Assembly (NCBI GenBank): GCA_008632985.1
Contig: QPGO01000002.1
Span: 1-64,000 of the forward strand
Source of the DNA: Psammoneis japonica
Lineage: Eukaryota
Direction of reading: 5' to 3'
Length of the DNA: 64,000 nt
Shown here: in pieces, positions 1-64,000 of the stretch
Layout of the letters: every line of letters begins with the position of its first letter
Position numbering within the stretch: position 1 is the stretch's first letter
Program-made: the position numbers and the translations under genes
The notes under the pieces: generated by a model
The model's input: the letters and a program-made list of their open reading frames with translations, nothing else
Told to the model about the DNA's origin: nothing
Databases searched by the model: none

Positions 1-1106
1 TCTCATCCAGGCAGACTTCTCCCAATTTTGGAGACCACAAAGACTGGCTAACCTGATGATGTGTCGTTGTGCACACCAACATCAAATCTGTGTGTGCCAG
101 TTTGATGGGAGGCAACAATCGGGAGGCGTGGAGTGCATGACATTGTGTTTGGCATCTGCAGACCAGTTGGTGCATCTTTGGTTGGCACAACTCAAATCAA
201 AAATGTCAGCAAAACCTGATGTCATGGTGTCCTCTGTTTTTTTTTTGACGACCAACACACGAGGGCAGACGGGTCAACAACTGCCAAGACAGACATTTCT
301 GTGTTGCATGATGTCTGCACTGTGCTCAAAGAACAAGCACAAACGAAAGTAGAGTCAAGCATGAAAAGCAAAAATTATGAGATTAAATTTTGCTCTGTGA
401 TTTTTGGTTTCTCTGAACAAGTTCTCAATGGCCCAAAGCTTCTGCGCTGTTTCCACAGACAAAAGGCCCTTGGGAGAATGTGTTTGTGACAACAGATTGT
501 CCCAATGACGTGCTCCAGTCCCAGGTGATGCACAAAACAACAACTGATTTTAAACATAAATTGTGCACCCTTTGGTGCAATTGTTCCATCTGCAAACGGG
601 CAAGCAACTCACACCGCACAGTGTTTTCCACTGTCCCTGTTTTCAACTTGTTGTTTGTCTGGTGTTTCTCATCCAGGCAGACTTCTCCTGATTTTGGAGA
701 CCACAAAGACTGGCCAACTTGATGATGTGTCTTTGCGCATGCCAACATTAAATCTTTGTGTGTCAGTTTGACGGAGGCAACAATTGGCAGGAAATGCATT
801 GGGAGGCATGGAGTGCAAGATCTTGTGTTTGGCATCTGCAAACCAGTTGGTGCATCTTTGGCTGGCACAACTCAAATCAAAAACTTCAGCAAAACCTGAT
901 TGCATGGTGTCCTCTGTCTTTTTCCACAACCAACACACAAGGGCAGAAGGAAACCGACATCCAAAAAATCAACTGATTGGCCAAACAATCCCTCTCTGGG
1001 GTGTTGGTGATGCAGGTCCTGACGTCTGCCACCACTTGCATCATTTGTTGAGATGCAGCATCCAGCGCTGGCAGAATGACACCTTCTTGCAGGCGCTTGA
1101 TCTTGT

Positions 1107-1758
1107 GATGCGTTCCAGGTCTGGGTGGGACCTCGCACTGCTGAACTGTGACATCGACAGTTTTTTGAATCACGTCGCATGTCGTGCACGTAGATTTCTG
1201 CGTGATTTTTCGATGTTTTGTGTCATTTTACGGTGCACTTGTTGAGCGATCCGTCCAACAACTTTTGACATGTTTTGTTCCAGCGCAATTCTACAATGTC
1301 TTGAGAATCGTGCAGGGCAGGCACCTTTGCAAAAACGTTGAGTGGCAAGAGGCACAATTGCACCACAAACTTGGCCGTTTGTTTGATGTTGAAGATGAGC
1401 GTGTGGCCTGTTCCAGCTCCAGGTGCTCTGCGCGGGTTCGATTCCCATCATTTGGAAATTTGTGCATTCAGCGCAATTGACTTTTTCCAAATCCGTTTTT
1501 TGCCAAACTGAAGGGCAAGTGCACACTTTACATGCATTTTCGGGTGCACACTCACCTTTCGATTTTCGAAACGATCAAAACCGAAGGAGTCAATTGCGCC
1601 AAACTGCACAGAAAATCGGCCTCTCGCGTGATGAAAAGCAGATCACCTGGAGCTGGAACAGGCCATGTGCATCAATTAAATCTCGCACTGCAGAGCTTGC
1701 ACGCAGAATTCTGCGGGCCCAATGTCACACGGAGTCCCACCTGGGGCTGGAACGCGTC
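1107..1758 (+). mobile_element. Non-autonomous TIR element, family A (4-bp TSD)
   Basis: Termini GATGCGTTCCAGGTCTGGGTGGGAC ... GTCCCACCTGGGGCTGGAACGCGTC; TSD TTGT at 1103-1106 and 1759-1762. Confidence 0.9.
1405..1664. mobile_element. Small MITE nested in family A, related TIR
   Basis: Perfect 21-bp TIR GGCCTGTTCCAGCTCCAGGTG; flanks GTGT/ATGT (4-bp TSD, one transition); absent from other A copies. Confidence 0.9.
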
Positions 1759-2116
1759 TTGTGCTCAAGTTCTCCAAGGGCTGGACAGTGATTGGCCCCT
1801 TTGTTGCCCAGAGCAATGATGAATTTGTTGCCAAATTCACCATGTTTGCATTCCGACAAGTCTCCTGCCACTGACGGAGTGAAGGCCTCATGCAGTGCCC
1901 AAGTTCCGTCAACAACATTCTTTGCTGTGATGCTGAAAGCTGCGTCAAAGTCATCGGAGAAAACGTCTGTCCTGGCAACAAACAAGGGCAATCTGCAATG
2001 GCCATCCTGGCATTGCAGGTTGCCCCAAATCTTGATGGCATTGACAACCACTTTCCTTTTTTGTCCGGCTTTGATGCATGGGTGACAAGTGTGTCCCCAT
2101 CCACAAACAAATCAGG

Positions 2117-3380
2117 GGCGGGTTCCAGCCCCAGGTGATGCACAAAACAACAGTCAATTTTGAGTGCAACTTGTGTGTTTTTTAGTGCATGCGGCATTTT
2201 CCCACAAAATGCTTGGATGGATTGACTTTCATGGGCCACCGGAGCATGAACATTTGAACAATTTTTGAGGGGCAGTCAAGTCCTCATGGATGTGTTCCAG
2301 CTCCAGGTGGGACCTTGCACTGCTGAGCTGTGACATCAACAGTTTTTTGGATCGCGTCGCATGTCGCGCACGTGCATTTCAACGTGCAACATTCTACAAA
2401 ATTGTTTCATGCTCCCTGTTTTGCAAAGCCAAGGGCTCTCCATTTTCAACATTTGTGAAAATGAAAATGGGCTGGGTGTGTTTTTTGATGTCTGAAGAAC
2501 ACACCCGGGCAAACCATCAATGATGCACTCCAAGTGTGAAGGAGGAGACACATTCGCAAAATTGCCCATTTTTCTGTTGGTGATCATTCACATTCTCATT
2601 GCAGCACAAATTTGCTGCGGAGCTCACACACAGAATTGTGCGGGCCCAATGTCACAATTCTTGGCCATCATGGTGGCATTTGTTCATTTCTGTGTGCGAC
2701 ATTCTACAAAATTGTTTCATGCTCCCTGTTTTGCAAAGCCAAAGGCTTTCTGTTTTCAACATTTGTGAAAATGAAAATGGGCTGGGTGTGTTCTTTAATG
2801 TCTGAAGAACACACCCGGGAAACCATCAATGATGCACTCCAAGTGTGAAGGAGGAGACACATTCACAAAATTGCCCATTTTGCTGTTGGTGATCTTTCAC
2901 ATTCTCATTGCAGCACAAATTTGCTGCAGAGCTTGCACGCAGAATTGTGCGGGCCCAATGTCACGTGGAGTCCCACCTGGGACTGAAACCCATCCATGGG
3001 ACATGCATCATGAACTTCCTTGGCAGACTCAATGCTGATTGTGCGTCATCACATTTTACACTGATGTTTTTTTAGGCAGAAAGCCTGCCAAGTGGCATCA
3101 CAGAAAGATGTGTTTGGGTGACATCCAAACAACGGCAATGTTTTTGCCAAAAATCATCCGTTGTGTCACAAGTCTTTCAGTGCAATGAAAAACACAGATG
3201 GCACAATGACAATGATGTTGCAACACTCACACGAGTCTTGTCAGTGTTGGAAAACATTTGTGTTTGTGTGGAATCTACACTTTTGGTGGTGAAAGTTGGA
3301 TCGTGAGTTGTGGGCCACGCAAAAATTGTGCAAATGTTGTTTTTGTGCATGATTTGGTTCAAGCGCGGCTGGAACACATC
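2117..3380 (+). mobile_element. Non-autonomous TIR element, family B, carrying an A' insertion
   Basis: Left GGCGGGTTCCAGCCCCAGGTGATG, right GCGGCTGGAACACATC; TSD CAGG/TGGG; an uninterrupted B copy lies at 27675-28229. Confidence 0.85.
2289..2994 (+). mobile_element. Family A' TIR element (A termini, different interior), internally duplicated
   Basis: A-type TIRs, TSD CATG (2285-2288, 2995-2998); 2385-2655 repeats at 2687-2965, separated by ~30 bp matching the copia LTR 3' end. Confidence 0.85.
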
Positions 3381-4372
3381 TGGGAGCTGAGGCGACATTC
3401 TCGACCCTGCTGCTGACAGCAAAAAAATGCTTTGCACAATGAATCAAGGAGCAATGGGAGTGCTTGTGGAAACCTTGACCAATTGTTTTGACATTGGGCT
3501 GTGGGGCCATTTGGTTTGGAGACTTTGCTCCATTTGTGCAGCAGGCTTTTAGGGTGGATGCCTTCTTTGGCTGATTTTCTAAAACAACTTTGAAGGACGT
3601 GATGCTGCCTTGAATGAAGCAAGGGAAATGTGAGTTGAAAGAAACAAGGGAAAAGTGAGTTGATCATGTTTTTGCTTGCTGACTGCACTCATCACAAATG
3701 CCAAAAAAGGAGGGAAAATCTGATGTCAATTTTCTGACTTGATGATTGATGAAGAATCTGACACCACGGCATGGTGACATGCAACGTCAATGCGCATGAA
3801 GTGTGCGGGTTTTTCAAATCACCATTGTGCTCCAAATGGTTGCAAGCATTGACAGTTCAAAAACAAACATTGAAAAAATTGGAGAATGGACATCAACAGA
3901 ATTCAAAAGTCAATCGACAACTGCCAAGACAGACATTTCTGCGTTGCATGATGTCAACCGTGAAAACAATGAAAATGAGCAATCGGCTGATGAAGAGCTT
4001 TTACAAAATGGGTTTCCTCACCCACGTTGGACACCTTGCTGTTGCTCCCACAAGAAGAAACAACACAAGTCTGTCAACAGCCACAGCTGTGTTGAGGGAT
4101 GCCAACAAGAACTTCCGGCATGACAACACAAGGCGTGAAGAGATCCAGTGGAGAAAAAGAGAATCAAAGTGCAACATTGCAGTTTGACCACAACGACATC
4201 TAAAGCCACTTGGCATTGAAGGATCACATCACTCATCTGATCAAGAAACACCTGGGGGCAAACTCGACCAAGGTTGCTGCCCAGACACACAGGGACTCCA
4301 TCAAGAAGAAACACAACTTCTTCATGAAGTGCGTGAAGAAGGGTGCCACAGACAACACAAAGGCAGCATTGT

Positions 4373-5262
4373 NNNNNNNNNNNNNNNNNNNNNNNNNNNN
4401 NNNNNNNNNNNNNNNNNNNNNNNNNNNNNNNNNNNNNNNNNNNNNNNNNNNNNNNNNNNNNNNNNNNNNNNNNNNNNNNNNNNNNNNNNNNNNNNNNNNN
4501 NNNNNNNNNNNNNNNNNNNNNNNNNNNNNNNNNNNNNNNNNNNNNNNNNNNNNNNNNNNNNNNNNNNNNNNNNNNNNNNNNNNNNNNNNNNNNNNNNNNN
4601 NNNNNNNNNNNNNNNNNNNNNNNNNNNNNNNNNNNNNNNNNNNNNNNNNNNNNNNNNNNNNNNNNNNNNNNNNNNNNNNNNNNNNNNNNNNNNNNNNNNN
4701 NNNNNNNNNNNNNNNNNNNNNNNNNNNNNNNNNNNNNNNNNNNNNNNNNNNNNNNNNNNNNNNNNNNNNNNNNNNNNNNNNNNNNNNNNNNNNNNNNNNN
4801 NNNNNNNNNNNNNNNNNNNNNNNNNNNNNNNNNNNNNNNNNNNNNNNNNNNNNNNNNNNNNNNNNNNNNNNNNNNNNNNNNNNNNNNNNNNNNNNNNNNN
4901 NNNNNNNNNNNNNNNNNNNNNNNNNNNNNNNNNNNNNNNNNNNNNNNNNNNNNNNNNNNNNNNNNNNNNNNNNNNNNNNNNNNNNNNNNNNNNNNNNNNN
5001 NNNNNNNNNNNNNNNNNNNNNNNNNNNNNNNNNNNNNNNNNNNNNNNNNNNNNNNNNNNNNNNNNNNNNNNNNNNNNNNNNNNNNNNNNNNNNNNNNNNN
5101 NNNNNNNNNNNNNNNNNNNNNNNNNNNNNNNNNNNNNNNNNNNNNNNNNNNNNNNNNNNNNNNNNNNNNNNNNNNNNNNNNNNNNNNNNNNNNNNNNNNN
5201 NNNNNNNNNNNNNNNNNNNNNNNNNNNNNNNNNNNNNNNNNNNNNNNNNNNNNNNNNNNNNN
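4373..5262. other. Assembly gap (890 N)
   Basis: Run of N. Confidence 1.
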
Positions 5263-6190
5263 ACAATGACCTGCCATGCCAGGGTTTGCTTCAAGATGCT
5301 GAAAGTGCCAACAAGCTGATGGAGCAGCAAAAGAGCATTGTGCTCTCAAACAGGCAGCCAAGAATGAAAGGACAACGTTGATGAATGCTGAGCAGGAAAA
5401 CAGACAAGTGGAGTTGGAGGAAGAATTGACGACTGTGGAGGAAACAGAAAAAGACATTTGTTTGGAAGAAGACAAGGAGTGCATGTCACTGGACACTTGC
5501 TCAGCAAAGAAGAGCTTGAGCAACCTCATCAAGCATGCCCTGTTGAGCCAGACTGCAGTGGCTGCTCCTGGTGCATTGCCATCAAGAAATGATTCAACCA
5601 GTGCATCATGGAAGGCACAATCCCAGGACTTGCAAGACAGAGAAAGGAGAAGGAAAGAAGGAAGAAAACAAACAACAGGAAAAGGGAGGTGTTGGCAAAC
5701 AAGAAAAGAGCCCAAAAAACAAGCAGAAGAAATCGAAGGTGACGACATCAGCCAAGCCTGGAAAGAGCAAGAAGGCCAATGACAAATGGCTGGAAGAGTG
5801 CAGTGCAGATGATGCAGCTGGGGTTGCCGAGAATGCACCAAGCAAGGAAGAAACACTGCCAGAGGATCAGTGCATTGTCGACAATTTGATGAGTCACAAG
5901 AAGTGCAACAAGACATGACACGTCCTTTGGTTGACCAGAGAAAAGTCATGGGAGCCGGAGGAAAACATTGACAAGGAATTGGTGAAAGCTCGTTGGAAAA
6001 GGGTGGAAGACAAAAAGGCAAAGATGGTTTTGTTGGATGAAATGGAGGAGTTGGAATGCTGTCTGTGCGGGTGACGGGCAAGCAATGGAGTGTCTTGCAA
6101 CAAATGTGGTCGAATTTCCCACAGGACATGATCATCCAGGATGGGTGATGATCAGCTCCTGTGCTTTGGTTGTTGCAGACACACAGAACA
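5263..6190 (+). pseudogene. Decayed gene: charged linker, chromodomain-like region and PHD-like Cys/His finger (paralog 24780-25680)
   Basis: IVDNLMSHKK..HVLWLTREKSWEPEENID (chromodomain W-E-P-E-E-N motif), then CCLCG..CNKCGRISH.TC..LLCFGC; frameshifts and stops. Confidence 0.6.
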
Positions 6191-6884
6191 GCAGAACCTG
6201 AAAAGCAGTGCAACATGCAAGGAACATGATCACACCCCACTGTTGCAGCTCTCTTTGTGTGAGACGTTGTGGGAGCCTTTTGTTTTGAACTGCAGTGAAA
6301 GACTGAATGGGGCAAAAATGACCAGAGACAGGGTCATTTGTGCAATGAAAAAAAAAGGGCAGTGCAGAGTGGCACACTGCATTCCTTGTGGTGACAAAAC
6401 CTTGCTGAAAGAGGGACACCAGGGAAAAAGACAGGAGACACAGTCCTGATTTCACATGGCTGCGGCGATGGTTGAATGTTTGTTTGTGCACACAAAAGCA
6501 GCTTGTTTGACAGCGACTGTTGACTGTGTGGTGCCCGGTGCAAAGGAGCAGTTGTTGCAGTGCTTGATCAAAAATGCTGCACAGCAGTTGTTGCTGGATG
6601 GCAAAACAGTGGAGCTGTTTCTCTCTGCTGTCCATGCATGTGAGAAAACACACACATGTGACATTGTGCAACGTCACATTGAGACCCGGGAAATGGGGGT
6701 TCGAGTCTCAGTGGAAAACCCACAGTCACCTGATCAAGCCAGATCAGCTCATTGTGGAGGAAAGAAAACTGATGTCACATTGTGACTTCGCTCTGTTGTG
6801 CAGATGCAATCTGACATTGCAAGATGATGTGTGCATCACATGAACAAAGAATGTTGGGCATTGAATTGTGACATCATGGGGCAA

Positions 6885-8371
6885 CAAAACAAAACCAAAC
6901 TTCCACATTTAAAGTGCTGCTGCGCTTCCACCCTGCAGCCCCGGCAACAAGCTAACCCACACCCCCAGTGCACTAAAGTGCGGCAGGAGCACATGACAAT
7001 CAACCAGAATCGGCGCCACCCACAGGTGACACCGCTCCAAAGCAACTTGCGACAGCTCTTGTTCCACATGCAGCTGAGCGCTTGGCCTCTTTCATGCTTG
7101 ACTTGAACACAGGTTTGACCATGGCTGGCCAGCTTCGAGTGCGATGAGTGGAATGAGCAAGGTGTTCATCCACTGAGTCGAGCAGTTGTGCCCCATCCTT
7201 CATGAGACATTCATCTGATTTTGAATGAACAGCCCGAATCTCTGCTTCAGCATCTCTCCGCTGAGATGACTTCCTGGTCTCTGAGTCGTGACCGTGTGCA
7301 TCATCATTGTGGGAATCCCACAGCTCCCACCATTGCTCCCAAATGCAGTTGCCAACAGTTGCTGCCCAATCCGCACACTTCTCTTCATCCCAAAGATCCT
7401 GACACAATCCGCTGGACAGGAGGCAAGCACGTTGAGTTGCACTCCACTCGCGAGAAAGCCGATGGCCTCCTGGAACGGAATGATGCCACTGCACTCCTGT
7501 GAAGACCGTTGGCATGCATCGTTTCCTCTCGAACCAAGACTCGACAGATGAAAGGATCAAGTCATGGATGGATGGTGATGTGTGAATGTCGTCGCACTTT
7601 TTCCGCAGGCCTTGCAAAAACTTTCTGTGCCAATCTTCGTCATGAGGACATCGCAGGACATGATTGCAGTCTTCCATGGGGTGCTGGCAATGAACGCAAC
7701 AGTCGGGTTGCACCGGATTGTGCCGATGTGCGATCTTGTCAGTGGGAAGCAAGTCCTGGACCAACTTGACCGTGCTCACCTTTCGTTGAATGTCACGTGA
7801 CATCAACTTGGGGTGCACTTTCCAATCGATGGATTCGCAAACCATGTCGGACCACCCAGTGCTTGTGATGAGCGCAGGATTGGATGCCTCGAATCGGAGA
7901 ACGAACTTGAATTTTGATGTCATGGTCGCATTTTGAATGACTGAATTTGCCATGCAATGGGGTGTCCGAGGAGCCGCTGGTGCGTGTCCTGAGTGTTGTC
8001 TGTGGAATCGACCAGCTGGAATGTCCGCCCGCACACTCAATTTGGCTGGCAACGAGAGTGATTTGACCGGGACGTCATCATCTTGGTGCCCTTTGATTCA
8101 ATGGAAATCGACAAAAGATCCGGATGACTCCCCAACAGAACAGCTCAAAATGGCATGAGTTGTCTGGCAGATTTCGTGCAAAAGACCCCACTCTGCTGAC
8201 AAAGTGCTGGCCACGTGATGTCGTTGGTGGCAGTCACAGACACAATTCGATTCATCCAAATCGTCTGGCAAGGGAGGAGCTGCTGCAAATTTGACAATGT
8301 TCCAAGTTGAGGAAGAGTTGTCGCAATGGAGATCGAACCCGAGCAAGAAAATTGATTGGCAATGTTTTTTT
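6885..8371 (-). mobile_element. 3' fragment of non-LTR retrotransposon (RNase H end and zinc knuckle), same family as 38331-47984
   Basis: SAEWGLL..VDFH.IKGHQD..AKLSVRADIPAG and CCVHCQHPMEDCNHVLRCP; aligns to 38331-39845. Confidence 0.85.
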
Positions 8372-8414
8372 CAGGTCAAGGGTGGTGCCCCAACATGGAG
8401 ACACCCTGAGATGT

Positions 8415-9002
8415 TGCAACTGTGACAGACAAGAGGCCTTTTGGAGAACAAGATCATGGCAACAGATTGCCCGGATGTGGCTGACATTGACACACAAGAT
8501 GTCAACATCGTCGCACAATTGCACTTGCCATTTTTGACATCTGATCATTTCTGTGTGATTGACATGTCCTTCGTAAAAACCCACAATTGACGCATGATTG
8601 AAGCACAAATTTGTTTGACATCTCCACACATTCACACACAATGTGCGCAACAACAAATGCTGCATTTGCAAACCCCAAACTGCACAACAGAGTCAGTTGT
8701 TGAACGGCACAATCCGACGGACATTGACGGCATCAATGACATCACCGCGCATGATCTGCACTGCGCCGTTGGTGTTTGCCATTGCCACTGCATGCGGTCT
8801 AACATGGGGCTGTTCTGGTTTCCGCGAGTCTTTCTCAAGCAGTGTCTTTTCTCCAGCTCTGTGTGTGCAAGGAGTGCGTCGAGCATTCTCTTGAGCATCA
8901 ACTTCATTTGTGAATTTTGCTTTTTGCTGCTGGATGAATTTCCAGTCTGTGACATGTTGGACGTCAAATGTCATGTCTCTGTGAAAGAAAAATTGTCCAG
9001 GT
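8415..9002 (-). mobile_element. Ty3/gypsy integrase C-terminus and partial 3' LTR
   Basis: DWKFIQQQK...NGAVQIMRGDVIDAVNVRRIVPF, stop at 8693; homologous to 9740-10315. Confidence 0.8.
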
Positions 9003-9595
9003 GATCATCCATCATCCCTCACAAGCCATCCACCATCAATCATCCATCATCCACCATCCATCATCCGCCATCCACCATTCACCAACCATGATCCATCAGC
9101 CGGCCATCCATCACCCATCATCCAAAAATTTTCATCCACCAGCCATCATCCACCATCCATCATCCATCATCCATCATCCGCCACCCGCCACCCGCCATCC
9201 ACCATCCATCATCTGCCATCCATCATCCATCAGCCGCCATTCATCATCCACCACCCATCATCCACCATCCATCAACTTCCATCCATCGTCAATCAACCGC
9301 CATCCATCAACTTCCATCCATCATCCATCATCTGCAATCCATTGTCTGCCATCCGCCATCCATCAACCACCATCCACTGTCCATCATCCACCATCCACCA
9401 CCCATCATCCAGGATCCAGGATGACAGATGGAAGCTGATGGGTGGTGGATGATGCATGGCGGATGATGGACAGTGGATGGTGGATGATTGATGATGGCTG
9501 GTGGATGGTGGCTGGTTGATGATGGATGGTGGATGATGGACAATGGATGATGGCTGGTGGATGGCGGTTGGTGGATGATGGTGGGTGGTGGATGA
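9003..9595. repeat. Heptamer-based array (CCATCCA/CCATCCG)n, then the same repeat inverted
   Basis: CCAT-rich 9003-9410, ATGG-rich ~9418-9595. Confidence 0.95.
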
Positions 9596-9596
9596 T

Positions 9597-12500
9597 GTGC
9601 GCTGTGCTTGAAGAATGAGCACAAACAAAAGCAGAGCCAAGTGTGAAAAGTGAAGATTGTGAGATTTGTTTCTGCTCAATCATTTTGGGTTTCTCCAAAT
9701 GGGTTCTCAATGGCCTGAAGCATTTGCGCTGTTCTCACAGACAAGAGACTTTTCGGAGAATGAGATCATGACAGCAGATTGTCCCGATGTGATTGACATT
9801 GACACACAAGACGTCAACATCATTGCACGATTGTGTTTGCCATTTTCGACATCTGGTCATTTCTGTGTGATTGACATGTCCTTTGTACGAACCCACAATT
9901 GTTGCACGATTGAAGCACAAATGTTTTTAACATCTCCACACATGCACACACAATGTGCGCAACAACGCACGCTGCATTTGCCCCCCCAATTGCACACTAG
10001 AGTCAGTTGTTGAATGGCACAATCCAACCGACATTGACAGCGTCAATGACCTCACTGTGTTTGATCTGCACTGTGCCATTGGTGTGTGCCATTGTCATTG
10101 CATGTGGTCCAACATGGGGCTGCTCTAGTTTCTGTGAGTCTTTCTCAAGCAGTGTCTTTTCTCCTGCTCTGTGCGTGCAAGGAGTGTGTCAAGCACTCTC
10201 TTGAGCATCATTTTCATTTGTGATTTTTGGTTTTCGCTGCTGGATGAATTTCCAGTCTGTGACTTGTTGGACGTTAAATGTCACATCTCTGTTGAAGACC
10301 AATTGTCCAGGTGTGGCTTGCACAGCAGTTTGACATGCAGAACGTGCTGCAAGTGCCGCTGCTGATGACATTTCAGCAAAAGGATCCTCAGCATTCAGAG
10401 GTGCATGTTGCAAATCAAGTGTGCAGATCATGTTTCCCAGCACTTGATGTGTGCATTCAACAACTGCGTTTGCTTGTGGATTTTGTGTGGTTGTGGGCTT
10501 GACTTCAATGCCACAATCATCTTGAGCCATGTCTTTAAATTGGTGTCTGATGAGCTCACTTCCACAGTCACAAGTGATCAACTGTGGCCAAGGACATCTG
10601 CTTGACCATGTCTGTTCTAACAGTCCAGCCACAGTTGTGGATTCCTCACTTGAAATTTCCACAACTTCAAGCCATCCGGTTGCTGGATCAATCATTGTTG
10701 AACACTTCAAGACTGGGGGTTTCTTCTTTCCCTTGCAACGCATCTTGCATGGCACAACAAGGTCCACACACAGTCATTCCCATGGCATGGATTCTGCACA
10801 CTCAGGAGGCAAATGTCCACATTTCTTGTGTTTCTTTTTGAATTTCTGGCACGCCTCACATCTCGACATGAATTTTTGCATGTCTTCACACAAGGTGGAC
10901 CACCGTGAGTGTTGTGAGATTGTTTCTTCTGTTTGATTTGTGCCAGGGTGAAGAAGGTGTGCATGACGCCAATCAATCACTGCCTTTTGCAACCTCTTTG
11001 GAACAACAATTTTATCCTCATGACACATGAGCAACCGGTCTTGCATGAAATGTCTTGTTGGACAATTTGGAGAGAATGTCTTTGCCCCATTTTTGTCCAG
11101 TGTCAAGAACTTCATGGTTTGATGGAAAGACACTGTTGCAGGATTTTGGCAGGACCTTTTCAGCCAACTCTTCTGTGCTGAGGTTTTCCATGGGTTCTGT
11201 TTTTTTTCACAGCAAGTTGGCTAACTGCATCTGCGAACATGTCATTTCAAGACTGCACTCTTCTGTCATCAGACGCCAATGCATGACTCTGTCCATTGTG
11301 AAATTTTTGTGTGCGAGATTTTTGTGGTCCGCGTGTGTGTTCATCTGTTGGCCAAACAGCACATTTCGGAACTCTTTTGATGTCTCCACCATGGACAACA
11401 GCTTTTTTCCCATTGTGGCATGATGCGTCTGCGCTCCACTCAGCTTGCGGCTGTGGGGGGCAATCAGTTGGTTTTTCTGTGTGACAACCGCCCCCAGCTG
11501 AGAATTGCTTGCATCGGCACATGTCTCAGAGGGTGCATTGAAATTCGGATGTGACAACAGCATGTCTTTGGAGATGACGCACTTCATGTTTTCAAATGCT
11601 TTTTGTTCTGTTTTGGTCCACTGCCACTTTGCTTTGGTTGAAGCAAGTTTGGCCAAAGGAGCTAGAACATGAGATTGTCGAGGCCACATGTCTTGATGGC
11701 AAATGATCGTGCCGACAAAGCGCTGCAATTCTTTGCAGGTTTTGCAAGTTTCAGTCACGTGAATCACTTCTGCTTTTTTTGCAATGGGGCTGATGCCATT
11801 GCAGGTGACAAGAAAGCCCAGATGGTCCACTTGGGGTTTAGCGAAAAAAGACTTTTCGGCATTGACCTTCAGCCCAGCTTGTTCAAGGCACAGAATCACC
11901 GTCTCAAGCTTCGTGAGGTGGTCTTGGAAATCACCTTTTGCGAGGCACAGTGCATCGTCAATGCAAGTCCTGACGAACTCAAGACCTGCCATGAGCTCAC
12001 TCACGTGCTCTTGGAAAATGTCTGGAGCTCCACAGATTCTCGCAGGGAGTCTGCAGCAGTCATGTTTGCCCCAAGGCATGACAATCATGCACAAACAACG
12101 TGCGCGCGGCATTGATTTGATGTGACAGCATCCCACAATTAAATCATGGGATGTTGTGTGTGCGAAACCTCCAAGTTTCTGTGGCACATCCTGAACATTT
12201 GGCAGAGGAAACGGCGCACGTGTTGGCCTCTTGTTCAGCTCACAAAAGTTGGATGAAAACCAAACTTGACCATTTTTCTTTGGTTGAACAAAAAATTGGA
12301 GCTGCCCATTCAGAACAATTCAGTTTTCTCAAGACCTTCATTTTGCACAGTCTTTCAACCTCCTTTCAAACAGACGCCTCCAAGTGTCACATCATTGAGG
12401 TCAGCAGTGTGACAATCTGAGTCAAGGCCTGCTGGATTGGCGTGAATCACTTTGGCCCTTTTCCCAGGCTTCCTCATGTCCAGCAATGTGCAAGACTCCT

Positions 12501-13160
12501 CTTGCGGTGCAAGTCATTCGTCATTGTTGCTGTGCGTCAATTTTTCAAATTGACAGTTCTCCTCATCAAGGGTGTCAGAGTTGCAATCCTTGCTCTTGCA
12601 CTTCTCATCCTTGTTTGAGGAACTTGCCTTGAGCATTTTTTGAACTGCCTGGACTGCCGCGGCATTCAACTCTTCCTTGCAAGAGGCATTTTCATTGTCG
12701 CGAAGTGACCACGTGCATTTGCCATTTGAACGGCACCGTTTTGGATCACGCCAAATGTTTCCACAGCGTTCTTTTGACAGTTTTGTGATCAACCAGCATT
12801 TGTCCATGTTGTGAGTGGATTTTTCACATGATGCGCACCACTTGTTGGACTGAGAATTTTCGGCGCCATGTTGGTGACCATTTTTGGAACCAAGTTTGGA
12901 GCCATTCTTGGCTTTCAATCCAGCACTGCTGCTGGGATCAGCCTTGACATGAGCGCTGTCAAATGTGTCCTCTGCAACCTCTGGGTGCTCCAAAAACTCA
13001 ACCAACTCATTGCAGGCATGTTCCAAAATTTTGAAACCTTGGGCGGTTGACTGACGCTGCCACTTTTGAGGTGCAAGATCAAAGAGGATGTCCTTGAGCT
13101 TTTCCACCTCAATCTTGTGATTCTCCTCAAAGGGAGGACAGAGCTTGAAGTCTTTGTTGA
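9597..13160 (-). mobile_element. Decayed Ty3/gypsy: gag (13160-12514), RT/RNase H (~12360-11230), integrase (~11050-10003), PPT (~9980), 3' LTR (~9976-9597)
   Basis: Gag CxxCx4Hx4C ([15 protein letters not shown]); RT PWGKHDCCRLP, VRTCIDD; RNase H ADASNSQLGAV, DHKNL; integrase HLLHPG..CEACQK, DCGSE, NPQANAVVE. Protease region deleted. Confidence 0.93.
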
Positions 13161-14465
13161 CATCCATCATCTGCCATCCACCATCCATCATCCACCATCC
13201 ATCATCCACCATCCACCATCCATCATCCGCCATCCACCATCCACCATCCACCATCCACCATCCACCATCCACCATCCACCATCCACCGTCCACCATCCAC
13301 CACCCACTGTCCACCGTCCATCATCCATCATCCATCATCCACCATTCACCAACCATCATCCATCAACAGCCACCCATCATCCTTCATCCACCACCCATCA
13401 CCCATCAACCGCCATCCAAAAATTTCCATCCACCAGCCATCATCCACCATCCATCATCCACCATCCACCGTCCACCGTCCACCGTCCACCATCCATCATC
13501 TGCCATCCATCATCCATCAACCGCCAACAATTGTCCACCACCCATCATCTGCCATCCATCATCCACCATCCATCAACTTCCATCCATCATCAACCAACTG
13601 CCACCCATCAACTTCCATCCACCATCCATCGTCCATCATCCACAATCCATTGTTTGCCACCCACAATCCATCGTCCACCATCCACTGTCCATCATCCACC
13701 GTCCACCATCCATCAACCGCTTTCCATCATGCACCATCCATCATCCGCCATCCATCAACTTCCACCCATCATCCATCAACCGCCATCCATCAACTTCCAT
13801 TCACCATCCATCGTCCATCAACCATCATCTGCCATCCACCACGCACTGCGCACCATCCATCATCCACCATGCATCATCAACCATCCATCAACTTCCGCCC
13901 ATCATCCATCAACCGCCATCCATCAACTTCCACCCACCACCATCATCCACCATCCACCACCCACCATCCATCATCAACCACCCACCACCCATCATCCACC
14001 ATCCACCATCCACCATCCGCTGTCCACCACACATCTCACACCAACCATCATCCATCAACCGCCATCCATCATCCATCATCCACCATCCACCATCCATCAA
14101 CCATCATGTCCATTCACCAGCCATCATCCACCACCCATCATCCATCATCCGCCATCCACCATCCACCATCTGCCATCCATCATCCATCAACTGCCATCCA
14201 TCAGCGCCACCCATCATCCGCCATCCACATCCATCAACCGCCATCCATCAACCACCATCCGTCAACTTCCACCCATCATCCATCATCCGCCATCCATCAT
14301 CTGCCATCCGCCACCCATCATCCACCATCCATCATCCGCCGTCCACCATCCACCACCCACCATCCATCATCCATCAACCGCTGTTTGTCATCCACCATCC
14401 ACCGCCCATCATCCATCATCCATCAACCACCACTCGTCATTTTTCATCCACCAGCCATCATCCAC
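13161..14465 (+). repeat. (CCATCCA)n-type degenerate heptamer array
   Basis: Direct inspection; truncates the gypsy gag. Confidence 0.95.
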
Positions 14466-14938
14466 CCTTTGCTGCGCGGCTTGTGGCTTGCATTTTGGGC
14501 TGCACAACAAAAGAACAACTGACAACTGATTGCTCAATTGCACTGTCATGCTGCACATGAGCAACCACATTTCATCTCACATTTTGTGAGATGGGTCCCG
14601 CTTGATCAACGTTGTTGAATGCATTGAGCGGTGTCATGATTGACAGACAAAAGCCATCATAAATGGGGTGCAAATGTGCCGTGGTGTGTTGCCCATTTTT
14701 GTTGCTTGTTGACTGAGTCTTGTGTGTGGGTGTGTGGTTCTGCACATGCCGGCACGTGCAATGCACAGAAATGTGCAAGAGGGGAAGCATGAGGAGCACT
14801 CATGCATTGAGTGTGTGTGTGTGACGAATGGCAAATTTGTGGCAATTTCCCATGAATTCACCCCTCTCATGGAAAAACAGGGCAAAAGGTGGCAATCCCG
14901 GGGAATTTTGAGAACACACATGGGAAAACCAAACTGGG
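14466..14938 (+). mobile_element. Right-end fragment of a relative of the 8-bp-TSD TIR element (54534-55706)
   Basis: Ends AAAACCAAACTGGG; interior similar to 55340-55706. Confidence 0.7.
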
Positions 14939-16451
14939 TTGCCAAATTTGTTGAGGAAGACAACCATCAGATGAGACGCCCAATTGTTCCATCTGCAAAC
15001 GGGCAAGCAACTCATGCAGCACAGCGTTTTCCACTGCCCTTGTTTTCAACTTGTTGTTTGTCTGGTGTTTTGCATCCAGGCAGACTTCTCCCAATTTTGG
15101 AGACCACAAAGACTGGCCAACCTGATGATGTGTCGTTGTGCATGCCAACATCAAATCTGTGTGTGCCAGTTTGATGGGAGGCAACAATCGGCAGGAAATC
15201 CATCGGGAGGCGTGGAGTGCAAGACATTGTGTTTGGCATCTGCTGACCAGTTGGTGCATCTTTGGTTGGCACAACTCAAATCAAAAATGTCAGCAAAACC
15301 TGATGTCATGGTGTCCTTTGTTTTTTTTTGACAACCAACACACGAGGGCAGACGGGTCAACAACTGCCAAGACAGACATTTCCGTGTTGCATGATGTCTG
15401 CACTGTGCTCAAAGAATGAGCACGAACAAAAGTAGAACCAAGCATGAAAAGTAAAAATTGTGAGATTGAATTTTGCTCTGTGATTTTTGGTTTCTCCAAA
15501 CAAGTTCTCAATGGCCCAAAGCTTCTGCACTGTTTCCACAGACAAAAGGCCCTTCGGAGAATGTGTTTGTGACAACAGATTGTCCGGATGACGTGTTCCA
15601 GTCCCAGGTGATGCACAAAACGACAATCGATTTTGAACATAAATTGTGCACCCTTTGGTGCAATCACTCCATCTGCACACAGGCAAGCAACTCACACTGC
15701 TCAGTGTTTTCCACTGTCCCTGTTTTCAACTTGTTGTTTGTCTGGTGTTTCTCACCCAGGCAGACCTCGTTCAAATGAAAGTGGAGCCAAGCATGAAAAG
15801 CAAAAATCATGAGATTAAATTTTGCTCTGTGATTTTTGGTTTCTCCGAACAAGTTCTCAATGGCCCAAAGCTTCTGCACTGTTTCCACAGACAAAAGGCC
15901 CTTCGGAGAATGTGTTTGTGACAACAGATTGTCCTGATGATGTGTTCCAGTCCCAGGTGATGCACAAAACGACAATCGATTTTGAACATAAATTGTGCAC
16001 CCTTTGGTGCAATCGCTCCATCTGCAAACAGGCAAGCAACTCACACCGCTCAGTGTTTTCCACTGCCCCTGTTTTCAACTCGTTGTTTGTCTGGTGTTTC
16101 TCATCCAGGCAGACTTCTCCCAATTTTGGAGACCACAAAGACTGGCCAACTTGATGATGTGTCTTTGCGCATGCCAACATCAAATCTTTGTGTGTCAGTT
16201 TGACGGAGGCAACAATTGGCTTGAAATGCATTGGGAGGCATGGAGTGCAAGATCTTGTGTTTGGCATCTTCAGACCAGTTGGTGCATCTTTGGCTGGCAC
16301 AACTCAAATCATCACAGTCGTCGGAGAAAACATCTGTCCTGGCAACAAACAAGGGCAGTCTGCAATGGCCATCCTGGCATGGCAGGTTGTCTCGAATCTT
16401 GACGGCACTGACAACCACTTTCTTTTTTTGTCCGGCTTTGATGCATGGGTG

Positions 16452-16829
16452 GACGCGTTCCAGCCCCAGGCGGGACTCCGTGTGACATTGGGCCCACAGA
16501 ATTTTACGTGTGAGCTCCGTTGTACGAGAATCTGATTGATGGATGTGTTTGTCTTCAACATCAAACAAACGGCCAAGTTTGTGGTGCAATTGTGCCTCTT
16601 GCCACTCAACGTTTTTGCAAATGCACCTGCCCTGCACGATTCTTGAGACATCATAGAATCGCGCTGCAACAAAAAATGTCAAAAATTTTTCGACGGATCG
16701 CTCAACAAGTGCACCGCAAAATGACACAAAATGTCAAAAAATCACGTAGAATTCTGCGTGCGAGACATGCGACGAGATTCAAAAAACTGTCGATGTCACA
16801 GCTCAGCAGTGCAAGGTCCCACCTGGACC
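16452..16829 (-). mobile_element. Family A element, reverse orientation, one end truncated and fused into family B
   Basis: Starts GACGCGTTCCAGCCCCAGGCGGGAC; ends GTCCCACCTGGACCTG and runs into the B interior ATGCACAAAACG. Confidence 0.8.
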
Positions 16830-17074
16830 TGATGCACAAAACGACAGTCAATTTTGAATGCAATTTGTGTGTTTTTCAGTGCATGTGGCATTTTCCCACA
16901 AAATGCTCAGATGGATTGACTTTCATGGGCTTCTAGAGCATGGACATTTGAACAATTTTTTAGGGACACTCAAGTCCTCATGGATGCGCTCCAGCTCCAG
17001 GTGGGACCTCGCACTGCTGAGCTGTGACATCAACAGTTTTTTGGATCACGTTGCACGTCACGCACGTGCGTTTC

Positions 17075-17258
17075 TGAACAAATGCTGACACACTGTCACG
17101 AACATGGGCAGCATGTGCACTGTTGGCGATTGGTCCACTGTTGCTTGTTTGGTGGCCCCAGCGGCGCAACATCTCACAGTTCTGGAACCTGTTGATGCTG
17201 CTCAACACTCTGTCTTGTCTCACACCCAATTCTCAGCTGTCATGGTGGTGTCAACTCA
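17075..17258 (+). repeat. copia 5' LTR
   Basis: Ungapped match to 22857-23040. Confidence 0.95.
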
Positions 17259-17789
17259 GTTCATCAGAGCCAGCACGCTGTGATGTTCATCGCCTGGAAT
17301 GGGCATTGCAAACGGTGTGACGGCATTGTTGCGATCGATCGATTTTTGCGGCAAGCGCCATGTTGATCCCACGGTTGCTCGCACAATCGCTGAGTCCTTT
17401 GTGCGCATCAACATTCATGAATGTGAACGATGTGCTCTTGGAGACCAGAGTTGTGATCCGTTGAACATGACATTGGTGGATGGCATGTTTGATCACGTGG
17501 ATGGAATGTGTTGGCCAAGGCACACAAACATTCGTGATGTTGACAACACAGCGGTTCATGTGTTGAGGTCTGTTGATTGACTGCAAACATTTGGTTGACC
17601 AAAATGCGTCATCAGATTGTTTGGACACTGCACATGTGGACACATGTCTGTTGCCAATTGTTGCTCAGGAGCAACACCACCTGCTCGCAGGTTGCTGAGT
17701 GGAAACCGCCAAATCGGCATGACAACCACACATTTTCTCACTTTTCTCCACTCACAAAGTGATGCTCAAGCGTCAAAACGCAAACAACT

Positions 17790-19221
17790 GCTGACGCACC
17801 ATGGCTGCTGCCGCAGCCTTTGCTGCTGGCCTCACACGTTGTGGATGCAATGCGCAGATGCACACCCACATCGCTCATCAAGGCTTTGCACTGTTGAGGA
17901 CTTGGAACAGGTCCCTTTGACAGAAATCACTGATGTGACTGAGGGCATTGTGAAGAGCTTGGATGCCGCCGCCAACCCCCAAGCCCGCTTCCCATGCCTG
18001 GCAAATCGCAAGCTCAAGGCACTGCACGCATGGATTGACTGCCACAGGGCCCAAAATCAAGAGCCGACCGCTGCTCTCTTTGCTGGCAACGTTGTTGGAA
18101 CATGGACGGCATGACTCACGGAACCAGAGCAATTCAAGTCTGCAGACTCGGATGACGAATCGGCTGCCAAAGCGGCCATGGAGCTCAAGAACCCACATGA
18201 CTGGCCTGCCTTCCAAGAGTTTCTGGAGACCAAACTGCACCACCACTGCAGCGCTGTTGCCGGCGTGCCCCTCATCCACCCAATTGGGGAGCATGAAGAT
18301 GTTGCCGCCAAAATGTTGGCTGCTGCGTGCACTGCCATTGACGAGGACCTTGTTGCCACTGCCCGACTTGCAGGAGCGCAGTGTGCGCAGGACAGGCAAT
18401 GCCTGCATGATCTCTTGAAGAAGTCAGTGACAGGGGGGCCTGGATGGGCTTTTGTCAAACCTTCCAATCGCAATCACGATGGTTGCACTGCTTTCTTTGC
18501 ACTTGAGAGGCAGGCGGAAGGATCGGCTGCCGCCACCACCCGCAAGAACCGTGCTTGTGCACAGATTGCTGCTGCGAAGCACACCGGACGGGGTCGATTC
18601 ACTTTTGACCAGTGCGCTCAGCATCATCAAAAGGCTCACAATGACTTGGCCGAGCTTGATGAACCGGCAGCCGAGACCAAGAAGGTCTCTGACTTTCTCA
18701 AGGGTGTTTCCGACCCTGGGTTGGAAACTGGTGAGAGTGCAGTGGATGGCGACCCGAGGAAGCTCGCGGACTTCAAAGCATGCCAGCAGCATGTGAAGAC
18801 TCTGGCAGAAAATGCTGAGAACCGCAAAACTGACAATTGTGGCATCGCGTCCATCCAACGCCGTAACAACCGGCATGGGAACCCTGGAGAAAAGCACCAG
18901 CCTGAGAAGGATGAGCCCAGGATCAGGGCAGGCCGTTGTCCAATCAAGGAGTGGAGTGCTCTTGACGATTCTGAAAAGGAGCAAGTTGGCAAGCTCCGCG
19001 AGGCCAAGAAAGCCAAGAAGAAATGCAAAGCAGCATCTGCATCCTTGGAGGCTGAGATGGTTGACACCCAAACTCACGCGGTTGAGAAGGTGGCCATTGT
19101 CAAGCCTGATCCTGAACCTGCTGATGAACAAAAGGACTCCGAAGAGTCCAACAAACCTGCCGCCAATGCAGGCACGCAGTTCGGACGCAGCGCACATGAG
19201 AAACCTCAGAAGGAGGAATGA
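17790..19221 (+). pseudogene. gag: copia gag (decayed)
   Basis: ORF 18178-19221 with the upstream part broken by a stop; Tyr-free; typical gag position. Confidence 0.75.
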
Positions 19222-19284
19222 GCAGTTGCGCCAGCACCAAAAGGCACAGAACCAAATGTCGCTAAACCTGCTGGCACCACACAT

Positions 19285-22200
19285 TTGTCCAAGCGATTCT
19301 TAAAGGACACACATGTCTCTTTGTCATCTGCCAGAAATCCAGATGATGAAGCAACCACTGATTTGGACTCGCACACTGACACGTGTGCTGTCAGGTCCAA
19401 TTCTGCAATGCACCCTGATGTCGACAGAACTGTTGCAGTGCACCCTTGCTCCAAAGAGCACGCACCAATGAAAAATGTTCCCATTTGCACGGCTGCTGCC
19501 ATGTGGGTTGACCCAACTGATGGACAACCACACCCACTGCTGGTCCATGAGGCCATGCTTTTCGGGGACAAGATGACTGACAGTCTCCCATGCCCCAACC
19601 AACTGCAAGCGAATGGACTGACTGTCCATGACACCCCCCACCAGTTTGATCCGACTGGCGCACACTCCATTTCTTTCCCTGACTTGAAGATCAGGGTGCC
19701 ATTGCAAATGTGAGATGTTGCTTCAGTCTTTGACTCACATGAGCCAACAAAGGAGGATCTGGAGAACCTCCCCCGGCTGGAACTCACATCACCCCTGAAA
19801 TGGGAGCCGTCCACTGATGCCAAGGTGCAAAAGGAGGAAGCGCACGCATGTGCTGGTGCACGCCAACGACCAGCAAAGTCTGATGGACAGTCAACGATGA
19901 TGAATGCGACCAGGCACGTCGCTTCCATTCAGTCATGTCAAATGTCCTGTCATGACAAAAATGTCATTGTGGATGCCAATGACGACGATTCCCTGTGTCA
20001 CCACCTGGTTGCTCAGGCAAATGTCTCCCACAACAACATTGAGGGAGATGGGCCACACAACCGGCATGACCCAGATGTCCACCCGGATTGTGCCGAGCGG
20101 AAATGGGTGCATGCACTGTTGACCTCTAGTTGTGCATCAGCCATCACACCTGAGACACTTTAAAAAAGGCAGAACATTGGCCTGACGGCCGCCAAAAAAC
20201 ACCCTTGGAGTGACAACCCAGGCAGGGGTCCGCAATGTCTGCACACCATCCGAACGGAAAGTCCAGAAGAAAGCCCCTTGGCTTGAGTTCCCTGCCATCA
20301 AGGGACGCTTCTACTCTGACCAGATGTTTTCAAAGGTTGGGTTGACACATGGTGAGACAGGAGGAAGTGCACTTGCCAACGGAAGAGGGCATGACAGGTT
20401 CTGTCCTTGGAAGAGGAAACAGGACCACCCGAACGCCGTCATGTCATTCACACATGACATTGGCACACCGCAAGTCCTTGTGTCTGATGGCGCGCCGGAA
20501 ATGGCTGAAGGCCAGACCAAAGAGATTTGCAAGGAACACAGGATGCACCAGGAAGTGTCCACCCCATGCAGCCCCTGGCAGAACCCAGCCGAGGCATCCA
20601 TCCATGAGTTGAAGAAGAGAGCCCGCGTGACTCTACGCCGGACTGGCGCTCACAGGCGACTTTGGTCCTGCAGCGCCAAATGGATGTGTGACATTCGACG
20701 CATGATTGCAACTGGTGTGTCGGACATGGGAGGACGAGTCCCAGAAGAGGAGGTGACAGGTTCAATGCCTGACATTTTGTCCCTCTCTCTCTTTGATTGG
20801 TGCCAACCTGTCCACTGTTGCGTGCCAGCGGCGGAGTTCCCACACAAGAAGAAGTGCATTGGCCATTGGCTTGGAGCAGCCGACAACTGCACTGACGATG
20901 TGGCATTTGTTGTCCTGCCCAAATCAGGCAAACCCATCATTCGGAAGAGTGTGCGGGCCATGCCGGAGGATGACCTTAAAACTCCGGCGATCCAAATGGA
21001 TCTTGCATTGGTTGATCAAGCTTTGATCAAACGGCTTGACATCCCGGATCAGGATGCCAAGGTTGACTTCCCTGAACTCCCTGACGACTTCATGGACGAA
21101 TGGGACGATGCCTTTGAACCCGTGGAACCTGATGCTTCCAAACCAGAAGCTGATGAGTGCACCCCAGAAGGGCTAGATGAGCATCTCACAGCTCAAGTCA
21201 TGTTGCCACATGGAGGCAAGCTGACTCATGCTAGGGTCATTGCACGCAAACGAGATGGCAACGGGGTTCCTGTTGGCGCTGGGAACCACAACCCTGTCCC
21301 AGACTCGAGGACATGCAACGAGGAATTTCCTGATGGATCCACTGATTCCTGTGCTGCCAACGTAATTGCAGAGAACCTGTTTTCTCAGATCGACTCTGAA
21401 GGGAATGCCTGCCAGATTGTGAAGGAGACAGTTGATCACCAAAGTGATGCCCCGTGCCGCAACGGCTGATGACGGGTGCATGATGACTGAGACTGGCAGG
21501 CGTGCTCCCAGGAGGACAACCGCAGGCTGGGACCTGCAAGTCGAATGGAAGGATGGAACTACATCCTGGGTTCCTCTGATGTCTGGATGCAAGCTGCGGT
21601 TGAGCTGGATGGCTTCAAGCACTGGGAACATGCACTTGTCTGTGTGGACGACTTGTTGTGCATCTCCCATGAACCTCAGAAGGTCATGGATCACATGAGC
21701 TCTGGGTGCACACTCAAGGACGGAAGTGTCTGCGAGCCGGAAGAGTGCTTGGGCGCCCAAATCAGAAAGCACCAGCTGTCTGACTTGGACGGCAAGACAC
21801 GTTGGGCTGTGTCCTCTGACCTTCATGTCAAGAGGGCATTGGCTGATGTTGAATTGGAGCTCAAGAAAACTGACAGGTGTCTTCTGACAAAAGCATCAAA
21901 GCCCTTGAGCTCGGGAAATGGGCCTGAACTGGACAGCTCACCTGAGTTGAACGCCAAAACGGCCAACTGCTTCCAAGGCCTCATTTTTGTGCTACGATGG
22001 GCAGTTGAACTGGGGCGAGTGGACATTTTTGTCGCTGTCTCGCTCATGTCCTCCAACTTGGCGGCACCACGAGTTGGACACCTGGACGAGGTGCTCCACA
22101 TCTTTGCATGCTTGAAGGCTCACTCCAAGTCTGCACTGGTGTTCGATGACACTGAGCCTGTCTTTGACAAGAGTCACTTCACCAAGTGTGATTGGGGAGA

Positions 22201-22706
22201 ACACTGCCCTGGCGCGGCTGAACCTGTGCCGCCGAATGTGCCGGAGGCACGCGGGAATGGTGTGACCCACTGCTTGCTTTGTCAATGCTGATCATGCCTG
22301 ATGCCATGTGACACACAGGTCCGACACTGGGATCCTGATGTTTGTCCAACGAGCGCCCATCTTGCATTGCTCCAAGCGGCAGAATGCCGTAGAGTCCTCT
22401 GCTTTTGGGTCAGAGTTCGTGGCTATGAAGACTGCAGTGGAGCAAATTGAAGCCTTGCATCACAAGCTTCGGATGCTTGGGAACCCCATGGATGGGGCCA
22501 CTGACGTTTTCTGTGACAATGAGGCTGTCTTCAAGAACTCAACTGAACCAGAGTCCACTTTGAAGAAGAAGCACAATGCAATTGCCTGTCACAGGACTCG
22601 TGGCGTGCATTGCTCGGGAGGGCGGAAGTGCGAATTTAGCGGACGTGCAACTGAGTTGTTGCCTGGACCGAAGCTCCAAGAAATCACAAGTCACATCCTG
22701 TGGTGA
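19285..22706 (+). pseudogene. pol: copia pol: protease, integrase, partial RT, RNase H
   Basis: LDSHTDTC (protease), LVSDGAPE and PCSPWQNPAE (integrase), EWKDGTTSWVPL, LVCVDDLL (RT), SKRQNAVESSAFGSEF, VFCDNEAV, LKKKHNAIACH (RNase H); RT N-terminal half deleted near 21578. Confidence 0.93.
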
Positions 22707-22856
22707 GTCCCAAAAGGGGACAAACCAAACGGGTTTGCCGCGTGGGTGTGGCTTCTCCCATCCCCAAAACACAATGCTGCCCTGGAACAGGGTGGCATCA
22801 GGCTGCATTTGTCTGTCGATCTGGCCCGACCTGAGCTGGTGTCAGTTCAAGGGGAC

Positions 22857-23040
22857 TGAACAAATGCTGACACACTGTCACGAACACAGGCAGCACATGC
22901 ACTGTTGGTGATTGGTCCACTGTCGCTTGTCCAGTGGCCCCAGCAGTGCAACATCTCACAATTCTAGAACCTGTTGATGCTGTTCAACACTCTGTCTTGT
23001 CTTGCACTCAATTCTTGGCCATCATGGTGGCATTTGTTCA
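22857..23040 (+). repeat. copia 3' LTR
   Basis: TGAACAAA...TTTGTTCA terminal inverted repeat. Confidence 0.95.
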
Positions 23041-26000
23041 TTTCTGCATGCGACACTCTACAAAATTGTTTCATGCTCCCTGTTTTGCGAAGCCAAAGGC
23101 TTTCTGTTTTCAACATTTGTGAAAATGAAAATGGGCTGGGTGTGTTCTTTAATGTCTGAAGAACACACCCAGGCAAACCATCAGTGATGCACTCCAAGTG
23201 TGAAGGAGGAGACACATTCGCAAAATTGCCCATTTTGCTGTTGGTGATCTTTCACATTCTCATTGCAGCACAAATTTGCTGCAGAGCTTGCATGCAGAAT
23301 TGTGCGGGCCCAATGTCACGCGGAGTCCCACCTGGGACTGGAACCCGTCCATGGGACATGCATCATGAACTTCCTTGGCAGACTCAATGCTGATTGTGCA
23401 TCATCACATTTTACACTGAGATTTTTTTTAGGCAGAAAGCCTGCCAAGTGGCATCATAGAAAGATGTGTTTGGGTGACATCCAAACAACGGCAATGTTTT
23501 TGCCAAAAATCATCCGTTGTGTCACAAGTCTTTCGGCGCAATGAAAAACACAGATGGCACAATGACAATGATGTTGCAACACTCACACGAGTCTTGTCAG
23601 TGTTGCAAAACATTTGTGTTTGTGTGAATCTACACTTTTGGTGGTGAAAGTTTGATCGTGAGTTGTGGGCCATGCAAAAATTGTGCAAATGTTGTTTTTG
23701 TGCATGATTTGGTTCAAGCGCGGCTGGAACACATCCAGGAGCTGAGGTGAAATTTCTTGCCCCTGCTGCTGGCAGCAAAAAAATGCTTTGCACAATCAAT
23801 CAAGGAGCAATGGGAGTGCTTGTGGAAACCTTGACCAATTGTTTTGACACTGGGCTGTGGGGCTAATTGGTTTGGAGACTTTGCTGCATTTGTGCAGCAG
23901 ACTTTTAGGGTGAATGCCTTCTTTGGCTAATTTTCTAAAACAACTTTGAAGGACGTGATGCTGCCTTGAATGAAGCAAGGGAAAAGTGAGTTGAAAGAAA
24001 CAAGGGAAAAGTGAGTTGATCATGTTTTTGCTTGCTGACTGCACTCATCACAAATGCCAAAAAAGGAGGGAAAATCTAATGTCAATTTTCTGACTTGATG
24101 ATTGATGAGGAATCTGACACCACGGCATGGTGACATGCAACGTCAATGCACATGAAGTGCGCGGGTTTTTCAAATCACCAGTGTGCTCCAAATGGTTGCA
24201 AGCATTGACAGTTCAAAAACAAACATTGAAAAAATTGGAGAATGGACATCAACAGAATTCAAAAGTCAATCAACAACTGCCAAGACAGACATTTCCGCAT
24301 TCCATGATGTCAACCGTGGAAACAATGAAAACAAGCAATTTGCTGATGAAGAGCTTTTGCAAAATGGGTTTCCTCACCCACGTTGGACACCTTGCTGTTG
24401 CTCCCACAAGAAGAAACAACACAAGTCTGTCAACAGCCAAGACACACAGGAACTCCATCAAGAAGAGACACAACTTCTTCATGAAGTGAAAAAACAAGGC
24501 AGCATTTTTGGCTTCATCAGTTGCTTGCAGAGTGAGAGAGAATGAGAGCAACTCCAAGTTGCTGACATTGCAAAGTGGGTGGCAGACCAAACCGTCACGG
24601 GAGGGATTGAGTGCCGCATTTCACATCATGTGGGGTGGCTGGGACATGCACTCTGATTGGTTGTTCAACACAGAACAAGCCTCTTGGAGGAAGCGTGGGC
24701 ACAAGCATTCAGATGGGTTTGTTTCCCACAGAATGAATGATGGTGCAAGGGACCATGGCAACCATGAAAACAGGAAGAACAATGACCTGCCATGCCAGGG
24801 TTTGCTTCAAGATGCTGAAAGTGCCAACAAGCTGATGGAGCAGCAAAGGAGCATTGTGCTCTCAAACAGGCAGCCAAGAATGAAAGGACAACGTTGATGA
24901 ATGCTGTGGAGGAAACAGAAAAAGACATTTGTTTGGAAGAAGACAAGGAATGCATGCCATCGGACACTTGTTCAGCAAAGAAGAGCTTGGGCAACTTCAT
25001 CAAGCATGCCCTGTTGAGTCAGACTGCAATGGTTGCTCCTGGTGCATTGCCATCAAGAAATGATTCAACCAATGCATCATGGAAGGCACAATCCCAGGAC
25101 TTGCAAGACAGAGAAAGGAGAAGGAAAGAAGGGAGAAAACAAACAACAGGAAAAGAGAGGTGTTGGCAAACAAGAAAAGAGCCCAAAAAACAAGCAGAAG
25201 AAATCGAAGGTGACGACATCAACCAAGCCTGGAAAGAGCAAGAAGGCCAATGACAAATGGCTGGAAGAGTGCAGTGCAGATGATGCAGCTGGGGTTGCCG
25301 AGAATGCACCAAGCAAGGAAGAAACACTGCCAGAGGATCAGCGCATTGTCGACAATTTGACGAGTCACAAGAAGCGCAACAAAGCATGACACGTCCTTTG
25401 GTTGACCAGAGAAAAGTCATGGGAACCAGAGGAAAACATTGACAATGAATTGGCAAAAGCTCATTGGAAAAGGGTGGAAGACAAAAAAGGCAAAGATGGT
25501 TTGGTTGCATGAAATGGAGGAGTTGAAATGCTGCCTGTGCGGGGAACGGGCAAGCAATGGAGTGCCTTGCAACAAATGTGGACGAATTTCCCACAAGACA
25601 TGCTCATCCAGGATGGGTGATGATCAGCTCCTGTGCTTTGGCTGTTGCAGACACAAGGAACAGCAGAACCTGAAAAGCAATGCAGCTTGCACGGAACATG
25701 ATCACACCCTGCTGTTGCAGCTCTCTTTGTGCGAGACGTTGTGGGAGCCTTTTGTTTTGAACTGCAAAGAGTGAAAGACTGAATGGGGCAAAAATGACCA
25801 GAGACAGGGTCGCTTGTGCAATGGCAAAAACAAAGGGCAGTGCGGAGTGGCATGCTGCATTTCTCGTGGTGACAAAACCTTGCTGAAAGAGGGACACCAG
25901 GGAAAAAGACAGGAGACACAGTCCTGATTTCACACAGCAGTGGCAATGGTTGAATGTTTGTTTGTGCACACAAAGTCGGCTTGTTTGACAGCGACTGTTG

Positions 26001-26412
26001 AAAGTGTGGTGCCCGGTGCAAAGGAACAGTTGTTTTGCAGTGCTTGATCAAAAATGCTGCACAGCAGTTGCTGCTGGATGGCAAAACAGTGGAGCTGTTT
26101 CTCTCTGCTGTCTTTGCATGTGAGAAAACACACACATGTGACATTGTGCAACGTCACATTGAGACCCGGGAAATGGGGGTTCGAGTCTCAGTGGAAAACG
26201 CACAGTCACCTGATCAAGAAAGATCAGTTCATTGTGGAGGAAAGAACACTGATGTCACATTGTGACTTCATTCTGTTGTGCAGATGCAATCTGACATTGC
26301 AAGATGATGTGTGCATCACACGAACAAAAAATGTTGGACATTGCATTGTGACATCATGGGACAACAGGTCAAGGGTGGTGCCCCAACATGGAGACACCCC
26401 GAGATGTTGCAA

Positions 26413-27166
26413 GACGCGTTCCAGGTCTGTGGGGACATTCCAAACAAATGCAGCCAGTGGCTAAAAACCTTCTGTGGAATTCCACGCATTTCTCCTGGCA
26501 TGCGATGTGTTTGATGACAACGCCTTTTAACGTCACCCCATTGTTTTCTTTTGTGTGCATGTGGCCATTTGAAGTTTTTTGTTTTTGTGTTTGTTTTTAA
26601 ACGCTTAAAAGCCAAAGGTTTTGTGTTAACGAGCGTCACATTTAGCAGCAAACCATCGCGGATGTGACATTTGCAGGTTCAGTGAAATGAACAGCAAATG
26701 TTTTCTGTGTGCAGAAACATGCCAGCGCACAAACCTGGCATGTGTCCACACAAGATTTTAGCCACTGGCTAAAATCACTCGGCATGTCCCCACAGGTGGG
26801 ACCTCGCACTGCTGAACTGTGACATCGACAGTTTTTTGAATCACGTCGCATGTCGCGCACGCACATTTCTACGTGATTTTGGCAAAATTTTGCATCATTT
26901 TACAGTGCAATCATCAGGCGATCCATTCAACAACTTTTGACATTTTTTTCTTCTACGCCATTCTCGAGTGTCTTAAGAATGGCGCAGGTCAGGCATGTTT
27001 TCCAAAACTTCGAGCACAGACAGAGACACGTGCGCCACAAACTTGGCCGTTCATTTCATGTTGAAGACAAATGCACCCATCAACCAGAGTGTGAACTGCA
27101 GAGCTTGCACGCAGAATTCCACGGGGCAAATGTCACAAAAAGTCCCACCTGGGACTGGAACCTGTC
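26413..27166 (+). mobile_element. Family A element
   Basis: TSD GCAA (26409-26412, 27167-27170); empty site GTTGCAACTGTG at ~8413. Confidence 0.92.
26430..26792. mobile_element. TA-targeting (Tc1/mariner-like) MITE inserted in the left TIR of family A
   Basis: TGGGGACAT...ATGTCCCCA termini within a ~50-bp imperfect TIR including AGCCAGTGGCTAAAA; flanks TG and CA where other A copies have TA (GGTCTAGGTGGG at 40525). Confidence 0.85.
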
Positions 27167-27674
27167 GCAACTGTGACAGACAAGAGGCCTTTTGGAGAAC
27201 AAGATCATGACAACAGATTGTCCGGATGTGATTGACATTGACACACAAGATGTCAACATCATCGCACAATTGCACCTGCCATTTTCGACATCTGATCATT
27301 TCTGTGTGATTGACATGTCCTTCGTACAAACCCGCGATTGACGCCGAACCCAAAAGATGCACACACCAACCCCAACCTCTGCTTGATGTGGTGGAGCAAC
27401 ATGGGGAGAGCTGGCATGGCCTGACAAAAGTGTCCTTTGCAGTGCACATCATCTTGGGGGGTTCCCATTTCCTGTGTCACATGCAGGAATTTGAATTTTT
27501 TGCCACCCAACCAGGGTGAACAAGAACCCAAATGCCATCAATTCAAACAAGATCATGTTGATGCTGGCTGAGTTCAAGCCTCACAATTGTTTGCCTGATG
27601 CTTGTTGTTTCCTGAATGAACTTCATTCAAACAAGACACCTGCTCATGACAAACTTCTGGATGGATTTGCCCCT

Positions 27675-28229
27675 GACGTGCTCCAGTCCCAGGTGACGCA
27701 CAAAACGACAATCGGATTTTGAACACAATTTGTGCATGTTTTAGTGCACACAGCATTTTGGTGAAAACACTCAGACGGATTGACTGTCGTGGGCTTCTGG
27801 AGCACGAACATTTAAACAGTTTTTTGAGGGGTGTTCAAATCCTCATGGGATGTGTGTCACAAACTTCCTCAGCAGACTCAACACTGATTGCACGTCAGCA
27901 GATTTATGCTGAGATTTTTTTGCAGGTAGAAAACCCACCAAGTGGCATCGTAGAAAGACATGTTTGGGTGACATCCAAATGACGGCAACATTTTCACCGA
28001 AAATCATCCGTTGTGTTACAAATCTTTTCACACAATGAGAAACACAGACAGCACAACAACAATGACATTGCAACACTCACACGAGTCTTGTCAGCATTGC
28101 AAAACATTTGTGTTTGTGTGAATCTATGCTTTTGGTGGTGAAAGTTCGATCGCAAGTTAGGGGCCGCGCAAAAATCGTGCAAATGTCGTTTTTGTGCACG
28201 ATTTGGTTCACGTGCGGCTGGAACACGTC
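27675..28229 (+). mobile_element. Family B element, uninterrupted (555 bp)
   Basis: GACGTGCTCCAG...CTGGAACACGTC; TSD CCCT. Confidence 0.92.
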
Positions 28230-28237
28230 CCCTCAAG

Positions 28238-28585
28238 GTGGATGACAGATGATGGATGATGGATGATGGATGGCAGATGGTGGATGGTGCATGGTGCATG
28301 GCGGATGATGGTTGATGGATGGTGGATGGCAGATGATGGATGATGCATGGCGGATGGCGGATGGTGGATGGTGGATGGTGGATGATTGATGATGGCTGGT
28401 GGATGGTGGCTGGTGGATGATGGATGATGGATGGTGGATGGTGGATGGTGGATGGTGGATGATGGATGATGGGTGGTGGATGATGGATGATGGATGATGG
28501 ATGGTGGATGATGGATGATGGATGGTGGATGATGGATGATGGCTGGCGGATGGTGGTTGGTGGATGATGGTGGACGGTGGATGAT
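28238..28585 (+). repeat. (GGATGGT)n-type array abutting a gypsy LTR
   Basis: Direct inspection. Confidence 0.95.
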
Positions 28586-29833
28586 GTGCACTGTGCTTGA
28601 AGAATGAGCACAAACAAAAGCAGAGCCAAGTGTGAAAAGTGAAGATTGTGAGATTTGTTTCTGCTCAATCATTTTGGGTTTCTCCAAATGGGTTCTCAAT
28701 GGCCTGAAGCATTTGCGCTGTTCTCACAGACAAGAGACTTTTTGGAGAATGAGATCATGGCAACAGATTGTCCGGATGTGATTGACGTTGACACACAAGA
28801 TGTCGACATCATTGCATGATTGTGTTTGCCATTTTCGACATCCGATCATTTCTGTGTGATTAACATGTCCTTTGTACGAACCCACGATTGACGCACGATT
28901 GAAGCACAAATTTTTTTAACATCGCTGCACATGCACACACAATGTGCGCAACAACGCATGTTGCATTCGCCTCCCTGATTGCACATTAGAGTCAGTTGTT
29001 GAATGGCACAACCCAACGGACATTGACAGCGTCAATGACGTCACCGCGTTTGATCTGCACTGTGCCATTGGTGTGTGCCATTGTCATTGCATGTGGTCTA
29101 ACATGGGGCTGTTCTAGTTTCTGTGAGTCTTTCTCAAGCAGTGTCTTTTCTCCTGCTCTGTGCTTGCAAGGAGTGCATCAAGCATTCTCTTGAGCATCAT
29201 TTTCATTTGTGATTTTTGGTTTTGCTGCTGGATGAATTTCCACTCTGCGACTTGTTGGACGTTAAATGTCATGTCTCTGTTGACAACCAATTGTCCGGGT
29301 GTGGCTTGCGCAGCAGTGTGACATGCAGAACGTGCTGCAAATGCCACTGCTGATGACATTCCAGAGAAAGGATCCTCAGCATTCAGAGGTGCATGCTGCA
29401 AATCAAGTGCACGGATCATGTTTCCCAGCACTTGATGTGCGCATTCAACAACTGTGTTTGCTTGTTGATTTTGTGTGGTTGTGGGCTCGACTTCAATGCC
29501 ACAATCATCTTGCACCATGTCATTAAATTGGTGTCCAATGAACTCACTTCCACAGTCACAAGTGATCAATGATGGTCAAGGACATCTGCTTGACCATGTC
29601 CGTTCTAACAGTCCAGCCACAGTTGTGGATTCCTCACTTGAAATTTCCACAACTTCAAACAATCCGGTTGCTGGATCAACCATTGTTGAACACTTCAAGA
29701 CTGGGGGTTTCTTCTTTCCCTTGTGACGCATCTTGCATGGCACAACAAGGTCCACACACAGTCATTCCCATGGCATGGATTCTGCGCACTCAGGAGGCAA
29801 ATGTCCACATTTCTTGTGTCTCTTTTAGAATTT
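28586..29833 (-). mobile_element. Ty3/gypsy integrase and 3' LTR fragment
   Basis: DCGSEFIG..NQQANTVVE..ATPGQLV; paralog of 9597-10838. Confidence 0.9.
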
Positions 29834-29834
29834 C

Positions 29835-32800
29835 TGGTTGCTGGACCAACGTTTTTGTTTCAACATCTTGTGTTTCCGTTTTAGTCAGTTGGACTTGACT
29901 TGCGACAGCAGTGCACCGGATCATTGCAAGAATTGCCTCGAAGTCTTCATTGGGAAAGAACCAAAGTGCGGCAATTTGGTTGGAACTGTGATGTTGCGTG
30001 AGATGGCCAGTCCAGGCTCCGTTTCTCGCGTTTGTGATCGCATCATGCGGGAAACAACCTTCGTTTGTCAAAGCAAAAAGTTGAAAACATCCTCAGACCA
30101 ATTGGTTGCACCGTTCCAAAGGAAGATTTTGCTTGTCCAGAAGACACATCAGGCAAAATCAATTTGGGCGAAGTGAGTGAAAACTGCTTCAGCAATGAAG
30201 AAGCAAGGATGAATTGCACGACGATCTCCAATGGAGTCACTTGTGAAGGTGAAGCGACAGACAAAGACCTCGATGAAACAAAGGAGGAGAAGAGGAAGAC
30301 TGGAGCGAGGGGTTGCGAATTGGATGACTGTTTCGACCATTCCAGCAACATTGACGTCACTCCGCTTGTGCTGCAATTGTTTGTGGCAGCCACCTCTGTG
30401 TGCAATGGCAGGGACAAGGTGGTGGTGCTAACAACGATGAGCCAACTGCCAGTGAATCACAGGAATGCACGATTTGCAGGCATTTGCAACAGCAGTTGCA
30501 GGCGAGGAAGTTTTCGTGACAAAGAACTGCCAGGCACAATGCAGACGGCACAGGGAGAGTCGACGGAGAGTTTTCACAGAGCATCGCACACTGCAGTGCC
30601 TTGCGCTTTGGTGGACAAATGCACCAAACATTCACGGGTTGTCCCCGTTTTGGACGTGCTGGAAGAAAACAACAAAAGACTCTAAATTCCAGCGGGGCAG
30701 CTCGGGTTGCTCAGGATCATGCTGCATCACTGTTTTGGATTCTTGCAGGACAGAGGTTGTGCCACACCAAGAGGAACCCTGGGCCTGGCTTCATCAGAGA
30801 CGTGTTCATTGCGAAATCACAGGGCATGGCAAGGAACTGCGGCATGAGTCTTTGCACAAGCCTTGTTGACGCTTTGGACAAATCTTTCAACTCGCTGCGT
30901 GAACCCAAAGATTGGCGTGCGCTCAACCTTCATTGCAGGAAGATTCTTTCTCGAGACTTCATCATTGGCAAACAGGTTCTGGTGCCTTTTTGGCATTGTG
31001 AATTCACGCCGCTGCCGACAGATGAAACAATGTTGCAAGCCGAAACAGCGCTGTTGTTCCAGGCATGCACGAATGTTCGCATTGCACTTTTGGACGGAAT
31101 GCACAGATCGTGTGGCGGCATCAGTGCCAGGCTGAGAGCATTGCCTGCAACAATGTGGGAACAACACAGAGAGAACCCATCTCAGTTGTGCTCAAATGTC
31201 GGTGCAAACAATGACAGACTGACCAAAGAGGCAAACGCTCATTTTGTGCAGCCAGTCACAAACACCCAGACGACTCACTCCAGCAATGCCAGCTCGTTGT
31301 TCACTTCAAAGGAGTTGTGGATTGGCAAAAAATGCAGTGAGAAGGTGCAGGCAGACCTGCAGAGTGGCAGGGGGCGTTGTTTTTTGGATGTGGTGCTTTC
31401 GGCATGCGACCATTGCAGCAAAAATCCAGATTTTTGGCAACCTGGAGAACTCCAAATGAGGAAAGTGGCAAATGATGCAAGAGCAAACACGGCTGAACAG
31501 AATTTCAACGATGCCGACAAAAACAAAAAGCAACAAAGAATCATCAAAGAAAAGGTGATGAATCTTTTTTTCAGTGACACGTGCAAGCCTCTCATCCAGT
31601 GCTTGCAACAGGCAATCAAGCAGCAAGGAGGGGCCTCTGACGATGCTGGCAAAGCTCACATTGCAGTCTGGTTGGACGCCCTGGAGAAGAAGAAGGTGAA
31701 AGGAATGTGCAACAGAATGGGACCTTTTCCTGTCAGACCGGGGATTTGTGGTTTGTTGAATCTGTTCTCAAACTTGTTGCACAACAGACAGAGTTCAGGT
31801 TTTTTGCAACAAGCAATGAAGAACGCAACAACCTCAGTGTTTCCGGATTGCCACAGAAAGGATTTGTTGCGCCATGACACAGCAAACAATTTCGAACGTA
31901 ACTGCGACGGGGAGGCAATGGGCATTGACACCGCGTCATTGAAAAGCATTGAAGACTGGCAAGTGCCCGATGAAAAGAAGATTGGAAAGGCATTCAAGGT
32001 GTGTTTTGGCAGCTCCATTCCATTTGTCTTCTCGTCCGCTGTGTCAAATGGGACCAACGTTGGCTCCAAATTGACCATGTCTGTCCTGTGTGCGTTGACG
32101 GTCGAAATGGGACCATCATTGGGGCCAAATGGATCGTCTGTCATGTGCGCGTGTAACAGGTCGAAATGGACCCATCAATGGGCCCAAAATGGATCGCATC
32201 TTGCAAGTGCACGTTTGTTCATGTGGGACCAGCATTGGCTCCAAGTCGACCATGTTTTGTTCTGTGCTTGCACGTGCTCAATTTTCGACAATCATTGACT
32301 GGCCGTTGTTTTCGTTCGTTTCATTTGCAGAGATTCTTCTCGAACATTGGCAACTGATCGATGACGCCAGATGATGTCAACTGTTTCGGCGAGGATGTCC
32401 ACTCTGCACTTTTGGATCCACAGATCATGCTGGGGCGCACTGTGTTGAAAGCAAAAGGAGTCAAAAAAAACAAAGAAACGGATCAAAATTGGTTGACAAG
32501 GATCTTTCTTGCAGCCGGCAAGGACATCCTCCAGTTGCATGCTTCTTTCAGCTCGGTGTTGCCTGTCAACAAGGATTGGTTGCGTCCAAAGGAAACTGAT
32601 GGTGAAGCTTTTGCTCCGCCTGGAAAAGACCGTCGTGAGAACACTTGGTTGTGTCACTCCATGCTGCTTGAAGACCCTGAAGAAGACACCGATGCACAAG
32701 CAGCAATGATGGACAAGGACACTTTGAAATCATGCAGAGAGTTGGTGAGAAAAGGCAAGGCCAACCCAGACATCATGATGAACATTCCCACAATGGCGGC

Positions 32801-35153
32801 ATTTGTCTGTGAGTGGTTGAGCAAGGAAAAGAGCTTGAGTGTTTCTGTTAGAAGATTCGCCGTGATTGACAAGGACGAGGGGCAAGTTAAATTTGTGGAC
32901 AACAAAGGGAACCTTGTGGCAGAGGAAACAATGAAGACCTTCCATTCAAACACCTTTTACATGAAGCACAAGGTTGGAAGGAGCGTTTGTGGCAGCCTGT
33001 CTGAGTTGGTGCTGGACATCGTTCTTGTTGAAAACGGCGTTTACGAAAAGGCACGAGATGATGGTGTGCAGATGACCATTGCTTTTCTTCAAGGTTGGCT
33101 CGAAAAAGCCCAACCCACGGTTGTGGCCAACCAAACATCTGCAGCTAAAGCGATGCCGGCACACGAACCCCTTTTTGGTGGACGATCTGTTGGCGAGTGG
33201 AGCAAGAATTCAAGCACGCACAAGTTGGTTAACAGGTGCCTGTCAAAAACCATCGACACAATGGACAGCAATGAAGAGGTGACGCACAAGTTGAAGGCAG
33301 AATTCACCAAGTTGAACAAACAGCGTGGCGCCGTTGCTTGTGCCATCGCTTGCATGCAACTGAACAAAAATGTGACTCCAAAGCGGCTGAAGGATGAAAT
33401 CCACTGCAGGGGACACAACACCAACGACGAATTTGATTGCTCAGATGACAACCCTTCCAAAAACAAGTTTCGAACTGTCATCCAATTAGAAAAAGAGAAA
33501 CTTTGGGGCGAGGCTGCGGGGAAATTTGTGTTTGACGAGGATCAAAGTTGCAGCGACTGCAACAACTTTGACGAGTCCTGCAAGGACCCAAAATCAGTGG
33601 AAGAGCGTGCAATGATCGAGGCAACACCAACCCACCAGAATTGTTTCAACACCTGCCGATGTGAGTGCATGGAGTGCAACAAAGGTGGGTTCGACAGATG
33701 CCAGGACATCGATCATTCTCAAAAAACTGAGCAGACTGCTAAATCTCAGCCGTCAGCTGCGAGGCAGCAGGAAAATCCTGAGGTCGATGGTGTCGAGACG
33801 AATGAAATGACAGGAACTTCTGGTCGGTCAGGTGAGTGGGGCGAAATGGAACCAGTGATGGTCCCAAAATGACACAGTCTGCACCTCACACGTCGATTCT
33901 GAACATGATGCAGAAAATGCCGAGTCGGTTGAACATGAGCAAGGCATCATTTCTGAAAGTTTCCAAGTCGATGAATGCATGGTCCCAGAAGGAACCGTGA
34001 TTCAGGAAGATGCGACGAATGGTGATGCAGCACAAGATGCTGCCAGTGACAAGCCGGGAAAAGATGACCTTGCATCTGTGCAACAAAAGGGCCATGGTGA
34101 AGGCCAGAAGGTAGAAGAAGGCAAGTCTGAAGAGGGACAGAAGACATCGTCAGGTGAAGCATTTCAATCAGGTGAGCAAAAGGCGAAATGGAACCAGCCA
34201 TGGTCCCAAATGGCGCTGTCTTCGTTTCTCACGTAAAACCTTTCGAACGCTGTGCAGACAAACAAGACTTGGATGAAATGGACCCAGCACTGGACCCAAA
34301 TGGCTCACCCCATGCTGGGCAGGACATTTCTGGAAATGTGCAAGACCATGACTCCTTTCCAGTCCAAGATGACGATGGCGACATGCAGGGATCACAAGAC
34401 AGTGTTGAGGATCCCATTGCATCTCTGAACCCACACGAAGCCTCAGAGGGCAATCAGTCCAAAGCAGCTTCTCAAGAATTTGACAGTGCATCTGAAGAAC
34501 CAAGTGCAGCTGGAGAGGAAATCTGGGCGGAAGAGGAAAGCAAAGCTGAAGAGAAATGCCAGGAGGAAGTTGAGCAGGAGGATGCGGAGTCGTCAGGCAA
34601 CAACGATGATGGGAAACGTGGTGACGGCAACAAGAGAGCAGGCAGGCAAAAACGTGAGGGAGATCGTCAGAAAAAAAATTCTCACAAGAACGATCGTGAC
34701 GACGAAGACAAAGCCAACAAGTGAAGCAGAACGGAAAAGGTGCGGAAAGAATTGTCCCAGAACAAAGAGCACAACAATGACGGAGACGAGGAAGGATTTC
34801 ACAAGGCAATTGAACAGGACCAAGAGTCTGAAACAGCAAGCGATGTCAGCGACGGATCTGATGCACCAGAACTCCCTGTCGTCAGCAATCAAAAGGCAGC
34901 TGTTGCCACCTTGAAGGAAAGGGATCCAGCAATGGCAACCGTCGAAACATTTGCCACAGAAAAAGAGCGGGCAGAGGGTCGTCTGTTTTTGGAAAAGACC
35001 AGACAGGAGGCCAAAGCCAAGAACAAAAAAGCAGATTCCACAAAGAAAAGAAAGACAGAGGGCCTTGCTGGGCTGAAACATCAATTGTGCAAAACCACAA
35101 TCGTTGCATGTGTTGAAATTCGTCTGTGTTTGTACATCCAGTGTTTTGATTGA
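29835..35153 (+). pseudogene. Large spliced gene of unknown function with a DGxHR (ParB/DGQHR-like) motif and acidic C-terminus
   Basis: Long ORFs join in frame across GT-AG introns 31999-32330, 33832-33910 and 34172-34257; IALLDGMHR at ~31081-31107; a few frameshifts and stops; almost no Tyr. Confidence 0.7.
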
Positions 35154-35320
35154 CTTGTCAAAATGACATTGCAGTTGTGGACAGCAAGCCAGTGTCCAAT
35201 CCCAAAAATCATTGGCAATTCCATTGGTGGGTCGAAATGGGTCCAGCGTTGGTCCCAAAATGCTGCAGTCTGTCCATCACCCGGCAACCGAAATGGGTCC
35301 AGCAAAGGTCCCAAATGGGC

Positions 35321-35381
35321 AGTCTGTACGTCGTACGTCGCCATTTTATGATTAAAATCATTGACGGACGACGTGCAGACT
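35321..35381. other. Hairpin with ~19-bp arms downstream of the large gene
   Basis: AGTCTGTACGTCGTACGTC ... GACGGACGACGTGCAGACT (2 mismatches). Confidence 0.75.
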
Positions 35382-35422
35382 CTTGCCCTGACCCAAAACC
35401 GAGCCAAAAAGACGCACACACT

Positions 35423-37000
35423 GGTGGATGGCGGATGGTGGATGGCAGATGCTGGATGGTGGATGGTGGATGGCGGATGGCGGGTGGTGGATGCTGAGTG
35501 GTGGATGGTGGATGGTGGATGGCGGGTGGCGGATGGCGGATGGTGGATGCCGAGCTGTGGATGGCGGAAGGCAGATGTTGGATGGCGGATGGCGGATGGC
35601 ATGTGGCGGATGGTGGATGGCAGATGACGAATGGCAAATGGCGAATGGCAAATGGTGGATGGTGGACGGCGGATGGTGAGTGGTGGATGGCGAATGGCGA
35701 GTGGCGGATGGTGGATGTCAGATGCCGGATGGCGGATGGTGGGTGGCAGATGCTGGATGGCGAACGGTGGATGGCGAATGGTGAATGGTGGATGGCAGAT
35801 GCTGGATGGCGAATGGTGAATGGTGGATGGCAGATGCTGGATGGTGGATGGTGGGTGGCGGATGCTGAGCTGTGGATGGCGGAAGGTGGATGTTTGAATG
35901 GCGGATGGCGGACGGCAGATGGCGGATGGCAAGTGACGAATGGCGGATGCTGGATGTCAGATGCTGGATGGTGAATGGTGGATGACGAATGCAGATGCTG
36001 GATGGTGGATGGTGGATGGTGGATGGCGGATGGCGGGTGGTGGGTGCTGAATGGTGGATGGTGGATGGCGGATGGCGGATGGCGGATGGCGGGTGGCGGA
36101 TGGCGGGTGCCGAATGGTGGATGGTGAATGGTGGATGGCAAATGGCGAATGATGGATGGCAGATGGTGGATGGTGGATGTTGGGTGGCAGATGCTGGATG
36201 GCGGATGGCGGATGGCAGATGGCAGGTGGTGAATTTTGGAGTGGTGAATGGCGAGTGGCGAATGGCAAATGGCGGATGGTGGAAGGCAGATGCTGGGTGG
36301 TGAACGGTTGATGACAAATGCCGCATGGTGGATGGCAGATGCTGGATGGTGGATGTCGGATGGTGGATGGTGGATGGTGGATGGTGGATGGTGGATGGCG
36401 GGTGGCGGATGGCAGATGGCGGATGGCGGGTGGTGGATGGCGAATGGCGAATGGCGAGTGGCGGATGGTGGATGGCAGATGCTGGATGGTGAATGGTGGA
36501 TGGCAAATGGTGAATGGTGGATGGCTGATGATGGATGCTGGATGCCAGATGGTGGATGGCGAATGGTGAATGGCTGATGGCAGATGCTGGATGGTGGTGA
36601 ATGGTGGATGGCGAATGGTGAATGATGGGTGGCAGATGGTGGATGGCGGATGGTGGGTGGCAGATGCTGGATGGCGGATGGCGGATGGCAGATGGCAGGT
36701 GGTGAATTTTGGATGGCAAGTGGTGAATGATGGATGGCAGATGGTGGATGGCGGATGGTGGATGGCAGATGCTGGATGGTGGATGGTGGATGGTGGATGG
36801 TGGATGGCGGATGGCGGATGGTGGATGCTGAGTGGTGGATGGTGGATGGTGGATGGTGGATGGCGGATGGCGGATGGCGGATGGCAGAAGGCGGATGGCA
36901 GATGGTGGATGGCAAATGCTGAATGGCTGGTGGATGGTGGCTGGTTGATGATGGATGGCTGGTGGATGGCGGTTAGTGGATGATGGCGGATGGTGGATGA
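35423..37000 (+). repeat. (GGATGGY/GAATGGY)n array abutting a gypsy LTR
   Basis: Direct inspection. Confidence 0.95.
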
Positions 37001-38330
37001 TGTGCACTGTGCTTGAAGAATGAGCACAAATGAAAGCAGAGCCAAGTGTGAAAAGTGAAGATTGTGAGAGTTTTGTTTCTGCTCAATCATTTTGGGTTTC
37101 TCCAAACGGGCTCTCAATGGCCTGAAGCATTTGCGCTGTTCTCACAGACAAGAGACTTTTCGGAGAATGAGATCATGACAGCAGATTGTCTGGATGTGAT
37201 TGACATTGACACACAAGATGTCAACATCATTGCACGATTGTGTCTGCCATTTTCGACATCTGATCATTTCTGTGTGATTGACATGTTCTTTGTGCAAACC
37301 CACAATTGACGCACGATTGAAGCACAAATTTTTTTAACATCTCCACACATGCACACACAATTTGCGCAACAACGCATGTTGCACTTGCCTCCCAAGTTGC
37401 GCACTGGAGTCAGTTGTTGAATGGCACAATCCAACAGACATTGACAGCGTCAATGACGTCACTGTGTTTGATCTGCACTGTGCCATTGGTGGGTGCTGTT
37501 GTCATTGCATGTGGTCTAACATGGGGCTGTTCTAGTTTCTGTGAGTCTTTCTCAAGCAGTGTCTTTTCTCCTGCTCTGTGCGTGCAAAGAGTGTGTCGAG
37601 CATTCTCTTGAGCATCATTTTTGTTTGTGATTTTTGGTTTTTGCTGCTGGGTGAATTTCTTGTTGGACAATTTGGAGAGAATGTCTTTGTCCCATTTTTG
37701 TCCAGTGTCAAGAGCTTCATGGTTTGACGGAAAGACATTGCAGCAGGATTTTGGCAGGACCTTTTCAGCCAACTCTTCTGTGCTGAGGTTTTCCATGTGT
37801 TCTGTTTTTTTTTTCACAGCAAGTTGGCCAGTTGCAGCTGTGACAACATTTGCCTTGCCCTCGAGACATGTCATTTTGGGGCTGCATTCTTCTGTCATTA
37901 GACGCCAATGCACGACTCTGTCCATTGTGAAATTTTTGTGTGGGAGATTTTTTTGGTCCGCGTGTGTGTTCATCTGTTGGCTGAACAGCACATTTCGGAA
38001 CTCTTTTAACATCTCCACCATGGACAACAGCTGTTCTCCCATTGTGGCATGATGCATCTGCACTCCATTCAGCTTGCGGCTGCAGAAGGCAATCAGTTGG
38101 CTGTTCTGTGTGACAACCGCCCCCAGTTGAGAATTGCTTGCATCGGCACATGTCTCAGAGGGTGCACCGAAATTTGGATGTGACAACAGCATGTCTTTGG
38201 AGATGATGCGCTTCATGTTTTCAAAGGCTTTTTGTTCTGTTTCGGTCCATTGCCACTTTGCTTTGGTTGAAGCAAGTTTGGCCAAAGGAGCCAGAACATG
38301 AGATTGTCGAGACCACATGTCTTGATGGCA
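37001..38330 (-). mobile_element. Ty3/gypsy fragment (RT end, RNase H, integrase tail, 3' LTR); RT continues at 47985-48081
   Basis: CHQDMW..ADASNSQLGAV..IAFCSRKL; integrase core deleted at ~37650; RT resumes beyond the LINE ([12 protein letters not shown]). Confidence 0.9.
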
Positions 38331-40513
38331 AAACAAAGCCAAAATTCTATCTTTAAAGTGCTGCCATTTCCACCCCGCAACTCCGGCAACAAGCTGACCC
38401 ACACCCCCAGTGCACTGACAGCGCGGCAGGAGTGCACAGCAGTTGGCCAAGATCGGCATCGTCCGCAGACGATGCCGCGCCAAAGTGGCTGGCGATCGCA
38501 CGAGTTCCGCGTGCAGCGAGGTGCTTGGCCTGTTTCATGCTCGACTTGAACATTTGTGTCACCATGGCCAGCCAACTCCGAATGCAATGGGTTGAATGTG
38601 TGAGGTGTTCATCAACTGAGTCAAGCAGTTGTGCCCTGTCCTTTGCAAGATGTTCACTTGATTTCAAATGGGTGGCCCCCGAACCTCTGCTTCAGCGTCT
38701 CTTTGCTGGAACGACTTCCTGGTGTCCAAATCATGGCCATGCACATCGTCATTGTGAGAATCCCACAGCTCCCGCCATTGCTCCCAAATGCAATTGCCAG
38801 TCGTTGCTGCCCAATCCAAATGTTGTTCTTTTTCCAAAAGATCCTGGTGCAAACCGCCAGATGCCAGGTGAGCTTGCTGGGTTGCACCTCACTTGCGGGA
38901 AAAGTGTCCGCTGAAGAGATGTCTCCAACCAATGGCATCCTGGGAGTGGAACGCTGCCACTGCACTCCGATGAAGACCATCGGAACACACAATTTCTTCT
39001 CAAAACCACAATTTGATGGTCAAAATGATCAAATCACAGATGGATGGAGATGTGTGAATGTCGTCGCACTTTTTCTGCAGGCCTTGTAAGAACTTTCTGC
39101 GCCATTCTTCGTTGTGGGGACACCGCAGAATGTGGTCTTGGTCCTCCATTGGATGCTGGCAGTGCACACAACAATCAGGCCGGACCGGATCACACCGGTG
39201 GGCGATTTTGTCAGTTGGAAGCAAATCTTGGACCAGCTTGACTGTGCTCACCTTTCGTCCAATGTTTCTTGACATTAGCTTGGAATGTGCTGTCCAATCA
39301 ATGGAGTCGCAAACCACACCAGACCACCCACACTTGTCTTTCATGCAACTGATGAGTGTGGGACTGGATGCCTCGCAGCGAAGAGTGGGCTTGAAATTTG
39401 AATTGAAAGTTGCGTCTTGAATGACCAAATTTGCCATGCAATGGGGAGTCCTGGGAGCTGCCAATGCATTCCCTGAGCAATGTCCGTGATGTCGACCAGC
39501 TGGCATGTCCGCGCGTGCATTCAATTTGGCAGGCAATGACAGTGGTTTGGAAGGGGCGTCGTTGTCTTGATGACCTTTCACCCAATGGACGTCGACAAAA
39601 GTTCCGGAAGACCCTCCAACAGAGAAACTCGAAATGGCGTGAGCAGACTGGCACATTTTGTTCAACAAATCCCATTCTGCTGATGAGGTGTTTGCCACGT
39701 GATGTCATTGGTGACAATCACGGACTCGGTTGGATTCATCTAGATCGTCCGACAAGGGAGGTGCTCTTGCAAAATTCACAATGTGTCGAATCAACAAAGA
39801 GTTGTTGCGGTGAAGATCGAATCTGAGAAGAAAAATTGATTGACAACATTCCATCATTCGAAGGATGAATCGCAGTGCGGATGAGACACAGCGTGCCTCT
39901 GCCCCATGTGAAGACGGACAAAAGCCGAACACGGGGCCAGCACAATCCACCAAAGGCACACCTGAAATTGTGAGAGTCCATCCAAAGGCACCTTGAAATT
40001 CCACAACCGATCCGTCACTGCCAACAGAGGCGTGCGACAACCGGAGGCACTCAGCGATCTTGAACATTGATTTGTGCAAAGTGGCGTCGGTGAACAAGGG
40101 AGCCTCCCATTGAGGGGTCGACCACAGCATTTCCAAGAAGTCGTTCGGAACAGGCAACTGTGCGGGAGCTGCAACGGGAGAAGCTGCCAAGGCTGGTCTC
40201 CAACAACCATCACTCGCAGCAGAGACCACAGCTGGAGCGGCGGAAGGTGACAAGTCATCTGATGTCTCCAACTCAGATGCGGATTCTGCGCAATTGTCGC
40301 ACATTGGAAAAACCTGAAAACCAGCTTCAATCCGCACATGCAAGTGCTCTTCATCCGGTTCGCAGCATGCCGGGTGAGTCATTGGCACATCCGAGGAGGA
40401 AACAACCCACTGTCCCAAAGGACTCTTGAGATTTGTTGCATTCTCTGCACATGAAAGTGAACAAAACCGCTTCCATTGTTTCCAAGCACGTGCAGACGGG
40501 CGTTGTTGTTCCA

Positions 40514-41728
40514 GACGCATTCCAGGTCTAGGTGGGACCTCGCACTGCTGAACTGTGACATCGACAGTTTTTTGAATCACGTTGCATGTCGCGCACGTAG
40601 ATTTCTACATGATTTTTTCGACATTTTGTGTCATTTTACGGCACACTTGCTGAGCGATCCGTCCAACAACTTTTGACATTTTTTGTCACAGCGCGATTCT
40701 ATAATGTCTTAGAGCATCTTCGCCAGTGAGTCGCAAACATGAACATGAACATGGGGACACAACCTAAAAGGACAAGCGAACAGACTGCCCCGCATGAGTT
40801 TGTGATTCTGCACGTGACCATCATTTTCAGTCGATCACAATCGCACTCACATTCAGCCGATGGTTGGGCAGACGTTGAGGTGACAACCAACTGCATGCAC
40901 GTGTGTCAATGACCAACTGATGGCAGGACGGACTTGTTGAATTTTACATGACGCCATGGCGGCTTTGAGCGCAGTGTGCGACACAAATCACCGTCTGTTC
41001 AAAGACATGTCGACGTCTGTCAATAGAGAACAATTCACATCACATGTCTGTGTGTTGCCATGTTGTGAAAGTCATTCTACATCGCGAAAACAAGCAAAAT
41101 GTTGTCGCACGATGCATGCCTTGTTCTCTTCTGACCCCATGAACCCCCCACATGTTGGTTCTCCTCCCATGTCTCGATGCGGCTGCATGCAAGTTCATAA
41201 GATGCGACAAAGTCTCAATTGCTGGGCCTCTGTAAGGTCCTCTCATCAAGAAAGCGTCGATTGTCGTTTCGTCATGGTGACACGCACTTTCCACAGGATT
41301 TCCACACCCTTTTTGCACCAGAAATTTACGATTTTCGTTCACGATTTTGGAGGTGGATCGCATCCAAGGCCTGATTTGCGAATCACTTTCATGAATCGTA
41401 AATTCGAAAAGGGTTGTCAGTGCAAAAAATGTGTTTGCGATCCACCGAAAATGATGATTTTTTGTGAATCTCATTCACATCGGAAGACGTGCGGACACAG
41501 GTTCATGTTTGCGACTTGCTGGCGAAGATGCTCTTAAGAATTGCGCAGGGCAGGCGCATTTGCAAAAACGTCAAGTGGCAAGAGGCACAATTGCACCACA
41601 AACTTGGCAGTTTGTTTGATGTTGAAGACAAATGTGTCCATTGATTAAATTCTCATGCAACGGAGCTCGCACGCAGAATTCTGCGGGCCCAATGTCACAC
41701 GGAGTCCAACCTGGGACTGGAACCCGTC
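40514..41728 (+). mobile_element. Family A element inserted in the LINE
   Basis: TSD TCCA (40510-40513, 41729-41732). Confidence 0.92.
40712..41533. mobile_element. PIF/Harbinger (Tourist-like) MITE nested in family A
   Basis: 33-bp TIR GAGCATCTTCGCCAG(TG/CA)AGTCGCAAACATGAAC; intact 3-bp TSD TTA. Confidence 0.92.
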
Positions 41729-44700
41729 TCCACTGGGTTCAACCCAGACACTTCACTGACAAGAGACCGTTTGCCTTCCAAGGTGTGTTGATCAATCGAC
41801 TGGCCATTTGGGAGAGCAATGTCCAAAACAGTTGAGACATTGAGGTGCAATCTGCAATGGTTTGCCCACCTGACCTCGCGATCTGTAAAAATTCTGGAGT
41901 CCAAAACAATGTCCACAATGTGCTGATTGTTGTCTCTCTGCAGCAGGAGGACGCCAGTGTTGTCAAAGTCGATGTGGGCGTTCACTCTTGTGAGAAATGA
42001 CCACACAGATGTGAGCCATTTGGACTCGGCGTGAGGTGGTTTTGAAGTCACGTCATGGAGGAAACTTGCGCCCGTGCCCAAATGAAATTGAACCCAAGAG
42101 ACGGCAACTTGAGACACAGCCTGTGGTTGCCCTGATCCGCGCCAGTGTCGTAAAAACTGCAACACTTGGGCTGCACCTTGCTCCACATCTAGAGAACAAA
42201 ATCCTCCTCCACCAAGGGAGCATGGCCCAAACAAAATGTTGCGCTTTGTGCTCCGATTGCATCCGCATTTTGCGACTGTGACACGCACTGCCTTTCGTTG
42301 AATTTCCAGAAGTTTCTTTGGAAGCAAGCGTGCATTTGGAAGAACGCAGGTCATGGAGGACAAGTGGCATGCGAAGCAATGGGTCCAAGCTTCATGTCGG
42401 TCCAGTGGGCAAGATCGGAGAAACATGGCAATGTCATCGCTTTTCTTCTTGAGCGCCAAATGTTGCGTCTTCTGGCCACCAACGAGAGCTTTGTAAGTGC
42501 CCAGAGTCTTGTGGGAAGAACATGCAGACAGCTGTTTGCTCATTGACTCGTGGTCCTGTCAGCAGATGAAATCTCGATCATGAGTTTGTCATTGCAAGGC
42601 CTGAGACAAAGCTCGCCATCATCTTCAAACATCCATTCAACGGCGTGAAATGAACATCCAAGCAATTCCAGTTTGTGCCCTGCGGCGTTCAAGAGGTCAC
42701 ACCACAATTGATTGTCCTCTTGCATTTTGAAAGCAAGTTCAAGCACACAAGGCTGAGGAGATGCGCAAAAATCGTTGACCTGTTTGGACGTGTTGTCCAC
42801 GCAGCCTTGGCCAAACATTCAAATGGACGTTGTTCTGTCAGGGTTTTCAAAGAACACGCCATGAGCACAACGATCAAAGACATCAAAGAGACTGTTGCAG
42901 ATTTGACTCCAACCAAATGACGATCTGCCGTTGCCTTGCCCCGTCCCAAGAATGGGCAACTCTTCAGAGTGGGAGCAGGATGTTGGAGATGATCCGAGAA
43001 CCATTTTCAACCAGCAGCAAGCTTCGTGAAGCGCAGTGTTGGCGACTTGGGTGACTTTCTTAGGCGTGCCATTGCCGCGGTTCTGGACAGCGACCAAAGC
43101 GGGAATGTTCCTGTCAAAACAAGATGCACAATCATCGTCGCTGTCAATGGCTGACTTGCGAGACACTCGACTGGTCTCGAGCACAAGTTCCTTGAGATGA
43201 ACTGGAGCATGGGCATTGAGAAAGGGACAAGTGCAGCAAATGCCGGGATTGCACAACCTTCGATGTTCCATGTTTTGAGCTGGAGCTCTCCACTTTACAC
43301 CGGCAACAAGTTGAAAGCCAGCTGCGCAGATGTGAATGATGCGCAGGCGGTGAATCTTGTTGTTGCCGGGTTCTTTGAAAATCATCATGTTGACTGTGTC
43401 CTTCCAGTGGTCGAAAGAGTGACCCCGTTGCAATGCACAATTGAGAAGGTTGAGGCAAATTTGGGTCAGAGTTTGTTGGATGTCATCCAAAGCAGTGCGG
43501 TCTGAGTCTTCTTCATGGTCCAAAACAGGGGCATCCGAAAATTGATGAGGTGCACACATGGCCTTCCAATGTCCCAAATGTGAGCCCAAATGCAGGGACA
43601 TGGAGGTAGACTCCTTCCAACTTTTGATTTTGCCCTCTAACTCTGCCTCGGTCAACTGGCCCGACATTGAAACAGGAGATCGACGTTTCAAATGTGCGAT
43701 CAATTGAGCTGCAGCCTCGTTGAGAGACAAAGTGTCGCAGTCACCGTCCAACACAAGTTCCACCATGACAGCATCACCGGTGATTCCAAGGTCCACGGAC
43801 AAAGGGGGCAGGGTCGGAGGAGCACCTTGAGCTTGTCCAAAATGTTTCTGATTCCTCACCCAAAGAGCGGCAGCAACGTCTTCTGGTGCATCGAGAGTCA
43901 TCCAGCCATTGCATTCTTTTGGGTGTGTGTTTGGGTTTCTAGGAACTTGAACGATGTTGATGCTGGCATCGCGTTCCGCCTCACATGATTTGATCTTCTT
44001 GAACAGACGCACCATTTCTTGTGCTTTTTGAACGTTGCGAAGAAGCACAGCTTGCTTTCGGGACTGTTTGGTTCCTTCCAAGTCAAGTGCGGCAATTTTT
44101 GTCAACATTTCTCTCTCCCGATGCACGACGCCATCCGCTGCCAGCCTTTTACAATCTGATTGAGCTTCCCACAGAGCTGCCAAACATTCTTGGAAGGTCT
44201 TGGGAATGACAAACGAACCTTTGAGTTCATGCCGAATCCATTGAATCTGAGACACATGATCGATTTTGGTGCGCATCATTGAAACAACTCTGGAGAAAAT
44301 GCAAACACGATGGCGAAGGTCCGACAGCTCCACCGACCAGTCAGGTTCCTGATGTCGTCTACAATGTTTGGCCGCGGACAAGGAGAACTGTAAAATGTCA
44401 CAATCTGGTCTCTCTGCCAGTTCATGGTTGGGTTCGTTAAGTGCCAAAAGCCATGCAGACCTTTCCAACACGGAACGGCTTTCTAACACAGGACCAACAG
44501 ATTTCAAACAAGCCACAACTTGAGGTTTCGATGATGCTTGAACATCTCGGAAGCATGCTCCAGGTAGATCAACCGTGGGGTTCCCAGACAATGCAATCGC
44601 ATCACAATCTACACAACATGCTCTGTGGTCAGAAGTGACTTGACACCCGAAGGCTTCACACCGTCCCAGTCTGATGGCTGACAATGCTCCTGGTGAAGCA

Positions 44701-47700
44701 AGGACGAAATCGAGGTGTTTGGATCCACGGGTGTAAGTGGAAAAATTGGCATCACCAATGAGATTGAAGAACGCGTCGGACAAAATGAATCGTTGTGCTG
44801 GGCTTGCCAAAGAATCAGTGTCGAATTCGAAATCCACGCTGAAATCACCAAACAAAATAACTTCTCGGTTGGAGTTGGTCATGAAGTCTTGAAGAATGTG
44901 GGACAAATTCGTACAAAAGGCTTTCCGAGGGTCTGCAACTGTTGGAGGAGACATTGTTGTTGAGCAAACGCGGTGGTTTTTCCTGGTTGTTGTTGGTTCT
45001 TGGCGCACACTCTGTGGCATGAAACAAACAGAACTTGTCTTCCATTGCGGCCGTCAAATGCTTGAACAGACCATCGCCCGAGAGGATCAGAATGTTGGGA
45101 TTGGCACCTCGCCGACACAGAGTTGCAAGAAAACAGAGCAGTTCTGCCTGGCTTGTGCTGTGCAGAGAAGGGTGTGGAGCTGGTGGAGAACGTTCCTCTG
45201 CCGTGTGACAGAGAATTGGAGACCGCAGACCTGCACGCTGACAGAATGTCGAATTGTGTTGCATCCAAACACACTTCGGATGCACCAACAATGTCGGCTT
45301 GGATTTCGTTGGCCACTTGGCAGAACTTGTTTATGTTGCCACCTCGCTTGTCAAACTTGCATCCATTGGCATTGAAGGCACACAATCGTGTGTGGTGTGG
45401 CAGCTTGGGATGGAGGCTGTCACCTGTGGGTTTGTTGGTTTTCAAGCGTGAGAAGCCGATGCATCAATCAGCCGGCGGTTGGCAACTTCGTCCATCTTAA
45501 AGAGATTGCCACGCAGAAACGGTGGAGGTGGAAGGGTTTCTGCTCATGATTGGGCCATGCTCCTCCAAAGAGAAGACTGGGGCTCAAAGCAAGGAAGCAG
45601 AGTGAAGTCATGTTGAAAAGAGAAAGGCCAAAACTTGCCAGTGCATCGGAATGCTCGAGCGAGGGACAGAGGAGATGTGCGCTGATGAATGTCGGGAGGG
45701 CGCCCAATGGTTTGTGGAGATGGAGGCGGCAAGATCCATCTCCACGCTAAAAATCCGAGTCTTTTCCATCGTTGCTGTGGTCTGGAGTCTGATTTTGGTT
45801 TTGTCACTTCCTCGCAGGACCAGCTGAAGAAGCAGATTGAGACGCTTGGAGCAACTGAATGATCTCGTTCATCTGATCTTGCGCGCCTGATAATTTCTCC
45901 GAATGTTGTGATTGCACATTGTGCACTTCGGTGGCATGTTCGTCACGCAGGTCACAAAGAGCCTTCTTGTGGTGGGACTGCATTCGAGTCATTGTTTGTT
46001 GAACCTCGGCCAATTGAATGGAAGCAATCGGCCAATTGAATGGAAGCAACCTGAAAATAAGATGCCTGCAGAGACGCAGTGCCGGGACATCCAGCGCAAC
46101 CACAATTCGGGGCATGAGATGATGGTGGGTTCGTGAATGTCTGAGGAGGAATGGGGCGGGCTGTCGACTCACCGCAACCAGAAAGAGCGGAGCGATCAAT
46201 GCCTCTGCCAGACAAAGAGTTGGGTGGACGGGAGGTGCGGGGAGCATCAATGTTGGTCAGAGGAGACACATCTGAAAAGGTGAGGGACTCCAAGCTGCGG
46301 ATGCCAGCGGACATGATGGATTTGCTGGCATCTGAGGTGTCGTCAAAAACTCCAGAAATCTGCGGCAGATTTTCAAAAGGAGGAGTCGGGCATGCTTCTT
46401 TTGGAAGATTTGGAGTTTCATTCAGAACACACGTTGAAATTTCAGCTCGAGCCTTTTTGAATTGAGTGCGGTGGACCAGGATGTTGTGTCTGCCAGCAGA
46501 CAGTGCGGAAGGAGAAGGAAAAATGTTGATCACGCCCTGGATTGCTTTGATGTGATTCTCCAATGACAGCACAATGAAGGCATTGTTGTGCGTTGAGCTT
46601 GTGTTTTGACTGCGTTGCAAAAGGCAAGAGGAGACACGCATCGAGTTTTTGCCATGAGGATGTGAGTTGGAAGCTTGTCGGATGCATGTGACAAAGTTTT
46701 GGCTGCGGTGCGGCAGTCTTCTTGTTGAACTTCAACCAAAAAGGTCACCGCACGAATTGGCGCCGATGTTCTGTTGTCATCTGACCAAACGGAAGTGGGG
46801 GCCAAGCGAAACTTTGGCATTTTGGTTTTCAAATCCCCAAGATCCTTGACAAACAACTTCGTTGCAGCATCAATGGGAGCATGTTTTGACGCAGCGGCAC
46901 ATGCTGGACTTGCCGTGTCAACAACAGATTTGCTCCAATGACGACGCTTCAAACCCACATTGTTTGCCTCCAAAACACTTTGAATGTTGGGGTGTGAACG
47001 AATGTCTCGTAGATGTGCTTTCGCAAGAATGCGGTGACACAAACGATGAGTGACTGGACGACTCTCGCCACCACAAGTTGTCAAAATCTGGAAGTGGCAT
47101 TCGTGCAGGAGGGTGAAACCCACTCGGCAACGTTGACATTTGCAATTCTGGTGTCATTGTTGTCCAAAACAGAGCTTCGTTGTGGAACGTAAATGGGATC
47201 TGACTGAGAACTTGGAGATGAGAGGTGACGAGGGCCATTGACTTGCAAGTCGCTTCTGGACCACGAGTGTCAAAACGAACAGTTGTCTCTTCAAACTGTC
47301 GTTCTTTCTGTTTGGATGAAGGTTTGAGGGATGCTTGGTCAACAGCAATGTCGTCGGCAATGGTCGCATCTTTGTTTGCATCAGCGGCATTGCTGCCGGC
47401 AGCAGCGGAAGACGACGCCATGGTGATTGGTGTTTCTGCGGCGAGCCTGGTGTTGAAAACAAGCAGGTAAATTCAACACCAATGAACGCAGCAAAGTGGC
47501 AAACACCAAATTCAGTTTCTCACTGTGTGAATTTAAGACATGCTGACATTCAAACAGCAGCCAACATTGCAAAATCTTCTTCAGGTCAACATGACATGAT
47601 CATGAGATGCAACTCAATGTCCAGTCTTCAAGTCATGTTGGACTGCGCAAATGAAGAAATCAAATGGGAAGAAGCAATTGTGCCATGCATGAAGAATGTT

Positions 47701-48081
47701 GGCACACTCTTCGATGCCGATGTTTTCCAGCTGGAGGCTTGCCATGTGTGTCTGCACTTTGGTCATTCGTGTTTCTGCAGGCCGCTGCAATGTTTGAGCA
47801 AATTTAATGTGAATGACCAAAAGACACCACAGGAAAACCTCTTCAGCAATTGACACTTTGGATTGTGATGAAGGCAATGGGATGTCTGTTGAACACACAT
47901 GTTCAAACACACAGCATGAAACCAAGAGATGCACAGATTCATTTCTTGACAAAATCTCACGTGCACATGTGAGAAACTTGACATGGTCATTGTGCCAACA
48001 AAGCGCTGCAATTCTTTGCAGGTTTTGCAAGTTGCAATTGCGTGAATTGCTTCCACTTTTTTTGGAGTGGGACTGATGCCA

Positions 48082-51000
48082 TGGCAAATGGAGGATGGTG
48101 GATGGTGGACGGCGGATGGTGGATGGCGGATGGCAGATGGTGGATGGCAGATGGCGGATGGTGGATGGTGGATGGCGGATGGTGGATGGCGAATGGTGGA
48201 TGGTGGATGGCAGATGCTGGATGGTGGATGGTGGATGGTGGATGGTGGATGGCGGATGGTGGATGGCAGATGGCGGATGTCAGATGCAAGATGCCAGATG
48301 CCAGATGGCGGATGGTGGATGGTGGATGGCGGATGGCGGGTGCTGAATGGTGGATGGTGAATGGTGGGTGGTGGATGGCAAATGGTGGATGGCGAATGGT
48401 GGATGGCAGATGCTGGATGGTGGATGGTGGATGGCAGGTGCTGGATGGTGGATGGTGGATGGTGGATGGTGGATGCCGGATGGCAGATGGTGAATGGTGG
48501 ATGGCGAATGGCAAATTGTGGATGGCAGATGCTGGATGGTGGACAGTGGACAGCGGACAGCAAATGCTGAATGGTGGATGGTGGATGGTGGACGGAGGAT
48601 GGAGGATGGCAGATGGCGGATGGCGGATGGCGGATGGCGGATGGTGGATGGTGGATGTTGGATGGCGGATGGCGGATGGCGGATGGTGGATGGTGGATGG
48701 TGGATGGCGGATGACAGATGGTGAGTGGTGGATGACGAGTTGTGAATTGTGGATGGCAGATGCTGGATGGCAAATGATGAATGGTGGACGGCAGATGCTG
48801 GATGGTGGATGGTGGATGGTGGATGGCGGATGGCGGATGCTGAGTGGTGGGCGGCAGATGGCGGATGGCGGATGGTGGATGGAGAATGGTGGGTGGCAGA
48901 TGGCAGATGGCGGATGGTGGATGGCGAATGCTGAATGGTGGATGGTGGATGGCGGATGGTGGATGGCGGGTGGCGGACAGCGGATGGTGGATGGAGAATG
49001 GTCGATGCTGGATGGTGGATGGTGGATGGTGGATGGCAAATGCTGAATGGTGGATGGTTTGTGGTGAGTGGCGATTGGTGGATGGTGGATGGTGGATGGC
49101 GGATGGTGGATGGCAGATGGCAGATGGTTGATGGTGGATGGCAAGTGACGAATGGCGGATGGTGGACGTCAGATGCTGGATGGTGAACGGTGGATGACGA
49201 ATGGTGAATGGTTGATGGCAGATGCTGGATGGTGGATGGCGGATGGTGGGTGCTGAATGGTGGATGGTGGATGGCGGATGGCGGATGGCGGATGGCGGAT
49301 GGCGGATGGCGGATGCTGGGTGGTGGATGGCGAATGGTGGATGGCGAGTGGCGAATGATGGATGGCAGATGGTGGATGGTGGATGGTGAGTGGCGAATGG
49401 CAAATGGTGAATGGCGAATGGCAAATGGCGGATGGTGGAAGGCAGGTGCTGGATGGTGAACGGTTGATGACAAATGCCGAATGGTGGATGGCAGATGCTG
49501 GATGGTGGGTGTCGGATGGCGGGTGCTGAATGGTGGATGGTGGATGGTGGATGGTGGATGGTGGATGGCGGGTGGCGGATGGTGGATGGTGGATGGCGGA
49601 TGGCAGATGGCGGATGGCGGATGGCAGATGGCGGATGGCAGATGGCGAATGGCGAATGGCGGATGGTGGATGGCAGATGCTGGATGGTGAACGGTGGATG
49701 ACGAATGGTGAATGGTTGATGGCAGATGCTGGATGGTGGATGGTGGATGGTGGATGCTGAATGGTGGATGGCGGATGGCGGATGGCGGATGGCGGATGCT
49801 GAATGGTGGGTGGCGAATGGTGGATGGCGAATGGCGAATGATGGGTGGCAGATGGTGGATGGTGGATGGTGGATGGTGAGTGGCGAATGGCAAATGGTGA
49901 ATGGCGAATGGCAAACGGCGGATGGTGGAAGGCAGATGCTGGATGGTGAACGGTTGACGACAAATGCCGAATGGTGGGTGGCAGATGCTGGATGGTGGAT
50001 GTCGGATGGCGGGTGCTGAATGGTGGATGGTGGATGGTGGATGGCGGATGGCGGGTGGCGGATGGTGAACGGTGAACGGTGGATGGTGGATGGTGGATGG
50101 TGGATGGTGGATGGTGGATGGTGGATGGCGGATGGCAGATGGCGGATGGCAGATGGCGAATGGCGAATGGCGAATGGCGGATGGTGGATGGCAGATGCTG
50201 GATGGTGAACGGTGGATGACGAATGGTGAATGGTTGATGGCAGATGCTGGATGGTGGATGGCGGATGGTGGATGCTGAATGGTGGATGGTGGATGGCGGA
50301 TGGCGGATGGCGGATGGTGGATGGCGGATGGCGGATGGCGGATGGCGGATGGCGGATGGTGAATGGTGGATGGTGATGGTGGATGGCGAATGGTGGATGG
50401 CGAATGGTGGATGGCGAATGGTGGATGGCGAATGGTGGATGGCGAATGGTGGATGGCGAATGGCGAATGATGGATGGCAGATGGTGGATGGTGGATGGTG
50501 GATGGTGAGTGGCGAATGGCAAATGGTGAATGGCGAGTGGCAAATGGCAGATGGTGGAAGGCAGATGCTGGATGGTGAGCGGTTGATGACAAATGCCGAA
50601 TGGTGGATGGCAGATGCTGGATGGTGGATGTCGGATGGCGGGTGCTGAGTGGTGGATGGTGGATGGTGGATGGCGGATGGCGGATGGTGGATGGCGGATG
50701 GCGGATGGCGGATGGCGGATGGCGGATGGTGAATGGTGGATGGTGAATGGTGGATGGCGAATGGTGGATGGCGAATGGTGGATGGCGAATGGTGGATGGC
50801 GAATGGTGGATGGCGAATGGTGGATGGCGAATGGTGGATGGCGAATGGTGGATGGCGAATGGTGGATGGCGAATGGTGGATGGCGAATGGCGAATGATGG
50901 ATGGCAGATGGTGGATGGTGGATGGTGGATGGTGAGTGGCGAATGGCAAATGGTGAATGGCGAGTGGCAAATGGCGGATGGTGGAAGGCAGATGCTGGAT

Positions 51001-51287
51001 GGTGAGCGGTTGATGACAAATGCCGAATGGTGGATGGCAGATGCTGGATGGTGGATGTCGGATGGCGGGTGCTGAGTGGTGGATGGTGGATGGTGGATGG
51101 CGGATGGCGGGTGGCGGATGGTGAACGGTGGATGGCGGATGGCGGATGGCGGATGGCGGATGGCGGGTGGCAGATGGCGAATGGCGAATGGCAGATGGTG
51201 GATGGCAGATGCTGGATGGTGAATGGTGGATGGCAAATGGTGAATGGCGGATGGCAGATGATGGATGCTGGATGCCAGATGGTGGAT
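48082..51287 (+). repeat. 3.2-kb (GGATGGY/GAATGGY)n array with higher-order repeats
   Basis: Marker GGAAGGCAGATGCTGG..GACAAATGCCGAATGG recurs at ~49437, 49927, 50556 and 50982 (also ~36281). Confidence 0.95.
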
Positions 51288-52208
51288 TTAAATGGTTTTT
51301 TGTGGGGCACTCAAATCCTCATGGGCCGCGTTCCAGGTCTGGGTGGGACCTCGTGCTGCTGAACTGTGACATCCACAGTTTTTTGAATCTCGTCGCATGT
51401 CGCGCGCGCAGATTTCTGCGCGATTTTTTCGACATCATGTGTCATTTTACGGCACACTCATTGAGCGATCCGTCCAACAACTTTTGACATTTTTTGTTGC
51501 AGCACGATTCTACAATGCACTGAGAATTGCGTGGGGCAGGCGAGTTTGCAAAAACACCAAGTGGCAAGAGGCGCAATTGCACCACAAACTTGGCCGTTCA
51601 TTTGACATTGAAGATGAACACATCCACCGGTTAAATTCTCGCACCATGGAGCTCGCACGTGGAATTCGGCGGGCCCAATGTTGCGCGGAGTCCCACCCGG
51701 GGCTGGAACGTCAGTGGATTTGTGCTGAGATTTTTTCGCAGGTGGAAACCCTGCCAAGTGACATCGCAGAAAGACGTGTTTGGGCAACACCCAAATGACG
51801 GCAATGTTTTTGCCGAAAATCATCCATTGTGTTGCGAGTCTTTTGGCACAATGAAGGGCACAGACAGCACAACAACAACGACACTGCAACACTCACACGA
51901 GTCTTGTCAGCGTTGCAAAACATTTTCACTTGCACAAATCCACACTTTTGGCGGTGAAAGTTCGATCGCAAGTTGGGGGCCGCGCAAAAATCGCGCAAAT
52001 GCCATTTTTGTGCACGACTTGGTTCACGTGCGGCTGGAACACGTCTTTTGTTTGCCCTGCAGGACAATTTTTTGGGAGTGTTTTCTGGCTCTGCGGCTTG
52101 AAGCAACACGCAAAACAGCACGGACAATGGCGTTTCACCAAATTGAAAAGTGCGGTTGTCTCTGAGGTCAGAATCTGGACACTCTCAATGGAGTTTGGTG
52201 CGTCACAT

Positions 52209-52272
52209 CATTTTCGCATTTTCGCATTTTCGCATTTTCGCATTTTCGCATTTTCGCATTTTTGCATTTTTG
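52209..52272 (+). repeat. (CATTTTCG)n octamer microsatellite, ~8 units
   Basis: Direct inspection; about one unit at paralogous ~57231. Confidence 0.9.
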
Positions 52273-52310
52273 CGCGGTCTTTAAATCGAGAACAATCTCG
52301 CCACATGTTG

Positions 52311-52860
52311 CAGGGGGGCACTGAAGGGACACAGCCCACTGGCAGGGCGCTGATCAAGCAAGATTTGTGGCGCAAGTGTTTGGCACTGGGGGCACCTTTG
52401 AGATTTTGTGGCCTCAGCCATGCCCCGCAATTCTTGGTTTTGTGCCCTTGACCTTTTTGTGCCCTTGGCTGTTTTGTGCCCTTTCCTTTTTTGTGCCCTT
52501 GAGCACTTTGCCCCATCTCGTGGTTTTGTGCCCTTGGCCATTTTGCGCCCTTTGTGACTTTGTGTCCTTGGCCATTTTGTGCCTTTTTTGGCTTTGGGCC
52601 CTCAGCCGCATTTGGCGCCCCTCAAGGTTTTGTGCCTTCAGCGGTTTTTGTCCATTGTGGCTTTGTGCCCTTTGCCACCTTGGGCCCTTTCTGATTTTTT
52701 GCCCTTGGCAGCTTTGTGCCCTCAGCCACCATTTTGCACCCTCAGTCATTTTGCGACCTCAGCAACTTTGTGCCCCTGCCTGGTTTGTGCTCTTTGTGAT
52801 TTCTCGCCCTCAACAGACATTTTTTGTCCTTTTTGATTTTGTGCCCTTGGCCATTTTGCT
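52311..52860 (+). repeat. Cluster of degenerate TTTGTGCCCT motifs, probable transposon subterminal repeats (copy 57277-57825)
   Basis: Many short direct motifs following CAGGGGGGCAC; no partner end found. Confidence 0.55.
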
Positions 52861-54533
52861 GGTCACGACAGAGCTGCAGAACAACAAGAACCTGCCTGAT
52901 GAAGAGCGCGGGGCAAAGGAGACAAAGTGCGCGAGACGCCTGGAGCACTTCATGGCAGGGAACTCCAAGAACGGAGATGCGGAAGGGAGCACACCCAGGA
53001 AACGCAAGAGGGAGGATTTTTGCAGGAAGATTGTGGCAGAGCGTGGCAGGAAAGTGGGGGAGGGGGGCAGTGGGTTGGGGGACGAGGAAAGCCACGTCGG
53101 GGGTTGGACCCAGACACATGAGCTGGAGCCAACACCTGTTTGGCAGACAATGTGTGAAAAGTGGCAGTCACCTTTGTTGCAAATGATGTTGCAGGCACAA
53201 CCCCAATTGAGTGACTGCACTCCACATTGCCAGCCGGAGAGCAGCAGGGGATGGGCGCGACACAAGTGGCACTTTGGGAAGCCAGTCAACTGATCTGTTG
53301 TCAGCCAGTTGTCGAATGTGTTTGAGTGGGTGCGCCGGAGTTTTTGGCCTGCTCACTTTCTATGTGGCCTGGTGCAACCCAAATCTGTGTGGACTCAGCA
53401 CGCTTTGCCCTGCAGAGCAGTTTTTGGGAGTGTTCTCTGGCTCGCGGCTCAATGCCAAGTTGAAAAATGCGATTGTCTCTGAGGTTGGAACCTGGATGCT
53501 CTCAACAGAGTTCGGTTCGTTGCGTCATCTTGTGCGAGATGAGCTCGAGAGTGCCCAGGTTCACATGGGCAGATTGTGGTGAAAATTCTTGCTGCAGGTT
53601 CACATTGACAACGTCGCTTCTGTTGCTCCACGACCAACCTCTTGCACTGCCATTCATGCTGTGTGTTTTGTCGAGGCTTCATGTGTTTGCAGCAGGTTCA
53701 ACTTGCGTGCAATTTCTCTTTCTGCGCTGCTCTTTTGTTCTGTGGGTCTCTGTTGTCATGAGGCACCCCAGAGACACTTTTTCTTGTCAAGAATGTCATC
53801 TCTAAAGTGCGGTGGCCATGGCAATTCAATGACAAAGCCAAGTCACAGACACAGCATCAGGAAGAGTTCAAGACAAACACGGCGACTTGGAGCCATGACA
53901 TCTTGAGCTGGGTGAGCTCTCGAGAGCTCAGACACATCATCGTGCAGTTTTGACAACATTTCTCCCCCACTGTCCATGGCGATGCTGAGTTTGATTTGGC
54001 AGACCAGTGCATCATGGTGGCTCCAAAGGCAAAGATTGCTTCTTTTGGCTGTGGGGCAGTTTGCAACCTGGGAACATGTGGCTTGTTTGCACAAAAATGC
54101 GCGAGATGCCTGGAGCACTTCATGACAGGGAACTCCAAGAACGGAGATGCGGAAGGGAGTGCACCCAGGAAATGCAAGAGGGAGGATTTTTGCAGGAAGA
54201 TTGTGGCAGAGCGTGACAGGAAAGTGGAGGAGGGGGGCAGTGGGTTGGGGGATGAGGAAAGCCGCGTGGCGGGTTGCGCCGAGACGCACGAGCTGGAGCC
54301 AAAACCTGCTTGGCGGACAATGTGTGAAAAGTGGCAGCCACGTTTGTTGCAAATGACGTTGCAGACACAATCTAAATTGAGCAACTGCATTCCACAGTGC
54401 CAGCTGGAGAGCAGCTGGGGAAGGGCACAACACAAGCGGTGCTTTGGGAAACCAGTCAACCGATCTGTTGTCAGTCAGTTGTTGAACGTGTTTGAGTGGG
54501 TCCGCCGGAGTTTTTGGCCCGTTAACTTTCCAC

Positions 54534-55706
54534 CTCAGTTTGGTTTTGCCCTTTTGGGGATTCCCCAAAATGGCAAGGGCAAGGGGGAATTGCCTTGCCC
54601 TTTTGGGGAATTCCCGGGAAATGAGGGCAATTTGGCAGAAAGGAACGACCAAAAGGGCTCAGGGGAGGGGAACAAAAAACGAGTGGAGTGCGGCAATGTG
54701 CGGAAATTGCAGACAGGCGGGTGTGCTTTTGTCCTCATGGCGACCGGCGTGTGGAAAAAACGATGCACGACCGTGGTGGATGCATTGACAAATCGAAACA
54801 AAGGGGCCCCTTGTGGCAGAGTGAGGGAAGAATGAGCTTCACCATCAAATCACACATGTTGACATTGCTCACATGTGGCTCCATTTTTGCCTTGGACTTT
54901 GCTCCAGAGCTGTTGTGGTTTGCACATGTGACCACACGACACAAGAAGGAAAAAATGATGCACTGCATTCTGTGCATGAGACAGGTCAAAGGGAAGAACA
55001 GACATTGCCGGTCAATCCGCCACATTTTCATTGACCTTGTGAGGCTCTGCTTTTGCCTCAGCCTTCTCTCCACATGCCTCATGGTTTGCATTTGTGGCTG
55101 CACAACAACGGAGTGATTCCAAACGATCCGCTTCATTCTGCACATGAGACGTGTCAATTGAAACAAAAACCATGACCGTTCAATCCGCCACATTTTTGTC
55201 AGCCATGTGCGGTTCTGCTTTTGCCTTGAACTTTGCCATGAACGCCGCATGGCTCACATTTGTGACCACAGGAAAGAAAAACAAGTGCAATGATCAATGC
55301 ACTGGTTTTCTGCTCAACATCATCTGTCACACTTCTGCTCATGTTCACTTTGCACTGTCAATCACAATCTCACCCACTGGATTGACTGGCGTCATTTTTG
55401 TTTGACAAGAGCCGTCACAAATGGGGCGCGAACGCTCCATGGCGTGCTGCCCATTTTTGGCTGCGGCCATCGGTCGATGGTTGATTGTTGCGCATCTGGT
55501 GTGTGGCTCCGCACATGCCAGCACGCAGAGCGCGTGGAAATGTGTGAGAAGGGAAGCATGGGGAATTGCCAGTGTGTTGTTTTTTGTCCATGTGTCAAGC
55601 ACACACACAACGAACGGAAATTCACAGCAGCTCCCCGGGAGCTCACCCTTTGAAAGGTGGTGATCCCGGGGAGCTTTGAGAAATCACACGGCAAAACCAA
55701 ACTGGG
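54534..55706. mobile_element. Non-autonomous TIR element with 8-bp TSD (hAT/P-like)
   Basis: 17-bp TIR C(T/C)CAGTTTGGTTTTGCC; TSD CTTTCCAC (54526-54533, 55707-55714); empty sites at ~53355 and ~58322. Confidence 0.9.
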
Positions 55707-56121
55707 CTTTCCACGTGGCCTGGAACAACCCAAATCTGTGTAGATTCAGCGCGCTTTGCCCTGCAGAACAGCTTTTGGGAGTGTTTTCTGGCTCGCGGCT
55801 CAAAATGACACACAAAGTGGCGTGGACAATGGTGTTTTGCCAAATTGAAAAATGCGGTCATCTCTGAGGTCGGAACCTGGATGCTCTCAATGGAGCTCGG
55901 CGCTGTCACATCATCTTCTGCGAGACAAGCTCGAGAACATCAAGGCTCGCATGGGCAGATCATGGCGAAAATTCTTGCTGAAGGCTTACATTGACAACGT
56001 CGCTTCTGTTGCATCACAGCCGACCTCACGTGCTGCCATTCGTGCTGTGTGCTTTGTTGAGGCTTCACATGTTTGCAGCTGTTCAATTTGTGCGCAGTTT
56101 CTCTTTCTACATTGCTCTTTT

Positions 56122-57073
56122 GACGTGCTCCAGTCCCAGGTGACGCACAAAATGACAATCGGATTTTGAGTGCAACTTGTGTGTCTTTTAGTGCGTGCAG
56201 CATTTTGGCACAAAATGCTTGGACGGATTGACTTTCGCAGGCTTCTAGAGCATGCACATTTAAATGGTTTTTTGTGGGGCACTCAAATCCTCATGGGCCG
56301 CATTCCAGGTCTGGGTGGGACCTCGTGCTGCTGAACTGTGACATCGACAGTTTTTTGAATCTCGTCGCATGTCGCGCACGCAGATTTCTGCGTGATTTTT
56401 TCGACATTTTGTGTCATTTTACGGCACACTCATTGAGCGATCCGTCCAACAACTTTTGACATTTTTTGTTGCAGCACGATTCTACAATGCACTGAGAATT
56501 GCGTGGGGCAGGCGAGTTTGCAAAAACATCAAGTGGCAAGAGGCGCAATTGCACCACAAACTTGGCCGTTCATTTGACATTGAAGATGAACACATCCATT
56601 GGTTAAATTCTCGCACCATGGAGCTCGCACGTGGAATTCGGCGGGCCCAATGTCACGCGGAGTCCCACCCGGGGCTGGAACGCATCATGGGATGTGTGCC
56701 ACAAACTTCCTCAGCAGACTCAGTGCTGATTGCACGTCAGTGGATTTGTGCTGAGATTTTTTCGCAGGTGGAAACCCTGCCAAGTGACATCGTAGAAAGA
56801 GATGTGTTTGGGCAACACCCAAATGACGGCAATGTTTTCGCCGAAAATCATCCATTGTGTTGCGAGTTTTTTGGCGCAATGAAGGGCACAGACAGCACAA
56901 CAACAACGACACTGCAACACTCGAGCGAGTCTTGTCAGCGTTGCAAAACATTTTCACTTGCACAAATCCACACTTTTGGCGGTGAAAGTTCGATCGCAAG
57001 TTGGGGGCCGTGCAAAAATCGCGCAAATGCCATTTTTGTGCACGACTTGGTTCACGTGCGGCTGGAACACGTC
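56122..57073 (+). mobile_element. Family B element with family A insertion (56296-~56685)
   Basis: TSD TTTT for B; CATG for the inner A. Partial duplicate at 51288-52044. Confidence 0.88.
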
Positions 57074-59395
57074 TTTTGTTTGCCCTGCAGGACAATTTTT
57101 TGGGAGTGTTTTCTGGCTCTGCGGCTTGAAGCAACACGCAAAACAGCATGGACAATGGCGTTTCACCAAATTGAAAAGAGTGCGGTTGTCTCTGAGGTTG
57201 GAATCTGGACACTCTCAACGGAGTTTGGTGCGTTTTCGCGCGGTCTTTAAATCGAGAACAATCTCGCCACATGTTGCAGGGGGGCACTGAAGGGACACAG
57301 CCCACTGGCAGGGCGCTGATCAAGCAAGATTTGTGGCGCAAGTGTTTGGCGCTGGGGGCACCTTTGAGATTTTGTGGCCTCAGCCATGCCCCGCAATTCT
57401 TGGTTTTGTGCCCTTGACCTTTTTGCGCCCTTGGCTGTTTTGTGCCCTTTCCTTTTTTTGTGCCCTTGAGCACTTTGCCCCATCTCGTGGTTTTGTGCCC
57501 TTGGCCATTTTGCACCCTTTGTGACTTTGTGTCCTTGGCCATTTTGTGCCTTTTTTGGCTTTGGTCCCTCAGCCGCATTTGGCGCCCCTCATGGTTTTGT
57601 GCCTTCAGCGGTTTTTGGCCATTGTGGCTTTGTGCCCTTTGCCACCTTGGGCCCTTTCTGATTTTTTGCCCTTGGCAGCTTTGTGCCCTCAGCCACCATT
57701 TTGCACCCTCAGTCATTTTGCGACCTCAGCAACTTTGTGCCCCTGCCTGGTTTGTGCTCTTTGTGATTTCTCGCCCTCAACAGACATTTTTTGTCCTTTT
57801 TGATTTTGTGCCATTGGCCATTTTGCTGGTCACGACAGAGCTGCAGAACAACAAGAACCTGCCCGATGAAGAACGCGGGGCAAAGGAGAGAAAGTGCGCA
57901 AGATGCCTGGAGCACTTCATGGCAGGGAACTCCAAGAACGGAGATGCGGAAGGGAGCACACCCAGGAAACGCAAGAGGGAGGATTTTTGCAGGAAGATTG
58001 TGGCAGAGCGTGGCAGGAAAGTGGGGGAGGGGGGCAGTGGGTTGGGGGATGAGGAAAGCCACGTGGGGGGTTGGACCCAGACACATGAGCTGGAGCCAAC
58101 ACCTGTTTGGCAGACAATGTGTGAAAAGTGGCAGTCACCTTTGTTGCAAATGACGTTGCAGGCACAATCCCAATTGAGTGACTGCGCTTCACAGTGCCAG
58201 CCGGAGAGCAGCAGGGGATGGGCGCAACACAAGTGGCACTTTGGGAAGCCAGTCAACCGATCTGTTGTCAGCCAGTTGTCGAATGTGTTTGAGTGGGTGC
58301 GCCGGAGTTTTTGGCCTGCTCACTTTCTACGTGGCCTGGTGCAACCCAAATCTGTGTGGACTCAGCATGCTTTGCCCTGCAGAGCAGTTTTTGGGAGTGT
58401 TCTCTGGCTCGCGGCTCAAAATGACGCGCAAAATGGTGCGGACAATGGCGTTTTGCCAAGTTGAAAAATGCGATCATCTCTGAGGTCGGAACCTGGATGC
58501 TCTCAATGGAGTTTGGCACTGCCGCATCATCTTCTGCGAGACAAGCTCGAGAACATCCAGGCTCACATGGGCAGATCATGGCAAAAATTCTTGCTGAAGG
58601 TTCGCATTGACAACGTCGCTTCTGTTGCATCACAACCAACCTCATGCGCTGCCATTCGTGCTGTGTGTTTTGTCAAGGCTTCACATGTTTGCAGCCATTC
58701 AATTTGCGAGCAGTTTCTCTTTCTGCGTTGTTCTTTTGTTCTGCAGGGTCTCTGTTGTCGTGAGGTGTCCCAGAGACACTTTTTCTTGTCAAGAATGTCA
58801 CCTCTGAAGTGCGATGGCCATGGCAACTCAACGACAAAGCCAAGTCACAGACACAGCATCAGGAAGAGTTCGCGACAAACACGGTGACTTGGAGCTGTGA
58901 TGTCTTGAGCTGGATGAGCTCTCAAGAGCTCAAACACATCATCAGGCAGTTTTGACAACATTTCTCCCCGACTGTTCATGGTGGCTCTAAAGGCAAAGAT
59001 TGCTTCTTTTGGTTGTGGGGCAGTGCACAACCTGGAAACACGTGACTTGTTTGCACTGTTTGTCAGCCAATGCAGCAACGTCAGAGCACAAATTGTGGGG
59101 ATCCTGACCACCCTTCTCATGGGTAATTTTTGCTGCCATTGTGGGCATGAATGTTGAGCTTTCAATCCTTGATGGTTGTGCATGCCGTGATTTTTTGTCA
59201 CATGTTGCAGCGCACAATTTTTCACCATGGGAATGGGTGGTTGGCCAGCCAGAGTGTCCGCTGGTGGCAAAACAAGTTCCAGTGCGGACGACGCACAGAT
59301 GCAAGGGAGGACAGCCGCTCCGATCCATTTGAGCACGGATTTGGAACGAGCTTGACGAGCTGATTCCAGATCCGGTCGCCAATGTCTCGGAGGTC

Positions 59396-62233
59396 ATGTC
59401 CTTTGCAACTCAGGTTTCACACACTGTCCCGCGACACAGTGAGCTGCAAGGCTGCATCATGCAGCCAAGCTGCAGCGACTCTGTGGGGCGCAAAAGAACA
59501 AGGTGTTGTGATTGCGACAACTGTCGCTTTGTCCAGGAAGAAAAAAAAAAAAACAAGAAGAAACGGGAGCTCGAAAGATGCAAATGCGGCCAATCTCATC
59601 CATGCAAAGCACCGTGCATGGACACGACCACCAAGACCCGAATGGGTGAGTCGGAAGCACTCACAGCTTCTGTTTCGGGTGGTCGATTTTGTGGCCGGGA
59701 CCCAACTCTTGCGCCCACTTCCGTTCCATCAAGCAGTGCAAGGCCGAGACCTCATGAAGGAGTGACGGACACTTCCAGTTGTGACATGGAAATGTTCAAC
59801 AAGTGCGATGAAGTCTTTGACAACTGCAAAGCCACTGCGTTGGAAAGCATCGATGAGGAGATCCAAAAGGAACATGAAGAAATTTTGTGCAAGCTGCAGG
59901 GACTTCTGGACAATGGAGCATGACACGAGGCAGATTGCGAGGAGTCACAGAAGGAGGCATCACTTGTTTGTTCCTGTTGGCTCAAAGGGGAACCCGTGAA
60001 GGGCGGTGCTTTTGTCTCAGATCTTGAAGAACATGACCTGGTGGCAGAGGCTCCAGAGGAGTGCACCACTGTGGCTCAGGATGGAATGGCTGTTGAGGAC
60101 AAATGGGCTCAGGAATTTGGTGACGACGGCATTGCCATGATCTCTGACATTCTGAACAATGCAACACCAGAGGACCAGAAGAGTGTGCCGCTGGTCAATC
60201 GTTTCTTGCGCGCCTTTGTGGACAAGCTGACTGCCCAAGGTGATGAGTCTGCAGCTGTTTCCACTGGTGCTGTGCACGGCTGTGGACGTGGTGCAACGGC
60301 GGCATCTCTCATTCTGACTGCCAGAAGGAGAAGCATGGTGGTTGGTGACAGTGGCGCGAGGAAGAGGAGACAAAGCAGACTGGCCAAGCTGGGATCTGAG
60401 CTCAGAGCAGGATTTCAGCAAGCAGCGGCACCAAGAATCAGATGCCGGGGAAAGGAAAAGGAAGTGGATGCATTGGTTGAAAGTCCACTCCAAGAGTCAG
60501 CTGCATGCACCGGTGTTGCACCAGACAAGGACAACGCTCATCAGCAATGTCGTCGGGCTGCTCAAGCAATGGAGGATGTTCTTTTTAAGCAAGGCAGTGC
60601 ATCTTGCATTGCGGGAACGCTCCGCATTTTCAAGGGACGACCAGCTGTGCAAGAATTGAGCAAGGTCAGCAATTGCGCAGTGTTGAATGGCGACGAATCC
60701 ATGCCATTTGAAAACAAAGAAGACACCTTGGGCAGAGAGCTGAAGAAAAGCCTTCGCAATTTCTTTAAGATGTTCAGCAAACAAGGCACTGGATCAGTCA
60801 AAGATCAGAGAGTGATTGATGCTGTGATGGCAGCTCCAGCGGGATCCAACATCGCTGACAAGTGTCTTGGAAGAGCCATGCAGCAAGCCATCGGAGCAAT
60901 GCATCGTCACTTGCAGCGGGCATTGAAAAGCAGGAAGAGCTTTGAAGACAAAGACAACAAACAGTGGGTGCGAGTGAGTTGTGCTCAACACAAAGATTCC
61001 ACAAAAGAAGGCATGAACGTGTGTGATTTGTTTGTCATTGTTGCAAAGGCTTTGCTCGCCGACACTTGCTGTGCCCTGTGCCCCGTGGCTCACTTGCAAA
61101 AGATCTCAGACTTTTTGCATTCCGATGAAGTGTCGCAGCAAGACAATGTGAACAAATGTGAGGACTTTGTGCTGGCGGGTGTTGCGCCTGAAGGGCAACA
61201 GATGCATGATCTCCACGAAGCCCGACGCATGCTGATGCCAGATGAAGAAGTGTTTGATTTGCTCACGGGTCGAAGCAGAGCTGATCCTGACAAGCCAAAC
61301 AAACCGCACCCAGTGTGGAAGGAAATTCAGGAGGACACAAAATTGCTGAGCAGGCCAAATGGCACAAAGGGGAGCTCAAAGCTTCTCCACAGTTGCATGT
61401 GCCCGTGCTTGTGGAAAATTGCTGCATGCTTCTGCTCGTGCCCGAAGTGCGCAGCGCTCACAGAAGACGGGTTCCAGTCCCAGGTGGGACTTTTTGTGAC
61501 ATTTGCCCCGCAGAATTCTGCGTGCGAGCTCTGCAGTTCGTACTCTGGTTGATGGATGTGTTTGTCTTTGTCACAAAATGAACAGCCAAGTTTGCAGCAC
61601 ACACATCCCTGTTCGTGCTCAAAGTTTTGGACAACGTGCCTGCCCTGCACCATTCTTAAGACACTCGAGAATGGCGTAGAAGAAAAAAATGTTAAAAGTT
61701 GATGAATGGATCGCCTGACAATTGCACTGTAAAATGACACAAAATTTCGCCAAAATCACGTAGAAATGCACGTGCGCGACATGCGACGCGATTCAAAAAA
61801 CTGTCGATGTCACAGTTCAGCAGTGCGAGGTCCCATCTAGACCTGGTGCGCATCGGAATCCTTGCAACTGTGCAACAAAGCCAGAAGGGAGTGGTCTCGT
61901 CAAGCAGTCAAACAACGAGAGATGGAGGGCGCTGCTGAAACATCTGGAGACTGGTCCTGCAAGAAATGTCGCAGAAACTGCAACCGTCATTCTGTGTGCA
62001 GGAACTGTCTAGAGAAGCTTTTGTGTGACCCAGAGACAACACCAGAATTCTCGCTGCCTAAAATTGACAAAAACGGAAATTTGGTGTACAAGAAAGATGA
62101 GGACGGCAACCTCCTTGCAGAGCAAGACGAGGATGGGGGCGAATCATTTGTCCCAGACACAAACGATTTTCGCTGTTTCAAGAGGGGTTGCTGCATGGGT
62201 GAAGGCAAGCGCCTCATGCCAGAAGACGAGTGA
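59396..62233 (+). pseudogene. Decayed large Cys-motif protein, possibly the N-terminal part of a DNA transposase (Sola-like?)
   Basis: ORFs 59396-59923 and 59996-61465; the latter rejoins in frame with 61859-62233 after MITE removal; CxCxxC (CSCPKC) and later Cys clusters. No catalytic domain seen. Confidence 0.45.
61466..61854 (-). mobile_element. Family A element, reverse orientation
   Basis: TIRs present; TSD AGAA/GGAA; removal restores the reading frame. Confidence 0.92.
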
Positions 62234-62252
62234 ATGGACCCTGCCACTGGAA

Positions 62253-63080
62253 CCCAGTTTGGTTTCACCATGCAATTTTTCAAAATTCCCCGGGATTGCC
62301 ACCTTTTACCCTGTTTTTCCGCGGGAAGGGTGAATTCCCGGGGAATCGCCACGAATTTCCATTCGTCACATGTGTGCTTGACACATGAACAAAAAACAAT
62401 GCATTGGCAATTCCCCGTGCTTCCCTTCTCGCACATTTCTACGTGTTCTGCATGCCGGCATGTGCAGAACCACACACCAGATGCGCAACAATCAACCATC
62501 GACCAACGACCACAGCCAAAAATGGGCAACACGCCATGGAGCGTTCGCGCCCTGTTTGTGACGGCTCTTGTCAAACAAAAATGATGCCAGTCAATCCAGT
62601 GAGTGAGATTATGATCAACAGTGCAAAGTGAAACTGAGCAGACGTGTGACAGATGATGTTGAGCAGAAAACCAGTGCATTGATCGTTGCACTTGTTTTTC
62701 TTTCCTGTGGTCACAAATGTGAGCCATGCGGCGTTCATGGCAAAGTTAAAGGCAAAAGCAGAACCGCACATGGCTGACAAAAATGTGGCGGATTGAACGG
62801 TCATGGTTTTTGTTTCAATTGACACATCTCATGTGCAGAATGAAGCGGGTCGTTTGGAATCACTCCGTTGTTGTGCAGCCACAAATGCAAACCATGAGGC
62901 GTGTGGAGAGAAGGCTGAGGCAAAAGCAGAGCCTCACAAGGTCAATGAAAATGTGGCGGATTGACTGGCAATGTTTGTTCTTCCCTTTGACCTGTCTCAT
63001 GCACAGAATGCAGTGCATCATTTTTTCCTTCTTGTGTCGTGTGGTCACATGTGCAAACCACAACGGCTCTGGAGCAAAGT
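62253..63080 (-). mobile_element. Inverted copy of the 8-bp-TSD element, interrupted by a gypsy LTR
   Basis: Reverse complement of ~54895-55706; begins CCCAGTTTGGTTT. Confidence 0.88.
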
Positions 63081-64000
63081 GCCCCATGCATGTGCCAGGC
63101 GCTGAAAAAGAAGATGTGTTGCGACTTTGTCGTTGTGAAAAATGTGAGTTAGTTTAGAGCAGAAAAAGTGGGATCGTGCGAATGGGGAATCTTGCCAAAT
63201 CCCCATTCGCTCGCATTTGGATCGCATCAAATCGATCGTGCGTTTGCATTGTGGATCATGCGAATCAAGCCATCACGCGCCATGCACGAGTGATGTCATC
63301 GTGTGGAATCACACTGCCATCGTGGGCCAGATGACGGGCCAGTGTGCTTCACACGGATGCTCTCTTGGCATCCTTCTGGAATTGCCTGAGACCCAGAGCC
63401 ACGCCCTCCTGTGGTCGTGCTTCCCAGGTGCGTGTTAACAACACTGCGTTGCCACGCACAAGAGGCTTGTGCACGGTCTCGCCGTGTTGTCCAGCAGCGA
63501 GGCATGCTGCACACTCCCCCATGATCAGGGCCGTTAAGTGACAGGATGTCTTGCTGGTGACAGGGTGCAATCTGCCGCAGATTGCATGCATCTGTCAGCG
63601 CTCCGTTCTGGATGCGCAACGTGCCGTTGTCACATGCACGGACAACTCTGGCGGGTCCTGCACAGCTGTCAGAACCGCATTTAGAGGATTGTTCCTGTTT
63701 GATGAGTGCCAATTGCCCTGCCGCACATTGACACTCCTTGCGTTTCTGATTTTCACACTTGTTGTTCAGGTGGATGAGCTTCTGCTTTCTGGTTTCTATG
63801 TGCTTCCACTTGGCACGATGGGCAACAGACAAAACCGCATCGCATCCGAAGACCAATTGCATGGGACTTGCACGCGTGGTCATGTGCACCGCAGCTCTAA
63901 CAGCGAAGGCCACTGTGGAGAGGATGCCACTCCATGGGTCATCTTTGTCTGGTTCCATGTCCTGTGCTGAAAAGGAACGCACCATGTTGCCAAGTGTCTG
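63080..64000 (-). mobile_element. Second Ty3/gypsy family: integrase C-terminus, PPT, 3' LTR (~63080-63511)
   Basis: DPWSGILSTVAFAVR..SPMQLVFG..DNGTLRIQ..NLRQIAP; PPT GGGGGAG at ~63514-63520 (minus). Confidence 0.88.

Follow-up and report, generated by a model that had tools for sequence, protein, structure and literature searches.

Apart from fungal RIP and the APOBEC/ADAR editing of animals, mutational genome defences are, to our knowledge, hardly known. RIP, whose features include RID/DNMT-type enzymes and premeiotic pairing, turns CpA into TpA and so makes TA; APOBEC3 and ADAR act on the cDNA or RNA of one strand, leave strand-coordinated tracts and affect retroelements only. The sole enzyme family we know to deaminate adenine in polynucleotides is ADAT2/TadA, and we know of no enzyme that is restricted to TpA on DNA, and of no adenine deaminase that works on chromatin DNA in both its strands. 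The available text of PMC10354150 describes an amphioxus ADAT2 that turns A:T into G:C in the DNA of E. coli; this enzyme, the single DNA-acting ADAT2 characterised, prefers the context GAA, and the ABEs have a broad adenine context. The original statement that TadA-derived editors favour TA thus finds no support there, and known deaminases leave the specificity for TpA unexplained. The T that 5hmU replaces in dinoflagellates is preferentially that of TA and TC; most of the loci fall in repeats, and they silence transposons (PMC11572971, available text).

TpA-directed A:T>G:C hypermutation itself had one prior report, so the original belief that no such system had been described is outdated. 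The available parts of a 2026 bioRxiv preprint (10.64898/2026.01.13.699255) report exactly this signature, TpA-only A:T>G:C hypermutation, in integrated NCLDV and virophage DNA of the chlorarachniophyte Bigelowiella natans, a marine alga. In mutation-accumulation lines, two viral inserts gained 231 de novo mutations, of which 230 were A>G or T>C, without exception at TpA; RT, endonuclease-RT and DDE domains were over-represented among the TpA-depleted coding sequences.

The DNA analysed here is a stretch of 64,000 nucleotides, hereafter the window, with the following features (strand given where one applies):

1..64000: continuous block of repeats, depleted in TpA and enriched in TpG/CpA, in which no host gene, tRNA or Rfam RNA is recognisable
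2655..6886, + strand: segmental duplicate of 23009-26366, 92-96% alike (sequence match)
4373..5262: assembly gap of 890 N (base counts)
9026..9588: 7-bp satellite of the CCATCCA/TGGATGG type (this and the other satellites by Tandem Repeats Finder)
10192..12319, - strand: Ty3/gypsy pol fragment with 0 Tyr (Pfam and Tyr columns)
10192-10773, - strand: gypsy integrase core (Pfam rve, 7.9e-9)
10777-11220, - strand: gypsy integrase zinc domain (Integrase_H2C2, 7.1e-12)
11210-12319, - strand: gypsy RT/RNase H (RT_RNaseH_2, 2.1e-18)
13161..14432: 7-bp satellite, C-rich strand up, 182 copies
20186..21466, + strand: copia-type pol fragment, integrase region (homologues and Tyr columns)
28237..28570: 7-bp satellite
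30520..33869, + strand: two long ORFs of unrecognised origin, one of 592 aa (0 Tyr) and one of 504 aa (2 Tyr)
35422..36913: 7-bp satellite, G-rich strand up, 213 copies
37413..38534, - strand: second RNase H fragment of the same gypsy family (RT_RNaseH_2, 2.1e-19), 0 Tyr in 374 aa
40708..41537: TIR DNA transposon of about 826 bp, nested in a dispersed repeat of about 380 bp
42822..45463, - strand: non-LTR (LINE-type) element, with an endonuclease remnant and a 744-aa ORF (42822-45053)
48088..51287: 7-bp satellite, G-rich strand up, 457 copies
51286..54092, + strand: duplicate of 56258-59056, about 91% alike (sequence match)

Pfam was run on 153 of the 174 ORFs of at least 120 aa, the 21 inside satellites being left out, and found retroelement domains only, with no deaminase among the ORFs scanned; Rfam and tRNA scans of the window gave no hits. 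The two gypsy fragments match at 89% (11049-11703 and 37654-38332). Two homologues of the copia-type fragment carry PF07727 (RVT_2); one is named as a diatom reverse transcriptase, from Fragilaria crotonensis. The LINE-type ORF has 2,216 homologues, the longest of about 2,000 aa; Exo_endo_phos is present in all four that were tested, with a weak RVT_1 in one and zf-RVT in another, and it is weakly matched by the endonuclease remnant of the window (44882-45463, E 0.0016). All relatives of the window's transposons that bear organism names are pennate-diatom proteins. Pfam had no hit for the 592-aa or the 504-aa ORF, and for the former neither a PDB sequence match nor a homologue was found. The TIR element has inverted arms of 37 nt (40711-40747 and 41498-41534, 92% complementary), is flanked on both sides by TTA, which is intact and is the one target-site duplication read for the original claim that such duplications are hit too, and holds 9 TA against 58 expected; five contigs join 40706 to 41532 and so represent its empty site.

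Dinucleotide counts give 234 TA in the window against about 3,900 expected, an observed/expected ratio (o/e) of 0.06, or 0.064 once the satellites and the N gap are set aside (55,765 bases). Each of the 64 bins of 1 kb holds 0 to 12 TA, and the 3 kb of satellite at 48001-51000 hold none. TG (7,135, o/e 1.71) and CA (6,155, o/e 1.72) are abundant, as had been noted together with the rarity of TpA; CG is low (2,226, o/e 0.58), TC stands at 1.00, and AA (1.22), TT (1.25) and likewise AT show no depletion. By arithmetic on these counts, the excess of TG and CA (about 5,500) roughly equals the deficit of TA (about 3,700) plus that of CG (about 1,600). The satellites are asymmetric, with 29 TG and 214 CA in the bin 13001-14000 of the C-rich array and 216 TG and 25 CA in the bin 36001-37000 of a G-rich one. 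Outside them TG and CA number 5,924 and 5,594, and their order along the window is random (runs z 0.09, the five control pairs all lying between -5 and -36). This equal frequency and random interleaving imply that each site and strand was hit independently, leaving no single-strand tracts. The loss of TpA is about 94% complete, is confined to TpA and has produced TpG or CpA in about equal numbers. The surviving TA vary with the 3' neighbour: ATAT is absent (237 expected), as are ATAC/GTAT (439 expected), and TTAA occurs 50 times (237 expected).

The same loss is written in the proteins. Across the gypsy, copia-type and LINE-type proteins, 31 columns are conserved as Tyr in homologues, of which 19 read Cys, 7 His and a single one Tyr; the replacement of conserved Tyr by Cys or His that had been claimed for three retroelement classes is thereby borne out in 26 of 31 columns. 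The gypsy RT ORF has 0 Tyr in 370 aa, its YxDD box reads CIDD, and its 11 columns, defined by Tyr in at least 70% of 40 homologues, have become 5 Cys, 5 His and 1 Phe. The 9 columns of the copia-type ORF, built on 10 of 16 hits, read 7 Cys, 1 His and 1 Phe, and the 11 of the LINE-type ORF, from 30 homologues picked for long coverage among the 150 matches listed, read 7 Cys, 1 His, 2 Phe and 1 Tyr. Proteins that lack Tyr altogether and have CIDD as their catalytic box have decayed rather than adapted. There is also an effect on annotation: Pfam found neither the copia-type pol fragment nor the LINE-type RT.

CpG decay is a second, separate process on the same DNA, which also feeds TG and CA and to which we attribute the Cys, Gln, His and Trp read at Arg columns of the gypsy protein. 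Because its substrate is CpG, it could not have eliminated Tyr codons and does not explain the loss of TA. Both processes bear on the comparison of repeat copies, in which 57 intra-window pairs (22,272 columns) differ by 1,780 transitions and 416 transversions. CG-vs-TG/CA differences between copies number 610, and CA against TG at the same dinucleotide is the largest class of double differences (299, the next having 40). Where at least three copies align, {CA,CG,TG} is found in 27 columns and {CA,TA,TG} in 10, with 70 ambiguous, and a simple two-copy model accounts for just 124 of 312 CA/TG discordances. Copies of one family were hit independently after insertion. The pair 2655..6886 and 23009-26366 has just 4-7 CA/TG discordances per 1.4-1.6 kb, which dates its duplication after the loss of TA.

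A gypsy family unrelated to those of the window, with 61 copies in contigs of microbial-mat metagenomes, provides a second source. In the RT region, TA o/e ranges from 0.01 to 0.90 among these copies, and conversion, polarised against two TA-rich natural copies, is graded from none to 41 of 45 TpA sites; in this last copy (L063), 30 of 689 other sites changed. The totals are 594 TA>TG and 568 TA>CA (1,162 together) against 82 for all other changes of TA. A>G outside TpA (348/15,420) is no higher than G>A (314/10,990), which, with the excess of AA and TT in the window, upholds the idea of a TpA-specific process over context-independent AT>GC drift. T[A]Y is edited at 0.27 and T[A]R at 0.10, a 3' G being least favourable (0.093), and the base 5' of the T has no effect. 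Choice between TG and CA is again random (pooled runs z -0.55). One locus (L047) has a core with TA o/e of about 0.2 between flanks at about 0.56. Across copies, TpA conversion is uncorrelated with CpG decay (Spearman -0.07) and rises with background divergence (Spearman 0.66), so that a slow context-specific decay may be at work instead of bursts. This series catches the process at all stages and yields a polarised spectrum that constrains the enzyme. A pol-eta-type mutagenesis at WA, one of the candidates originally put forward, was rejected: it predicts loss of ApA too, but AA is in excess, the 5' base is without effect and only TpA is lost.

We conclude, with a probability of about three in four, that the chromosomal DNA of this repeat island underwent TpA-specific A:T>G:C hypermutation, each TpA becoming TpG or CpA. 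The island comprises the gypsy, copia-type and LINE-type retroelements, the TIR transposon, dispersed short repeats and the 7-bp satellites, and the target would be repeated, foreign or silenced DNA rather than the whole genome, as suggested by the B. natans preprint, by the spread among copies of the metagenome family and by the core that is bounded within L047. A genome-wide TpA avoidance or mutation bias, of which the window would be merely typical, is improbable, even if the 64 kb are evenly depleted and have no host gene for contrast. Depletion is local in the metagenome family and, in the available text of the preprint, in B. natans, and the Tyr-less proteins with their CIDD box speak of decay. 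Furthermore, Logan contigs (rather than raw reads) from the only sample that contains the stretch, which may be the assembly's own source, include TA-bearing sister copies: 26 of the 40 best-supported differences listed between window and contigs (1,769 further ones follow) oppose TG/CA in the window to TA in the contig, as do 25 of the 31 listed at 40747-41057 in the TIR element. In ten loose-end contig stretches, a very small sample of 272 dinucleotides, TA occurs 12 times where 19.5 would be expected. The same contigs speak to a sequencing, base-calling, chemical-conversion or assembly artefact. Its plausibility comes from the single sample, from the 30% of sampled words that are absent from that run and from several listed places inside the TIR element where none of the contigs has the window's letter, so the check that had been proposed against reads leaves parts of that element unconfirmed. 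It does support TA-free parts elsewhere: 624 of 4,852 aligned contig pieces are at least 99% alike to the window, TA-free stretches included, and a 321-base contig differs by one letter from 40094-40414, an interval with 0 TA against 15 expected. Had a modified base been misread, molecules would show TG throughout or CA throughout instead of random interleaving; the same signature occurs in independent metagenome assemblies, and de novo events were measured in the B. natans lines according to the available text, all of which makes an artefact very improbable.

ADAR-like A-to-I editing of transposon transcripts, fixed via reverse transcription, would suit a window dominated by retroelements. 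ADAR favours a 3' G, however, and here a 3' pyrimidine is preferred and G is the least edited; DNA elements were hit as well as retroelements, neither strand bias nor tracts are seen in the window or the metagenome family, and copies diverged after insertion. The random choice of TG or CA and the inclusion of the TIR element and satellites place the process on DNA, not RNA, as originally claimed for chromosomal DNA and as the affected intra-window duplicates also indicate. Although ADARs prefer a 5' U (a point also made in the available text of 10.64898/2026.01.13.699255), we hold RNA editing to be extremely improbable. More serious, if still unlikely, is a primary lesion on thymine within the same targeted process on DNA. 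The TpA thymines of silenced repeats would undergo TET/JBP-type oxidation to 5hmU or 5fU; oxidised thymine mispairs with G, giving T>C in parallel with 5mCpG decay. TpA being palindromic, T>C before an A and A>G after a T lead to identical products, the two being one change on opposite strands that cannot be told apart; the original claim of an A>G mutator at TpA on both strands stands for its specificity and its equal products, and the primary event may be A>G or T>C. A thymine lesion would also fit the random strand choice per site, which resembles that of CpG decay, and the presence of CpG decay on the same DNA, which is thus probably modified chromatin, as well as the dinoflagellate preference for T in TA/TC, mostly in transposon-silencing repeats (PMC11572971, available text). 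Against it, TpC is undepleted, unlike in that preference, and TpA conversion is independent of CpG decay across copies.

Under the reading that we favour, hypermutation of chromosomal TpA, adenine in DNA would be deaminated to hypoxanthine, preferentially within T-A-pyrimidine, and taken for G when the DNA next replicates; for this chemical step we see even odds. More tentatively, and with slightly less than an even chance, a dedicated 'reverse-RIP' may exist in several protist lineages (the window's host, an unrelated microbial-mat eukaryote and B. natans). A candidate enzyme, recruited to integrated viruses, satellites and transposons, would convert the adenine of T-A-Y or the thymine paired with it, in either strand of the chromosomal duplex, and leave hardly any TpA behind. 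If this is true, A:T>G:C editing of double-stranded DNA in a specific context would have a natural enzyme. The T-A-Y preference, the random strand choice and the conversion of TpA far above that of other sites in L063 constrain the enzyme to be sought, and TA o/e together with Tyr-less RT proteins may serve to screen for further hosts.

Several known processes resemble this one in part. Like fungal RIP, it makes irreversible, dinucleotide-specific transitions in repeated DNA, at the DNA level, and leaves a dinucleotide signature, but in the opposite direction: RIP itself was rejected because it should bring a gain of TpA and a loss of CpA/TpG, whereas the window loses TA (0.06), gains CA and TG (1.7) and rises in GC. 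With 5mCpG decay it shares a palindromic dinucleotide, the products TpG and CpA and the random choice of strand. APOBEC3/ADAR editing is also a deaminase-driven hypermutation of mobile elements that becomes fixed in genomes; in the window, unlike there, tracts are absent and the changes extend to DNA transposons and satellites. The dinoflagellate 5hmU of PMC11572971 is similarly TpA-biased, concentrated on repeats and linked to silencing, but the available text presents it as a mark and not as a mutation process, and TpC keeps its frequency in the window. The closest likeness is with B. natans, where, in the available text of 10.64898/2026.01.13.699255, there is likewise only A>G/T>C, only at TpA, towards TpG and CpA, where the process is local to foreign DNA, as it would be in the host of the window, and where TpA-depleted coding sequences have a mean TpA frequency of 0.0018, of the same order as the 0.0037 of the window. 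The abstract, Results and Discussion of that preprint report neither a T-A-Y preference nor a random choice of strand. The named transposon relatives of the window being diatom proteins, its host probably belongs to another lineage than B. natans. The two cases are complementary: the available text on B. natans gives de novo rates and a single-copy viral insert that is half depleted (Rho 0.45), whereas the window, near saturation over at least 64 kb of transposons and satellites, displays the end state on ordinary repeats, with TA almost gone, Tyr codons erased, TAA/TAG stops removed and GC raised.

The window is almost free of TpA: 234 such dinucleotides stand where about 3,900 are predicted from base composition (observed/expected, o/e, 0.06), and TpG and CpA are in large excess (o/e 1.71 and 1.72). 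Neither ApA (o/e 1.22) nor TpT (o/e 1.25) is depleted, which excludes a general loss of A:T pairs, and TpC shows no depletion either. The deficit is uniform (range over the 64 one-kb bins, 0-12 TA), and TA o/e is 0.064 once the satellites and an 890-N gap are removed. The CpG o/e is 0.58. By arithmetic on the window counts, the missing TA (about 3,700) and the missing CG (about 1,600) together match the TG+CA surplus (about 5,500), so that TG and CA form a sink fed from two sides.

Pfam was run on 153 ORFs of at least 120 aa, out of 174 found (the 21 inside satellites were excluded), and matched retroelement domains only. No host gene was detected among these ORFs, and Rfam and tRNA scans of the whole window gave no match. 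The features are the following.

2655-6886 and 23009-26366: segmental duplication of about 4 kb, copies 92-96% alike, spanning the assembly gap 4373-5262
9026-9588, 13161-14432, 28237-28570, 35422-36913 and 48088-51287: 7-bp satellite arrays of the TGGATGG/CCATCCA type with A/G variants
10192-12319, minus strand: Ty3/gypsy pol fragment (Pfam)
20186-21466, plus strand: copia-type ORF (homologues with a copia-type RVT_2 domain)
30520-32295 and 32358-33869, plus strand: two adjacent long ORFs of 592 and 504 aa, no Pfam match
37413-38534, minus strand: second RNase H fragment (Pfam)
40708-41537: element with terminal inverted repeats (TIR), about 826 bp, 37-nt inverted arms, TTA on both flanks
42822-45053, minus strand: LINE-type element, 744-aa ORF adjoining the endonuclease (domains of homologues)
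44882-45463, minus strand: weak endonuclease match (Pfam)

The LINE-type assignment follows from the homologues of the 744-aa ORF (2,216, the longest of about 2,000 aa): all four long ones tested carry an endonuclease domain, joined in one by a weak RVT_1 match and in another by a zf-RVT match. Pfam missed the reverse transcriptase of this element and the copia-type pol fragment. Three relatives of the window transposon proteins carry an organism name, all from pennate diatoms at 31-35% identity (Fragilaria crotonensis twice, Epithemia clementina once), and Bacillariophyta is the taxon that the protein atlas gives most often for the copia-type ORF. These three proteins (P0089, P0093, and P0244) are homologues of the LINE-type and copia-type proteins and have a normal Tyr content. 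A dispersed repeat of about 380 bp is interrupted by the TIR element (nested insertion, 40516-41728) and has six more copies, near 1107, 16452, 26794, 51327, 56299, and 61466; five read contigs run across the empty site of the element with the repeat uninterrupted. The satellites, all of one type, occupy about 7 kb, and three arrays adjoin copies of the gypsy-family 3' region. The arrays are nearly pure TG or pure CA per strand (e.g., 216 TG against 25 CA per kb), and were thus either amplified after TA loss or never contained TA. The assembly gap may result from collapse of the two duplicate copies. With TAA and TAG lost, long open frames occur in all six reading frames. Even with TGA as the only remaining stop, the 592- and 504-aa ORFs are too long for chance; the former had no homologue in a search at near lengths, and a PDB sequence search (E <=1) returned nothing for it or for the copia-type and LINE-type ORFs. 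DNA stripped of TpA in this way will mislead gene finders and repeat annotators.

At positions where homologues conserve tyrosine, the retroelement proteins mostly read Cys or His. The gypsy reverse transcriptase ORF (11210-12319, minus strand; 370 aa) lacks Tyr altogether and has CIDD for the YxDD box; at the 11 columns with Tyr in at least 70% of 40 homologues it shows 5 Cys, 5 His, and 1 Phe. The copia-type ORF has 7 Cys, 1 His, and 1 Phe at 9 Tyr-conserved columns (10 of 16 homologue matches used), and the LINE-type ORF 7 Cys, 1 His, 2 Phe, and 1 Tyr at 11 (30 long-coverage homologues out of the 150 listed). Pooled over the three classes, this gives Cys or His at 26/31 columns and Tyr at 1/31. 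The original prediction had described just this signature, i.e., very rare TpA, abundant TG and CA, and conserved Tyr replaced by Cys or His in three retroelement classes, and it holds on all these points. The excess of Cys over His (19 against 7) was given no weight, being absent from six Tyr-depleted metagenome proteins (25 Cys, 29 His). At 10 of the 18 columns where the gypsy alignment conserves Arg, the window has Cys, Gln, His, or Trp. Such a pattern is classically left by CpG decay, which is active in the same repeat DNA alongside TpA loss.

The order of the products along the sequence tells at which level the change occurs. Outside satellites, TG and CA alternate as in coin tossing (5,760 runs for 5,755 expected, z 0.09); five control pairs of complementary dinucleotides are all clustered (z -5 to -36). 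The absence of TG or CA tracts does not fit a deaminase moving along a single strand, be it RNA, cDNA, or exposed single-stranded DNA, nor a misread modified base. Repeat copies within the window (57 non-redundant pairs, 22,272 columns) differ by 1,780 transitions and 416 transversions, and by far the most frequent double difference is a dinucleotide that reads CA in one copy and TG in the other (299, against 40 for the class that follows), as left by one ancestral dinucleotide resolved oppositely in two copies after their separation. Some of these discordances derive from CpG, since columns with at least three copies include {CA,CG,TG} 27 times, {CA,TA,TG} 10 times, and {CA,TG} alone 70 times. 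Copies differ by CG against TG or CA 610 times and by TA against TG or CA 140 times, the latter being few because TA is nearly exhausted and no longer visible as a difference. Together with the CpG o/e and the Arg columns, the 610 CG differences imply cytosine methylation of the window repeats. A model of homogeneous two-copy decay, which predicts 87 CpG-derived and 37 TpA-derived discordances for 312 seen, was rejected as too simple because copy ages differ. Short dispersed repeats have as many as 19-21 CA/TG discordances in 388 bases and were thus struck independently; the long duplicates (2655-6886 and 23009-26366) have only 4-7 per 1.4-1.6 kb, which indicates that they were copied after TA loss. 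The change is specific to TpA, affects either strand independently, follows insertion, acts on DNA, and has come near to saturation.

The assembled sequence agrees with Logan contigs (not raw reads) of a public run of one sample, its kind guessed as DNA, which contains 70% of sampled words from 37001-47000 and is perhaps the assembly's own source and hence not independent; two further runs of the sample contain next to none of these words. Among the runs listed for the stretch, none was of RNA. Aligned contig pieces at least 99% alike to the window number 624 of 4,852. A 321-base contig has one difference from 40094-40414, where the window has 0 TA for 15 expected, and a 590-base contig one difference from 45846-46435, with 2 TA for 35 expected. 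Sister copies number in the thousands in these contigs, and 26 of the 40 best-supported differences listed (1,769 more were found) set TG or CA in the window against TA in the contig. For the TIR element, a 497-base contig from one of the further runs differs from the window at 51 places; 25 of the 31 differences listed over its range are of the TA type, and the window there has 5 TA for 33 expected. TA-bearing, little-mutated copies of the DNA transposon therefore coexist with the stripped one. At several places in this element the window's letter is in no contig of the first run; contigs, unlike raw reads, lose rare variants.

A second family shows the process at intermediate stages. Six of the 40 gypsy reverse transcriptase homologues, all metagenomic, show Cys or His in place of Tyr at the majority of 14 conserved columns, with a pattern that differs from protein to protein; two of the six (P0020 and P0033) are intermediates with 5 and 4 Tyr left. 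Metagenome contigs yielded 80 loci of this family (L001-L080). A 112-base match at 73% is the only DNA similarity between the window and these loci, which, judged by sequence, are different elements and probably belong to different hosts. Whole-locus TA o/e ranges from 0.03 to 0.86, dropping as TG+CA o/e and G+C climb. The copies are about 80% alike in protein, and RT-region TA o/e spans 0.01-0.90 within one microbial-mat metagenome series (e.g., L063, L007, and L055 against L004 and L035). For each of 61 copies, the two TA-rich natural copies closest to it served as reference in place of a consensus. In locus L063, 41 of the 45 shared TpA are converted (23 to TG, 18 to CA), as against changes at only 30 of 689 other sites and decay at 7 of 24 CpG. 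When all rows are summed, among them those of near-identical copies, TA became TG 594 times, CA 568 times, and something else 82 times, and was kept 2,132 times. Outside TpA, A>G (348/15,420) and T>C (287/10,670) are no commoner than the reverse changes (G>A 314/10,990, C>T 299/11,005). Read as adenine editing, conversion depends on the 3' neighbour (0.268 for T[A]C, 0.263 for T[A]T, 0.106 for T[A]A, 0.093 for T[A]G), with no effect of the base 5' of T and random strand choice (pooled runs z -0.55). The window's surviving TAs repeat the rule: ATAT is found 0 times for 237 expected and ATAC/GTAT 0 for 439, against 50 for 237 for TTAA and 56 for 439 for CTAA/TTAG. Depletion is bounded in locus L047, where TA o/e is about 0.2 over a core of some 6.5 kb and about 0.56 in the flanks on either side, which also have more CpG; a search for LTRs in this locus found no direct repeat of at least 60 bases by which the core edges could be matched to element ends. 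Conversion correlates with background divergence (Spearman 0.66) and not with CpG decay (-0.07), a rise compatible with bursts as well as with steady decay. The 80 loci constitute a ready-made graded series for the TpA mutation process.

These observations fit a process that would convert TpA in repeat or foreign DNA, on either strand independently, until near saturation. We infer that it is aimed at such DNA from the TA-bearing sister copies, from the metagenome family, where depletion varies between copies and shows a bounded core, and from a preprint on Bigelowiella natans discussed below. Chemically, adenine would be deaminated to hypoxanthine in a T-A-Y context, and the product fits. This context is reminiscent of U-A in tRNA anticodon loops. 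The original prediction had proposed a TadA-type enzyme and stated that TadA-derived editors favour TA; the available part of the relevant study describes a broad adenine context for base editors and GAA in DNA for amphioxus ADAT2 (PMC10354150), which does not support that detail. Its other candidate, mutagenesis at WA by a pol-eta-type polymerase, is rejected because ApA is not lost.

The main rival to adenine deamination is oxidation of thymine at TpA. According to the available text of a study on dinoflagellates, 5hmU there favours TA and TC and also repeats (PMC11572971); TpC, however, is undepleted in the window. RNA editing followed by retrotransposition is rejected, since a DNA transposon and satellites are affected, tracts are absent, copies diverged after insertion, and G is the least favoured 3' neighbour; the expectation of an action on chromosomal DNA rather than on RNA intermediates is thereby upheld. 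A sequencing or assembly artefact is unlikely, given that the two products are interleaved, read contigs match the window, independent metagenome assemblies bear a like signature, and de novo events were measured in B. natans according to the available text of the preprint.

What did not survive is the claim of novelty. The accessible text of the preprint (bioRxiv 10.64898/2026.01.13.699255, dated 2026-04-14) gives direct rate measurements: in mutation-accumulation lines of B. natans, 231 of 302 nuclear point mutations fell in one integrated giant-virus region and one virophage region, and 230 of these 231, all of them located at TpA, were A>G or T>C, with a rate of about 6e-7 per site per generation; only some lines showed this. 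Mean TpA frequency is 0.0018 in a subset of 324 predicted CDS, among which reverse transcriptase, endonuclease-RT, and DDE domains are over-represented; that text mentions no 64-kb cluster, and its authors propose an ADAT2-like adenine deaminase. Our literature search, in which subscription journals were thinly covered, found no second report of TpA>TpG/CpA hypermutation, and none for diatoms. The TpA-directed A:T>G:C change of repeat DNA thus stands, without its novelty and the two candidate details, and the window is a further case of a kind described once. It extends this precedent to saturation as the end state of transposons and satellites, and the metagenome family, of unrelated source, provides a second example, which is graded; also added are the T-A-Y preference, the random choice of strand, and the coexistence with CpG decay.

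Follow-up and report, generated by a model that had tools for sequence, protein, structure and literature searches.

Near-complete loss of TpA across a 64-kb domain holding a dead copia-type element, probably caused by TpA-specific hypermutation

The window, i.e. the whole stretch of DNA analysed here (64 kb, with 63,110 called bases entering the dinucleotide counts), contains a dead Ty1/copia-type LTR retrotransposon within a domain rich in repeats that spans at least 64 kb. The following features were located in and next to this element:

16452-16838, plus strand: repeat of about 380 bases with high copy number, adjoining the element; 8 copies in the window
17074-17256, plus strand: 5' LTR, direct repeat with 22856-23038, boundaries approximate
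18178-19221, plus strand: upstream open reading frame (ORF) of 347 aa from the ORF list, presumed gag from its position only
19267-22703, plus strand: remnant of the copia polyprotein (tblastn) with N-terminal part, integrase, C-terminal RT and RNase H
20186-21466, plus strand: open frame with the integrase, identity of 49-54% with the six best-matching full-length relatives listed (E down to 7e-148)
21578, plus strand: junction of an internal deletion, about 235 residues and most of the RT domain gone
21580-22620, plus strand: end of RT (CVDD for YVDD), linker and RNase H, with 14 conserved-Tyr columns
22848-22855, plus strand: short run of purines immediately preceding the 3' LTR, possibly a polypurine tract
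22856-23038, plus strand: 3' LTR, direct repeat with 17074-17256

The two LTRs could be aligned over 183 bases with 27 mismatches, the repeat core of 175 bases being 88% identical. A clean target-site duplication was not fixed at the LTR ends, which mutation has blurred. The upstream ORF matched no Pfam and no PHROG family. The polyprotein remnant is interrupted where the frame changes (about 20197, 21450 and 22268), but is collinear with polyproteins of 1370-1428 aa, e.g. with residues 1-752 and 988-1370 of relative P0001 (tblastn), which bears out that the integrase precedes RT and RNase H. For residues 753-987 of P0001 no counterpart was found in the window. The relatives carry PF07727 RVT_2 (residues 854-1049 in P0001), and the remaining part of the element matches them with E values to 1e-126 (tblastn) and 5.8e-77 (phmmer). 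The frames of the element itself show no Pfam family match for RT because the region corresponding to residues 753-987 is deleted. The integrase frame gave a weak match to Pfam rve (E 0.023), and its identity to public proteins was at most 54% at a query coverage of at least 82%, apart from one fragment with 61% over 27%. As no close paralogue was found among public proteins, ancestral states were taken from distant relatives and from repeats within the window. The order integrase-RT-RNase H, the short LTRs and a total length of about 6 kb are shared with CoDi, the Ty1/copia elements of diatoms. The closest relatives of the element (49-54%) are environmental sequences, and the only named protein among the relatives listed, from the diatom Fragilaria crotonensis, shows 31% identity.

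Further mobile DNA was recognised elsewhere in the window:

11210-12319 and 37413-38534: gypsy-type RT-RNase H (Pfam)
42822-45053: LINE-type endonuclease ORF (weak match, E 0.007)

No host gene was detected among 26 long ORFs compared with Pfam, which gave transposon domains or sub-threshold noise only. Nine ORFs compared with PHROGs had no match, two ORFs of 592 and 542 aa gave no usable match in atlas look-ups, and no tRNA or Rfam family was found in the window. The runs listed for 18000-23000 included none from RNA.

The composition of the whole window is unusual:

1-64000, no strand assigned: TA-depleted, TG- and CA-enriched domain, continuing past both ends of the window

The observed/expected ratio (o/e) of TA was 0.06, corresponding to 234 TAs in the called bases (0.37%). 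It reached at most 0.14 in every 2-kb segment and was 0.09 and 0.13 in the two end segments. TG and CA were both enriched (o/e 1.71 each; 1.37-3.58 and 1.10-2.81, respectively, in 2-kb segments), and CG had an o/e of 0.58. The other dinucleotides composed of A and T only (AA 1.22, AT 1.06, TT 1.25) were not depleted, and GC-biased gene conversion was rejected for this reason. Depletion extended over copia, gypsy and LINE remnants, satellites and low-copy DNA, and low-copy stretches (24097-25467, depth 72-171) were depleted as much as repeats. Younger high-copy inserts (16328-17066, 26382-27295, 40500-41100 and 61500-62100) have kept more TA, with an o/e of 0.12-0.26. The copia-like element (17074-23038) had a TA o/e of 0.05. 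The baseline was taken from metagenomes, where 566 related copia loci were found; the best 80 of them had a median TA o/e of 0.68 (range 0.49-1.05), and TA occurred in them at a frequency of 5.0%. None of these 80 loci was TA-depleted, the minimum being 0.49. On the sense strand of the element TG was more frequent than CA (o/e 1.86 vs 1.49). Intact relatives lean likewise (medians 1.22 and 1.14), and the numbers of Cys and His at conserved Tyr positions (16 vs 10, see below) do not differ significantly (p 0.33); a strand preference was therefore dropped.

The effect on the encoded proteins was followed in alignments with relatives. The first 30 of 60 copia polyproteins listed were used as tblastn queries against the window, and a column was kept if at least 10 homologues were aligned and at least 60% of them agreed. 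Over the whole element, 29 columns of conserved Tyr contained 16 Cys, 10 His and one each of Tyr, Asn and Phe. Fourteen of these columns lie in 21580-22620, where Tyr is absent (8 Cys, 4 His, 1 Asn, 1 Phe):

21641, 21707, 21746, 21968, 22109, 22205, 22368 and 22587, plus strand: Cys at conserved Tyr
21620, 21629, 21824 and 22461, plus strand: His at conserved Tyr
21917 and 21971, plus strand: Asn and Phe, respectively, at conserved Tyr
22383-22403, plus strand: two T-G codon boundaries with Ala where relatives have Thr (homologue alignment)

A preliminary description of this region had listed the motifs CVDD, EHAL, CLGA, HVK, ACLK, CSKRQ and ACH as altered copia motifs. All of them occur at the places given there, and each ancestral residue, taken in that description from consensus sequences, corresponds to Tyr or Thr in intact relatives. 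The relatives do not already encode Cys, His or Ala at these positions; the 60 listed contain Tyr at 2.4-4.5% and Cys at 0.6-2.2%. In the stop-to-stop ORFs of the window with at least 150 aa, the values are 0.08% for Tyr, 4.4% for Cys and 8.2% for His.

The replacement of Thr by Ala exactly where a TA would span a codon boundary, also proposed in that description, was confirmed at both sites. At 22386 (T/GCC) Thr is found in 26 of 26 homologues and at 22401 (T/GCT) in 25 of 26. The same holds for the whole element: replacements of a residue with A as first codon base by one with G as first base followed a T in 12 of 16 cases, and retained A-first residues in 1 of 76 (Fisher p 6.2e-11). The TAs remaining in the aligned frames are spread over codon phases 1-2, 2-3 and 3-1 (3, 6 and 6). 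As TA is lost in all phases, in both directions (to TG and to CA) and in non-coding DNA as well, the changes follow a dinucleotide rule on DNA, as the preliminary description had argued; neither reassigned codons nor a bias in amino acids accounts for them. This rule is not confined to the copia element but extends to all 64 kb.

Loss of TA depended on the neighbouring bases. A model with an independent contribution of each strand via the base 3' of the A fits the surviving TAs, lowering the deviance from 277.5 to 15.9 (6 df). Relative to TAA, log survival was -0.31 for TAG, -0.94 for TAC and -2.48 for TAT, i.e. mutability per strand decreases in the order TAT, TAC, TAG, TAA. No ATAT, ATAC or GTAT is left in the 64-kb window. 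ADAR enzymes prefer a 3' G, which differs from the order observed here (T>C>G>A).

The LTRs of an element are identical at insertion and thus allow the changes to be timed. In the present pair we found 7 adjacent TG-vs-CA differences, 4 CG-vs-TG/CA differences, 1 TA-vs-TG difference and 8 other sites. According to a simple two-copy model, about 2 of the 7 TG/CA sites are due to CpG, and the TA rate calculated from the LTR counts is about two orders of magnitude over background. Since the LTRs differ at 7 TG-vs-CA sites, much of the change took place after integration and on DNA. Seven paralogue pairs within the window contained 37 CA/TG columns, 14 TA-vs-TG/CA columns and no TA-vs-CG column, besides 104 CG-vs-TG/CA columns. 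TG/TG (769) and CA/CA (641) columns were frequent, and most TG and CA are common to the two members of five long segmental pairs; in these, much of the loss predates duplication or cannot be timed. Conserved TA/TA columns numbered 18 compared with 1.2 predicted by a one-rate model, so that sites must differ in rate, which the context rule explains in part.

The 380-base repeat adjoining the element was chosen as an independent test. Among its 8 copies in the window, 4 columns contained TA, TG and CA, 4 contained TA and one of the products, and 16 contained CA and TG. Furthermore, there were 22 CpG-type columns, and none mixed TA with CG. In run X1, other copies of this repeat had TA where the window has TG or CA at 8 of the 40 places listed (of 1023). 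At position 16566, for instance, T accounted for 116,305 of 174,584 depth units in this run. Over 13.7 kb compared with X1 copies, we counted 206 G>A and 235 C>T vs 219 A>G and 198 T>C. Changes toward and away from the state of the window are thus about equally frequent, indicating that most other copies are about as mutated. Judged by depth, the copia family has about 60 copies in the genome. Run X1 is perhaps the source of the window itself and gives no independent support for its sequence. Runs X2 and X3 had 5 and 12 contigs, respectively, on the stretch, i.e. almost no coverage; TA-rich loose ends in X2 may derive from other DNA and were left out.

Taken together, a near-saturating, TpA-specific hypermutation of the DNA of this repeat-rich domain, dead copia element included, is the best explanation and in our opinion a probable one. 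We are highly confident that the process acts on DNA after insertion. Each TA would become TG by an A>G change on one strand or CA by the same change on the opposite strand, by which Tyr codons (TAY) would turn into Cys or His codons and further residues would change where a codon ending in T meets one starting with A. As neither outcome can create a new stop codon, long but meaningless open frames persist. The agent may be a deaminase of the TadA/ADAT type attacking adenine after T, strand by strand. We consider such an adenine-deaminase step plausible, at a little under even chances. Its targets would be silenced foreign or repeated DNA, and its role presumably a defence against mobile elements. 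Targeting of the process is suggested by one repeat family with copies in run X1 that contain TA, and by analogy with the alga discussed below.

The same pattern might arise from a modified thymine at TpA, such as 5-hydroxymethyluracil (5hmU), which mispairs with G or is misrepaired and so gives T>C on either strand. The strand symmetry would fit, and an A>G change with a 3'-neighbour effect is indistinguishable from a T>C change with a 5'-neighbour effect. Moreover, dinoflagellates carry 5hmU in place of T, with a preference for TA and TC, and it serves as a mark of transposable elements (PMC11572971). However, TC and GA were not depleted in the window (o/e 1.00 and 1.11), a mutagenic outcome of 5hmU is not mentioned in the text of that article available to us, and the dinoflagellate spliced-leader relic had no match in the window, which is a weak test. 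We therefore regard this explanation as unlikely. Rather improbable, too, is an untargeted lack of TA throughout the genome, by mutation bias or selection, with the element having decayed to host composition. It would agree with the depletion of all 2-kb segments, with the similarity of low-copy stretches and repeats and with the lack of TA in the X1 flanks of other repeat copies (about 300 bases). Against it, the same sample contains further copies of the 380-base repeat that retain TA at sites mutated here, the younger inserts keep more TA, and host genes must escape, functional proteins needing Tyr codons. In addition, depletion in Bigelowiella natans is limited to clusters (10.64898/2026.01.13.699255).

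A sequencing or assembly artefact, in which a modified base or a base-calling error makes TA appear as TG or CA, seems very improbable. The change is extreme and context-bound like motif-linked base-calling errors, and the only run containing the stretch is perhaps the source of the window. Yet other repeat copies do have TA in identical local context in this run, its contigs of 200-300 bases agree with the window without any other letter, and strand-specific miscalls would leave many TAs and create CG, contrary to the ratios given above. The same changes were also seen to arise anew in Illumina-sequenced lines of B. natans (10.64898/2026.01.13.699255). ADAR-like hyperediting of retrotransposon RNA before reverse transcription, fixed at integration, is supported by the preference of ADAR for a U before the edited A (10.64898/2026.01.13.699255) and by edited retroelements known in animals (PMC4866542). 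As the sole cause it is contradicted by the two directions on the sense strand (16 Cys, 10 His) and by LTRs that are not identical. Strand-coordinated runs were not in excess (14 vs 13.3 expected), and satellites, LINE and low-copy DNA are depleted equally, so that we give this explanation hardly any weight. Finally, reassignment of codons or protein-level selection of Cys and His over Tyr would account for the raw residue counts only. Non-coding DNA and all codon phases are depleted to the same degree, frame changes and a deletion interrupt the element, and TAA (110) and TAG (62) are nearly absent from the window compared with TGA (1589), which leaves this possibility practically negligible.

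Hypermutation at TpA, the reading favoured here, resembles a process described for B. natans, where integrated DNA of giant viruses and virophages undergoes TpA>TpG/CpA hypermutation (Mettrop et al., bioRxiv 10.64898/2026.01.13.699255). All new AT>GC mutations in two integrated viral regions of this alga occurred at TpA; RT and endonuclease-RT domains are enriched among its TpA-depleted genes, and an ADAT2-like candidate is named (10.64898/2026.01.13.699255). As far as the available text of the preprint goes, both cases have in common that TpA alone is hit, that TpG or CpA results depending on the strand and that contiguous regions are affected. Consecutive segments with a Rho of TpA of at most 0.43 and enriched CpA+TpG, which define such regions there, are present in our window, with CpA and TpG scored here as separate ratios in place of the combined measure of the preprint. 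Mobile DNA is a target in both, represented here by copia, gypsy-type and (weak match) LINE-type remnants. The mean TpA frequency reported for the depleted gene set of B. natans is 0.0018, compared with 0.0037 in the window. The active regions described there are partly depleted (Rho 0.45 in the giant-virus region), whereas the window is near saturation (0.06). The preprint text available to us does not mention retrotransposons, copia, LTRs, tyrosine or an effect of neighbouring bases, which the window shows. In the literature searched, TpA-specific hypermutation was found only in this preprint. We regard the window as a saturated example of a process described so far in one alga and in one preprint from 2026.

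Like RIP in fungi, the process destroys repeated and mobile DNA in situ by transitions bound to a dinucleotide on the DNA level and affects neighbouring sequences. RIP, however, is a C>T change directed mainly to CpA, by which TpA becomes enriched, GC falls and stop codons arise (see PMC7882544). The window does not show this pattern; A:T>G:C changes at TpA have removed TA and raised GC without creating stops. APOBEC and ADAR likewise inactivate LTR retroelements of animals by deaminase-driven clusters of transitions, but act on one strand and during or before reverse transcription, whereas in the window both strands are changed after integration and DNA other than retroelements is affected, too. 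Decay of CpG via cytosine methylation also converts a self-complementary dinucleotide to TG and CA and occurs in the window as well. The loss of TA concerns separate sites, as TA and CG are not mixed in any column, and is far more complete.

If the source of the window is not B. natans, TpA-directed hypermutation would be a wider eukaryotic counterpart of RIP that can saturate repeat-rich domains of more than 64 kb, a view we put forward tentatively. A mutator erasing one self-complementary dinucleotide from mobile DNA would be a second, chemically opposite counterpart of fungal genome defence, and the per-strand preference TAT, TAC, TAG, TAA would be a fingerprint for finding the responsible enzyme. 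To the data from B. natans the window adds the saturated end state, the proof from an LTR pair that changes occurred on integrated DNA, LTR and non-LTR retroelements hit together with intervening DNA, and a quantitative neighbouring-base preference testable on candidate deaminases. In practical terms, long frames without Tyr fail family searches, and gene-finding programs may report them as orphans.

The reverse transcriptase region found to lack its conserved tyrosines belongs to a degenerate copia-type LTR retrotransposon of about 5.96 kb (17074-23038) with the following parts:

17074-17256 and 22856-23038: LTRs, a direct repeat with a purine run immediately 5' of the second copy
18178-19221: upstream open reading frame, presumed from its position only to be gag
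21580-22620: C-terminal reverse transcriptase, linker and RNase H, Ty1/copia-type and degenerate according to tblastn of polyproteins

In tblastn the window is collinear with full-length polyproteins (1370-1428 aa, public assemblies) from about 19267 to 22703, with frame changes near 20197, 21450 and 22266-22268 and an internal deletion at 21578. This deletion removes about 235 residues, i.e. most of the RVT_2 domain, explaining why the element's own frames in the window reached no Pfam family. At 20197, 21450 and 22266 one base is missing in part of the summed contig depth of X1, a DNA sequencing run whose contigs match the window (160 of 405, 233 of 810 and 511 of 1334, respectively), indicating that some other copies of the family lack those frame changes. 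The insertion site lies in high-copy repeat DNA, the element being just 5' to the second copy (23009-29837) of a segmental repeat pair, and X1 contigs join 17066 to 23057 without it.

For comparison 30 relatives (the first 30 of 60 matches) were aligned to the window and columns with at least 10 homologues and at least 60% agreement were kept. The loss of conserved tyrosine, proposed in the preliminary description for YVDD>CVDD, EYVL>EHAL, YLGA>CLGA, YVK>HVK, AYLK>ACLK, YSKRQ>CSKRQ and AYH>ACH, was borne out: all seven motifs fall in the 29 conserved-tyrosine columns, where the window carries cysteine 16 times, histidine 10 times and tyrosine, asparagine and phenylalanine once each. The relatives are not tyrosine-poor themselves but exhibit a normal content of 2.4-4.5%, so that the objection foreseen in the preliminary description, intact relatives already encoding such residues, does not apply. 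The two Thr>Ala exchanges were also recovered, at 22386 (threonine in 26 of 26 homologues) and 22401 (25 of 26), both after a codon ending in T. Element-wide, T precedes 12 of the 16 A-first residues exchanged for their G-first counterparts, compared to 1 of 76 retained A-first residues (Fisher p 6.2e-11). At the former tyrosine sites the two directions of change are not clustered along the element (14 runs vs. 13.3 expected), nor is the strand bias significant (16 vs. 10, p 0.33), a pattern consistent with numerous single hits falling independently on one strand or the other.

The interpretation of these exchanges as a dinucleotide rule on DNA is supported and reaches far beyond the element. 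Over all of the window the observed/expected ratio (o/e) of TA is 0.06 (234 TAs), and no 2-kb window exceeds 0.14, both ends included; TG and CA are each at 1.71, and AA, AT and TT show no depletion. TA frequency is 0.37% compared to 5.0% in a baseline of related copia loci from metagenomes (best 80 of 566), whose TA o/e ranges from 0.49 to 1.05 (median 0.68). Tyrosine makes up 0.08% of stop-to-stop frames of at least 150 aa. The integrated repeats have been hit, near saturation, by a TpA-specific transition process at the DNA level affecting both strands. According to the genetic code such changes turn Tyr into Cys or His, ATA into ATG or ACA, TAG into TGG or CAG and TAA into TGA or CAA, and new stop codons are impossible; the 91 open frames of at least 150 aa in the window fit this absence of new stops. 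The window is poor in CG as well (o/e 0.58), and the paralogues show 104 CG-versus-TG/CA columns, suggesting that decay through cytosine methylation has affected this domain too; within the satellite at 48-51 kb, CG o/e climbs to about 1.0-1.27.

LTRs of one element are identical at integration. The pair studied here exhibits 27 mismatches over 183 aligned bases, comprising 7 adjacent TG-versus-CA pairs (14 bases), 4 CG-versus-TG/CA, 1 TA-versus-TG and 8 others. A TG/CA pair requires that a TA (or CG) in the ancestor mutated one way in one LTR and the other way in its partner. Fitting the CG columns with a simple two-copy model assigns about 2 of the 7 pairs to CpG, so that the majority document TA mutation of integrated DNA. 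The LTR counts lead us to estimate that about 95% of LTR TA sites have changed compared to about 2% per-copy divergence at ordinary sites, i.e. a TA rate roughly a hundred times higher. Seven hand-picked non-satellite paralogue pairs (five long, from 771 self-match rows that are mostly satellite; two tandem repeats; the LTR pair) sum to 37 CA/TG, 14 TA-versus-TG/CA and 0 TA-versus-CG columns. In the long segmental pairs TG and CA are mostly common to both copies, indicating that most loss there predates duplication. Furthermore, TA is retained in both copies in 18 columns, against about 1 predicted with a single rate. Both observations count against a simple picture.

A further record is provided by a high-copy repeat family of about 380 bases with eight copies:

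16452-16838, 1116-1395, 26793-27161, 40523-40709, 41527-41728, 51334-51710, 56306-56686, 61466-61852: 380-base repeat

Among these copies 4 columns hold TA, TG and CA, 4 hold TA and one product, 16 hold CA and TG, and 22 are of CpG type. TA is slightly better retained in the stretches containing them (o/e 0.12-0.26), as though these had been later insertions. X1 contains 43% of the sampled words of 18000-23000 and may be the window's own source. Its depth over 14500-28200 is about 70-170 in low-copy parts, 5,400-10,200 over the element, suggesting a copy number in the tens at a likeness of at least 85%, and up to about 86,000 for the 380-base repeat. Among 40 listed of 1023 differing places, other copies have TA where the window has TG or CA at 8 and the reverse applies at 1. 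TA is thus readable in the same context and the same data, and copies vary in the extent of mutation. Overall, changes toward and away from the window state are about equal in the X1 contigs, indicating that most copies are mutated to a similar degree.

The surviving TAs are a non-random sample. Measured against the copia loci, TTAA is 4.1-fold and TTAG/CTAA 2.75-fold over-represented; ATAT, ATAC and GTAT account for 0 of 468 strand-summed sites (26% expected). A context model in which the strands contribute independently, each via the base 3' of its A, lowers the deviance from 277.5 to 15.9 (6 df) or, when a mononucleotide baseline is used, from 196.9 to 17.2, and yields the mutability order TAT > TAC > TAG > TAA.

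Deamination of adenine to hypoxanthine would yield A>G at T-A. tRNA adenosine deaminases target an A after an invariant U. We tentatively infer an adenine deaminase as the likeliest agent. An ADAT2-like candidate is named in the text of a preprint on TpA hypermutation in Bigelowiella natans (10.64898/2026.01.13.699255). The main chemical rival, a modified thymine at TpA, is indistinguishable from the adenine route by sequence alone, but TC, the other reported 5hmU context (PMC11572971), is undepleted in the window and we consider this route unlikely.

Our literature search retrieved no description of such a process besides this preprint, and the window fits the same signature. According to the preprint's text, new AT>GC mutations in the integrated giant virus and virophage of B. 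natans all lie on TpA, at about 1000 times the background rate in the viral regions; 324 TpA-poor genes (mean TpA frequency 0.0018) are enriched in reverse transcriptase and endonuclease-reverse transcriptase domains, and there are 124 clusters of depleted 1-kb windows (10.64898/2026.01.13.699255). The words retrotransposon, copia, LTR and tyrosine are absent from that text, the supplements of which may list comparable loci. The window is a new, unusually complete example of this very recently described kind of system, adding a saturated 64-kb domain, an LTR test, named retroelement classes and a neighbouring-base rule. Public protein searches gave no close paralogue of the element, named or unnamed, a weak argument against B. 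natans as the source of the window. Nine of 343 retrieved proteins (P0108, P0111, P0123, P0132, P0134, P0158, P0178, P0189, P0243; two tagged Logan assemblies) are copia fragments of distinct lineages (34-72% mutual identity) with 0-0.9% tyrosine and 8-11% cysteine plus histidine, carrying Cys or His where relatives carry Tyr. A tenth low-tyrosine protein, P0341, has no Cys/His excess and was left out of the count.

The window further contains:

11210-12319 and 37413-38534, minus strand: gypsy-type RT-RNase H remnants without TA (RT_RNaseH_2, E 2e-18 and 2e-19)
42822-45053, minus strand: open frame of 744 aa, probably the remains of a LINE, weakly matching endonuclease/exonuclease/phosphatase (E 0.007)
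30520-32295, 32358-33869 and 59924-61549, plus strand: open frames of 592, 504 and 542 aa
2655-10849 versus 23009-29837 and 52263-54092 versus 57229-59056: segmental repeats, 91-96% identical
9026-9588, 13161-14432, 28237-28570, 35422-36913 and 48088-51287, both orientations: diverged 7-base satellite arrays
4373-5262: assembly gap (890 N)

No host gene, tRNA or known RNA family was found in the window. The frames of 592, 504 and 542 aa, for which no family or Atlas match was obtained, are not expected by chance at this length even with TGA as nearly the sole stop, and may be hypermutated mobile-element or viral genes past recognition. The satellite arrays, with units such as GGTGGAT and variants, extend up to 3.2 kb and cause a GC skew of up to +0.70 or -0.54.
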